Shown in pieces: positions 1 to 30,600 of a stretch of 30,600 nucleotides of DNA (positions within the stretch are counted from its first letter, which is position 1; each line of letters starts with the position of its first letter). Position numbers and translations under genes: made by a program. The stretch is from assembly GCA_965367815.1 (NCBI GenBank), contig CBDUKN010000027.1, positions 1-30,600 of the forward strand, read 5' to 3'. The stretch is from an uncultured Thermoprotei archaeon. GTDB lineage: Archaea > Thermoproteota > Thermoprotei > Thermofilales > B15-G2. The notes under the pieces were generated by a model. The model worked only from the letters and a program-made list of their open reading frames with translations. It searched no databases and was not told the DNA's origin.

Positions 1-761
1 CTTAAGGTACCGCTTTTAAAAAGCATTGAAAAAGCCTCGCCACTATCACTGACCCCAATTAAAGCAATTAAATTCCTAGCACCAATATCAATACCTGCCA
101 CACCCTTTCCCTGAAGCCTCGGAACACTCAACTTTACTAAAAAAACAAAATACCATTTACCGTTTCTCTGAAAAATCTCTGCCCTATTTTTACTAAGACA
201 TCTTTCTCCTAAAATCAAGAAATTGTCTACAAGACAATGTCTTAGTTCTATGATAGGATACTTTAGTCCTCTTATATAGAAAACTAGTCCTTCATCGAGT
301 CTAGGTAGCCAATTAACTTTCCCTCTAACCTTTAATGAGATCCATTTCCTATTAACTCTAATTTCAATTTTCTCAGCAATCCATTCATTATCCTTTCTCT
401 TAGCGTAAACCCTGTATTGCTCATTATGTAAGACAATAGGAATATTCTTGAACTTCGGTGGCTTAGCCTTGTAGCCGTGTTTCCTCGACTCGATGTAAGC
501 TCTCCAAGCCTCAATAACTTTTTTGGCAGTTTCGTTGGCAATAGTACTAGGTGCACTGTGTCTTCTAAGAACTTTATAAACATCCACTAACTCTGGAAGC
601 CTATTTTCCCGCAAGTAATACTGTTTAATGAAATTACTCACTAACTTAAAGCATTTCTCGAATTCACTTTGAAGGTTCCTTAACAATTTCTCTGCTTCCT
701 CATTTACTTCTATTCTAAGAATATTTGTTCTAACTAATTGAACAAACTCCTCCCGCCTCAC
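1..761 (-). CDS. tnpB: TnpB-family RNA-guided endonuclease (IS200/IS605, IS1341-type), 5' part only; runs off the window start
   Basis: Hand translation from GTG at 761 (preceded by GGGGGTG SD-like) is open to position 1: MRREEFVQLVRTNILRIEVNEEAEKLL...KKVIEAWRAYIESRKHGYKAKPPKFK...FQRNGKWYFVFLVKLSVPRLQGKGVAGIDIGARNLIAL. It shows the RuvC-I motif AGIDIG, the 'GKWY' wedge strand and the 'KPPKFK' motif typical of TnpB. Absent from the ORF track because there is no stop in the window. Confidence 0.9.
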   Translation of the reverse strand, partial: MRREEFVQLVRTNILRIEVNEEAEKLLRNLQSEFEKCFKLVSNFIKQYYLRENRLPELVDVYKVLRRHSAPSTIANETAKKVIEAWRAYIESRKHGYKAKPPKFKNIPIVLHNEQYRVYAKRKDNEWIAEKIEIRVNRKWISLKVRGKVNWLPRLDEGLVFYIRGLKYPIIELRHCLVDNFLILGERCLSKNRAEIFQRNGKWYFVFLVKLSVPRLQGKGVAGIDIGARNLIALIGVSDSGEAFSMLFKSGTL

Positions 762-767
762 AGAACA

Positions 768-826
768 CCCCCCATCTCCCTCATATCATAGTGGAGGGGG
801 GCGTCCTGCAGGGCGGGAGGATTTCT
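768..826 (-). mobile_element. Candidate IS200/IS605 left-end hairpin region upstream of tnpB
   Basis: Hairpin CGTCC-TGCA-GGGCG (802-815) within GAAATCCTCCCGCCCTGCAGGACG on the minus strand, which resembles archaeal IS605 subterminal hairpins as I recall them. A second stem (C6 768-773 / G6 796-801) covers the tnpB SD. No tnpA is seen upstream. Confidence 0.45.
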
Positions 827-919
827 GAAACACTTTAACGTCAATTACTCTAATTAAGCCTATATCTCACCAGAATATTTCTGATAAAACACTGTATTTT
901 ACTAGATTGATGTTTACTT

Positions 920-1270
920 AATACCCTGAAAGGGTAACCCGCCTGACCCCCCGAGGGGGTCGTAACACTTGTCGCACTCGTAGCCCCCCGCCCTCTCACG
1001 GGTCAAGGGCATTCTCTCCCCCGAGACTCATCGCGCCCGCTCGTCTCAGGGAACCCCTCATCGCCTAAGGGGGCTCGGGACACCCCCCTACCCCCATCGC
1101 AGTTAGCGGGGGTAGGGGGATAGGAGAGAGTAAAAAAGAGAAAGTAAACTGTTTGGGGGCTCCCTTAATATCTTGGGACTTGAGACATTCCCTCTAAAAG
1201 CCTCATCCCTCCTATTCTTCACAGGTCGGCGTCACCGAAGGTAGCCATTAAGCTACCCTCAGGTCATCCA
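920..1270 (-). ncRNA. Candidate structured ncRNA with K-turn/K-loop hairpins
   Basis: GC-rich island in AT-rich DNA with no ORF. Successive stems at 922-935, 945-961, 990-1010, 1019-1051, 1051-1076 and 1083-1119, and small stems near 1226-1257. On the minus strand 1019-1051 reads cccugagac-GA-gc(gggc)gc-GAU-GA-gucucggg, a consensus K-turn. TATA-like sequence near 1296-1303. Boundaries approximate. Confidence 0.6.
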
Positions 1271-1307
1271 ACTAAATAATTATATTTCTCGAAAAATATA
1301 TATTTAT

Positions 1308-1958
1308 GTGTACTTAGTCGTACAAATTCCTTTAATAAGAAAAATTGGGGCACTCGGATACCAGCATAAACCCTACGCTGTCTTCTTTATGGGTGAAAAA
1401 CCAGTAGCTCTTTTCCACCTAGAAAGAAATCTTTCACTCAAAAATACTCTACTCTTAACTGAAGTAAAGTACCTTGACTTAAATAGAGCTGTAAAAGTAT
1501 CTGAAATAATCGTTCCCTGCGGGCTAAAGCCAAGTAAATCCAAGCGCTTTAACTTAGTCTACAGGAAATTCGGTAAAGCAGTACCAGTACCAGAACACTT
1601 AATCAAAACCACTTTCCCGCTCAAAGTCTACGAGAAAAAAGAACTAGACTTCGCCTACAGAACACTAAAAACATACCTACTGCTCAAAAGAGACTCTGAG
1701 CTATTCATAAGAAAGAAAATAGTAGCAGTAAAATATAAGCCAAGAAAAGGCAAAACAAAATATCATATATATGTAAAAGGAAAAGGATTAATCAAAGTAA
1801 CACAAAAACCAGTACAACCATACTGCACAAACTACCCATACCGAGAACCAGACCACATATGCATTCAAGGAACATTAAAAACAATAGCAAAACAATACTG
1901 GAACACACTAGAAACACTACACAAATACACAACAAAAACGATAACACAAATCCAATAA
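1308..1958 (+). CDS. Hypothetical highly basic (Lys-rich) protein
   Basis: 216-aa ORF with a TATA-like AT tract upstream; no family recognised. Confidence 0.7.
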   Translation: MYLVVQIPLIRKIGALGYQHKPYAVFFMGEKPVALFHLERNLSLKNTLLLTEVKYLDLNRAVKVSEIIVPCGLKPSKSKRFNLVYRKFGKAVPVPEHLIKTTFPLKVYEKKELDFAYRTLKTYLLLKRDSELFIRKKIVAVKYKPRKGKTKYHIYVKGKGLIKVTQKPVQPYCTNYPYREPDHICIQGTLKTIAKQYWNTLETLHKYTTKTITQIQ

Positions 1959-2093
1959 AACTAAACAAATTTTACTTTTAGTCGAACGTGTCTCTGAGCA
2001 GACGTACTTGTTCTTCTTTCACACTTCTGAGTTAAACAAGTTACTTTTATTCAAGTAAAATAAGCCTTAAATAATTAAGCATAGAGTAGTATA

Positions 2094-2256
2094 CTGGGAA
2101 TGAAGGGGCTGGCAGCAGACCCGGGTGGGGGAATGAAGCGCCAAAAAGAAACCCCTGACCCGATGAACCCCCCGAAGCCCGTGAAGCCCGCTCAGGCGCG
2201 CTTCACGGGGGGCACGGGTCCAAGACCTGCCCGTGTCCCATTAAATGAGGGGGTGA
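2094..2256 (+). ncRNA. Candidate structured ncRNA with two box C/D-like K-turns and two strong hairpins
   Basis: TATA TTAAATA at 2067-2073. K-turn-like cuggg-AAU-GA...GA-cccgg (2094-2124) and ggg-AAU-GA...CUGA-ccc (2129-2161). Perfect 10-bp stem CCCGTGAAGC/GCTTCACGGG (2178-2209) and a further stem at 2210-2238. GC-rich island. Confidence 0.6.
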
Positions 2257-2839
2257 TTAAGTACTCGTTCTTTTTAACTTTACTTAGTTCAACTATTTCT
2301 CTAATATATTTCTCTAAGTTCTTTTCTTTCTTTAGGTCTGAGAGAAACATATTAAATGAAATTGGAGAAACATCAGTAGCGTCAAAAACACAGACATATT
2401 TTCTAAAACAAGGCTTTAGTCCAAGAAGCCACGTCTTGAATCCATAAGTTCTAGCTACTTCAAGAAAACGTGTAAGCGAATAGTCTCTAAGCTCGCTGCG
2501 GTTCGGGAACCCTAAGTAAAGCTCAACTACATCACTAAGCCTAAGCACAAAACCGAGTTCGCTTAAAGAATGTAAAGGATAAATCCATATAACATCAAGG
2601 CACTTAACAAAACTAGGAATCCTGTAAAAGTAGTCTGGATAAACAGCAATTTTAACCCTCTTTCTAAGCCTCAAAAGCTTTCTAAAATACTTCCTATACT
2701 CTCCTCCCATCAATAAGCTCTTATCATCAAAGAAAGAAGGATAAATAATGACATCATAGCCCCTGAGCCTCTCCTCAAGAACTCTAAGCACAAACCTCGG
2801 GTGCTCACCTAAACCCACCTTCATCAATTCTCTCTGCAA
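2192..2839 (-). CDS. Divergent tRNA-guanine transglycosylase-superfamily (DUF6610/DpdA-like) protein
   Basis: Motif order SFFDD...IAVYPD...WIYPLH...YLGFP...KTWLLG...DATDVS parallels the TGT-like barrel motifs (AVxxD, vpVxH, HLLG, DSxD). The real start may be MKVGL. Confidence 0.5.
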   Translation of the reverse strand: MQRELMKVGLGEHPRFVLRVLEERLRGYDVIIYPSFFDDKSLLMGGEYRKYFRKLLRLRKRVKIAVYPDYFYRIPSFVKCLDVIWIYPLHSLSELGFVLRLSDVVELYLGFPNRSELRDYSLTRFLEVARTYGFKTWLLGLKPCFRKYVCVFDATDVSPISFNMFLSDLKKEKNLEKYIREIVELSKVKKNEYLITPSFNGTRAGLGPVPPVKRA

Positions 2840-2986
2840 AACTCTGCTTCATCAACTCCACGCTAGAGTACACCGAAACTTCTCGTAAAAAACCGAAACT
2901 ATCCCATATTAGACTAAAAACAAATATATATCTCAAGAAAAACAAAACTTAAATACTCCCTTGCACACAAAACAAAATGTGGGAAA

Positions 2987-3334
2987 ATGGAGAAGGCAAG
3001 CCCCTGCATAGTCTTTTACGAAATAGAGAGTTTCAGAGAAAATATTGATGAAAGAAAGTATATTATGTTTGAAGTAAAATACTGGCTACACGAAATAAGA
3101 CTAACAATAACATACAGAATTTACGGATTCGATAAAAACGACTATGTAATAGTCTTCGAAAAAACAGAAAAAATAGACATAAACGATATTCTCGAAAAAT
3201 ACCCTAACGAAACCTTCAATCAAGCACTAGTAAAAACAATAAAAGAAAAAGTCAAAGAATTCCAACAATTAGTCAAAATATATTTCCCTAAAGCAGAACC
3301 CGGAAGAATATGCTACCTTAAAGAACTAAAATAA
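2987..3334 (+). CDS. Hypothetical protein
   Basis: 115-aa ORF with a TATA-like TTAAATA upstream. Confidence 0.7.
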   Translation: MEKASPCIVFYEIESFRENIDERKYIMFEVKYWLHEIRLTITYRIYGFDKNDYVIVFEKTEKIDINDILEKYPNETFNQALVKTIKEKVKEFQQLVKIYFPKAEPGRICYLKELK

Positions 3335-3343
3335 AACTCTAGT

Positions 3344-3694
3344 TTAATTCTTTACCTCAACTATTTTCGGCATCTTTCTAGACTTTTTCATTAAATAATC
3401 TAATTCAATAATCTTGTACGATAAAACAAATGAAAAAAGCAGTATAGGAAAAACCATCCACATCTTAAATAAAATAATAGCGGAAAGAGTAGTAGAAGAC
3501 AAAAAACACGTGGCAAGAAACAAGAAAACAAGAAAGCTTTCTTCATGAAAACGCTTCAAAACATAGTATAGAAGAAACGGAACAACATAGCCTAGTAAAA
3601 CTAAAAGAGAGTAAACATAGTAGGAAAGAAAACAGCACAAGATACAGAGAGTACATGCAGTTGATTCGACTAAAGCAAGCCAATTAATCTTCAC
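3344..3694 (-). CDS. Small multi-pass membrane protein
   Basis: 116 aa, about 4 hydrophobic segments, basic C-terminal tail. Confidence 0.7.
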   Translation of the reverse strand: MKINWLALVESTACTLCILCCFLSYYVYSLLVLLGYVVPFLLYYVLKRFHEESFLVFLFLATCFLSSTTLSAIILFKMWMVFPILLFSFVLSYKIIELDYLMKKSRKMPKIVEVKN

Positions 3695-3716
3695 AACATA
3701 GAAACCTCACTGAAAG

Positions 3717-3748
3717 CAAATAAGCATTAAAAAGAACTCTGAAACTAT
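3717..3748 (-). promoter_or_regulatory. Repeated 32-bp promoter cassette, copy 1
   Basis: CAAATAAGCATTAAAAAGAACTCTGAAACTAT, 27/32 identical to 4470-4501; lies about 23 nt upstream of the GTG at 3694. Confidence 0.65.
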
Positions 3749-3751
3749 CTA

Positions 3752-4445
3752 CTAAATACCATATTTCTCAAACACTCTCTTAATAGCATGCTCCAATACC
3801 TCTCTCGGCACATTCTCATCTAAAGCCCTCTTAGCCAAAAGAATACTCTCGCATATAGCGTCCTGAAGCTGCAAGTAGTCTCTATTCAATTTAAGCACAT
3901 CAATTAGCTCCTCTCTAGCACTAAGGAGAACACTCACAATAACCCCGACTATTTCCTTAAACTCGCTTTCACTAAGCCTATTATGGTTTTCACATAGATA
4001 GTCAAGTAAAGAACCAAGTTTACGTCCAATATCTTCATTTAAACTAGGTTCTACAAATTGTTTAAAGTCTTCTCTAGCACTACTAAGCTCCCACTCCACA
4101 TCCTCTCCGAAAAAGCTGCTTCGAGAGCAGCCACAACATCTCTAATAGCACCTACAGCCTCGATAAATCTATCATAGTCCTCGTAGTGAACACACGTCCT
4201 AGTCATATTAAGAAGATATGTCAAGTACTTAGCATAGTACTTCTCTCTCTTCTTAACACAATTCTCGATTCTTTTAAGAACTTCTTTTTCAACACTAGAA
4301 GCCTTCTCCTTAAGCCTACTAATAGTCTCTAAGACAAAATCCTCGGAAACTCTGCTATCAAAGAAATCGACAAGAACCTTAGCCAAAGAATTAACATCAC
4401 TGATATCTAGTCCCGAAAAACAACTCTGTACTTACAAATCAACAT
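3752..4445 (-). pseudogene. Single ~231-aa alpha-helical hypothetical gene split by two single-base deletions (ORF-track pieces 3752-4099 and 4051-4386)
   Basis: Adding one base in each A5 run (4110-4114 and 4416-4420) gives one frame from ATG 4445: MLICKYRVVFSGLDISDVNSLAKVL...AAFFGEDVEWELSS... Confidence 0.6.
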
Positions 4446-4469
4446 ACCACAAAAATCATTCCACAAAAA

Positions 4470-4501
4470 CAAATAAACATTAAAAAGAAAAACGAAACTA
4501 T
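4470..4501 (-). promoter_or_regulatory. Repeated 32-bp promoter cassette, copy 2
   Basis: CAAATAAACATTAAAAAGAAAAACGAAACTAT, about 25 nt upstream of ATG 4445. Confidence 0.65.
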
Positions 4502-4804
4502 TTACCCATACACTTGCGTATCTTCCTCATACACTAATGTCTCTTCTCCGTCTTCCTCGCCTTCCTTGACTTCAACTATCATAGGCCTATACTCCTGTTC
4601 TTTTACGCTCTCTTTACGGTACTCTTCCTCAATTATACTAAGACTTTGCTTTACTTCACTTAAAGTTTTCTGAGGAAATAGTGAAGCGTAGCCCGGTATA
4701 GAAAGCATGAACTTAATTAGCGCTGGAGAAGCTAAAAGGTATAAAGCAAAAAAACAAACACACCAAAGAATTCGCAATAGACGTTGCTTATGCATACTCA
4801 CCAC
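4502..4804 (-). CDS. Small membrane-anchored protein with acidic tail
   Basis: N-terminal hydrophobic helix and Glu-rich C-terminus. Confidence 0.65.
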   Translation of the reverse strand: MVSMHKQRLLRILWCVCFFALYLLASPALIKFMLSIPGYASLFPQKTLSEVKQSLSIIEEEYRKESVKEQEYRPMIVEVKEGEEDGEETLVYEEDTQVYG

Positions 4805-4819
4805 AAAAGAAAACAGAAA

Positions 4820-5029
4820 CTATTTACTTCCACGTTTATCTTCTTTAGTGTCTTCTTTAGTTTTCTTTTCAGCAGAGTTCAGTAGCTCGGTTACAACAAT
4901 AATCTGTCCTATGAGCGTTAGCACGTCAAAGTATGGATTAAGCATAAGGTCGCGCCACCAGTACACTGGAACCCATTTGTTCTTTATGCCATCCCACATG
5001 TAGGGCAGGTATTTTTGTCGGCGTTTCAT
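4820..5029 (-). CDS. Hypothetical small protein
   Basis: 69-aa ORF co-oriented with neighbours, with a charged tail. Confidence 0.45.
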   Translation of the reverse strand: MKRRQKYLPYMWDGIKNKWVPVYWWRDLMLNPYFDVLTLIGQIIVVTELLNSAEKKTKEDTKEDKRGSK

Positions 5030-5228
5030 AGGAGTATGGGTAAATGAAGAACTATACGAAAATTTATTAGACTTAGTTCGCGAAAAAGTTTGCAGACTTA
5101 TCGGATGCTGTTAAATATATTTTAAGACTTTATTTTGAGCAAGAACCTTTTCTCGAAAGACTAGAAGAAGAATTAGCTGAAATAAAAAAGAACTAAAGGA
5201 CATAAAGAGGCTTCTCGAAGAAAAATAA
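5015..5228 (+). pseudogene. Frameshifted ribbon-helix-helix (CopG/Arc) regulator with coiled-coil tail
   Basis: Pieces in different frames join to FIGVWVNEELYENLLDLVREK-FADLSDAVKYILRLYFEQEPFLERLEEELAEIKK-ELKDIKRLLEEK*. The shifts fall at A runs 5083-5087 and 5184-5189. Confidence 0.55.
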
Positions 5229-5239
5229 TTTAAAGTTTA

Positions 5240-6472
5240 GTGAATGAAAATATATGTATGTATGATGTAGTTGTTGTCGGAGCCGGGCCAGCTGGCTCAA
5301 CTGCTTCTTTTCTCTTAGCCAAAAAGGGTTTCCGCATACTTCTCTTAGAGAAATACAGTTTTCCTAGAAGAAAGCCGTGTGCTGCTGGGCTATCAAAGTA
5401 TTCTCTAAAACTTCTTAGAGAACTCGAACTCTACTCTAAAGAATATATTGTCCACGAGGTAAGTAAATCAAAAGTAGTCTTCCATGTTATAGGAGAAGAA
5501 TTCGCTTTAAGCGCTGGAGGAGAAATGACTACTAGAGAACTATTCGACACATATCTAGCTAGGAGAGCGCAGAATACTGGAGTAAAATTACATGAAAAAG
5601 AGTCTGTGCAAAAAATACTTGTTAAAGAAGACTACGCTGAGGTACACACGAATAAAGCAGCTTACCGCTGCAAAGCAGTAGTCTTGGCGTGTGGTCAGCC
5701 AAATAGACTGGGAGTAGGTATAGGAGTAAAGCCGGAGTACAATAAAGCAGTAGCATTCGAGTTCGATGCTCCTCTTCCAGAAAACTACGACCCTGAAATG
5801 ACTTCATTTTACTTCGCTTTAGACAAAGACTTCTACGGATACTTCTGGATATTCCCTAAAGGAGAATACGCCAACTATGGTGTAGGCACGTGGATAAGTA
5901 CAGTTGAGAGAATGAAAAGAAAGTACGGAAATCTCTACAAGTGGATAGAGCATATTGTGGAGGAAACAGGGCTGAAAATACCTGAGTTAAAGCACTGCTT
6001 CAAGAACATTAAGGGAGGTATTGTACCTGTTTACTGGGGAGCCAGGCCAGAAGATCTAGTAGCTGACCGTGTCTTAGCGGTAGGTGATGCTGCTACACTA
6101 GTATCTTATACTGGGGAAGGAATATGTTATGCACTTAAGTCTGCTCAAATAGCTGCCAGTGCGCTTGAAAAACTACTTGAGGAAAATAGGCTGGAGAAAA
6201 GCGATTTGCTGAGAGAGTACGGGGCGGTGCTGAAGAAAGAAATCTTAGATGAGCTGAGCGTGACTCCTCAAATAGATTTGGCTATGCGGAAATTGCTGAA
6301 AACTACAGTAAAGCTTCTTAAAGAAGACTCTGAGGCTAGAGAACTTTTAGCTAAAATGATAGAACACTCAATAAGTCATAAAGAGTACTACAGTAAAATG
6401 AAGAAAAAACTGCTGAAAATAAAGTTTATTGGCTCCGCAGTACTGGAATACTTGCACCCAAGTACTCCCTAA
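5240..6472 (+). CDS. Geranylgeranyl reductase family FAD-dependent oxidoreductase
   Basis: YDVVVVGAGPAGS FAD motif, FPRRKPCAAG, RELFDTYLA, GYFWIFPKG (YxWxFP), VGDAA...GEGI. Confidence 0.93.
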   Translation: MNENICMYDVVVVGAGPAGSTASFLLAKKGFRILLLEKYSFPRRKPCAAGLSKYSLKLLRELELYSKEYIVHEVSKSKVVFHVIGEEFALSAGGEMTTRELFDTYLARRAQNTGVKLHEKESVQKILVKEDYAEVHTNKAAYRCKAVVLACGQPNRLGVGIGVKPEYNKAVAFEFDAPLPENYDPEMTSFYFALDKDFYGYFWIFPKGEYANYGVGTWISTVERMKRKYGNLYKWIEHIVEETGLKIPELKHCFKNIKGGIVPVYWGARPEDLVADRVLAVGDAATLVSYTGEGICYALKSAQIAASALEKLLEENRLEKSDLLREYGAVLKKEILDELSVTPQIDLAMRKLLKTTVKLLKEDSEARELLAKMIEHSISHKEYYSKMKKKLLKIKFIGSAVLEYLHPSTP

Positions 6473-7130
6473 GAAACTTAGCGCTGTCCTCTAAACTCAC
6501 TGTTTTGAAAAACCAAGGAGCGTTTTTCTCTATTACCTCTACAGCTTTCTCTACAGGTACTCTGCGCCAAACATAGAACCCTATCAAGCCTTCTTCTCCT
6601 TCTAGAGGACGCCACACGCTCCACCACAGATTATCGATATTGAGCATTTTGAATCCCATTTGTGCCGCTGCTTCGTAAGCCCCCGACGTAAAGTAGAATA
6701 AATTAACGCCTTTCATTGACACAACTCCCTTGATAAAGTAGTCTTTCTCCGGGTCTGGTTTAAGCACACCCTTAATTAATACACCTTTCTCTGCCTCAAT
6801 AATCTCTGTCTCTAAAGTAGGTAAGTGTCCTGCAAAAAGATACCAAGCTAGCCTGCCGTATAAAGACATGCCTCTAGCTACTTTGCAGGGCTCTTGGTTT
6901 CGTGGATGTATTTTCTCGAGATCCTCGGGCTTCGCTAGCTGAGCCATGCATCTGCTACCGATCCATGCACCATATTTATGTAGCTCTTTGTTAATTTCGT
7001 CTGGTGAAGAAAGTCTTCCCTGGACTTCCGCAAGAAACATTGTGAAAAGAAGTTTTGCTATAAGAACGTGTACTGTCGGAGCAAATTTCTTTTGAAGCTT
7101 CGCTGCGAGCTCGACAACAAGTTCCTTCAT
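6426..7130 (-). CDS. Bet3/TRAPP-like V4R-fold protein
   Basis: DEINKELHKYGAWIGSR matches Bet3 EDVNKQLDKMGFNIGVR; AWYLFAGHLP matches AFKMYLGITP; FTSGAYEAAAQM matches LLCGVLRGALEM (recalled sequence). Confidence 0.65.
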   Translation of the reverse strand: MKELVVELAAKLQKKFAPTVHVLIAKLLFTMFLAEVQGRLSSPDEINKELHKYGAWIGSRCMAQLAKPEDLEKIHPRNQEPCKVARGMSLYGRLAWYLFAGHLPTLETEIIEAEKGVLIKGVLKPDPEKDYFIKGVVSMKGVNLFYFTSGAYEAAAQMGFKMLNIDNLWWSVWRPLEGEEGLIGFYVWRRVPVEKAVEVIEKNAPWFFKTVSLEDSAKFLREYLGASIPVLRSQ

Positions 7131-7567
7131 ATCACCACCTCTTTAAGTTCCTTAAGATACTTCTCTGAAAAAAGCTTCTCGAGAATCGCTTTAACCTGAC
7201 CATAGCTTACACCTAGTGCTTCCGCGATTTCTCTTGCTGAAGTCTCTCCATCACATCTCGAAAGCACAGCTAATTCTTCGTTTGATAGCTTATTCAGAGA
7301 AGGCATTTTATCCCTCGAATTAGGCACAGGCACAATATCGAATTTAAGGAAAAGCGGTTTATCGCTCTTAAAGAGAGGTGTAGTCTCGATACCTCGTATA
7401 TCTCCGCTCTCATCTATGTAAACTAACAGTACGTGGTCTTCGTGGTGAAAAGCAAGACTATATATTCCAGAAAACCTCGCTTTTTTCTTAGCTACTTCTA
7501 CTGCCTCTCTATCTATAATAATCTTGCTCCTGCATTCGGGGCAAACGATTTTCTTTGCAGTCAACAT
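7127..7567 (-). CDS. Zn-binding (CxxC...HxxH) domain fused to winged helix-turn-helix
   Basis: CPEC...HHEDHVLLVYIDESGDIRGIE, then CDGETSAREIAEALGVSYGQVKAILEKL; 4-bp overlap with the downstream gene. Confidence 0.75.
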   Translation of the reverse strand: MLTAKKIVCPECRSKIIIDREAVEVAKKKARFSGIYSLAFHHEDHVLLVYIDESGDIRGIETTPLFKSDKPLFLKFDIVPVPNSRDKMPSLNKLSNEELAVLSRCDGETSAREIAEALGVSYGQVKAILEKLFSEKYLKELKEVVI

Positions 7568-7657
7568 ACACTAGACATCCCACTCGAAAGTATAAATAAT
7601 TTATTTACATCGGGAACGCAAACAGAAAATAATATAGTTTTCTCGAACAAAAATAAT

Positions 7658-10093
7658 ATGATGAATAGAATTACACTCGCATTCATACTAGCTGCAACAT
7701 CTCCTTTCATATTAGTATTTTCGGCTGAAGCCTTTTACTTAACGCTTCTAGTTGCATACATTCTAGCATTCCCGTTCCTATACACGCTACTTAAAGAAAA
7801 ACTAGTTGGGTACGAAATACCAGACTACAAGTACGTAGACTATATTTTCATGAGAAAAATACCTAAAGGAAAAACAATTGAATACGAAGTAGGAATAGTA
7901 CTTAAACTCACTACAACTGCTGGCGCACTTGAGAGAGTAAGCCACCTCAATTTTGCTGAAGAAGCCAATACAGTACTAGACGTTATTACATCTAAGAGCC
8001 CTACTATTGTCATTAAAGGCGGGACTCTAGACTACTACATAGTACTAACTCATAGAAGCAATAATCTACAAGAAGCAGTAGAGGCTCTCAAAAAGAAAGT
8101 AGCTTCGTTGAAAAGAGAACTACTCACATCATCATTCGAAGTAATACCCATTCGCTTCGAAGAATACTTGGAAATTTTTCCGTTTAAAGAAAAGAAAAAG
8201 GACTGGAAAAAAGCTGCACTAGCTGCACTACTGCCCCCCGTACTCTGGTTCATTAAGCTCTACTTCTTCTCAATACTAGCTTTCCTGCTAACGTACCCCG
8301 TCCTAGTAGAATTCATTAAGAAAAGAAATGAGAAGCTATACGATTTCCCGGGAACATGGTACTCTGTCGAAGAAATACACAGTGTAAAGTACACGCGTGC
8401 CGGACTATACATGTACACTCAAGTCATAAGAAATGCTATTTCATCTACTACAGCTGAAAACACGTTCATTGTAATCAAAGTAGAGCCAGCTCAAACAAAA
8501 GAACAAGCTGCACTAGAGAAAAGTGCTCAAAGAAAATACATCATAGGAGATATGTTCAATAAGCCCAAGACAATACTCGAGGCTTTAAGGGAACTAGAGA
8601 GAACACAAAGAAGATACGGGGACATTGAAGAAGCATTACTCAAAGTAAGCATATACACGAACAATAAGACAATAGCGAGGAAAATGAGCTCACTATTAGG
8701 CTTCTCTGTATCACTGCTACCAGTCAAAAGCCCTGTACTAAGCAAACTCTTCTATAAGAAAAGCGTACTAGAATACGACACAGGGCTAAGGTACTGCTAC
8801 ACACTAGATCTAGCATTCTTCTCACCATACCTCTGCAAGAGATACATGTGGGAAAAAGGTATCGTGTTGGGGACAGATGAGGGAGGAAACGTCGTACGCT
8901 TAAACTTAGCTGCACTACCTAATGCGCATGGAATATATGTTGGCGGCTCTGGTACAGGGAAATCGATAATGTTCAAGAATATTATCACTCAGCTATCACT
9001 GTACTATAATGCCAATTTCTGCATATTAGATATTACTGGAGAGTACCGTGATTTCATAGAGCTTTTCGGCGGAATAGTAGTAGACTGCACTAAACCATTC
9101 TTCTGCTTCAGGCACCTCTTGCTAAATCCCATTAAAAGAGAATATTTATTGGATGTGATAGCGGAAGTCTACAGGCTATCAGACATGCACAAAGCTATTT
9201 TACGCAAAATACTGAGCGAATCAAAGTCATTCACAGAAGCTGCGCAGAAACTCCCGCTTATTCTCAATGAGCTTGAAGCACCACTAAGAAGACTCGACGG
9301 TAACGTGCATGTAAGCGAGCTACTATCAAAAAACATTCCCTTCGTGATGTACTTCCGTAGAGAAGAAAGGAGAATAGCTGCACTACAGCTAATGCTACTA
9401 CTAGATGAAATAGAAGACTATTTCATGGCGAAAGGAATAGTACACGAGCCCCGCTTCTTCGTATTCATAGACGAGGCACACAACATACTAGATCGAGTAC
9501 CCGACAGAGTCTTACAGAAAATCAAAGAAAGCAGAAAATGGGGGTTAGCCGTAATCTGCTGTAGCCAAGAAGTAACGGCATTCAAAGAAAGGTTCTATGA
9601 AACAGTATACCACGTTGTAGCCCTGTCCCCGATGGCTAGAGCTCAGTTAAACTTACTTAAATCAAAATTCGACATAAGTTCACACGACGAAATATTCATC
9701 ACTACTGCTAGTCCCCGCGAAAAATGGTTCCCTGAAAAAGCATTGCTATTCATCGTAGGCTTTCTTTACCCTATTAGAGTCTACGTAAAGTTTACTGAGC
9801 TGGCGCTGAGAGAAAACTACACTAGAGCAATAGCAGCTGCACAAAAATACGGTGTTCCAGCTAAACTGCTGGCCGCAAAAATACTTGAAGTAGATGAAAG
9901 AAAGCTTGAAGAAATGTTAGAGAAATGTCAGTTAAGTGAGCTAGAGAAACACGGGCTATTTATTAAAGAAAAACTAACATTTACTCCGCTAGGCGCCGCG
10001 CTAATAGAGTATCGAAAAATTAGACCTAAGATTCTTCACGCATTCCTAAACTCTCTTCAAGTATCTTCAAGTACTCCTCGACACGCGAAATAG
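7658..10093 (+). CDS. VirB4/CedB-like membrane-anchored HerA/FtsK-superfamily ATPase
   Basis: Walker A GGSGTGKS, ILDITGEY, Walker B FIDEAH, ESRKWG...SQ arginine finger; N-terminal TM helices. Start moved to ATG 7658 to avoid overlap with the divergent gene. Confidence 0.88.
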   Translation: MMNRITLAFILAATSPFILVFSAEAFYLTLLVAYILAFPFLYTLLKEKLVGYEIPDYKYVDYIFMRKIPKGKTIEYEVGIVLKLTTTAGALERVSHLNFAEEANTVLDVITSKSPTIVIKGGTLDYYIVLTHRSNNLQEAVEALKKKVASLKRELLTSSFEVIPIRFEEYLEIFPFKEKKKDWKKAALAALLPPVLWFIKLYFFSILAFLLTYPVLVEFIKKRNEKLYDFPGTWYSVEEIHSVKYTRAGLYMYTQVIRNAISSTTAENTFIVIKVEPAQTKEQAALEKSAQRKYIIGDMFNKPKTILEALRELERTQRRYGDIEEALLKVSIYTNNKTIARKMSSLLGFSVSLLPVKSPVLSKLFYKKSVLEYDTGLRYCYTLDLAFFSPYLCKRYMWEKGIVLGTDEGGNVVRLNLAALPNAHGIYVGGSGTGKSIMFKNIITQLSLYYNANFCILDITGEYRDFIELFGGIVVDCTKPFFCFRHLLLNPIKREYLLDVIAEVYRLSDMHKAILRKILSESKSFTEAAQKLPLILNELEAPLRRLDGNVHVSELLSKNIPFVMYFRREERRIAALQLMLLLDEIEDYFMAKGIVHEPRFFVFIDEAHNILDRVPDRVLQKIKESRKWGLAVICCSQEVTAFKERFYETVYHVVALSPMARAQLNLLKSKFDISSHDEIFITTASPREKWFPEKALLFIVGFLYPIRVYVKFTELALRENYTRAIAAAQKYGVPAKLLAAKILEVDERKLEEMLEKCQLSELEKHGLFIKEKLTFTPLGAALIEYRKIRPKILHAFLNSLQVSSSTPRHAK

Positions 10094-13000
10094 CTTCCTC
10101 TATATCGCTTAAAACCTCGTGGAGCTCCTCTAACTTAATTTTCCTGTGTTCTGCTTCTCTAATCAAGCTCTGTACTTCGCTCTTCGCGTCCCTATACTTC
10201 CTCAAGGCGCCTGAGAGAAGCTCCATTTTATCACTAATACTCTTTTTCTCGAGCGCTTCTTCGACAAGCCTATCCGCTTCCTCTGTGAAGCGTGCCGTTG
10301 CATTCAATCTGTGCTCTACGCTACTCAAGAACTCTATTTTATCGCTGAGGTACTCGAAGTTAAGCATACTGAATGCTAAAGAAGCTACTTCTCTAACGAA
10401 AACATCTCTCTCATTAATGTATGCGTAGAGGTAGCTGTACTCGCTTTCACTCTGCATAAAGTAGTCTTCAGCTACAATAGAGTTAAGGAACTTTAATGCT
10501 TTCTCGAAGTCTTCCTCACTGTACTTATGTTTGTAGAGAAGCTCGACTACTTCCTCTAGCTTCGGGGGCTCAGAGAAAAGTGATGCCGTCGCCACAACTG
10601 CCTTAAAGTCCCTTAAATCAATATTGAGCATTTTCATAACAGTCTCCGCGAAATCAGTTACTTTCTCTCTGTCTTCAAGGTACTTTGCTGGAAGCAAGTG
10701 TATTCTATCGAGTGAGAGGTCTAGTTCATCAAGCATTCTAGCGGATCGGGCTATAGCGTTTATTAGTAAGAGTTCTTCGTCAAGTTCGACTCTATTAGCT
10801 TCGCTCCACTCTAGTACCGCTCTAGCGAACTCCCGTTTATCAGATATCATGTACAAGTATCTGGGAGGCTCTACTTCACGAATTAAAAGCGTTGCTGAAA
10901 CAATATTCAAGTACGATAAAGCGTACTGGTAAGCTAACTCTACGTCCCCTAGCTTCAGTGCAGCTCTAATAGCCTCTCTACTCGGTTCATCAGAGTAAGT
11001 TGAGGCAATAAACGCTACGAGGGCTTCTCCGCCACGCTCGAGAAAAACTCTAGCGTAGCTAACTCCACTCAAAACCATTTCTGCCGCGAGAACTTGCGAG
11101 GCTTTCAAGATATTCCTGTCTCCTGTCTGCAGAAACGCCCTATACAGCTCACTTGGATTCACTCCACTTAAACCAGCTTTCTTCAAGTACTTCCGCGCAA
11201 GCCTATCCGCCACCACACGCAAATACGGTAGATCATACTCGACTCTAGAGTAAGGGTCGTGGATAACCTTAAGCAATGCTTTTTTCGCAAAGTAAAGCGC
11301 AGACTTCTCCTCTATCTTCGATACAATAAGACCATAAGTCTTTCTCCTAACTCCGTAGGGGTATTTTTGCATAAAGTCCGCTAGTTTCTCGAGTTTTCTC
11401 GATCGAGTAACATCAGCTATAAGGTAGTAGAGTCCCGCTCTCTTAGAATACCTCGCTATCTTGTCTATTGTGAGCATCGAGAGTGCAGCTAGCTTAGCTA
11501 GTCTACGTGAAGGAAGCTTCTTCTCGTAGAAGTCTTTAAGGAGCTCGTACTTACGCCTAATATCTGCGTAAAGAATGTCACGCAAAGTAGTCTGTGTTGT
11601 CTCAGCTACTTTGCTATAGAACTTTAATCTAATTTTCGCTTTAATTGCTCTAAATAGGAGAGCAATAGGAGAGAGCCTCCGCGTAACTGCTCTAGCAGAA
11701 AAACTAGGTAGTGAAAGAATACTGTAGAAAAGCGTCGATGAGAAAAGACTACTAGTAAAACTCGGCGACCCCAGCATCCCCAGAATAAATATTACCGCTA
11801 GACTCCAGCCAATAAACATCAGCAAGACATTATAGAGTAGCTTGAATATACTGCCGAAAAACTCAATAAATCCTCTATACTGCATAATTTCACTAAAGTA
11901 CTGCCAGTAGTAATTGTAGTAGTACCATGCTGTGGCATTCCAAGGAATCTTCGCTCTAGGCACGATAGTCACTTCAACAACTACAAAATCTGTAGAGTTC
12001 ACAGTACCGTTCTGCGTCAACACAATATGTACTAGGTGACCGGGCGGCTGCACGCAAAAGAACTTAGGCTTATGTGCGTCAAGGAAATCTAGTAGCTCTT
12101 CATAGGACTCTGGTAGCTTAAAGCAAGTACGGTTCAAGTAAGCGTACGAAAAAGTACGGTTAAACCAAAGAACATAGTTCTTGTAGAGTTCTCTAAAGAA
12201 GCTTTCACCTGTCTGAGTAATATTTGTTGCAGACTCTACCCTAACTATATTATATGATATAGTTAAATTGCAGCTACTTGAACTATACTTCACTTTAATC
12301 AAACAGTCGCCGAAAACCCATATCTTTGCTTCAGTTTCCTCATACACTCTCATAGTAAACCTGTATTTTGCTCGAAGCGGCTTCTTTACTATAAGCGGAT
12401 CTATACACGTACAAAGACCCATACGCTTAACTTTACCGAAAGTAAACGCGTACACACCTGTCTCATTGTATAGTATATGAATACTTCTCACAACTACGCG
12501 GACACGCGTATACGGTCCACGATACACCAAGTCTCCATCCGTAACAGCATTAATGCCTGGTGAAGCCCCGGGTAGAATTAAGCCTAAGCCTCCTCTTACC
12601 CTAAAACAACGCTTTTTAACAGTAAAGTTATACCACATGAAGACAACTCTCTCGACACAGTAGCTACCTTCGGGCAAGACGACAAGACGCTTACCGTAGC
12701 CATTAAGCTGCACAACAAAGTAGCCCGTGTGATTCGCTATTATAGGCGGACAATAGTAACATGAAGTATTGCAACACGAAGTATTAAAACACGGCATACA
12801 TACACTCGTATTGAATTTCAAAACGACCAAAGCGTAAGGTAGAGGCTCTCCGCTTTCTGACACAACTTCAATTAAAGCCACGCCCCACGTCTGCGGAACC
12901 TCTATTTTAGGAACTCTGAGCTTGTATTCAGTTAAACTGTAGTTTATTGTATAAGGTAAAATGTACACGAATATTATTGTAAGCGAGAGAAACAGAAGAC

Positions 13001-13547
13001 CCATACTTCTAGTTTTTCGGAAAGGCATGGTACACGACATGCCTGCAATAAGCAGAGGAGAGTACTTGAGCGCGAGGCGCACTATAATAAGCAGTGTAAT
13101 CAAGATAGCAAGAACTTTGCCGAGTACTATAGTTAGTGTTTCGAGAATCTGGCTAATTACAGAAGCTACAATAGAGAACGCTACAAGAGCTGCAGCTAAT
13201 TTAGGGCTAATATGTGAAAAACTCGCAAGTATACTCGCCACTATTTCTGAAACAGTTAAACCAAAACTAGCTGTCGCAGAGCTACTAACCCAGTCCTGAA
13301 GACCCTTAACTGACGCCGACAAAGTCTCGTTAGCGTACTCTAAGCTAAAGTACTTGACTGGCACACCAGTATACTCGCTCACTAGAATAGCATTGCTGAA
13401 GATAAAAGCGATAAGCGTGAAGAATAGAGCTGCCACAATAGCTGTTAGACTCATGAAGGCTCTAGCTCTATCGTACATTAAGTAGAATATAAGTAAAATT
13501 AGCTCAATAACAATACTCGCTACACAAGCATAGACTAGTAGACTCAC
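10026..13547 (-). CDS. Large CedA/VirB6-like membrane protein with extracellular beta region and long cytoplasmic helical/coiled-coil tail
   Basis: N-terminal multi-TM region with MPFRKTRSMGLLFLSLTIIFVYILP (CedA-like PFR...G...LP), many N-x-S/T sequons, a second TM region near aa 560-620, and a coiled-coil C-terminus. Confidence 0.65.
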   Translation of the reverse strand: MSLLVYACVASIVIELILLIFYLMYDRARAFMSLTAIVAALFFTLIAFIFSNAILVSEYTGVPVKYFSLEYANETLSASVKGLQDWVSSSATASFGLTVSEIVASILASFSHISPKLAAALVAFSIVASVISQILETLTIVLGKVLAILITLLIIVRLALKYSPLLIAGMSCTMPFRKTRSMGLLFLSLTIIFVYILPYTINYSLTEYKLRVPKIEVPQTWGVALIEVVSESGEPLPYALVVLKFNTSVCMPCFNTSCCNTSCYYCPPIIANHTGYFVVQLNGYGKRLVVLPEGSYCVERVVFMWYNFTVKKRCFRVRGGLGLILPGASPGINAVTDGDLVYRGPYTRVRVVVRSIHILYNETGVYAFTFGKVKRMGLCTCIDPLIVKKPLRAKYRFTMRVYEETEAKIWVFGDCLIKVKYSSSSCNLTISYNIVRVESATNITQTGESFFRELYKNYVLWFNRTFSYAYLNRTCFKLPESYEELLDFLDAHKPKFFCVQPPGHLVHIVLTQNGTVNSTDFVVVEVTIVPRAKIPWNATAWYYYNYYWQYFSEIMQYRGFIEFFGSIFKLLYNVLLMFIGWSLAVIFILGMLGSPSFTSSLFSSTLFYSILSLPSFSARAVTRRLSPIALLFRAIKAKIRLKFYSKVAETTQTTLRDILYADIRRKYELLKDFYEKKLPSRRLAKLAALSMLTIDKIARYSKRAGLYYLIADVTRSRKLEKLADFMQKYPYGVRRKTYGLIVSKIEEKSALYFAKKALLKVIHDPYSRVEYDLPYLRVVADRLARKYLKKAGLSGVNPSELYRAFLQTGDRNILKASQVLAAEMVLSGVSYARVFLERGGEALVAFIASTYSDEPSREAIRAALKLGDVELAYQYALSYLNIVSATLLIREVEPPRYLYMISDKREFARAVLEWSEANRVELDEELLLINAIARSARMLDELDLSLDRIHLLPAKYLEDREKVTDFAETVMKMLNIDLRDFKAVVATASLFSEPPKLEEVVELLYKHKYSEEDFEKALKFLNSIVAEDYFMQSESEYSYLYAYINERDVFVREVASLAFSMLNFEYLSDKIEFLSSVEHRLNATARFTEEADRLVEEALEKKSISDKMELLSGALRKYRDAKSEVQSLIREAEHRKIKLEELHEVLSDIEEAISRVEEYLKILEESLGMREES

Positions 13548-13577
13548 AAGTAAAAAACACTAAACAATAATTTATTT

Positions 13578-14486
13578 TTATATACCAAGTCTAGCGCCGG
13601 GCCCACCGAGAGCACGGGCAACCGCTATACACAGTGCTCCCGCTACACTAAATCCAAGTATGGTGCCGACAGAAACGAAGTATACTTCGAAAGTAGCTCT
13701 AGCCATTTTACCCGCTATATCCGTTATGAAAGCCCCTGTATTAAGTGGATTCGATAAAAGGTTTTTTAGAGTATCGAGACTCAAGCGTAGCTGAGGAACA
13801 TTAGCTACATCTGGATTAGCTAAAGCCCTGCCAGCGTAGTAGCTCCAAATATATAATGCTGGACCATAGACAAGAACAATAGAGTAGAGTACTGCCCCGA
13901 TACTCCTTAAGCGCATAAAGTCAATAGGCACTAGTGCCGAGCCAATGATAAGGCATATTTCATAGTACTGTGCAAGAATAACTGCTACTACATATGCTGT
14001 AAACAAAATCCAGTAAGAGTATCTCAGGATTGTTTCCCACGGCGAACAAGCCGCGTCAACAACGTTTCCCAAAGGACTAGCTATTATTGAAGCATACAAG
14101 GTTGCAGTAACGCTTGCTTTCCACAACATCCAGTCTGCGCACTTCTGCATGAGTTTAAGAAAGTTCTTGGATACTTCAGTGAGTCTTTGCCACGCAAAAA
14201 CAATCGATGACTCGAAACTATATGCAGAGCGTTCTGTAGCATTCACTAAGTATTTCTTAACATTCGGTAAAGTAGCATTAGATACAGGAACTTTAAGTTC
14301 TCTGCAAAGTGATGTAAAAATTTTATCTGCAATATTTAACGCGATAGTGGGTACTGCTACAGCACCAGCAGTCTTTACCGCATTCACCAAGTACTCTTGC
14401 GCCCTAGTATAGTTCCCGAGGATATAGTATGCGATAGCTCCCGCAAGCCAGATGGTGATAACTGCTACAGCGAGCGTTACTATCAT
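13578..14486 (-). CDS. CedA/VirB6-like polytopic membrane protein
   Basis: 302 aa with 5-6 TM helices; IGSALVPIDFMRLRSIGAVLYSIVLVYGP motif; lies next to the pilin and VirB4 genes. Confidence 0.7.
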   Translation of the reverse strand: MIVTLAVAVITIWLAGAIAYYILGNYTRAQEYLVNAVKTAGAVAVPTIALNIADKIFTSLCRELKVPVSNATLPNVKKYLVNATERSAYSFESSIVFAWQRLTEVSKNFLKLMQKCADWMLWKASVTATLYASIIASPLGNVVDAACSPWETILRYSYWILFTAYVVAVILAQYYEICLIIGSALVPIDFMRLRSIGAVLYSIVLVYGPALYIWSYYAGRALANPDVANVPQLRLSLDTLKNLLSNPLNTGAFITDIAGKMARATFEVYFVSVGTILGFSVAGALCIAVARALGGPGARLGI

Positions 14487-14848
14487 CCCTTACCACCTGT
14501 AATTTGCTGTATCTGTTGCCAAGCGTATGCTAGTGCTCCGTTAACAGTATTCTTTACTCCCACTGCTATTATCTTGAAAAATTGGGAGACTGGGTCAGTA
14601 TTCTGAATGTTTTCCGCGAAATATCCTGCCGCGTATAAGGCGAGTGCAACGATTCCAAGTATGAAGAAAAGCTTCTCTAGAGCACTCATCGCAAATGAAT
14701 GCTGTCCTCCTATTATTCTCCATATAAAAATGCAGAGCTTGTATATAGCGAAAGCAGCCAGTATTATTATGATGATGCCAAATATATGTTGGCCAGTTAT
14801 TATCAACTCTTTTATGAAATTCACTATTACATCGATTATTCCCTGCAC
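14483..14848 (-). CDS. VirB2/CedA1/TedC-like conjugative pilin
   Basis: About 120 aa, two hydrophobic helices separated by a short GGQH loop; 4-bp overlap with the cedA-like gene. GTG 14848 preferred over TTG 14899. Confidence 0.6.
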   Translation of the reverse strand: MQGIIDVIVNFIKELIITGQHIFGIIIIILAAFAIYKLCIFIWRIIGGQHSFAMSALEKLFFILGIVALALYAAGYFAENIQNTDPVSQFFKIIAVGVKNTVNGALAYAWQQIQQITGGKG

Positions 14849-14933
14849 ATTAATTATTCCACTAAAGTATATTATATTATTTTCTTTAAGAGAAGTCAAG
14901 AAAAAATATAATTTATGCCGACACTAAGATACT

Positions 14934-15434
14934 GTGAAATCCGCGCTACTACCATCGAAAAAGATATTCGAGTACATAGTATTTCAAATAGTAGCTTCCG
15001 TTTTTTCATTCATGTCGCTCATTTCACTAGCATTAGCTAAGCCACTTATGATCATACTAGCTTTCACACTAGCCTTAATCTACATTAAATTAAACCATAA
15101 ACTAAACATACTCAAGCTAATAGCGCTAGTAGCACTAGCACTAATCTTCGCCATCACCTGCGGGCCAGAACTAGTCTTCATAGTATTTGCTTACGCTGCT
15201 TTAGCATTCACAGTACTCAACTGCGAGTACTTTACTAAAAGAAGCTTCACTATAGCACTTGCACTATCACTTCTATTCTTTACGCAAACTTACTTCAACA
15301 TAAAAGAAACTGCTCCGCAAACACCTCTAGGAGTTCAAGAAAATACAGCAATAGCAGTAGCAGCAATATTCGCGACAATAGTCTTTTCACTAGCACTACT
15401 AGCAAAAATAGAGCTATTCACAGAGAAAAAATAA
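14934..15434 (+). CDS. Very hydrophobic multi-pass membrane protein
   Basis: 166 aa, 5-6 TM helices; divergent from the pilin gene. Confidence 0.7.
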   Translation: MKSALLPSKKIFEYIVFQIVASVFSFMSLISLALAKPLMIILAFTLALIYIKLNHKLNILKLIALVALALIFAITCGPELVFIVFAYAALAFTVLNCEYFTKRSFTIALALSLLFFTQTYFNIKETAPQTPLGVQENTAIAVAAIFATIVFSLALLAKIELFTEKK

Positions 15435-15435
15435 A

Positions 15436-15666
15436 CTATATTTTACAAGCTAATTCTTTTCCTTTTTCTGTTATGACTATAAAGGATATGTAGTCTGTAT
15501 GCTTATGCTGAACTGTTCTAACTAGCCCTTTTCTGCAAGGACTCTCTATTCTCGCGAGAGGCTTGCTTGGTAATGCTTTAATTAGTGTTAGTAGAGGCAA
15601 GAGAAGTATTAGCAGTATTATGGATAAGAGAATTTTCCTATACTTCACATTAATCTTATATTCCAT
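15436..15666 (-). pseudogene. Chimeric ORF: signal peptide and N-terminus of a paralog of the 27396 protein fused to the C-terminal half of a wHTH
   Basis: RKILLSIILLILL...ALPSKPLARIESP matches RKIPLLIIILILL...AQPSEPLARIESP (27396 ORF); KGLVRTVQHKHTDY...ITEKGK matches KGLVRIISHKYTDY...LTKKGK (16873 ORF). Confidence 0.65.
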
Positions 15667-15724
15667 GAGATAAATATATCTCAAAAATAATTTAAATATA
15701 GCGTTAATAGAATGTTTTGGAAAA

Positions 15725-16792
15725 CTATAGAGTTGACTCAATGATTTCAGAAACTATTTCTTCTACTGTTTTGCCTTCTTTTTCAGCCTTTTCCTCTAAC
15801 TTAATGTAAGTTGCTTTAGTAATTTTTACTTTTAATTCAACCGTACTATATCTCTCTTTCAAGAAACTATCTACTGTTTGCTTCCAGTCTTTTCCTTCTC
15901 TAATAGCTTCTCTAACACGCTTAGCCATTTCACGGACCTCCGTTTGTCTAAGCGAGTGCTCGTGGACGACTTTAAGCAGATCTCTTAGTACACTGTTTCT
16001 TTCGCTTCTATCAATAACATTTCTCTTAACCATCGAGTCTACTAAACTATAAACTATCATCAAGTGAGAAAACGGTATCTTGCTTCTCAGCTCCTCTAGC
16101 TCTCTTTCAAGTTCTTCTTCCTCTATTTCAACACTAACTTCTTTCTCTTCTACAACTTTCTTGGCTACAGGAACTTCCTCGACTTTCTTTTCAGCTACTC
16201 CCTTTCTTTCTACAGAAACTTCAGGAACTTTTTCCTCGATAGTCTTTTCAACAACCTTTTGACGCCATCTACCAGCCTTTTTCTCTAAAGTTAAGCCTAA
16301 TTCCTTAGCAGCCAAATATATGTCTATCAGTCTCTTAATCTCCATTACTGCAACAGCTATCTCCTCTGCTATCTCTTCCTCAGACATCCCAAATACTTCT
16401 TTTAATAGCTTCACGCCGTCAGCTTGTTCTTCAGGCGATATCGATTTCCTGTGAATATTTTCTACTAGTGAAAGTAGAGCTGCTTCACGGTCATCTACTT
16501 CAACAACAAGACACGGTGCCTTGCCAAATCTAACTGGGTCTTCTTTAGCTAATTCAGATAAAGCTTTTCTTCGCCTTTCACCCACAATAACCTCATACCT
16601 ATTACCTATCTTCCTAACAATGAGCGGCTGGAGTAAGCCTCTGCGTCTAATGCTTTCTTTTAAACTCTCTAGGTCACCATAGTCTTTCCTAATATTAAAT
16701 TTCGATTTAATGAGCCTGCCTACTGGAATAAGCTCTAGCCTCCCCCCTCTGCTCAAAATTTTTTCCCACAAACTCATACGCTTATAACTCAA
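15725..16792 (-). CDS. parB: ParB/Srx-domain protein with HTH and C-terminal RHH-like dimerisation domain
   Basis: LKESIRRRGLLQPLIVR...YEVIVGERRRKA (GxxRxxA), SLVENIHRKSISPEEQA; C-terminal VELKVKITKATYIKLEEKAEKEGKTVEEIV. Confidence 0.88.
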   Translation of the reverse strand: MSYKRMSLWEKILSRGGRLELIPVGRLIKSKFNIRKDYGDLESLKESIRRRGLLQPLIVRKIGNRYEVIVGERRRKALSELAKEDPVRFGKAPCLVVEVDDREAALLSLVENIHRKSISPEEQADGVKLLKEVFGMSEEEIAEEIAVAVMEIKRLIDIYLAAKELGLTLEKKAGRWRQKVVEKTIEEKVPEVSVERKGVAEKKVEEVPVAKKVVEEKEVSVEIEEEELERELEELRSKIPFSHLMIVYSLVDSMVKRNVIDRSERNSVLRDLLKVVHEHSLRQTEVREMAKRVREAIREGKDWKQTVDSFLKERYSTVELKVKITKATYIKLEEKAEKEGKTVEEIVSEIIESTL

Positions 16793-16872
16793 TTTCCACA
16801 GTAATATTATTTTCGCTACTCAATAAAACTAATTAAATTATTTTAATAAAAGATATAAAGAAACAATTTCTA

Positions 16873-17085
16873 TTATTCTTTATTTTGAGTATTCTTTCTT
16901 AATAAATTTTTTCCTTTTTTCGTCAATACTATATACGGTTTATAATCTGTATACTTATGTGATATAATTCTTACTAACCCTTTACTAGTAAGTTTTCTTA
17001 AGATACTCGTATTTAAAGACGTTTTTGCGGGTACTACTTGTTTCCATGCAATGTATTTTAAAAACTCTACTTCTTCATTAGACAT
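16873..17085 (-). CDS. Small winged-helix DNA-binding protein
   Basis: LRKLTSKGLVRI...IVLTKKGK MarR-like wing. Confidence 0.75.
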   Translation of the reverse strand: MSNEEVEFLKYIAWKQVVPAKTSLNTSILRKLTSKGLVRIISHKYTDYKPYIVLTKKGKNLLRKNTQNKE

Positions 17086-17269
17086 GCTATATAATTTATT
17101 TACGAGAATTAAGTAAGTATCGTGTAAGATGCCTGAAAGTGAGAAATTAGGAAGAATTCTACTCTGCTACATAAATTCTTTAAAAGAAAAATACCAAATA
17201 GAATTATTTGCCTATAATTGAAATATATTTTAAAGAATAAAAATATTTGTTTAAGCCAGTTTTTGCAAT

Positions 17270-17755
17270 GTGTCTAAAATAAAAATTAGTGAGGAAGAGT
17301 TTCTTCTCTTTAAGAGAAAAACTCTGGCTAAGGCGCTGATCAGTATTTGTAAGGGAGAGAGGCCGAAGTGTAGGCTAAGTATACTATTTACGTTGATAAA
17401 TATTGGTTTATTGGATAAGGAGTTTAAAGCTACGGTAAAGGGAAGAAAAGTTGCTGAATGTTTTGAAAAAATATTTTCTATAATAGATTCAAATAAGTTT
17501 TATGAAGTTTTTTCAGCAAAGTCTACTATAGAATTTATTTTAAGTCTTTATATTAAATACTATGTTATACTGGAAAAATATTATGGGGTATTCTTGTATA
17601 GGAGGTTATATGAGAGACTGGTGTCTGAAGGAATAGTGAATAGAGTGCGTATTAAAAATGGTGTCTACGCGGTAATTCTCTCGGATAAAGGAGAGAGTAT
17701 AGCTGAGCTAATAGCTGAAATAATCTCAGTAATACGCGGCAGACCTTTACAGTAA
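17270..17755 (+). CDS. Tandem winged-helix protein
   Basis: Two wHTH motifs: LINIGLLD...ATVKGRKVA and LVSEGIVNR...ILSDKGESIA. Confidence 0.75.
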   Translation: MSKIKISEEEFLLFKRKTLAKALISICKGERPKCRLSILFTLINIGLLDKEFKATVKGRKVAECFEKIFSIIDSNKFYEVFSAKSTIEFILSLYIKYYVILEKYYGVFLYRRLYERLVSEGIVNRVRIKNGVYAVILSDKGESIAELIAEIISVIRGRPLQ

Positions 17756-17789
17756 CTCTAATAACTACCACTATTATATATTAGATGGA

Positions 17790-18044
17790 ATGCTCGACTT
17801 GTCTAAGCTTGAAGTAAAGGCTCTTGTGTCTCTAGCTCTAAGAGGAGAAGTACTTCCAATATCAGAGCTCAAGAAAATTTGTAGATCGGGAAGAGACTAC
17901 TATATTAGGAAACTTGAGTTAAAGGGTCTTGTAAAAATAGTGAGGCACGAGTACACGGGAGGGTATACTTTTGTAGCTTTATCTAGAAACGGGAAAAAAT
18001 TCGCCAAAGCACTCTTAAATATAGTATCGCAAAGTGCAATGTAG
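17790..18044 (+). CDS. Small winged-helix DNA-binding protein
   Basis: IRKLELKGLVKIVRHEYT...VALSRNGKKFA; paralog of 16873-17085. Confidence 0.8.
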   Translation: MLDLSKLEVKALVSLALRGEVLPISELKKICRSGRDYYIRKLELKGLVKIVRHEYTGGYTFVALSRNGKKFAKALLNIVSQSAM

Positions 18045-18051
18045 CTGTGCA

Positions 18052-18073
18052 CACTAGGGGTTTTTCCCTCGTG
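18052..18073. terminator. Hairpin between convergent genes
   Basis: CAC-T-AGGG...CCCT-C-GTG imperfect stem with a T-rich loop just after the 18044 stop. Confidence 0.3.
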
Positions 18074-18133
18074 ACTCTAAGCAATTTAAGTTTCCGTTTC
18101 ACATAGAGTAAATAACAGTTAAACAAATACAAA

Positions 18134-18685
18134 TTATTTAAGAATTTTTTCAATAGCTTTCTTTATTTCTTCTTCTACTTCTTTTGGATTCCATTCTATT
18201 TTGATTTTTCTTGAGTACTTTCTACCACTCCATCCTAAGATTAAATAGGCTTCTGGTGAAACAGAAAAGCATTTGTGGCATAGCCATGCGTATATCTGTG
18301 TTTGGGTGATGCTGTATTTGTCTGCTATAGAATAGGACTTGAATTCATAGACTTCAACTGGTGTGCTCCTGACAAATTTAATGAGGTCTGGTACACCGTA
18401 GACAATGTATTTCTTTGAATTAACTACGATTTCGGCTGCTAGTGGAAAAGGTAAAGCTACTTCATCTTCCTGGAAAACAACATAAGGGTCCAGACTCCAT
18501 AAGACTTCGTGAGCCTCTCTTCCTACCTTAGCTCCATTAAGTCTTCCATGACTTCTAGGACTGGCAATTATCCTAGCTACTTCTGTGACATGAAAAGCTT
18601 TCTTAAGTCTACGGAGCAATTGTGCTTCACTATATAGCTCTAGTATTTCTTTTATCTTAGTGTATTTACTTAAGTTCTGCATCAT
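18134..18685 (-). CDS. PD-(D/E)XK (RecB/Cas4-like) nuclease without the 4-Cys Fe-S motif
   Basis: GREAH, YGVPDLI, VYEFKS, QTQIYAW motifs. Confidence 0.85.
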   Translation of the reverse strand: MMQNLSKYTKIKEILELYSEAQLLRRLKKAFHVTEVARIIASPRSHGRLNGAKVGREAHEVLWSLDPYVVFQEDEVALPFPLAAEIVVNSKKYIVYGVPDLIKFVRSTPVEVYEFKSYSIADKYSITQTQIYAWLCHKCFSVSPEAYLILGWSGRKYSRKIKIEWNPKEVEEEIKKAIEKILK

Positions 18686-19655
18686 GTAACCCGTCTTCTT
18701 TTATTACAAAAGCCACAGGAGTAGGGGGGATTCTCGGGGAGTCAAAGCACTCTAGTATCCTTAAGTTTCCTTTACTTTTTCTAATAAAGAATCTGTGGTT
18801 AAAGTGGTGTGCGACTATGTGTCCTCCACAGGCTTTCACAGTCGGCCCGAAGAAAACCCCGGGGTTTGCGAGAACCTGATTTGTCGCCACAATAGCTACT
18901 CCAAATGTTTTCTGGATCTTATCTAGTTCATTTAAAATAAAGTTAAGGTCTTGTTGTCTCTCGGCAAGCTTTCCTCGACCCCTATACTCGGCTCTATGAA
19001 GCTTAATAACTGAGTCAAGTACCACTAGCTTGACTTTTTCTCTCAAAACTATGTCGGGTAGCTCGTTTTGAACAAAGAAACGCAAATCTGATACCTTAAT
19101 TGGCTTAACTAAAATAATGTTCTTTAGTGCTTCTTTAGGCTCTAAGCCAAAACGCTCAGCAATTCTCGCTACTCTACTGGGCGTAAATGTTCCTTCAGTA
19201 TCAATATACACTGCTTTAGCCTGCAGACCTCCTCTATCGAGCGGAAGCTGCACTGTTACACATAGCTGGTGACATATCTGAGTCTTACCTGCACCATACT
19301 CGCCTACAAGCTCATGCGACTCAGAAACTTTTACCCCTCCTCCCAAAAGCTCGTCTAAAGCCTTAACTCCTGTCGTAAAACACTCTAGCTCATCGAATAC
19401 TTGACTATACTCTAGTGCCGACTGAATATGGCTATAGCCATGCTCATACATCATCTTCCTTGCCAACGCCACTAGTCTAGCAGCTGTATCTTCACCGAAC
19501 CCTAAGTCTACGAGGTCATGTTCGTTAAAGAGGAAAAGCTTTCTAATATCATAGATGCCTGCTTTCTTTAACCTAGTTATAGTAGTAGACTTTACCCCGT
19601 ATTCTTTAAGCACTTCAACAGGAATTTCTTCCATCAAAAATAATTCAATAAACAA
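18666..19655 (-). CDS. radA: RadA/Rad51-family recombinase
   Basis: N-terminal HhH domain, TTGVKALDELLGGG, Walker A GEYGAGKT, QICHQLCVTVQLP, YIDTEGTF, LVVLDS, RAEYRGRGKLAERQQ, TNQV. Confidence 0.95.
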   Translation of the reverse strand: MFIELFLMEEIPVEVLKEYGVKSTTITRLKKAGIYDIRKLFLFNEHDLVDLGFGEDTAARLVALARKMMYEHGYSHIQSALEYSQVFDELECFTTGVKALDELLGGGVKVSESHELVGEYGAGKTQICHQLCVTVQLPLDRGGLQAKAVYIDTEGTFTPSRVARIAERFGLEPKEALKNIILVKPIKVSDLRFFVQNELPDIVLREKVKLVVLDSVIKLHRAEYRGRGKLAERQQDLNFILNELDKIQKTFGVAIVATNQVLANPGVFFGPTVKACGGHIVAHHFNHRFFIRKSKGNLRILECFDSPRIPPTPVAFVIKEDGLHDAELK

Positions 19656-19666
19656 ATATAATAGTT

Positions 19667-20182
19667 TTATGGAAAGACTTGAACGAATTCTCTTCTCTCT
19701 TTAAGTTCTTCGTAGAGTCTCTTGTCTTCTGTAACTAGTATTATAGGAATCTTATACGTATACGCTATTCTAATGAGAATGTAGAGAGAGTATTCTAGTC
19801 CCTCGACTTCATTTCTAGTAAAGCGGTCGGGCTCGCCTATTAGCACTGGCTTCCTCACTTTATCGAGTTTCCTTGGAACTTCGAGTAGAAGATACTTTAA
19901 GTACTCTTCATCAAGTAGCTCTGGAATCTCCACAGGCTTAGGCTCAACTATGGGTTCGACTAGAGAATATATGAGGTTTAAGCCGTGTGGAAGATAAATT
20001 TCTTCTACGCCTATACTACATACAGCTATAAGAGGCAAAGACTTGTCCTCGAAGTCTTCTACACGCTTCTTAAGCCTATATGCTTCTTCGAGAGAAACAT
20101 TGAATAATGATGCTATTTCTTCTACTGCGAGAACCTTAATGTGTCTTTTACTGAGCTTTTCTAATTCAAGTCTAAGACTCAT
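19667..20182 (-). CDS. Hypothetical protein, probable degenerate RadA paralog (no Walker A)
   Basis: N-terminal HhH-like VEEIASLFNVSLEEAYRLKKRV and C-terminal LIRIAYTYKIPIILVT, like the RecA-fold LxxLAxxxxIxVxxT segment. Confidence 0.5.
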   Translation of the reverse strand: MSLRLELEKLSKRHIKVLAVEEIASLFNVSLEEAYRLKKRVEDFEDKSLPLIAVCSIGVEEIYLPHGLNLIYSLVEPIVEPKPVEIPELLDEEYLKYLLLEVPRKLDKVRKPVLIGEPDRFTRNEVEGLEYSLYILIRIAYTYKIPIILVTEDKRLYEELKERREFVQVFP

Positions 20183-20562
20183 TCTCTCCCCCTCTTAGCC
20201 AGAACACTTAACCAAGGATTGCCTTTAAGGAAATCAGGTAAAGATTCACTATGCTCGGCTACAGCTACTTTTCTCCTACTTTCACCTAGCTCTATTTCTC
20301 TGCCGTATATGAGCTTGTATGCTTCTTTAACAAGATTCAGCAGTTTCTCGCCCTTCTCTGTCAAGAAGTAGTCTCTGCGAATTCTACTACGCTTATACTC
20401 TTTAATAAGACCTCTCTTAACAGCAGACTCTACGATTTTCTTAACGAACTTACTACGGCTACCGAAAGTCACGTAGAAGTCTGTTAATGTAACATACGGT
20501 ACTTCTCTTCCCTCGAATGTCGCGACAATCTTCATATACTGAAATATCTCCTCTAGCCGCAC
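20179..20562 (-). CDS. Winged-helix transcriptional regulator, first gene of the radA operon
   Basis: AVKRGLIKEY...YFLTEKGEKLL; C-terminal LPDFLKGNPWL motif. Confidence 0.8.
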   Translation of the reverse strand: MRLEEIFQYMKIVATFEGREVPYVTLTDFYVTFGSRSKFVKKIVESAVKRGLIKEYKRSRIRRDYFLTEKGEKLLNLVKEAYKLIYGREIELGESRRKVAVAEHSESLPDFLKGNPWLSVLAKRGRE

Positions 20563-20577
20563 AAATAAAACATATTT

Positions 20578-20716
20578 TTCACATATATGTGAATTACTTC
20601 ACATACACAGGACTGACACTCCTATGCAAGTGAGTTTTTTCACATATATGTGAATGGCAGTCCTATACATGTGACTGTCAGTCCTATACGTGTGAATAAA
20701 CTCACATATATGTGAA
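20578..20716. repeat. Symmetric array of TTCACATATATGTGAA palindromes (operator, centromere or origin-like)
   Basis: Perfect 16-bp palindrome at 20578-20593 and 20639-20654, one-mismatch copy at 20701-20716; arms 20578-20618 and 20676-20716 form a 34/41 inverted repeat. Confidence 0.9.
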
Positions 20717-20752
20717 TAAATTCACAATTTACTTAGAACCTGTTTTCATGAT

Positions 20753-21013
20753 TTAGTGAGAAAGTACTACCATAGCTTTCATTAAGTCACTCCACTTCAC
20801 TATACGGTATCTCTTTCTTTTCTTAATTAGCACCAATCTAGTGGTTTCTGATGCTTTACCCTTGAAAATGCTGAGAGTTCCTGAAATAATGCTGTATTTT
20901 TCTGTAAAGCATTTACTGAAGTTTTTGATTAAAATAATGTTGTTTTCTTTGAAAAATATTCTGGCTACTAGAAAAGCTTCGTTTCTATTTAAGCCATAGT
21001 AGTAGATTTTCAT
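20753..21013 (-). CDS. Hypothetical basic protein
   Basis: ATG 21013 overlaps the SWIM gene stop (ATGA coupling); starts MKIYYYG. Confidence 0.65.
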   Translation of the reverse strand: MKIYYYGLNRNEAFLVARIFFKENNIILIKNFSKCFTEKYSIISGTLSIFKGKASETTRLVLIKKRKRYRIVKWSDLMKAMVVLSH

Positions 21014-21447
21014 TCCTTTATCACCTTTAGTCTCTTCTTGAATTGACGGTACAAAATTACTGCAGCTATATGGGTGCATACTCTTTTTTTACGTAGATAG
21101 CCGTAGGCTCTGAAAAAACAGTCACAAATATACCTGTTTTCATGTTCATCGTAGACAACAATGTAGGAGTCGTAGAAGTCTCCTAATTCAGGTAGTCCTA
21201 TGATTATCCACTTATTTTCACTAACCTGTTTTACTCCAAATAAGAAGCGATACACTGCTCTAGTATACCATGATATACTTTTGTATGGAAACTTTCTTTT
21301 CAGGTATTCTACTGCCTCATATATAACTAATGCTTCCTCGAAACTTATTCCTACTTCTTCAATTACTTCTGATACTATTTTTCCTCGAGCAAGTATTCGA
21401 GCAGCTTTAAGAAGTCTCCTACGTTTAGGCTTGAGAAGAAACTTCAC
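21010..21447 (-). CDS. SWIM zinc-finger protein
   Basis: YICDCF-x-CTHIAA, matching CxC...CxHxxA. Confidence 0.85.
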   Translation of the reverse strand: MKFLLKPKRRRLLKAARILARGKIVSEVIEEVGISFEEALVIYEAVEYLKRKFPYKSISWYTRAVYRFLFGVKQVSENKWIIIGLPELGDFYDSYIVVYDEHENRYICDCFFRAYGYLRKKRVCTHIAAVILYRQFKKRLKVIKE

Positions 21448-22394
21448 TTAATCACCTTTAAGCCTTTGAGAGTTAGAGTAATGCATACTTCTGTTGGTGT
21501 AGGTATTTCTTTAATGAAACCGTACTTCACTAACTTAATGTAGGCTTCAATAGGGTTTTTACATATTTCTGCAAGAGTTCTTAGAACAAATTCTTTCCTA
21601 AAGCCAATGCTTCTCTCCGCGAGAAAATCAAGTTTCTCTTTAATACCGTCAGCCTTGTCACCAAAAATAACCTTGAGATAATCTATTTTCTTTGGTTGAG
21701 CTGGTATAGGCTTGACTTTCTCTGGCTTAATATCCCACTCTACTTTATTAGAATGCCCTAGTAGCTTCGAGTACTTTAAGCCTAAAGAAAGCTTCTGTGA
21801 AGGCGGTATGTTTAGTTCTCTGCGTATAAGCTGCATTAGTGGGGCTACATCTAAGCCTATGTAAACTGCATTAGCTGAATTAAGCAAAAATCTAGTCGTG
21901 TTGTCTATTGAAGAAATAGAGACCACTACATTGAAGCCTGAGCGCTCAAGTACATCAACTACTTTGAGTAGTAGCTTGTAGTCGAATGTCTGATTATACT
22001 CTACGACAACGCTTAAGCCCGACTTAATTTCTTCTTTTTGTGTTTCTTTAAGTGTAATTAGGCTGAGTAACGCTACTAGACTGACGTTACTGTACATTGG
22101 TATGATAGCGAATGCGGGGTTTTCGGCGCTAAAAAAGCATGCAATATTCTCTAAAATAGAGGAAACAGGGTCTGGGTAGAAGGCCGCGTACTCTAGTACA
22201 CTACAGTACTTTTTAGGTACTTCGATTGCGTGAAGCTGCTGTGCTGTAGTCTGTGTGATAATCTTGTCTGCAAGAAGGGCTTCTATAAAAAGCGAGGAAT
22301 AAGCGGAGGGAATATTGAAGAAGGTGTGTTCAAACTGTTCCCCCACGTAGAGCATATCTCTAGGATAATATCTCTTGGATATCGAGACTTCCAC
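21444..22394 (-). CDS. Hypothetical protein with C-terminal winged helix
   Basis: 316 aa; KLVKYGFIKE...ITLTLKGLK; coupled to the SWIM gene. Confidence 0.7.
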   Translation of the reverse strand: MEVSISKRYYPRDMLYVGEQFEHTFFNIPSAYSSLFIEALLADKIITQTTAQQLHAIEVPKKYCSVLEYAAFYPDPVSSILENIACFFSAENPAFAIIPMYSNVSLVALLSLITLKETQKEEIKSGLSVVVEYNQTFDYKLLLKVVDVLERSGFNVVVSISSIDNTTRFLLNSANAVYIGLDVAPLMQLIRRELNIPPSQKLSLGLKYSKLLGHSNKVEWDIKPEKVKPIPAQPKKIDYLKVIFGDKADGIKEKLDFLAERSIGFRKEFVLRTLAEICKNPIEAYIKLVKYGFIKEIPTPTEVCITLTLKGLKVIK

Positions 22395-22425
22395 AAAAAT
22401 AAATTATTTAGAAAATATTTATTGC

Positions 22426-22776
22426 TTACCCTCTCTCAACGAAAGCAGTAGGCGTATTGATTACGACTTCTACCTTCATCAAGGTATTGTTTCCTAGTAT
22501 TCTAAATGTGTAAGCGTAGCCTAGCCTCAGTTTAATAGGATTACCTATAGTATATGTTCTAGTAATAGTTCCATTAGGGAGAATTAATGTAACTCTGATG
22601 AACGCGTTTGTTCTAATGGACTCGCCAGCTGCCAGTAGATCTGCGGCTTGTTCCGCCAACACCCACGCATGTATACTGTAGTTTTCGACACGAGCCTTAG
22701 CGTTAGCGTAAACATACATTGTCGCTAAGAAAAAGAGACAGAAGGCGATTATTACTGCAAGCATATCGAATTTCAT
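22426..22776 (-). CDS. Putative minor pilin / pilus-associated protein
   Basis: N-terminal hydrophobic helix followed by a beta-rich domain with NxS/T sequons; directly after the TadC-like gene. Confidence 0.55.
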   Translation of the reverse strand: MKFDMLAVIIAFCLFFLATMYVYANAKARVENYSIHAWVLAEQAADLLAAGESIRTNAFIRVTLILPNGTITRTYTIGNPIKLRLGYAYTFRILGNNTLMKVEVVINTPTAFVERG

Positions 22777-22779
22777 AGC

Positions 22780-24033
22780 CTACACCTTCAATTTGGGTAT
22801 TAGCTGTGGAGCAATATAGTTCAGCGTAATATTGTATATGAGTGCTGATACCAGTAAGAACAATGGTAAGTACATGAGTATATAGGAGGGATTGGCGTCT
22901 CTGAAACAAGTTGCTATAAGTGCGAGTGAAGCCGAAATAGTCGTTAGCGAGAAATCGATAATAGTTCTTATAGTAGCTAAATTTTCTCGGGTAGGGAACT
23001 CGAAGCCGGAGCGCTTCATAATATCTCCGAGCGAGTACCCTAGCTCACTAAGATTCTCTAGAGTAGCATAGGATATAGCGTACATTGATGCAGCTAAAGC
23101 AGTCATAAAGAGACAGGCACACAGGATCACTAGTCCTCTTTTCCTCATACTGAGGAAAAGTCTCCTGTACTCTTTAACGAAGTTCGTTAACTTGGACACG
23201 CAGTCAAAGTACTTTTCGCCACCGCTCTTCAGTAGAATAAAGAGTGCCGCTAAGGCGTATCTTATGAAGCCCCAGAATTCATTTGAGAGCAGTTTACGGG
23301 GATTCCTTATACCCGCCAACGTAATATCCTTTGTCGTACACATTACTGAGAGAATGTCTTCTCCTTTCTTGAGAGAATCAAGTAGTTTCTCCTGATACCT
23401 GAACAATATTAATGCTGACGGAATAGTAGCGATGAACAGTGCTACTGTAGCGCTGTGTAGAATAAAGTAGAGAGGTACGGCTAGAGCGAGAGGTGCTAAA
23501 GCATATGCTAGGATTCTATTTTCTACTGGGAGATGTAGGTGTTGTGGTATAAGAATTACTGTGATAAGAGAACCTATAGCGGCGAAGAGCATTGAGAGAA
23601 CTGTAACTATAATTCCTGACTCCGGTGCAGTAAACGCGTAGATAAGATTCAGTACTAGCGGAAACAGAATAGCTACTGTGACAACAGCAGTTAAAACAAA
23701 GCCAGCTGTCCACGAAGTACTCTCAACTTTTTCTCTTAAGTCGTCGAGAAACCTTGACGCAAGAAAATTCAAGTTCTCTCTGCTACCCGTACTAGTGCTA
23801 ATCCACGCCTCCTTATATAACTCAATAAACTCCTTCGAGCAACCCTTGCGTTTCAAAACTGTATCCACAGTGCTTGGCCTTATAGGGTGGTCTGGTATCC
23901 ACTTTAGGCCAAGAAGATTTCTTAGCTCAATGAGCGTGGAAAGAGGCGGTAAGGGAGACGAGGAAATGGCTATGCTTAAGAAGTACGCTGATATCTTACT
24001 CTCAGACCCTACCTTAAACTTCTCGAATACCAC
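22780..24033 (-). CDS. Type IV pilus membrane platform protein (TadC/ArlJ/UpsF-like)
   Basis: Two repeats of a cytoplasmic helical segment (STSTGS..., KSGG...) followed by TM bundles; lies between pilin genes. Confidence 0.7.
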   Translation of the reverse strand: MVFEKFKVGSESKISAYFLSIAISSSPLPPLSTLIELRNLLGLKWIPDHPIRPSTVDTVLKRKGCSKEFIELYKEAWISTSTGSRENLNFLASRFLDDLREKVESTSWTAGFVLTAVVTVAILFPLVLNLIYAFTAPESGIIVTVLSMLFAAIGSLITVILIPQHLHLPVENRILAYALAPLALAVPLYFILHSATVALFIATIPSALILFRYQEKLLDSLKKGEDILSVMCTTKDITLAGIRNPRKLLSNEFWGFIRYALAALFILLKSGGEKYFDCVSKLTNFVKEYRRLFLSMRKRGLVILCACLFMTALAASMYAISYATLENLSELGYSLGDIMKRSGFEFPTRENLATIRTIIDFSLTTISASLALIATCFRDANPSYILMYLPLFLLVSALIYNITLNYIAPQLIPKLKV

Positions 24034-24064
24034 AAAAAAATATAAAAGAAGAATATTAAATTAT

Positions 24065-24547
24065 TTATCCCCGCTCAACAGTAGCACTGAAAGAAATCGC
24101 TTCATGGCCCGGTAATGTTATCTGACCTTTGACAACGTTAGCGTTCCCTGGGTCATATCCGCCGCCGAGAGTCAATTCTATGGTCGCCGTACCGCCGTTT
24201 GCTGGTATTGTTATGTTTGTTGGATCAACATCGGTAATTGTTACGATGCCTTTATTGAAAATTGTGAGATGAATATTTCCTGTTGTAAGTGTTGTAGTAT
24301 AAGCACCACCTCCCGAGTTTTGTATGTTGATAGTTAAGTGCCATGTTCCAGTATCGTCCGCCCACAGCCACGCTTGTACTACTGATAACCGCGGCTTTTT
24401 TATGCTAGAGTTAATGAAGCCAAAAACCCACCAGAAGAGAATAAATGTTGCCGCAATACCTAAGATTATTATTAAAATTAGTACTAGTACTGTAGAAACT
24501 CCTTTATTGTTGAGCGCTAGTTTTTTAATTATTTTCTTTCTCATCAA
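24065..24547 (-). CDS. Archaeal type IV pilin
   Basis: Class III signal peptide KKLALNNKG|VSTVLVLILIIILGIAAT; LTINIQNSG motif. Confidence 0.88.
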   Translation of the reverse strand: MMRKKIIKKLALNNKGVSTVLVLILIIILGIAATFILFWWVFGFINSSIKKPRLSVVQAWLWADDTGTWHLTINIQNSGGGAYTTTLTTGNIHLTIFNKGIVTITDVDPTNITIPANGGTATIELTLGGGYDPGNANVVKGQITLPGHEAISFSATVERG

Positions 24548-24628
24548 GTGTTATTTCCATGAGAAACTATATAAGGTTTACGTAAATGATTTAGCGTAAA
24601 AGATATATCATAAGTTTCGATAAATAAA

Positions 24629-25483
24629 GTGATTGAAATGACTAAAGTTATTGGATTAACAAGTGGTCCTAGAGGAGGAGTTGGCAAGACACTTATTTCT
24701 AGTGTGGTTTCTGTATTGATGAATCTTCGTGAAATTCCTACGCTTCTTGTTGACGTGGGAGGAGGAGCGACAACTGTATTTCAAGTGACATTCAGAAAAA
24801 AGACTATTACACCGCCATATATCCACGATTTCGCTGTAAAAGAAAAAGTCGACCTCGGAGACTATATTTGTTCAGGGAATATTAGCGAAATTTTTGGGCA
24901 GAAGAAAGAAGAAAAGAAAAGGAGATTCTTTGGTAGAAAGAAAAGAGAAGAAAAGAAGGAGAAAGAAATAATGACGTACCTAATGCCGTGTCAATTCGGG
25001 CGACCACTGCAGCCTAATGAAATACCTCTTTTTGTAAGTAAAATGCCTCTACTTTACCAGTTCTTTGAAGCACTTATAATAGATTTTCCAGCAATGGCTC
25101 ACATAGAGCCGTGGAAACCACTAATAGATTCCCTCGACTTGCAGCTAATAGTAGTTACTCCAGACTTGTCGACAGTATATGATGTACTTAACGGCAGCAT
25201 TCTAACCGACAACACAGTGTTTATAGTAAATAAGTTTAATGAAAGCGACGAGCATATTAGCATTTTAAAGCTACTTCGCGAAGAATTCGGTAGAGAAATT
25301 TTCGTTATTCCAGCTGACCCATATTTAGCTAATTTTGCTCAATACGGACTCTTTGCTGTCCCAGAGCCAAAAGGAAAAAGTGTTTCATTTAATGAAATAG
25401 TGAATAAGAGAAAGAAGCCTGATGCCGGGCGGGCATTATTCGACTTAACTTTCTTTATTATAGACTTTATCTCCAGTGAGTAA
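24629..25483 (+). CDS. MinD/ParA-family ATPase (pilus-associated)
   Basis: Deviant Walker A SGPRGGVGKT, LLVDV, IIDFPA, VVTPD, VNK, IPAD. Confidence 0.85.
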   Translation: MIEMTKVIGLTSGPRGGVGKTLISSVVSVLMNLREIPTLLVDVGGGATTVFQVTFRKKTITPPYIHDFAVKEKVDLGDYICSGNISEIFGQKKEEKKRRFFGRKKREEKKEKEIMTYLMPCQFGRPLQPNEIPLFVSKMPLLYQFFEALIIDFPAMAHIEPWKPLIDSLDLQLIVVTPDLSTVYDVLNGSILTDNTVFIVNKFNESDEHISILKLLREEFGREIFVIPADPYLANFAQYGLFAVPEPKGKSVSFNEIVNKRKKPDAGRALFDLTFFIIDFISSE

Positions 25484-25515
25484 TTTTATTAACTAGAGAA
25501 TAATTTAATATTATC

Positions 25516-25905
25516 GTGGAGAGAGGAAAATTACCTTTATCTATCTTAAAGAAAAAGAAGGAAGAAGAAAAACAAGTATGGCCTGAAGTAAAGTTTCCTA
25601 CTCCTTTAAAACCACCCGAGGAAAAACCCTCACCTCCTCCACCACCTTTATCTCCTCCACCCGAAGTAGCTACTCCGCCCACTACGCCTCCTTCTATGCT
25701 TACAGCAGAAGACGTGGTCGCAGTTATTAAAGACCTAGGTGTAGCAGACCAAGTTAAGAAGAGATATGATGAACTTTCAGCAGAAGTCGCTCAGCTTCAG
25801 AAAGAAATAGACGAACTGAAAAAACAGTTAGCTGAGAGGGAAGAGAGATTAAAAGAGCTTTTAGATAAGAAAAATAGATTTGAAGCAGTAATGCGCCACC
25901 TATAA
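25516..25905 (+). CDS. Proline-rich linker plus coiled-coil protein
   Basis: PSPPPPPLSPPPEVATPP followed by a heptad LSAEVAQLQKEIDELKKQL segment. Confidence 0.8.
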   Translation: MERGKLPLSILKKKKEEEKQVWPEVKFPTPLKPPEEKPSPPPPPLSPPPEVATPPTTPPSMLTAEDVVAVIKDLGVADQVKKRYDELSAEVAQLQKEIDELKKQLAEREERLKELLDKKNRFEAVMRHL

Positions 25906-25907
25906 CT

Positions 25908-27257
25908 ATGACGAGGTTTTTCGAAGAATTTTTGAGAGAAGCAGAGAAGAGGGAAAGTAGGAGAAAGAAAGAGCAGAAAAAGAAAACGGAGACAAGAGAA
26001 GAGAAAGTAAAGAAGGTGAGGAGGAAAATTAAGAAAAAGCCTATAGCTTCAAGAAAACTTGAAGTAAAGCTTCCAGCTAAACCTAAGCTAAGTTTTCTTA
26101 AAAGAAAAAAGTCTGTACCTAAGCCTCAGCTAATACAGCAGCAGTATAAGTACGACTATGTTGAGCGCTGCAATGGATACACGTATGCTTTCGATCTCAT
26201 GAATAGATTACTCTACGTGTGGATAGGGAAAGATAGAAGAGAAATAGAGGAGAGCACATGGGGTTGTCTAGAAGCATTAAGAAAGTTAGCGACTATAAGC
26301 GAGATTCATGTAGTCGGAGACTACGTCTCAGTTCTCGACGACCGTTTCGGGCAGTTTACAGTACGCTTTGCTGACTACAAGTTCACTAAAGAGGAAGCAG
26401 ACTTTACTGTAAACAACATAGCTATAGCAGCTAAACTACACTTAACTGAAAGAACCCCCGTTGTAGTAGGAGACCTTGAGGGTTTCCGTGTTCAGTGTAA
26501 GAAAGACCTTGTAGGCAAGACTACGCAGCTAGTAGCAGTGCGTTTGAGAAAAATACCAGACTTAGTCGAGCTTCTGAGAGAAAGAGTTGCAGCTAAACTA
26601 CTTACATGTGTACTTACACGCCTTCCTACTGTCTTTATTGGTGAGCCGGGTAGCGGTAAAACTACTGCGCTTAACTCTACTTTACTGAAACTTCTAGCCA
26701 TATTCCCTAAGCTAAATATCAGTGTTGTTGAAACTAGCGCAGAGCTAAGATTCCCTACAGGTTTCTCAGTACACCGTACTGTATGCACTGGCTACATTTC
26801 TACTGAAGAAGCATTGAGAAAAGCGTTCACTACTGAGCGCCCAGATATCCTTGTGCTAGGAGAGCTGACAGACGAAGTCGACATATGGATGAACTTTGTT
26901 AGATCTGGCCAAGCCTGCCTAACTACTTTTCATAGCCCTGACCCCCCGACATTTGTCCGCCACATTTCAATGAAAATGAATGCCTACGCGCTTGACTTCT
27001 TCAAGTTGATAGTGCATTGTTCTAGAACAACTGACAGCCTTGGAAGAAGATACTACCGCATTAATGCAGCATACATTATTGACTCACAGAATAAGCCACA
27101 TTTACTAACAGAGCTAAGTGAAGAAGAGTTCCTTAAAATACTTGAAGAAGACTACGGAGAAAGAACACCAGTAGTCTCTAGCGGAAACAGATTATTCGAT
27201 AAGAAGTCACTATACATGTATATTAAAGCAAATATAAGTAAAACAATAAGTATCTAA
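25908..27257 (+). CDS. Type IV pilus assembly ATPase (TadA/CpaF/UpsE/VirB11-like)
   Basis: Walker A GEPGSGKTT, Asp box VETSAEL, Walker B ERPDILVLGE, His box TTFH; Lys/Glu-rich N-terminus. Confidence 0.9.
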   Translation: MTRFFEEFLREAEKRESRRKKEQKKKTETREEKVKKVRRKIKKKPIASRKLEVKLPAKPKLSFLKRKKSVPKPQLIQQQYKYDYVERCNGYTYAFDLMNRLLYVWIGKDRREIEESTWGCLEALRKLATISEIHVVGDYVSVLDDRFGQFTVRFADYKFTKEEADFTVNNIAIAAKLHLTERTPVVVGDLEGFRVQCKKDLVGKTTQLVAVRLRKIPDLVELLRERVAAKLLTCVLTRLPTVFIGEPGSGKTTALNSTLLKLLAIFPKLNISVVETSAELRFPTGFSVHRTVCTGYISTEEALRKAFTTERPDILVLGELTDEVDIWMNFVRSGQACLTTFHSPDPPTFVRHISMKMNAYALDFFKLIVHCSRTTDSLGRRYYRINAAYIIDSQNKPHLLTELSEEEFLKILEEDYGERTPVVSSGNRLFDKKSLYMYIKANISKTISI

Positions 27258-27395
27258 ATAACAGTATAGTATACTAGCACAAGAAAATAATTAAATTAAA
27301 TAAAATTTATTTAAAACCAATATTTTTTATTTAAATGCATTTAAATTCATTAAAGAAACGCTAAACTTAAATTATTTACCAGAAAATATACTCAC

Positions 27396-30300
27396 ATGAG
27401 ATACATATCTCTAAGGAAAATTCCTCTACTCATCATTATTCTAATACTTCTCATAAACTTTACAGTAGTTGTCGAGGCTCAGCCCAGCGAACCTCTCGCC
27501 CGCATTGAGAGTCCTTGGGCTGTAAGGGAACTGTACTACGTGAATGGTTCGCTTTGGTGGAGGCATGTTTTGAAAAAGTACTTAGTGTGGCATGGTACAC
27601 TTGAATTATGGTATCCTGTCTACGCTAATGTAAGCGACACAATAACAATATACGTTACATACAATTGTATGCATTTACATAAAGATAGAATATGGATTGG
27701 GTATTCTTATCATGCTTTTAGAAACCGTGTAATGGAGAATACTGTATGCAGTATTTGCTCACTAGAACTAGTCAGTACACTTGGCATACATAAAGGAAAA
27801 TTCACAGTACAGTTAAATGAATCAGGAATATTAGTACTACATATAGGCATAGGTGTAGTAGAGGAAGGTAAACTATATGCAGATACTTTCTTAAGAATAT
27901 TCGCTACTATTGTAGGTTATTCACCCGACCTCAGTTTCGGTTTACAGAACTATACGAGTATTGTTTTAGGGTTTAGGAGGGTTGAGAGGCTTTTAGCTGA
28001 GAAAGAGGAGCTTCAATTGAAGCTTAGTGAGCTTAATGCTTCTAGAGAAAAGCTTCTCAAGGAAATTGCTGGGCTTGAAGAGAAGGTTAAGCAGCTTAAC
28101 TCTACTCTAGTTGAGCTTAAAGCGAATTTAAGTAAGTTGAAGGAAGTTTACTTTAATAAGAGTAGTGAAGTAAGTAAGCTGGAAAGTAAGGTAAATGAAG
28201 TTAGTGAAGAAAATAAGACGCTTGCAGCTGAAATAGAGAGAACGCGTTTCACAGCAATACTACTTTACGTGGCTTCAGCAATAGTCGTCGTATTAACACT
28301 TGTCTACAGGAAACGTAAACTAGGCTACATAATCTCACTAATGTTGATTCTACTAACACCCATTATAATGTATTCTACTACAGAGTCGAAAGAAACTATT
28401 ACTTTCGTGTACTATAGTAATGGGCTTAAAGTACAGGTAATTTATCCCAAAGAATTCAAGCTACCATTAAAAATTACAGTAAAGTTTCCTTACCCAATTA
28501 AAGAATGGTGGAAAGGAGCAGATAAGTTATGTAGAATGGATAAGACTGGAGTAATGTTAGAGCACTGGAGGACGTACGATGAGTTTGAGTTTGAGAGTAA
28601 TGATGCTGAAGTAACTGATACAGTTTACTCTATATACAGTAAGACTGATGCATTTGACTACAGAATACCTTTGACAAGAGAATGCTCATACTTAGTTAAA
28701 ATCTTCCATAATAAAGGTACGCTTAAGTCATATAAGTATAATAAAGTTTACTGGGTTTTTGAGGGCTCTCACGTAGACTTACTTTTGCTCTACAGTTTCT
28801 CTGGAGACTTTTTCCACGTATTTAAAGAGATATTTGCGAGTGATTTAGTTGGTGTAAAGCAGTATGAGAGCGATGTGAGTGTTTTAGAGAAGACATTAAG
28901 TTCTCTTAATGCTAGTGTACAGCAGCTTTTAATGCGTAAACAGCAGCTTAGTACCTTAGTCAAGAGTCTTGAGAACCAGATAGTTGATGGTGAAGGCAAG
29001 ATAAGCGAGTATAAGGCTCTTATTGATGACTTAGACTCAAAGAAAGCTGAGCTTAATCAACAACTCAAAAGTCTTATTGAAGAAAATTCTAGGCTTAAGG
29101 CTGAGGAAGGTTTCTGGAGTACTGTTTACCAGGTTTCAGTAGTAGTGTTAGTATTGTCTATTATTATTTCAGTACTTATAGCCTATAGGACAGCTAGATA
29201 CGCAGTCCTCCTATTAATCCTACTACTCTCACTAGTAACGCTTCCCATTAAAGTAAATGCAGGAGAAGTAGTCTTAGCTGATAAAAAAGACCCATTCAAC
29301 ATAACAAAAACCATAGAAATCAAATCAGACTCTACTAATCCGAGTGGTAATGCTAGTGTTAGTGTTAGTGTTGATGTTTTGGCTGGTGCTTGTCTTGCTG
29401 AAAACTATACTAGTGTTCTTTCGGGAGTTCTGGTTAAAGGCTTCGCATGGTGTAAAATTGAGTGCGGTTTGTTTGATTTACAGGGTTCTCGGGAAATTCT
29501 TTACCATGGTGTTGACGTGGATAGTGTTCCCAAGTATCCGTTCTATGGGATTCACAGCTGTCTTACTCTAGGTGAGTCTAGTGTTTCGGCAGCTGCGTTA
29601 GGTAAAATGTGGTACAGGAAGTCTAATAGTATCTATGAGCTGTGCTACAGGAATAGTAGCGGAGAGTATAGAGTAGTCTACGATAAGGAGGCTTTCTACG
29701 AGACTACTAGCTCGTATTTTGAGGCAAGTGTCTATGTTTATAGAGAATATAAAGCTATCTATGGTAGAGTTTATTGGTGTGGTGTAGCTGAAATAGTTAA
29801 TAGTTTCTACAATAAGCCAATTAGAATTAAAATAACTGTCAAAACAGACTCCTACTATAGGGGAGAGTGGACTGTAAGTGGCTTTGCTTGGCTAAAAGTA
29901 TGGTACGAGACAAGTGGCGGCGGTTCAGTAGAGAAACTTCGTTTTTATGCGATATTGGCTGATAGTGGTAGGAGTCTTTCGGTTCCAGTGGTTTATCGTT
30001 GGCTTACTGTTCCTGAGTGGTTTAGTGGTGTAACGCCTTTCACTACTGTAAAAGAAGCTGGCTATGTTTACGTTAATGTTCCTTTATATGTTAAGGTGAG
30101 TGGCAGAGTCTATAGGTTTAGGGGGTATGCTGGCGGCGGAATTGTTTCAACATACTATAATGAGACTTATGCTAAACTCGATGTAAGGAGTACCGATGTA
30201 GTTGTAGCCGTATATGGAGACTTTACTACAGGCGAAATCTACAGTACTCACTATGTGCCTCTTTTTAGAGAAGCATATAGTAGTAGTACTGTATTCAAGT

Positions 30301-30600
30301 TTATTCAGTTTATTTCTCCAGCAAACCACTATAAAATGAGTAGTATTGACGAGTACTTTGAGTGGGCTGTAGCAGTAAACTGGGGTGAGTATGTTTTCCG
30401 CACATGGGTAATTCTACCAGACTTGTCTACAGTTCAAGGAAATATCGAAGAAATCGAAGTACACGACTACCCCGGTACACAGTCTTTCCACGTAGAAGCA
30501 TCAGTAATAAGTGTTGACTCAAGTAAAACTTACGTAGCGGTATACGAGTATAGGCCGGGTTATCCGTATAAGTTTGAGTGTAACGCTGTACTGGAGAATG
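27396..30600 (+). CDS. Large secreted/membrane surface (poly)protein, at least 1068 aa, runs off the window end
   Basis: Hand translation is open from ATG 27396 to the end: MRYISLRKIPLLIIILILLINFTVVVEA|QPSEPLAR..., two coiled-coil + TM-hairpin units, then a Tyr/Val/Ser-rich beta region with many NxS/T sequons. Not in the ORF track because there is no stop. Confidence 0.9.
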   Translation, partial: MRYISLRKIPLLIIILILLINFTVVVEAQPSEPLARIESPWAVRELYYVNGSLWWRHVLKKYLVWHGTLELWYPVYANVSDTITIYVTYNCMHLHKDRIWIGYSYHAFRNRVMENTVCSICSLELVSTLGIHKGKFTVQLNESGILVLHIGIGVVEEGKLYADTFLRIFATIVGYSPDLSFGLQNYTSIVLGFRRVERLLAEKEELQLKLSELNASREKLLKEIAGLEEKVKQLNSTLVELKANLSKLKEVYFNKSSEVSKLESKVNEVSEENKTLAAEIERTRFTAILLYVASAIVVVLTLVYRKRKLGYIISLMLILLTPIIMYSTTESKETITFVYYSNGLKVQVIYPKEFKLPLKITVKFPYPIKEWWKGADKLCRMDKTGVMLEHWRTYDEFEFESNDAEVTDTVYSIYSKTDAFDYRIPLTRECSYLVKIFHNKGTLKSYKYNKVYWVFEGSHVDLLLLYSFSGDFFHVFKEIFASDLVGVKQYESDVSVLEKTLSSLNASVQQLLMRKQQLSTLVKSLENQIVDGEGKISEYKALIDDLDSKKAELNQQLKSLIEENSRLKAEEGFWSTVYQVSVVVLVLSIIISVLIAYRTARYAVLLLILLLSLVTLPIKVNAGEVVLADKKDPFNITKTIEIKSDSTNPSGNASVSVSVDVLAGACLAENYTSVLSGVLVKGFAWCKIECGLFDLQGSREILYHGVDVDSVPKYPFYGIHSCLTLGESSVSAAALGKMWYRKSNSIYELCYRNSSGEYRVVYDKEAFYETTSSYFEASVYVYREYKAIYGRVYWCGVAEIVNSFYNKPIRIKITVKTDSYYRGEWTVSGFAWLKVWYETSGGGSVEKLRFYAILADSGRSLSVPVVYRWLTVPEWFSGVTPFTTVKEAGYVYVNVPLYVKVSGRVYRFRGYAGGGIVSTYYNETYAKLDVRSTDVVVAVYGDFTTGEIYSTHYVPLFREAYSSSTVFKFIQFISPANHYKMSSIDEYFEWAVAVNWGEYVFRTWVILPDLSTVQGNIEEIEVHDYPGTQSFHVEASVISVDSSKTYVAVYEYRPGYPYKFECNAVLEN

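Follow-up and report, generated by a model that had tools for sequence, protein, structure and literature searches.

TnpB elements, the ancestors of Cas12, have been described with one RNA, at the 3′ end. PATE/MITE-like elements are gene-less derivatives of IS200/IS605. IS200 of Salmonella is said to carry a 5′ stem-loop that hides the ribosome-binding site of the transposase gene, and the archaeal K-turn RNAs that L7Ae binds include C/D and H/ACA sRNAs as well as, reportedly from Daume and colleagues in 2017, K-turns in 5′ untranslated regions. The omega RNA is placed downstream of tnpB (PMC10691335), as it also is in a preprint on Sulfolobus islandicus TnpB (bioRxiv 10.1101/2023.03.06.531077), and IStrons are presented as TnpB transposons with a group I intron at the 5′ end, conflicting with the omega RNA (10.1101/2023.11.20.567912, PMC4227781).

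The window analyzed here is a whole contig (C27, 30.6 kb) from the genome of a heat-loving Thermoprotei archaeon (2.45 Mb, 37 contigs, 38.6% GC). At its left edge is the 5′ part of a tnpB gene. The known part of this locus is a tnpB-only (IS1341-like) element of the IS200/IS605 type; what is new is an unusually large leader, rich in K-turn-type hairpins and antisense to the element's own guide RNA. This archaeal lineage carries a second, 5′ module that is conserved, predicted to fold and to hide the start codon, and in its long form antisense to the guide-RNA scaffold. A search of the literature did not turn up any TnpB system described with a leader RNA at the 5′ end, a K-turn, or L7Ae.

Each of the described systems resembles this locus in part. 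As in the IS200 leader, a left-end, sense-oriented leader hairpin pairs a ribosome-binding-like run and the start codon; unlike that leader, the gene regulated would be tnpB rather than tnpA, and the leader is more than 500 nt long, modular, and K-turn-rich, with an anti-guide segment and an archaeal host. As for the omega RNA (or reRNA), paralogs of this element carry one 3′ of the gene and the window holds a 40–50 nt fragment of it, but that fragment is inverted, upstream, antisense, and missing both the K-turn hairpin and the scaffold's 5′ portion. With IStrons the locus shares a big structured 5′ RNA module co-oriented with tnpB and a possible interplay with the 3′ guide-RNA region; however, the host is archaeal rather than clostridial and splice sites are not in evidence. 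Intron models, group I or any other, failed to match positions 600–2400 even at E-values up to 10, and none reached gathering score in any part of the window. Bulge-helix-bulge splicing was dropped as unconvincing after one leader-scaffold duplex was inspected by eye. Archaeal L7Ae-bound K-turn RNAs have tandem GA steps and a 3-nt bulge in common with hairpins found here, and the genome encodes L7Ae-family proteins (two genes); the differences are that neither C/D nor H/ACA architecture is present and that L7Ae binding is here a prediction.

A last comparison is with the PATE/MITE-like elements. The plus strand of positions 785–961 outlines an internally deleted copy of the element, with a left part resembling the start region joined to the right-end terminus. 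By BLAST, however, this arrangement occurs only inside long leaders and always head-to-head with a full tnpB. The sequence at 772–961 was found only in the leader of one other copy in the genome (C8) and in the metagenome relatives of that leader, and not as a dispersed gene-less family. Of two kinds of match that the original prediction had named as counting against it, an insertion sequence end was found, in the form of the element's own left-end leader plus an inverted right-end fragment, while a dispersed MITE was not.

Composite Structure of the Leader

The leader includes a GC island (window positions 916–1135), among the longest of the 124 in the genome, with a GC fraction of 0.57–0.68 compared with 0.39 for the genome as a whole. 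Region 900–1290 folds on the minus strand with a predicted energy of −167.8 kcal/mol (z = −4.08; none of 100 shuffles equal), and more weakly on the plus strand (z = −2.28; 4 of 100 shuffles equal). The run of GC-rich hairpins on the minus, or tnpB-sense, strand described in the original prediction is present, and folds better than shuffled sequence; the region is also, as stated there, upstream of tnpB and co-oriented with it.

The Rfam search that had been proposed as a check found no family at gathering score anywhere in the window. A permissive scan of 600–2400 plus three paralogous loci gave weak, sub-threshold microRNA-, C/D-, and H/ACA-like matches only, and no tRNA was found. An archaeal C/D sRNA was rejected: there is a C-box-like GGAUGA at the presumed 5′ end, with no D box or guide spacing, and the best Rfam C/D score is 12.4 bits against a threshold of 55 (E = 4.9). 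The suggestion of an H/ACA-like RNA fails in the same way, since a pseudouridylation pocket is lacking, the ACA is in the wrong place, and the top score for any Rfam H/ACA family is 15.5 bits against 35.6 (E = 3.8).

Nor does the region appear to be an independent gene or a new RNA class, as had also been suggested. Positions 762–1279, read on the minus strand, make up one composite leader at the 5′, or left, end of a tnpB-only element of the IS200/IS605 type (Table 1); the start, end, and strand of the putative leader RNA are inferred from sequence. In practice this is a caution that a GC island in an AT-rich hyperthermophile genome may turn out to be a transposon leader or right end rather than a free-standing RNA gene.

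Table 1. Parts of the tnpB leader and flanking features, in window coordinates.
Feature	Position	Strand	Basis or remarks
tnpB, N-terminal 253 codons	3–761	−	Runs off the contig end
Long start hairpin	743–826	−	Anti-start arm (inverted copy of the start region) plus H1′, G-rich run, and GUG start
AT-rich spacer	836–909	−	Conserved among long leaders (alignment of 7)
Inverted right-end (omega-RNA scaffold) fragment	910–961	−	Inverted nhmmer match, E = 1.3e-4
Segment X	962–1083	−	H2 (1074–1053), H3 (1050–1020), K-loop-type hairpin (1010–990), G-run
H1, 12-bp GC hairpin	1084–1119	−	Alignments; covariation in the lower stem
Leader module A (type 1)	1128–1279	−	nhmmer; module at 9 places in the genome
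Hairpin P1	1262–1235	−	Within module A; 12 pairs
AT-rich spacer	1271–1307		Between the leader start and the start of the divergent ORF (1308, plus)
Divergent 216-aa ORF	1308–1958	+	Orphan family; homologs or remnants in the same position by other type-1 leaders

The tnpB half-gene in the window is 62–65% identical to four full-length paralogs in the genome. One of these (C21a) matches both PF01385 (OrfB_IS605; 33.6 bits, cut-off 30.5) and PF07282, the Cas12f1-like TNB domain (42.6 bits, cut-off 26.3); the genome has 11 TNB-domain matches over the cut-off. No Y1 transposase (PF01797) is found in this 99.4% complete genome, while 6 of 14 control genomes are positive, and the element copies are therefore non-autonomous.

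At the upstream end of the leader, the AT-rich spacer has TATA-like runs facing both directions and is presumed to be a bidirectional promoter, an assignment made from archaeal promoter geometry as generally understood. It is also conserved upstream of other leaders, together with the first codons of the divergent ORF. Module A follows, with a GGAUGA word at 1269–1264, ~25 nt beyond a TATA-like run and near the presumed 5′ end; the conserved block GGGAUGAGGC; and, at its 3′ end, a T-rich tract with a T6 run at 1137–1132. A small ORF in module A was considered and rejected: it stops after 13 codons in the window copy and is not conserved. H1, which comes next, is an orphan copy of the hairpin that directly precedes the tnpB start in short leaders (described below), where it covers a G-rich run.

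Segment X has a single paralog in the genome (C35:3574–3712), in front of an unrelated ATPase gene, so that its hairpins H2, H3, and the K-loop are nearly without comparative support. A covariance model of the H1-H2-H3 unit had two matches in the genome, both its own inputs; elsewhere it found only H1-type hairpins. The possibility that segment X is a degraded tnpB was rejected, since an nhmmer profile of tnpB plus the right end detected nothing there; in the rest of the leader it matched the direct start region, an inverted copy of it at 835–794, and an inverted right-end piece at 953–927.

Downstream of the inverted right-end fragment, the second AT-rich spacer has TATA-like words just 5′ of the start hairpin, and may hold an internal tnpB promoter. 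The start hairpin itself, whose Rfam matches are microRNA-like and all sub-threshold, includes the GUG start codon of tnpB (761–759) in paired form. In all copies read, the start codon (ATG or GTG) is at one conserved position, a few bases 3′ of the G-run in the 3′ arm of H1. Both G-run and start codon are paired, within H1 in short leaders and within the extended hairpin of H1′ plus the anti-start arm in long ones. This G-run is putatively ribosome-binding; a 16S 3′ end was looked for in the assembly and not found.

Several short motifs within segment X and H1 had been singled out in the original prediction, and most are as described. GCGAUG does occur three times on the minus strand (1100–1095, 1064–1059, 1034–1029) at about the spacing given, 30–35 nt (36 and 30 nt by our count). 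Its total in the window is ordinary (6, with 5.6 expected), and the unusual point is that three copies fall on one strand inside 72 nt. A K-turn-type hairpin is present at the sequence level, with limits slightly different from those first given (1019–1051): H3 has an outer GAGAC/GUCUC stem, GA, a 2-bp inner stem, a 4-nt loop, a 3-nt bulge, and GA, and so by sequence has the canonical stem, 3-nt bulge, tandem GA, and second stem that define a K-turn. The K-loop-type hairpin is likewise where it was said to be, with a plain 6-bp stem and a 9-nt loop. The ACA said to follow it exists (972–970), but lies 18 nt downstream rather than directly behind the stem.

The K-turn motif by itself is weak evidence, as a loose K-turn-hairpin pattern has 992 matches in the genome (~203 per strand-Mb); the 11-bp outer stem of H3 ranks third among these. 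Relatives keep the GA steps of H3 to varying degrees. The second GA is GG in the C35 paralog; a variant contig has five changed bases in the hairpin interior and keeps both GA steps; and long leaders of the C8 type retain the GAGAC/GUCUC stem but have AA and UGA at the GA steps, and lack the K-loop. A K-turn reading of H3 is thus plausible rather than proven. A hairpin in the type-2 leaders and another in the guide-RNA scaffold (both below) also fit the K-turn definition, with covarying stems, and the description of the region as rich in K-turn- and K-loop-type hairpins is borne out.

Leader Homologs and Their Conservation

The upstream DNA of tnpB paralogs aligns with that of the window copy, and the GC-rich run is therefore not private to this locus. 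Homologous leaders precede six other TnpB genes of the same genome and are found on 12 hydrothermal metagenome contigs, several of which represent the same loci or population as the genome, so that the sequences are not independent. All nine places in the genome found with an nhmmer profile of the leaders are TnpB loci or remnants of them. In metagenomes, the H1 pattern matched 16 contigs: 12 with low GC and the same leaders, and four with high GC that are chance matches. These leaders occur in front of genes from two unrelated TnpB families that each match PF07282; the second (at C21:39.9 kb and on C6) is not detected by tblastn with the first.

The leaders take three forms: short (module A, H1, and the start); long, as in the window (at least 7 copies); and long with the second TnpB family. 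Short leaders are without segment X and the anti-scaffold, and one copy of the second TnpB family (C15) has no leader at all. A leader is thus not obligatory.

Leader-bearing elements are narrowly distributed: among 40 relatives they are confined to one genus, and otherwise they come from hydrothermal metagenomes. BLAST of 900–1300 against the 40 relatives gave nothing except one 35-nt match (E = 4.4e-4), and the TnpB family of the window occurs in 2 of 41 genomes (the query genome included), both of the same genus. A profile scan of genome contigs had no match; a right-end pattern in genome contigs hit 10 loci, one of them relevant (and cut) and nine of them chance bacterial matches. No empty site was found in a sister genome (G001), and DNA contigs from four sequencing runs were short pieces with no informative joint at the element.

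Where they occur, the leaders match the guide-RNA scaffold in conservation and exceed tnpB: in 15 type-2 pairs, identity is 83–96% for the leader (module A plus H1), 83–92% for the scaffold, and 75–82% for tnpB DNA.

Conservation extends to the predicted fold. In an alignment of eight type-2 leaders, 94.5% of cells are paired over 50 pairs, and seven pairs (16 cells) have changed on both sides; neither the covariation score nor the paired percentage is reached by any of 500 shuffles, and in slid controls 35–54% of cells are paired. The type-2 consensus fold contains a textbook K-turn hairpin. For type 1, to which the window copy belongs, half of the 12 P1 pairs have both-side changes among five sequences; elsewhere in module A the sequence is conserved and offers no informative changes. 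Across six long leaders the start hairpin comprises 30 pairs, of which four have both-side changes; two are G-U in all six, and would be C-A mismatches on the opposite strand. The G-U pairs hold on the sense strand only. The leader alignments thus support the predicted link to tnpB, with compensatory changes among relatives, and, with the minus-strand fold, agree with the original view of the region as a strand-specific, structured, RNA-like element; the BLAST and nhmmer homolog search that had been recommended is what located these leaders at other TnpB loci of the genome.

Guide-RNA Scaffold and Antisense Segment

The region had also been proposed as an upstream or trans-acting guide scaffold for TnpB. 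A comparison with tnpB 3′ ends, suggested at the time, could be made on the paralogs, and places the scaffold there: a ~115-nt omega-RNA scaffold follows tnpB immediately on its 3′ side at seven other places in the genome, two of which have only a remnant of the gene, and it ends in GGGGTC, beyond which the copies diverge into a variable flank. It includes a hairpin with a K-turn signature (3-nt bulge, GA, stem, then GA or AA) whose stem covaries among nine sequences, one pair being A-U in five and G-C in four, and another C-G, G-C, or A-U. Judging from these sequence features, this 3′ end of the element is the real guide (omega) RNA scaffold of the family. The window region, by contrast, is 5′ of tnpB, and its omega-RNA character is limited to the inverted 40–50 nt fragment, with no variable guide.

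The inverted fragment is on the strand opposite to that of the scaffold relative to tnpB, making a leader RNA antisense to it. A 20-mer at 932–951, antisense in the leader (951–932), is found in tnpB sense in seven scaffolds, three of them identical and four with 1–2 base differences; over these 20 nt the leader complements the C5, C7, and C26 right ends perfectly. To one side, 961–945 form a hairpin in which the K-turn hairpin of the scaffold is replaced by a 3-nt loop; to the other, 922–910 are antisense to the last tnpB codons. A plus-strand “mini omega RNA” with a target in trans was rejected, the best genomic match to its flank being 15 nt; no target for the sequence adjoining the inverted fragment, which the long leaders conserve, was found elsewhere in the genome.

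Of the long leaders, five have a known right end, and each of these is perfectly complementary to its own scaffold over 14–22 nt, beyond any of 200 shuffles (maxima 11–13 nt); for five short leaders the figure is 8–11 nt, inside the shuffle range. The antisense core is perfect across 19–22 nt while neighboring sequence drifts. In the second TnpB family the scaffold is unrelated, and the leader carries a matching antisense segment of its own, 19 nt long. In one locus (L054), a one-base deletion is matched between leader and scaffold. Complementarity is imperfect in two others (C8, 2 mismatches in 19; L061, 3 in 19). It could also be kept by gene conversion between the inverted repeats, rather than by function.

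Possible Roles of the Leader

As judged from sequence and predicted folds, it seems somewhat probable that this is a cis-regulatory leader that throttles TnpB translation, probably bound by L7Ae and able to pair with the omega RNA. Transcription in the tnpB sense would begin from the AT-rich divergent promoter at ~1271–1307. H1, or H1′ with the anti-start arm, would then conceal the G-run and the GUG, limiting TnpB translation, while the K-turn and K-loop hairpins are predicted to dock host L7Ae, which would stiffen or stabilize the fold at high temperature. The 20-nt anti-scaffold could pair with omega RNA, either that at its own 3′ end, in cis within a full-length mRNA, or that of sister copies in trans; such pairing might tie the synthesis of TnpB to guide-RNA abundance, or dampen the assembly of RNPs. 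With an internal promoter in 836–909, the full anti-start arm would be present in read-through transcripts alone, and hiding the start in such transcripts is a classical protection of insertion sequences against outside activation. If the pairing and the L7Ae binding are true, this would be a natural regulation of an RNA-guided nuclease, and would hint at the participation of an RNA-binding protein of the host. As for its origin, a fold-back duplication at the H1′ loop and then an internal deletion probably gave rise to the composite, which has since been kept: a palindrome axis falls within the H1′ loop, and the plus-strand outline of an internally deleted copy has been described above.

The same history can be read less favorably, the leader being a non-functional mosaic, the debris of nested or fold-back insertions (duplicated H1, inverted start, inverted right end, stray segment X) that is carried passively. 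Its parts are indeed recognizable as duplicates of element ends, segment X has one other copy only, there are working-looking copies with short leaders or none, and a palindrome centered on the H1′ loop is the expected leftover of a fold-back copying error. One argument against this is that the long-leader architecture is common to at least seven diverged copies; others are the conservation of leaders above that of tnpB DNA, the compensatory changes found in P1, H1, the start hairpin, and the type-2 K-turn hairpin, along with their G-U pairs that form only in the sense strand, and an antisense core that stays perfect amid drifting neighbors. Overall, a passive mosaic seems unlikely.

A more specific role for the antisense core can be imagined, and we find it distinctly doubtful, as a reading of sequence complementarity: that of an “anti-omega” RNA, an L7Ae-scaffolded upstream transcript whose 19–22 nt core would pair with the central helix of the scaffold, of its own and of sister copies, and so set the amount of active TnpB-guide complex. 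If true, a transposon would here encode an RNA that antagonizes an RNA-guided nuclease or acts as a checkpoint on its assembly, and L7Ae would be a host partner of archaeal TnpB.

It is quite unlikely that the leader instead encodes a separate L7Ae-bound small RNA, composed of module A with or without H1 and segment X, ending either at the T6 run (~135 nt) or near 880 (~390 nt), and acting in trans, for example as an omega-RNA sponge, with tnpB expressed from its own promoter in 836–909. Such an RNA would fit the TATA-like run ~25 nt before GGAUGA, the T-rich tract after module A in all type-1 leaders, the conserved AT-rich spacer with TATA-like words before the start hairpin, and the H1-H2-H3 unit that stands alone before the unrelated ATPase gene of C35. 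In the short leaders, however, module A and H1 abut the tnpB start, with no space for a second promoter, and in most copies the T runs are just 3–4 long.

A signal acting in DNA, with sub-terminal left-end hairpins recognized by a single-strand transposase as in IS608 or ISDra2, is very unlikely. The element family is of the right type, IS200/IS605 left ends do carry hairpins, and in two copies a TTTAC resembling a target motif precedes the homology; against these stand the absence of a Y1 transposase from the nearly complete genome when control genomes are positive, the dissimilarity of left-end and right-end hairpins, a length of more than 500 nt that far exceeds known left ends, and the conserved G-U pairs, which in DNA would be weaker G-T pairs. 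Least credible is an upstream guide scaffold or tracrRNA-like partner that TnpB would need, its antisense segment base-pairing with a right-end “repeat plus guide” RNA: the position and orientation of the leader and the complementarity in all five long leaders tested would suit it, but the scaffold at the 3′ end is complete in size, includes a covarying K-turn hairpin, and stops sharply where the variable flank begins, the antisense segment is missing from intact copies whose leader is short or absent, and the flank of the inverted fragment is without a target (the 15-nt best match noted above).

The divergent ORF that would share the promoter with the leader matches no Pfam family, and a single-sequence fold of its 216-aa product has a mean pLDDT of 41.9. 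Homologs are few: two in one large protein search and four in another, the latter being representatives among 1.84 billion proteins. In tblastn, the ORF has matches upstream of the leaders in L053 and C6.

K-turn-type hairpin in the guide RNA

The omega-RNA (guide RNA) scaffold of the window's TnpB family, carried at the right ends of its elements past tnpB, itself includes a K-turn-type hairpin. The stem of this hairpin covaries across nine sequences, which suggests that the guide RNA of an archaeal element has a K-turn read by L7Ae or by TnpB itself; we found no literature report of such reading.

A copy of leader hairpins elsewhere, and a second TnpB family

On contig C35, a copy of the H1-H2-H3 hairpin unit of the tnpB leader occurs without module A (the 5' part of the leader) and without tnpB, flanked by genes for an XPD-like helicase and a HerA-like ATPase; it looks like a portable leader module. 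The source genome (G000) also encodes a second TnpB family, unrelated to that of the window, whose right-end scaffold is its own, with GAUGA-type loops; of the two copies listed below, the first or the second lacks a leader altogether, and its counterpart is preceded by a long one. As a separate observation, several G000 contig ends carry adapter-like sequence, presumably Nextera-type, and the assembly is therefore incompletely trimmed.

Coordinates of features in the window, the compared loci (L) and the G000 contigs (C)
Feature	Position	Strand or sense	Remark
49-aa ORF	window 850-999	minus	within leader's GC island
216-aa ORF	window 1308-1958	plus	divergent
Second GC island	window 2094-2267	plus	GC 0.66
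216-aa ORF family, tandem	L053 (oriented) 998-336, 361-2
Right ends with scaffold, paralogues (examples)	L029:1121-1246	minus
	L028:3556-3676
	L054:2050-2180
H1-H2-H3 unit copy	L030 (C35) 3574-3712	as HerA-like ATPase gene
Second TnpB family	C21:39856-41830; C15:10288-11700		~400 aa
Adapter-like sequence	C5 (high end); C23:26-58; C29:17326-17358; C30:17074-17106; C32:11682-11714; C35:10-42

Neighbors of the leader in the window

No Pfam family was found for the 216-aa ORF, and the orphan family of which it is a member has four representatives in a set of 1.84 billion proteins. The family recurs, divergently oriented, beside leaders of the window's type (type 1), and is present twice in tandem at locus L053. 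One possibility is that it served the ancestral element in an accessory role or in mobility.

About 140 nt beyond the end of this ORF is the second GC island, with several AAUGAAG, GAUGAAC, and GUGAAG words and a strong hairpin. It matched no Rfam family at threshold, and no further copies were found in the genome or in the fetched metagenome loci. This island may represent a further K-turn-rich RNA.

The 49-aa ORF, rich in glycine, serine, and threonine, overlaps the leader hairpins and is therefore most likely spurious.

Follow-up and report, generated by a model that had tools for sequence, protein, structure and literature searches.

A Ted/Ced-like conduit, type IV pilus-like genes, ParB and a RadA2 cassette clustered in a Thermofilales genome

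Do genes for a type IV secretion-like conduit, a type IV pilus, a ParB protein and a RadA recombinase that lie together in an archaeal genome form a system for DNA exchange between cells, a mobile element, or a gathering of separate functions? This question is raised by an entire 30.6-kb contig (here, the window) of the 2.45-Mb Thermofilales genome G000. The first-pass annotation had listed all these genes as one locus, and ORF calls with their translations place every gene class of that inventory within positions 7658-27257 (Table 1), the VirB2-like one by position and architecture only.

Table 1. Features of the window, with coordinates, strand and distinguishing traits.
Feature	Coordinates	Strand	Remarks
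TedB/VirB4-like membrane-anchored ATPase, 811 aa	7658..10093	+	length from ATG at 7658
Giant membrane protein, 1173 aa	10026..13547	-	second TedA/VirB6-like domain at N-terminus (~1-250)
TedA/VirB6-like polytopic membrane protein, 302 aa	13578..14486	-	
Hydrophobic three-helix protein, 138 aa, candidate TedC/VirB2-like pilin	14483..14899	-	position and architecture only
Polytopic membrane protein, 166 aa	14934..15434	+	5 hydrophobic segments
101-aa protein	15436..15741	-	one TM segment; C-terminal stretch paralogous to 70-aa wHTH protein 16873-17085
ParB-family protein, 355 aa	15725..16792	-	ParB/Srx domain with GERRRKA at N-terminus; C-terminal half Glu/Lys-rich
Three small putative winged-helix proteins	16873-17085, 17270-17755, 17790-18044	-, +, +	weak Pfam matches
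Cas4-like PD-(D/E)XK nuclease, 183 aa	18134..18685	-	without four-Cys cluster
Full-length RadA of second Thermofilales clade (RadA2)	18666..19655	-	Walker A GEYGAGKTQ and Walker B LVVLDS intact
171-aa protein	19667..20182	-	precedes RadA2 in most cassettes
wHTH protein of cassette, 127 aa	20179..20562	-	HTH_45 0.0074
SWIM zinc-finger protein, 145 aa	21010..21447	-	CxC...CxH read directly
316-aa protein	21444..22394	-	in other cassettes, a ~296-aa gene holds this position, upstream of SWIM
116-aa protein	22426..22776	-	N-terminal TM helix; kept downstream of platform gene
Probable pilus platform (T2SSF/TadC-like), polytopic, 417 aa	22780..24033	-	
Type IV pilin-like protein, 160 aa	24065..24547	-	class III-type signal peptide (KG|VS); single N-terminal TM
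MinD/ParA-like P-loop protein, 284 aa	24629..25483	+	CbiA 30.8 bits, above cut-off
Pro-rich and coiled-coil protein, 129 aa	25516..25905	+	between MinD-like and ATPase genes; coiled-coil matches only
T2SSE-family (FlaI/PilB-like) secretion ATPase, 449 aa	25908..27257	+	Walker A GEPGSGKTT
Coiled-coil membrane protein, >1068 aa	27396..30599	+	TM and coiled coil; cut by contig end

The conduit genes are related to those of the Ted system of Thermoproteales, for which TedA, TedB and TedC, and later TedD, are named in the available sections of the original reports (Beltran et al. 2023, PMC9905601; PMC11823120). As in Ted, the VirB4-like ATPase has an N-terminal TM region, and both its Walker A (GGSGTGKS) and Walker B (FVFIDEAH) motifs are intact. 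It is matched in Pfam by TrwB_AAD_bind (26.4 bits) and DUF87 (23.5 bits), and among NCBIfam models by VirB4 CD1110 (1.6e-14), CedB (3.9e-10) and CedD (1.8e-7), all far under the family cut-offs; the solved structure closest to the profile of its family is VirB4 4AG5 (1.4e-12). The Thermofilales profile of this family (A1) matches TedB in genomes G093 (5.7e-26) and G114 (6.9e-28).

The arrangement around the TedA/VirB6-like gene is also that of Ted, with a polytopic protein of ~270-310 aa that is recognised by one shared profile and whose gene is directly preceded by that of a small hydrophobic protein and directly followed by that of a giant membrane protein. Profile A3 matches, over its full length, the gene directly 3' of the published TedC in G093 (7.3e-11), TedC having been identified in this genome by the cleavage motif quoted in the available part of PMC9905601. 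The giant protein starts with a polytopic domain, followed by a Cys- and NxS/T-rich outer domain, a pair of TM helices around 561-592 and a cytoplasmic helical tail of ~580 aa, for which an atlas search gave no match. Its residues 10-249 are matched by profile A4 (9.4e-8), and the hhalign comparison of 12 giant-protein N-termini with A4 gave 97.8% (E 1.1e-12, 193 columns), so that the two CedA/VirB6-like proteins noted earlier correspond to the 302-aa protein and to the N-terminus of its giant neighbour. Homologues of the latter follow the TedA-like gene in G004, G005, G008, G009, G012, G014, G020, G025, G028, G030 and G093. The candidate pilin belongs to a family of 25 members always placed directly upstream of the VirB6-like gene (24 loci besides the window), and its predicted structure has three helices (pLDDT 77.5). 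Relatives carry a signal peptide and none is evident in the window copy, which differs in this from TedC; hhalign of the family against TedC gave 3.9%, and fold searches likewise lent no support to a TedC/VirB2 homology.

Between conduit and cassette lie several small genes. No family match was found for the 166-aa protein in searches of Pfam and NCBIfam-type models; the 101-aa protein resembles the 70-aa wHTH protein in reciprocal tblastn (63% over 27 aa), and the winged-helix trio is matched weakly in Pfam by DUF6293_C (0.0058), ArnR1-like WHD (0.00045) and TrmB (0.0053). The ParB assignment is above cut-off with both ParB_N (59.7 bits) and TIGR00180 (82.6 bits).

The contact genes form a type IV pilus-like set. 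The secretion ATPase is matched by T2SSE in Pfam (39.5 bits) and, at ~3e-9 each, by the NCBIfam models of FlaI, TadA and VirB11, its nearest solved relatives being FlaI (4e-8) and PilB (1.6e-7). The platform protein, which has no Pfam match, was assigned from an atlas feature lead (0.94-0.95) in which 27 of the 30 matches were to clusters bearing T2SSF, and its gene adjoins the pilus ATPase in eight relatives. The pilin matches the UpsA model at 0.0037 (17 bits, against a cut-off of 130). The MinD/ParA-like protein, with RGG instead of KGG and a Lys/Glu-rich insert, has homologues that come first in the ATPase operon of G003, G004, G005, G009, G012 and G020, and a small gene occupies the same MinD-ATPase interval in all of these except G003. 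The 116-aa protein has homologues in G001, G003, G009, G018 and on contig C22 of G000. Although located outside 7658-27257, the coiled-coil protein of >1068 aa belongs to the pilus module in the genus, its gene being divergent from the ATPase operon in the window, on C22 (50% identity, likewise cut by the contig end) and on contig C43 of G001.

The window RadA is a clear member of its family (Rad51 in Pfam, 1.7e-71; NF003301, 305.9 bits, above the 259 cut-off), but it is not the only one in the genome. The canonical radA is located on contig C4 (316.9 bits versus 241.2 for the window copy), is 46% identical to it and is separated from it in the RadA tree, where the window copy falls into clade 2 (support 100/100, branch length 1.62); thus, the window gene is not the housekeeping copy. 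Clade-2 RadA is found across the order, nearly always in a wHTH-171aa-RadA-Cas4 cassette. The first-pass view of a RadA dedicated to the island does not hold, since the same cassette is present in most Thermofilales genomes, frequently distant from any T4SS gene.

Within this cassette, the nuclease matches the cas4 model at 6.7e-8 (32.6 bits, under the cut-off of 65); its D100, E114-x-K116 and Q128-xxx-Y132 are invariant in four of four aligned homologues (A7), PDDEXK_1 matches two of the four family members (best 2.2e-4), and a search of solved structures found no relative. The 171-aa protein is possibly a remnant of the RadA core without the P-loop: jackhmmer draws in RadA2 proteins after the family itself, and hhalign aligns it weakly with RadA over 55 columns near Walker B (71%, E 3.7e-5). 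In many loci, the 171-aa gene is preceded by a homologue of the 127-aa wHTH gene, and SWIM homologues adjoin RadA2 in G004, G005, G009 and on contig C13 of G000. The 316-aa protein has no family match, and the ~296-aa protein of G004 (u296), used as a query, finds nothing in G000.

The block is not a chance juxtaposition. Its co-location recurs in at least six genera (g1, g2, g4, g5, g14 and g15), compared with a chance of ~3% that such genes fall within 26 kb in a genome of 1.6-2 Mb, and the single cluster of conduit, pilus-like set, ParB and RadA-nuclease pair is kept in other genomes across families of the order. In G001, G003, G004, G005, G009, G023, G028, G030 and G032, no more than 3 kb separate ParB from the gene for the pilus ATPase or the platform; the VirB4-like gene and ParB are 3-25 kb apart in eight of the nine genomes with both on one contig, the exception being G023 (147 kb), and in G004, G005 and G009 the block includes the RadA-Cas4-SWIM cassette. 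This linkage is not obligatory, since genus g5 has a conserved conduit locus ~270 kb from the RadA2 cassette (872-877 kb versus 1150 kb in G012). In G001, of the same genus as G000 and 85% complete, no TedB-like or TedA-like match was found. In G028 and G030, members of different genera, ParB has a GH5 cellulase gene as its neighbour, in keeping with a resident locus.

Taking these data together with the known systems, we consider it probable (about 60%) that the block is a Thermofilales form of a domesticated type IV secretion system of Ted/Ced type for cell-to-cell DNA exchange, in which the conduit shares one chromosomal supercluster with three further modules. The first-pass annotation had set the block against Sulfolobales systems without a linked recombinase, but its premise of novelty does not hold. 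The available sections of PMC9905601 describe Ted loci with HerA-like and MinD/ParA genes and a recombinase gene printed "rad50", and in the Ted locus of G093 the interval between TedB and TedC contains genes matched by the window's RadA (3e-43) and SWIM protein (1.1e-23), so that a linked recombinase is not new. Block and Ted thus share MinD/ParA-like, RadA-like and SWIM genes in one locus, with neither relaxase nor integrase. They differ in that the block belongs to another order, links a ParB and a full type IV pilus-like set (the ParB_N family is found in 22 of 40 other Thermofilales versus 7 of 60 genomes of families f14 and f15), accompanies its RadA with a Cas4-like nuclease and the 171-aa protein, and has its CedD/TedD-like ATPase elsewhere.

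The Ced and Ups systems of Sulfolobales (CedA/A1/A2/B/D/E and UpsA/B/C/E/F) likewise combine a contact pilus with a T4SS-derived importer feeding homologous recombination, and the two VirB6-like paralogues recall CedA and CedE, as presented in the accessible part of PMC11868833. Unlike the block, Ced and Ups occupy separate loci; the CedB model gives 39 bits against a cut-off of 700, and no CedA, CedA1 or CedA2 model matches at 0.01. The same portion of that source assigns VirB4 and CedD, and no CedB, to Thermofilales.

Modules of nuclease and recombinase are also known from mobile elements, such as lambda Exo/Bet and the Bet/Exo pair of the SXT/R391 ICEs, in which a 5'-3' nuclease adjoins a strand-exchange or annealing protein and is linked to DNA-transfer genes. 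The block, by contrast, has a full-length RadA of the Rad51/RecA family as its recombinase and a nuclease that is Cas4-like, and the cassette is a normal chromosomal feature of the order.

An alternative, which we regard as rather unlikely, is that the block is, or was until recently, an integrative conjugative element without integrase that encodes a mating apparatus, a partition protein and a recombination module of its own and whose integration would be homologous or illegitimate and driven by RadA2/Cas4, the "chromosomal" versions being immobilised copies. Indirect support for it comes from G005, where a complete second system of ~37 kb (VirB4-like, TedA-like, giant and pilin-like proteins, ParB, pilus set, RadA2 cassette, HerA-like ATPases and an XPD-like helicase) separates two genes whose distance is 1.6-1.9 kb in four congeners and 5.2 kb in another. 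The GC content of this island is 59.9%, whereas its flanks have 51.6% and the four further loci sampled from G005 have 43-49% (genome 44-53%), and its VirB4 groups (98/100) with genera g14/g15, whose sole measured g14 locus has ~66% GC. The G005 version is clearly a horizontally acquired insertion, so some versions move, and a mobile element accounts for this better than a domesticated system does. The patchy occurrence of ParB (21 of 41 genomes of the order, three of eight in g5) and of clade-B VirB4, an Orc1/Cdc6 gene at the end of the G009 block and an IS/TnpB copy terminating the window's contig point the same way. Furthermore, VirB4, VirB6, a TadC-like platform, a FlaI-like ATPase, pilins and ParB occur within a single stretch of 20-65 kb, without relaxase, in thaumarchaeal ICEs and in pNOB8-type plasmids of Sulfolobus. 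For the thaumarchaeal ICEs this combination is described in the available text of PMC6563490 and PMC5797428, according to which one Nitrosocaldus ICE lacks an integrase and one has a geranylgeranyl reductase in its cargo.

Against this, no integrase family matches the window or seven related blocks (G003, G004, G005, G009, G023, G028 and G030). Searches of the window agree with the earlier remark that no relaxase, coupling protein or integrase is visible: they also find no VirD4/TraG-like gene, TFIIB, replication gene, tRNA, att repeat or Rfam match. No tRNA is found at the borders, nor a border repeat of at least 13 nt in G005, and window composition is native (39.3% GC versus 38.6% for the genome). 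In G000 the genes for the Cas4-like nuclease and the 171-aa protein occur once each, so the cassette looks like the organism's own there. A RadA-Cas4 cassette is not described for those ICEs in the sections of PMC6563490 and PMC5797428 available, which report just an inactivated RadA in a cryptic element; a plasmid collection gave one weak match, bacterial. Only one acquisition event is clear.

It is less likely still that functionally separate systems without a common pathway have gathered in one variable region, namely a pilus for adhesion together with ParB, a T4SS-like system for secretion or a surface structure, and a cassette for general recombination. The modules are apart in many genomes (the RadA2 cassette is 3-7 kb from the canonical radA in g5, pilus modules on C22 and C43 lack T4SS genes, some g5 conduit loci lack ParB or pilins) and each family has a gene order and orientation of its own, but the recurrent co-location, the recombination genes within a Ted locus of another order and the joint arrival of all modules in G005 argue otherwise.

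The domesticated Ted/Ced-type reading has to accommodate, besides the G005 insertion, the rearrangement of modules between genomes, the patchy ParB, the lack of a TedB-like or TedA-like match in G001, a candidate pilin for which the searches support no TedC/VirB2 homology, and a window VirB4-like protein (longest branch of its tree, 2.46, weakly placed with clade A) and RadA2 that are the fastest-evolving members of their families, all of which count against it. Under this reading, the conduit module would comprise the VirB4/TedB-like ATPase, the VirB6/TedA-like channel protein, its giant paralogue and the candidate pilin; the contact module, the MinD-like protein, the small coiled-coil protein, the FlaI/PilB-like ATPase, platform, pilins and the large coiled-coil surface protein; the third, the ParB-family DNA clamp; and the fourth, the order-wide cassette of wHTH, 171-aa protein, RadA2 and Cas4-like nuclease, with SWIM. 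The CedD-like coupling ATPase and XPD-like helicase needed in Ced would be supplied from elsewhere in G000, where contig C2 has a CedD-like ATPase (6.2e-49) with a Rad3/XPD-like helicase (143787-146779) and contig C35 another pair, HerA-like and XPD-like. By analogy with Ups/Ced of Sulfolobales, from which the direction of transfer is also inferred, cells would be drawn together by the type IV pilus, and the VirB4-like ATPase would power the passage of DNA across their envelopes through the Ted-like conduit. Incoming ends may then be trimmed by the Cas4-like nuclease, acting 5'-3', and the resident chromosome invaded by RadA2 with the help of its small partners, while ParB and the MinD-like ATPase would keep DNA and machine in place or position them.

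The block of the window that joins the conduit, the type IV pilus set, ParB and a RadA2 cassette (RadA2 being the clade-2 RadA) is a real, conserved, multi-module locus for DNA exchange and recombination. All the gene classes listed in the first-pass annotation were recovered in the window by ORF calls and family searches: ParB, a T2SSE ATPase and a MinD/CbiA-like protein each score above the Pfam cut-off, and the SWIM motif, a class-III-type pilin N-terminus and Walker motifs are legible directly in the protein sequences. The platform protein has no match in Pfam; in a language-model look-alike search it was placed with T2SSF-bearing clusters in 27 of 30 matches (score 0.94), a resemblance taken as a lead, not as proof.

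The window is the entire contig C27 of the source genome, G000 (2.45 Mb in 37 contigs, completeness 99.4%, GC 38.6%), and no circularity was found when looked for. On the left the contig ends inside a TnpB/IS element that exists in multiple copies, and this end overlaps exactly over 77 nt with one on contig C8; on the right, the gene of a coiled-coil protein (over 1068 aa) is truncated, and its C22 paralogue likewise runs into a contig end. The contig breaks within the IS copy bearing a truncated TnpB-like gene (NF040570, 1.1e-8), a gene with six or more genomic paralogues (50-66% amino-acid identity). The left 5 kb are packed with small ORFs without known family, and one 215-aa protein matches the viral family phrog_17844 (4.3e-26). 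A triad formed by a geranylgeranyl-reductase (GGR)-family gene, a 234-aa gene and a Zn-ribbon/HTH gene is multi-copy in G000, the C1 copy showing 47-61% identity. A GGR-family gene also adjoins the VirB4-like gene in loci of genus g5 (G005, G012, G020), and one Nitrosocaldus ICE is described as having GGR among its cargo; any connection of these genes with pilus lipids is speculative.

Positions of the features discussed, in the window and elsewhere in genomes of the class
Feature	Genome, contig	Position	Strand
Multi-module block	G000, window	7658-27257	
VirB4/TedB-like ATPase	G000, window	7658-10093	+
Giant membrane protein (1173 aa)	G000, window	10026-13547	-
TedA-like protein	G000, window	13578-14486	-
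Pilin-like protein	G000, window	14483-14899	-
RadA, clade 2	G000, window	18666-19655	
MinD-like protein	G000, window	24629-25483	+
Truncated TnpB-like gene	G000, window	3-761	-
215-aa protein	G000, window	2192-2839	-
GGR-family triad	G000, window	5240-7567	
Triad copy	G000, C1	152230-154536	
Triad copy	G000, C7	30735-32115	
Triad copy	G000, C17	11601-12534	
CedD-like ATPase	G000, C2	143787-145319	
CedD-like ATPase and helicase	G000, C2	143787-146779	
Second pilus module	G000, C22	33762-40232	
Further clade-2 RadA	G000, C13	51697-52647	
Apparently split RadA-like gene, part at C13 end	G000, C13	69054-69419	
Apparently split RadA-like gene, part at C28 start	G000, C28	5-256	
Pilus module adjoining ParB	G001, C43	1-6070	
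RadA pair	G005, C1	913643-921192	
Orc1/Cdc6 gene (L070:18137-19270)	G009, C13	38137-39270	
RadA pair	G012, C1	1147512-1151779	
RadA-family gene of Ted locus (L159)	G093, C1	718227-719165	

Profile comparisons indicate that the conduit is homologous to Ted, the DNA-exchange system of Thermoproteales. The window ATPase has N-terminal TM helices and weak but consistent matches to VirB4 and HerA-FtsK, and its family profile has VirB4 (4AG5) as top solved relative in a PDB profile search (1.4e-12). Used as a single sequence, its similarity to TedB is low (1.6e-10, in G114); the VirB4-like profile built here, A1, reaches TedB at 5.7e-26 in G093 (a 685-aa ATPase encoded upstream) and at 6.9e-28 in G114, and the protein is thus a TedB-type VirB4-like ATPase. 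As in Ted, a polytopic VirB6/CedA-like protein of TedA type is encoded beside a candidate pilin gene. A unit composed of a pilin-sized hydrophobic protein, a polytopic protein of 260-300 aa, a giant membrane protein of 805-1711 aa and a VirB4-like ATPase recurs across the order, and the TedA-like profile A3 has full-length matches in 42 of the 120 genomes of the class, the Ted-bearing families f14 and f15 included. A protein search with A3 gave three proteins, so deeper alignments were assembled from genome loci. In G093, a complete f15 genome of 2,009,313 bp, one ORF has the exact TedC signal-peptide cleavage site published by Beltran et al. (A20-V-A|Q-A24; PMC9905601); the following ORF (310 aa, TedA) is matched by A3 at 7.3e-11 (hmm 7-270), and a 5058-aa ORF downstream contains an additional TedA-like stretch (8.7e-8).

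Two VirB6-like proteins had been counted in the window at first pass, rightly so, since the N-terminal ~210 residues of twelve giant proteins, among them that of the window, can be aligned with the TedA-like family (hhalign 97.8%, E 1.1e-12). A motif composed of a TM helix followed by W/Y-x-x-G-x-R-x-E/Q-A is conserved at the N-terminus of both families. The C-terminal tail of the 1173-aa protein gave no usable match in a look-alike (atlas) search, and Foldseek with the TedA-like model gave nothing at E 0.001 or better. Designed TPR proteins, retrieved with A3 in a PDB profile search (1.7e-10 on hmm 12-43), were treated as probably a short-motif artefact. The candidate pilin agrees with TedC in position, size and helical hairpin; its relatives carry signal peptides, and the window protein has no obvious one. 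Its family scored 3.9% in hhalign against a two-sequence TedC alignment, its alignment had 0 matches at E 10 in a PDB profile search, and Foldseek and VIA-wide searches with its model returned generic helical hairpins only, with no homology seen. With two of the three defining proteins recognised by such comparisons, the core of the locus is a member-like relative of Ted.

The two VirB6-like proteins recall the CedA/CedE pair of Sulfolobales. The ATPase scores 39 bits with the CedB model (cut-off 700) and is no CedB equivalog, and no window protein matched the CedA, CedA1 or CedA2 models at E 0.01. No VirD4-like CedD/TedD ATPase lies within the window; a CedD-like ATPase is encoded on C2 of G000 (6.2e-49; 167 bits, cut-off 600) together with a helicase, and a second such pair is found on C35. 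A plasmid collection searched with the window ATPase, with pNOB8-type plasmids in view, gave one weak bacterial DUF87 match. Ted has lipid-containing conjugation-like pili and exchanges DNA.

With a probability of roughly 60%, the block would be a domesticated system for DNA exchange and repair, its pathway being drawn by analogy with Ups, the pili of Sulfolobales, and Ced. Nothing in the window itself marks a mobile element. Its GC content is native (39.3% against 38.6% for the genome), no integrase family was found in it by Pfam, NCBIfam and other family searches, and it contains no tRNA or known RNA (Rfam); the absence of an integrase and of a coupling protein had been noticed from the sequence and was borne out. 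The VirB4-like tree comprises two lineages: clade A, which includes the split genes of g5 and to which the window gene is weakly attached (80/74, branch 2.46), and clade B, formed by full-length genes that co-occur with ParB. Clade A genes are often split into a TM part of ~360 aa and an ATPase part of ~350 aa in adjacent ORFs (L020, L021, L050, L018; G012, G020, G005, G008), with in-frame stops at the junction in some search rows.

The rival reading, in which the block is an integrase-less conjugative island, must be set against this native composition and is considered rather unlikely; on its side stands the clade-B block of G005, which was clearly acquired. In that genome, an eRF1-family gene and an ArsR-type gene stand 37 kb from each other, a distance of 1.6-1.9 kb in G017, G020, G022 and G023 and of 5.2 kb in G012; GC content reaches 59.9% in the insert, compared with 51.6% for the flanking DNA and 43-49% for four further G005 loci. 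The insert duplicates a conduit and a RadA2 cassette already present in the genome, and one of its flanks is inverted relative to congeners. No border repeats of at least 13 nt were found there, neither tRNA nor Rfam scans, run on the window and on the G005 island, revealed anything at the borders, and the related blocks of G003, G004, G005, G009, G023, G028 and G030 contained no integrase family. Thaumarchaeal ICEs have been reported to hold VirB4, VirD4, VirB6, TadC, FlaI/PilT-like ATPases, pilins and ParB together, and are described as lacking relaxases (PMC6563490). A broader scheme appears quite improbable: Thermofilales would harbour a family of integrase-less self-transmissible islands, spread between genera and inserting by recombination, not by a site-specific recombinase, each with a contact organ (type IV pilus), a Ted-type T4SS, DNA handling (ParB, MinD-like, HerA/XPD-like) and its own RadA2-Cas4 engine; the window would be a resident member, and Ted and Ced stripped-down domesticated descendants.

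The exchange-and-repair reading brings together modules whose linkage could be followed across genomes. The pilus set has a general type-IV-pilus architecture; the UpsA model gives 17.4 bits against a cut-off of 130, and no UpsE or UpsF model matched in the window. The T2SSE ATPase as VirB11 analogue of the conduit was set aside, its top solved relatives being FlaI and PilB and pilin and platform genes being adjacent; as a counterpoint, a MinD-small-ATPase trio in g5 adjoins the conduit where pilin and platform genes are absent, so that the analogy keeps some probability. The MinD-like protein of the window has RGG in its deviant Walker A, where relatives have KGG, and a Lys/Glu-rich insert. 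A second, paralogous pilus module exists on C22 (116-aa gene, platform, ATPase and divergent coiled-coil giant; 28-51% identity), and in G001, of the same genus, such a module directly adjoins ParB, 58-61% identical to the window's.

The window ParB is assigned with PF02195 (59.7 bits, cut-off 26.3) and TIGR00180 (82.6, cut-off 58.45), and GERRRKA is legible as the GxxRxxA CTP motif; the ParB HTH domain found no match in it. ParB lies at most 3 kb from the pilus ATPase or platform gene in G001, G003, G004, G005, G009, G023, G028, G030 and G032. Nine genomes have ParB and a VirB4-like gene on one contig, 3-25 kb apart in eight of them (G000, G004, G005, G009, G026, G028, G030, G032), G023 being the exception with 147 kb. 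In G004, G005 and G009, the RadA, 171-aa, Cas4 and SWIM genes belong to the same block, as do HerA-like ATPases and an XPD/Rad3-like helicase, which in G000 are encoded elsewhere. That the modules are unrelated neighbours, merely adjacent, is the least probable explanation given this linkage in six genera, even if these are not fully independent. ParB is patchy: the window protein has matches in 21 of the 41 Thermofilales genomes, and in 3/8 of those of g5. As a Pfam family, ParB is rarer in f14 and f15 (7/60) than in other Thermofilales (22/40). In G028 and G030 alike, ParB is flanked by a gene for a GH5 cellulase. An Orc1/Cdc6 gene (Cdc6_lid, 5.2e-18) is found at the block end in G009, just after the RadA2-Cas4 pair, on a contig that is island-like over its whole 39.9 kb. 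The first-pass annotation had staked its proposal on synteny in other genomes and on a second housekeeping radA; since the linkage is conserved and a canonical radA is encoded elsewhere, on C4, it holds on both counts.

The RadA of the window is full-length (NF003301, 305.9 bits against a cut-off of 259; TIGR02236, 287 bits, under its cut-off of 361), and as a clade-2 paralogue it is distinct from the canonical copy: the Rad51 model gives it 241.2 bits, against 316.9 for the C4 copy. In a tree built from 57 RadA-family proteins of Thermofilales, two clades are resolved, each with 100/100 support. The C4 copy belongs to clade 1; clade 2 contains the window copy (the longest full-length branch, 1.62), other island copies, another G000 gene on C13, and chromosomal copies located 3-7 kb from the clade-1 gene in g5. 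Thermofilales genomes generally possess two full-length RadA genes, in two deep clades, plus shorter RadA-like genes (seven RadA matches in G009, five each in G004 and G011), and the g5 pairs are only 3-7 kb apart. A further RadA-like gene of G000, apparently split between two contigs, was left out of the tree. Clade-2 genes are nearly always arranged as wHTH-171/191aa-RadA-Cas4-like or 296aa-SWIM-RadA-Cas4-like. Since this cassette is order-wide and no paralogues of the Cas4-like and 171-aa genes were found in G000, the window probably holds the organism's own copy. The RadA had been presented at first pass as dedicated to the island; it is not private to it, and an extra, island-dedicated copy was dropped in view of the tree placement, the cassette context and the paralogue search.

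The nuclease scores 32.6 bits with the cas4 model (cut-off 65); D, ExK and QxxxY are invariant in 4/4 aligned homologues, and only two Cys (CHKC) occur near its C-terminus, against the four of the Fe-S cluster. It falls short of Cas4 and, from its motifs, is best called a Cas4-like PD-(D/E)XK nuclease; searched against the PDB alone and as a profile, it gave nothing below E 0.07. In jackhmmer, the 171-aa family recruits RadA2 proteins after its own members, and hhalign against RadA gives 71% (E 3.7e-5 over 55 columns), a weak hint that it may derive from a RadA core without the P-loop.

The Ted papers print the recombinase gene of their loci as 'rad50' (PMC9905601, PMC11823120). The Ted locus of G093 has a RadA-family gene (window RadA match, 3e-43; NF003301, 188.9 bits) and a SWIM gene (1.1e-23), and no SMC-like Rad50 was found among the ORFs of its 40-kb Ted stretch; thus, we infer that the 'rad50 recombinase' is this RadA-like gene.

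Ted was defined in five Thermoproteales genera, with loci that hold HerA-like, MinD/ParA and 'rad50' genes (PMC9905601), TedD being added later (PMC11823120), and Wu et al. describe Thermofilales as having VirB4 and CedD without CedB (PMC11868833). In the literature searched, whose supplementary tables may list such loci, neither the supercluster of Thermofilales nor the linkage of ParB with the pilus genes nor the RadA2-Cas4 cassette was found described. With respect to Ted, the additions are a linked type-IV-pilus set, ParB and a defined cassette of RadA2 and Cas4; there are also two lineages, and one block without an integrase has demonstrably been transferred.

To our knowledge, Ced and Ted are the sole conjugation machines domesticated for chromosomal DNA exchange. 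The contact pilus of Sulfolobales, Ups, is encoded elsewhere than Ced. The Ted papers leave open how transferred DNA arises, and how it is received and then recombined (PMC9905601, PMC11823120). Loci of this type set candidate answers side by side: the RadA paralogue, the Cas4-like nuclease and their small partners could receive or process DNA, the ParB clamp and the MinD-like ATPase could be DNA-handling parts, and contact could be made by the type IV pilus. Ted-type systems are thereby extended to a second order, and the recombinase printed as 'rad50' in Ted loci appears, in the G093 locus, as a member of the RadA/Rad51 family. Moreover, the system exists in two lineages, one of which, as an integrase-less block of 37 kb, has been transferred horizontally, and this bears on whether domestication is one-way.

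Follow-up and report, generated by a model that had tools for sequence, protein, structure and literature searches.

Cleavage of polyproteins by the signal peptidase of the host is characteristic of enveloped viruses. In the envelope precursors of flaviviruses and bunyaviruses, according to the available excerpts of that literature, stop-transfer anchors alternate with internal signal peptides and the products arise in a fixed ratio. The examples returned by our search of the literature on signal-peptidase-cut polyproteins were for the most part viral and eukaryotic, with no polyprotein from an archaeon among them, and a search combining internal signal peptide, polyprotein and archaea returned no paper. 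To our knowledge, there is no archaeal precedent for such a polyprotein. The cytochrome b/c1 precursor FbcH of Bradyrhizobium is said to undergo cleavage at a signal peptide inside the chain; if so, the mechanism would be open to prokaryotes, but FbcH is part of a respiratory complex with one internal signal and not a surface protein. SlaB of the Sulfolobales S-layer is, in the available text of the paper on PDB 8QOX, a trimeric coiled-coil stalk carrying a separate canopy protein. The pilus loci of Thermoproteales, as presented in the accessible part of Makarova et al. 2016 (PMC4858521), hold two large proteins as separate genes, one of them C-terminally anchored and the other bearing a signal peptide.

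The gene analysed here has a polyprotein-type architecture, with stop-transfer anchors alternating with internal signal-peptide-like segments in one ORF. It shares this alternation with the viral precursors described above; unlike these, which are processed at the eukaryotic ER, it is a cellular archaeal gene and its cleavage is putative. Tetrabrachion of Staphylothermus marinus, in the available portions of its description, is likewise an archaeal surface protein in which one chain combines a coiled-coil stalk with a large outer part, but it has one anchor and one stalk, is described as a single polypeptide and contains no internal signal peptides. The likeness to SlaB extends to the order of signal peptide, head, long coiled coil, one C-terminal anchor and short basic tail, whereas the heads are unrelated by sequence, two unlike stalk units and a large protein occupy one ORF, and this ORF lies inside a pilus-like locus. 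With the Thermoproteales loci, as far as the accessible part of PMC4858521 describes them, the locus shares a diverged ATPase, a MinD-like ATPase, a small helical protein, pilins and both large proteins, which are separate genes there and are fused here behind two genus-specific stalk modules.

Layout of the three-module reading frame

The window, that is, the whole stretch of 30,600 nucleotides that was analysed, is one entire contig (G000:C27) whose end falls within the three-module gene and removes its 3' end; the rest of the gene was not found among the assembled contigs of the source genome. Signals, coiled coils, anchors and loops lie in a single frame (Table 1), at exactly the coordinates given by the original prediction. 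Full-length three-module ORFs in relatives (1514, 1449 and 1580 aa) are each closed by a stop and contain no further membrane segment. The family is limited to one genus of uncultured Thermoprotei. In the source genome, a paralogue on C22 is 50% identical across aa 6-890, and the paralogue on C21 is complete with modules 1 and 2 only; such two-module paralogues, one of which measures 583 aa, end directly after anchor 2.

Table 1. Features of the three-module gene and its neighbours in the window.
Feature	Position	Strand	Remarks
Three-module precursor ORF	27396..30599	+	1068 aa, open up to the end of the window
N-terminal Sec-type signal peptide	27396..27479	+	aa 1-28, ...VVVEA|Q; hydrophobic core 10 residues
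Head domain 1	27480..27980	+	aa 29-195; holds IESPWA.RELYY.NGS.WW.H, the best-conserved motif of the family
Coiled coil 1	27981..28244	+	aa 196-283; 88 residues, single heptad register; conserved sequon N235
Module 1 membrane anchor	28248..28307	+	aa 285-304; 20 residues, proline-free
Predicted cytoplasmic basic loop RKRK	28308..28319	+	aa 305-308; no start codon
Internal signal-peptide-like segment 2	28320..28388	+	aa 309-331; core 13 residues, then Pro, then ...MYS/TTES
Head domain 2	28389..28853	+	aa 332-486; conserved R.DKTG and Cys430
Coiled coil 2	28854..29111	+	aa 487-572; 86 residues, single register; conserved sequon N505
Module 2 membrane anchor	29112..29186	+	aa 572-597; core 18 residues, proline-free; aligns with the SlaB transmembrane end
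Predicted cytoplasmic basic loop RTAR (within YRTARY)	29187..29198	+	no start codon
Internal signal-peptide-like segment 3	29199..29261	+	aa 602-622; ends P-I-K-V-N-A|G
Module 3, first 446 aa	29262..30599	+	~900 aa in full-length relatives; Cys666 and Cys795 conserved 5/5
FlaI/PilB-type secretion ATPase	25908..27257	+	directly upstream of the three-module gene; PF00437
Small Pro-rich and coiled-coil protein	25516..25905	+	export signal not apparent; conserved beside the ATPase
MinD/ParA-like ATPase	24629..25483	+	sequence matches
Pilin-like protein	24065..24547	-	class-III-type N-terminus ...NNKG|VSTV...; weak Pilin_N match, E 0.015
Polytopic membrane protein, candidate platform	22780..24033	-	motif SPLPPLST
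Small N-terminally anchored protein	22426..22776	-	conserved in the cluster

Of the 950 ORFs in the source genome with 300 aa or more, three contain a tight hydrophobic hairpin with a basic loop that is flanked on both sides by a non-membrane domain of 120 aa or more, namely the three-module gene, its C22 paralogue and one unrelated ORF on C17; the layout is rarer than expected by chance. Neither basic loop contains ATG, GTG or TTG, so that separate translation of the modules is ruled out and modules 2 and 3 can be made only within one chain. Sixteen sequons are present in the 1068 aa, and conservation among relatives was seen for N50 (10/11), N235 (9/9) and N505 (9/9); glycosylation is predicted from sequons alone. 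Head 1 had no relative in Pfam, the PDB or the ESM Atlas, and a PDB sequence search gave no match to either head. The best ESM Atlas scores, 0.77 for module 3 and 0.78 for head 1, are at noise level, and Pfam, NCBIfam and PHROGs returned nothing but coiled-coil noise for the window protein. Modules 1 and 2 were rejected as duplicates of each other: blastp detected no similarity beyond the coiled coil, and the heads gave an hhalign probability of 0.2%.

Internal segments, stalks and predicted processing

The breaker-free core of segment 2 spans 9-13 residues (median 12) and the segment carries one to three prolines in 9/9 sequences; in one relative it reads VIVFLILIFPPLLF. The N-terminal signal peptides of nine relatives have a median core of 13 residues, and the anchors have median cores of 16 and 18 and are proline-free in 8/9 and 9/9 sequences, respectively. 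By these measures segment 2 looks like an N-terminal signal peptide and unlike an anchor. Segment 3 ends in V-N-A, I-R-A, L-L-A, V-V-A, K-S-A and V-N-A, with Ala at -1 in 6/6; given cores of up to 19 residues, it could also stay uncut and act as a signal anchor. Compared with the V-x-A of junction 3, the candidate sites at junction 2 ([MVIL]-Y-[ST] and similar) are less canonical. One gene for an archaeal signal peptidase I was found in the genome (95.6 bits, cut-off 51.85). Class III (prepilin) cleavage in the loops was rejected because a Gly precedes the hydrophobic stretch in some lineages only.

Coiled coil 1 is gapless in 8/8 relatives and coiled coil 2 in 7/7. In a charge-pairing test that presupposes a dimer and draws on eight sequences that are kin, the best g-e' pairing among 13 in-phase offsets was the one that places both helix ends level with the membrane; it was positive in 8/8 sequences and was matched by 0/2000 shuffles. 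The two coiled coils probably form a parallel pair, with their ends level at the membrane, as a ~13-nm SlaB-like stalk. On this predicted geometry, such a stalk cannot be reconciled with a distal head 2 whose start is kept at the membrane by a linker of at most 8 residues. Modules 1 and 2 each resemble SlaB in their long C-terminal coiled coil, single C-terminal anchor and short tail. SlaB (PDB 8QOX chain B) was the sole solved chain retrieved at E <= 0.001 by the family profile (E 1.6e-8), and anchor 2 aligns with its C-terminal end up to the final VYR. The NCBIfam SlaB model NF040788 gave 33.9 bits over aa 494-595, below its curated cut-off of 700, and 29.2 and 22.8 bits for the separate stalks.

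The sequences show how the modules are arranged, that this arrangement is conserved, which genes surround it and that module 3 has homologues of its C-terminal half; export, both internal cuts, stalk pairing and a role at the pilus are what we infer, in the following manner. The Sec system would thread the precursor into the membrane, and type I signal peptidase would cut it behind the N-terminal signal peptide and behind both internal ones. Each internal signal comes after a stop-transfer anchor and a basic loop of 3-8 residues, predicted to be cytoplasmic, which would double as the tail of the anchor and the n-region of the next signal. Product 1 would be head 1 on an 88-residue coiled-coil stalk and product 2 head 2 on an 86-residue stalk, both with a C-terminal anchor, and product 3 would be a free, putatively beta-rich protein of ~900 aa. 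Gene fusion would impose a 1:1:1 stoichiometry and assembly at one translocon. We give an even chance to this reading, in which signal peptidase processes a polyprotein into two stalked anchors of SlaB-like build and a large, free protein associated with the pilus. That both internal cuts are made we consider about evenly balanced, and that at least one is made appears likely.

The proposal of a signal-peptidase polyprotein, already part of the original prediction, has gained indirect support from the signal-like segments, the coincidence of module edges with gene edges, the stand-alone relatives of module 3 and the single signal peptidase I gene. The several stalked, membrane-anchored products proposed with it still suit modules 1 and 2; full-length relatives show no anchor in module 3, which would be released.

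The foremost alternative, which we regard as unlikely, is an uncleaved multi-pass protein that has lost its N-terminal signal and spans the membrane four times, in two tight hairpins, with three ectodomains, as a membrane-bound scaffold of the pilus-like machine. In prokaryotes, hydrophobic hairpins and basic loops point by default to such a chain, its topology fits the positive-inside rule, and it would tether module 3, which otherwise has no anchor; the longer cores of segment 3 and the failure to find an archaeal polyprotein in the literature also speak in its favour. However, the proline-bearing cores of segment 2 are too short for a stable transmembrane helix, the alanine at -1 of junction 3 is invariant and the relatives of module 3 are, judged by sequence, free secreted proteins. 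Moreover, a membrane-held start of head 2 would conflict with the continuous coiled coil ahead of anchor 2. Slightly less likely again is partial processing, with one internal cut, most likely at junction 3, that would free the large protein and leave modules 1 and 2 linked by a hairpin. It draws on the clear site and stand-alone relatives at junction 3, on the less canonical candidate sites of junction 2 and on the fusion of modules 1 and 2, which are never separated in any lineage of the family, two-module paralogues included. Against it, both the stalk geometry and the core of segment 2, short and containing proline, favour a cut at junction 2 too.

Module 3 and the pilus-like locus

The C-terminal half of module 3, taken from full-length relatives, matched a 999-aa protein of L054 (38% identity, E 4e-56; profile E 8.6e-97) and the 1020-aa protein P0161 (41% identity). 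The 999-aa protein comes from a genome of another family of the same order. Matches to this half occurred in 8/41 genomes of the order, in frames of 560-1136 aa; stand-alone relatives with whole N-termini have an ordinary N-terminal signal peptide and otherwise no hydrophobic segment, and the stand-alone large proteins of sister genera measure ~860-1020 aa. No stand-alone relative was detected for aa 623-1068, the part of module 3 inside the window. The search for homologues encoded as separate genes, suggested at the outset, was thus borne out for the C-terminal half of module 3 and not for the 446 aa in the window or for heads 1 and 2, for which no relatives were found outside the genus. As to other candidates, 5/5 matches to module 3 among shorter proteins proved to be cut-off fragments (four labelled partial by the source, the fifth from a 1351-base contig), and the stronger repeat-rich matches of the big search (P0012-P0017) were unrelated coiled-coil or repeat proteins.

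The gene belongs to a type-IV-pilus-like cluster with a MinD-like ATPase, a FlaI/PilB-like ATPase, a pilin, a polytopic protein and small pilin-like genes. The ATPase matched PF00437 at 39.5 bits (cut-off 24.9), and FlaI and PilB were its best solved relatives. The polytopic protein had no Pfam match to TadC/T2SSF (PF00482) at E <= 5, no PDB match and an hhalign probability of about 1% against both T2SSF genes of the genome. This pilus-like operon is conserved across the order, and pilus-like genes are present in 4/4 three-module lineages. The three-module gene and the stand-alone large proteins share the same operon slot, in the order MinD-like, ATPase, X, large protein and four small proteins. 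The four small proteins, observed in L012 and L014 (the window ends before that DNA), have an N-terminal hydrophobic segment and are minor-pilin-like, one group with a class-III-type motif. Product 3 would correspond to the large protein that the sister genera encode separately with its own signal peptide. Since four minor-pilin-like proteins also follow product 3, it may be a pilus-associated adhesin or priming protein of the type-IV-pilus-like machine. The two-module paralogues sit apart from any pilus genes, which indicates that the stalk pair can work without module 3. For the neighbour of the C21 paralogue, identity as an ATPase was ruled out.

A different function, as an S-layer built from a SlaB-SlaB-SlaA-like set or, together with the conjugation-like genes nearby, as a fusogen or mating-pair adhesin, seems improbable. 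SlaB is the best solved match and its NCBIfam model also matches, but the match covers the coiled coil and anchor only (34-36 bits against the cut-off of 700), and the model is unspecific, matching below cut-off in 8/14 control genomes, bacteria included. The profile search of solved structures, module 3 included, returned only SlaB's coiled coil, other coiled-coil proteins and two antibody chains; no SlaA partner matched in this set, in which the presence of SlaA is unconfirmed, and no fusexin was retrieved at E <= 0.001 in this sequence-level comparison. A main S-layer role is further unlikely as the family is missing from 118/120 genomes of the class examined, and a preprint proposes, in its available part, that the S-layer proteins of Thermofilales and further lineages of Thermoproteota, to which the source organism may belong, are Ig-rich. 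A conjugation role could draw on the VirB4/CedB-like ATPase, ParB and extra RadA also encoded in the window, with ParB and RadA likewise adjoining the relative in L014, but the C22 locus lacks a counterpart of the VirB4-like gene, and pilus-like genes accompany all three-module lineages. Phage and plasmid collections gave no match and PHROGs only the coiled coil. The fusogen or S-layer role first envisaged gives way to a pilus-associated surface complex, favoured by the order-wide conservation of the type-IV-pilus-like operon.

Integrity of the frame and wider meaning

An assembly or frameshift error fusing separate genes, or a decaying gene, is a highly implausible explanation: a close copy in L015 is frameshifted and stops early, a base is missing at 28927 from one X2 contig (depth 5.3) and our contig breaks within the gene, but five diverged lineages with 27-55% identity, as well as independent assemblies, retain the single frame, and metagenome contigs of three other runs span junction 2 (X2, X3) and junction 3 (X1, X2, X3) stop-free, which also disposes of the concern that assembly errors were hiding stops.

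The genus is uncultured and comes from hydrothermal sediments; the reach of the finding is limited to this one genus, in which the family is known from sequence alone. We rate slightly below even the prospect that the signal-peptidase-processed polyprotein proposed here is the first cellular archaeal one, comprising a hetero-coiled-coil anchor of two stalks and a free pilus adhesin. The stalk would then dock the adhesin or hand it to the pilus, and the fusion would replace stoichiometry control at the level of the operon. If this is true, the archaeal Sec system and signal peptidase can process internal signals, the subunit ratio of a surface complex can be set by gene fusion, and tight hydrophobic hairpins should not always be annotated as two membrane helices. 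It would also connect a novel type of stalk with the accessory proteins of archaeal type IV pilus-like machines, which are poorly understood.

Integrity and distribution of the three-module gene

The window is a complete contig of 30.6 kb (C27 of genome G000). We re-read the three-module ORF from its sequence, and all the coordinates of the original prediction proved correct. Hydropathy gave exactly five hydrophobic segments. The two regions between them (heads), each with a heptad stretch after it, were not recognised by family libraries, with Pfam, NCBIfam and PHROGs returning only coiled-coil noise.

Features of the three-module ORF, the rest of the window and related loci (aa, residues of the three-module ORF)
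Feature	Position	Strand	Remarks
Three-module ORF	27396-30599	+	1068 codons without a stop; runs past contig end
N-terminal signal peptide	first hydrophobic segment		from hydropathy
First hydrophobic pair	aa 285-304 and aa 309-329		from hydropathy; RKRK between
Second hydrophobic pair	aa 572-597 and aa 602-618		from hydropathy; RTAR between
Two heptad stretches	aa 196-283 and aa 487-572		a single register in each; conserved Pro/Gly absent
Stretches 100% identical to C22-type gene	aa 851-950 (~29946-30245) and aa 1051-1068 (30546-30599)		genes otherwise ~55% identical
Transposase-like ORF	3-761	-	contig start
VirB4/CedB/HerA-like ATPase	7433-10093	+	adjoins the 1173-aa ORF
1173-aa ORF	10026-13547	-	
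101-aa ORF	15436-15741	-	just downstream of ParB
ParB_N gene	15725-16792	-	the genome's only one
Extra RadA paralogue	18666-19655	-	
Polytopic protein	22780-24033	-	
500-aa ORF of similar plan	G000:C17 3195-4697	-	unrelated to the family
Broken closest relative	L015 2567-4460		76% identity

In the same genome, a paralogue on contig C22 shares 50% identity over aa 6-890 and is likewise truncated by a contig end, and another on C21 is an intact ORF of 583 aa that comprises only modules 1 and 2 and ends in a genuine stop. A search of 5.8 billion proteins returned 3 matches, and a profile search of 1.84 billion representatives returned 7 clusters at E <= 1e-30, the remainder of its 231 matches at E <= 0.001 being coiled-coil matches. 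Metagenome loci contained full-length three-module ORFs with stops (1514 aa and 1580 aa), another of at least 1175 aa truncated by its contig, two two-module ORFs (583 aa and 604 aa) and one broken copy, while P0008, a relative from the large searches, is a 1449-aa form of the three-module gene. The identical single-frame layout is retained at identities as low as 27-35%. Contigs from three other sequencing runs crossed junction 2 (X2, X3) and junction 3 (X1, X2, X3) without stops, and the runs in which the window stretch occurs carry labels of hydrothermal-vent and sediment metagenomes. The family (E <= 1e-10) was found in 2 of 120 genomes of the class, both of the window's own genus.

A low-depth X2 contig (depth 5.3) lacks one base at 28927, inside coiled coil 2, and carries C>A at 28926; X1 and X3 are the same as the window at both positions. 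At the L015 locus the broken copy shifts frame by +1 within head 2, meets a stop 13 codons past the V-N-A|S of the third signal and lacks module 3; it could be a decaying gene or an assembly error.

C27 and C22 both end where the two paralogues are 100% identical, and P0002, a copy from another assembly, also breaks in such a stretch. The genome's assembly lacks the 3' half of each gene because the contigs break there. The identity points to gene conversion between the paralogues in the recent past.

Internal signal-like segments and their possible cleavage

The breaker-free hydrophobic core has a median of 13 residues in the N-terminal signals (n=9) and of 12 in segment 2 (range 9-13, with 1-3 Pro in 9/9), and spans 11-19 residues in segment 3 (n=6, with 0-1 Pro); in anchors 1 and 2 the medians are 16 and 18, and these are Pro-free in 8/9 and 9/9 sequences. 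By its core length and prolines segment 2 is therefore like a signal, and a stable membrane helix would need a longer stretch. In 6/6 sequences junction 3 closes with Ala, preceded at -3 by V, I, L or K, and the pattern at junction 2, [MVIL]-Y-[ST], is looser. The two-module genes end just past anchor 2, which aligned to the extreme end of SlaB, the membrane-anchored coiled-coil stalk of the Sulfolobales S-layer, and stand-alone proteins consisting of a head, coiled coil, anchor and basic tail, with other heads, occur among the weak matches of the large search. The module edges match gene edges. No start codons were found in the two loops, and the genome has one gene for archaeal signal peptidase I.

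Coiled coil 1 (88 residues in 8/8 sequences) and coiled coil 2 (86 residues in 7/7) are both gapless and each ~13 nm long. Head 2 connects to the membrane-distal end of coiled coil 2 and its N-terminus lies at most 8 residues after segment 2, so an upright stalk needs the tether between them to be cut. In a charge-pairing test that assumed a parallel dimer (13 in-phase offsets, 2000 shuffles), the offset placing both helix ends level with the anchors gave the best g-e' pairing of the 13, positive in 8/8 sequences with a sum of 30 (shuffles: mean -0.6, SD 6.6, 0/2000 reaching 30); across 8 related sequences this is a hint, not a probability.

From the sequence, we give cutting at both internal sites an even chance. 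Against it, segment 3 could serve as a signal anchor, cleavage would cost module 3 its sole tether, and an archaeal signal-peptidase-processed polyprotein was not found in the literature searched. That neither site is cut seems unlikely to us, and exactly one cut less likely still. With both sites cut, the products would likely be two different SlaB-like stalk anchors and one free large glycoprotein.

Relatives of module 3 and the pilus-like gene context

For the C-terminal half of module 3, homologues exist as stand-alone proteins. A 999-aa protein of G015, a genome of another family of the order, matched the L014 gene (38% identity, E 4e-56), P0003 (33% identity, E 2e-52) and the family profile (E 8.6e-97); P0161 (1020 aa) has 41% identity to this half, and weaker relatives are 861-1009 aa long. 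Matches were found in 8 of 41 genomes of the order, in frames of 560-1136 aa, the window genome and G001 lacking one because their own 3' halves are unassembled. Relatives with complete N-termini carry an ordinary signal peptide (e.g. ...ATLVKA|QEQ, ...GAHA|C) and no second hydrophobic segment. No stand-alone relative was detected for the 446 aa of module 3 within the window, nor any relative outside the genus for heads 1 and 2. The homology and the stand-alone signal peptides together indicate that the three-module gene fills the slot of a 476-aa protein plus a ~1000-aa secreted protein, whose retained signal peptide the third signal-like segment would be.

Upstream of the window gene lie a MinD/ParA-like ATPase, a small Pro-rich coiled-coil protein and a FlaI/PilB-type ATPase, and nearby divergent genes encode pilin-like, 417-aa polytopic and 116-aa proteins. 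The polytopic and 116-aa genes are present with 4/4 three-module lineages and the ATPase with 3/4; the two-module paralogues have none of these nearby. Members of the ATPase family were found in 33 of the 120 class genomes, and at 8 of ten loci fetched from nine of those 33 the ATPase lies in the same conserved cluster: MinD-like ATPase (undetected in the L057 copy), ATPase, ~135-aa pilin (K/R-G-G-V-P-P), ~400-aa polytopic protein (SPLPPL) and ~110-aa protein. The G015 operon runs MinD-like, ATPase, 476 aa, 999 aa, then 179, 117, 220 and 121 aa. The full-length family genes of L012 and L014 are followed by genes for four small proteins, each with a hydrophobic segment at its N-terminus, homologous to G015's four in the same order; one group of them has a G-Q-x-L-x-L-A motif, as in class III signals.

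The window's polytopic protein and its counterparts among loci L054-L063 share the invariant motif SPLPPL[ST]T, and proteins of this kind accompany the diverged ATPase at 8/10 loci. T2SSF/TadC similarity was looked for and not detected, and this is perhaps a highly diverged platform protein or one of a new kind.

In the account of Makarova et al. 2016 (PMC4858521), Thermoproteales pilus systems comprise a diverged ATPase and TadC, a MinD-family ATPase, pilins, small helical proteins and a pair of large proteins encoded by separate genes, one C-terminally anchored and one signal-peptide-bearing. The make-up of the window-type cluster fits these systems as described there. By analogy, the large protein would probably be an adhesin or priming protein that works with the four minor-pilin-like proteins of the pilus-like machine.

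Alternative roles and significance

One candidate alternative is a role with the conjugation-like genes nearby, which encode the VirB4/CedB-like ATPase, ParB and the extra RadA: ParB and RadA again lie beside a family relative in L014, but the C22 locus lacks a copy of the VirB4-like gene. The family's narrow spread (2/120 genomes) makes an S-layer role unlikely, and the likeness to SlaB is one of design, not family, with match scores of 34-36 bits vs a cut-off of 700 and a SlaB model that also matches in bacteria. For Thermofilales and other Thermoproteota lineages, a preprint puts forward Ig-rich S-layer proteins.

Elsewhere in the window, the RadA paralogue scores 241 bits vs 317 for the best copy (on C4). 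The 1173-aa ORF had no family-library matches, and neither it nor the VirB4/CedB/HerA-like ATPase has a paralogue in the genome. Over about 43 residues the 101-aa ORF is identical to the signal peptide and first motif encoded by the three-module gene of the L014/P0004 type, and then it diverges; L014 has an intact 1580-aa gene directly after ParB, and the short ORF resembles what would be left of a second paralogue after truncation. The transposase-like ORF has 50-66%-identical copies on six other contigs. The C17 ORF reads signal peptide, ~260 aa, hydrophobic hairpin with basic loop, ~165 aa and C-terminal anchor.

The three-module gene thus appears to fuse known kinds of component, pilus accessory proteins and SlaB-like stalks, in a viral-style polyprotein layout. 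In bacteria, FbcH, the cytochrome b/c1 precursor of Bradyrhizobium, is reported to be cut at an internal signal peptide. If the cuts are confirmed, the window gene would be expected to be the first archaeal example.
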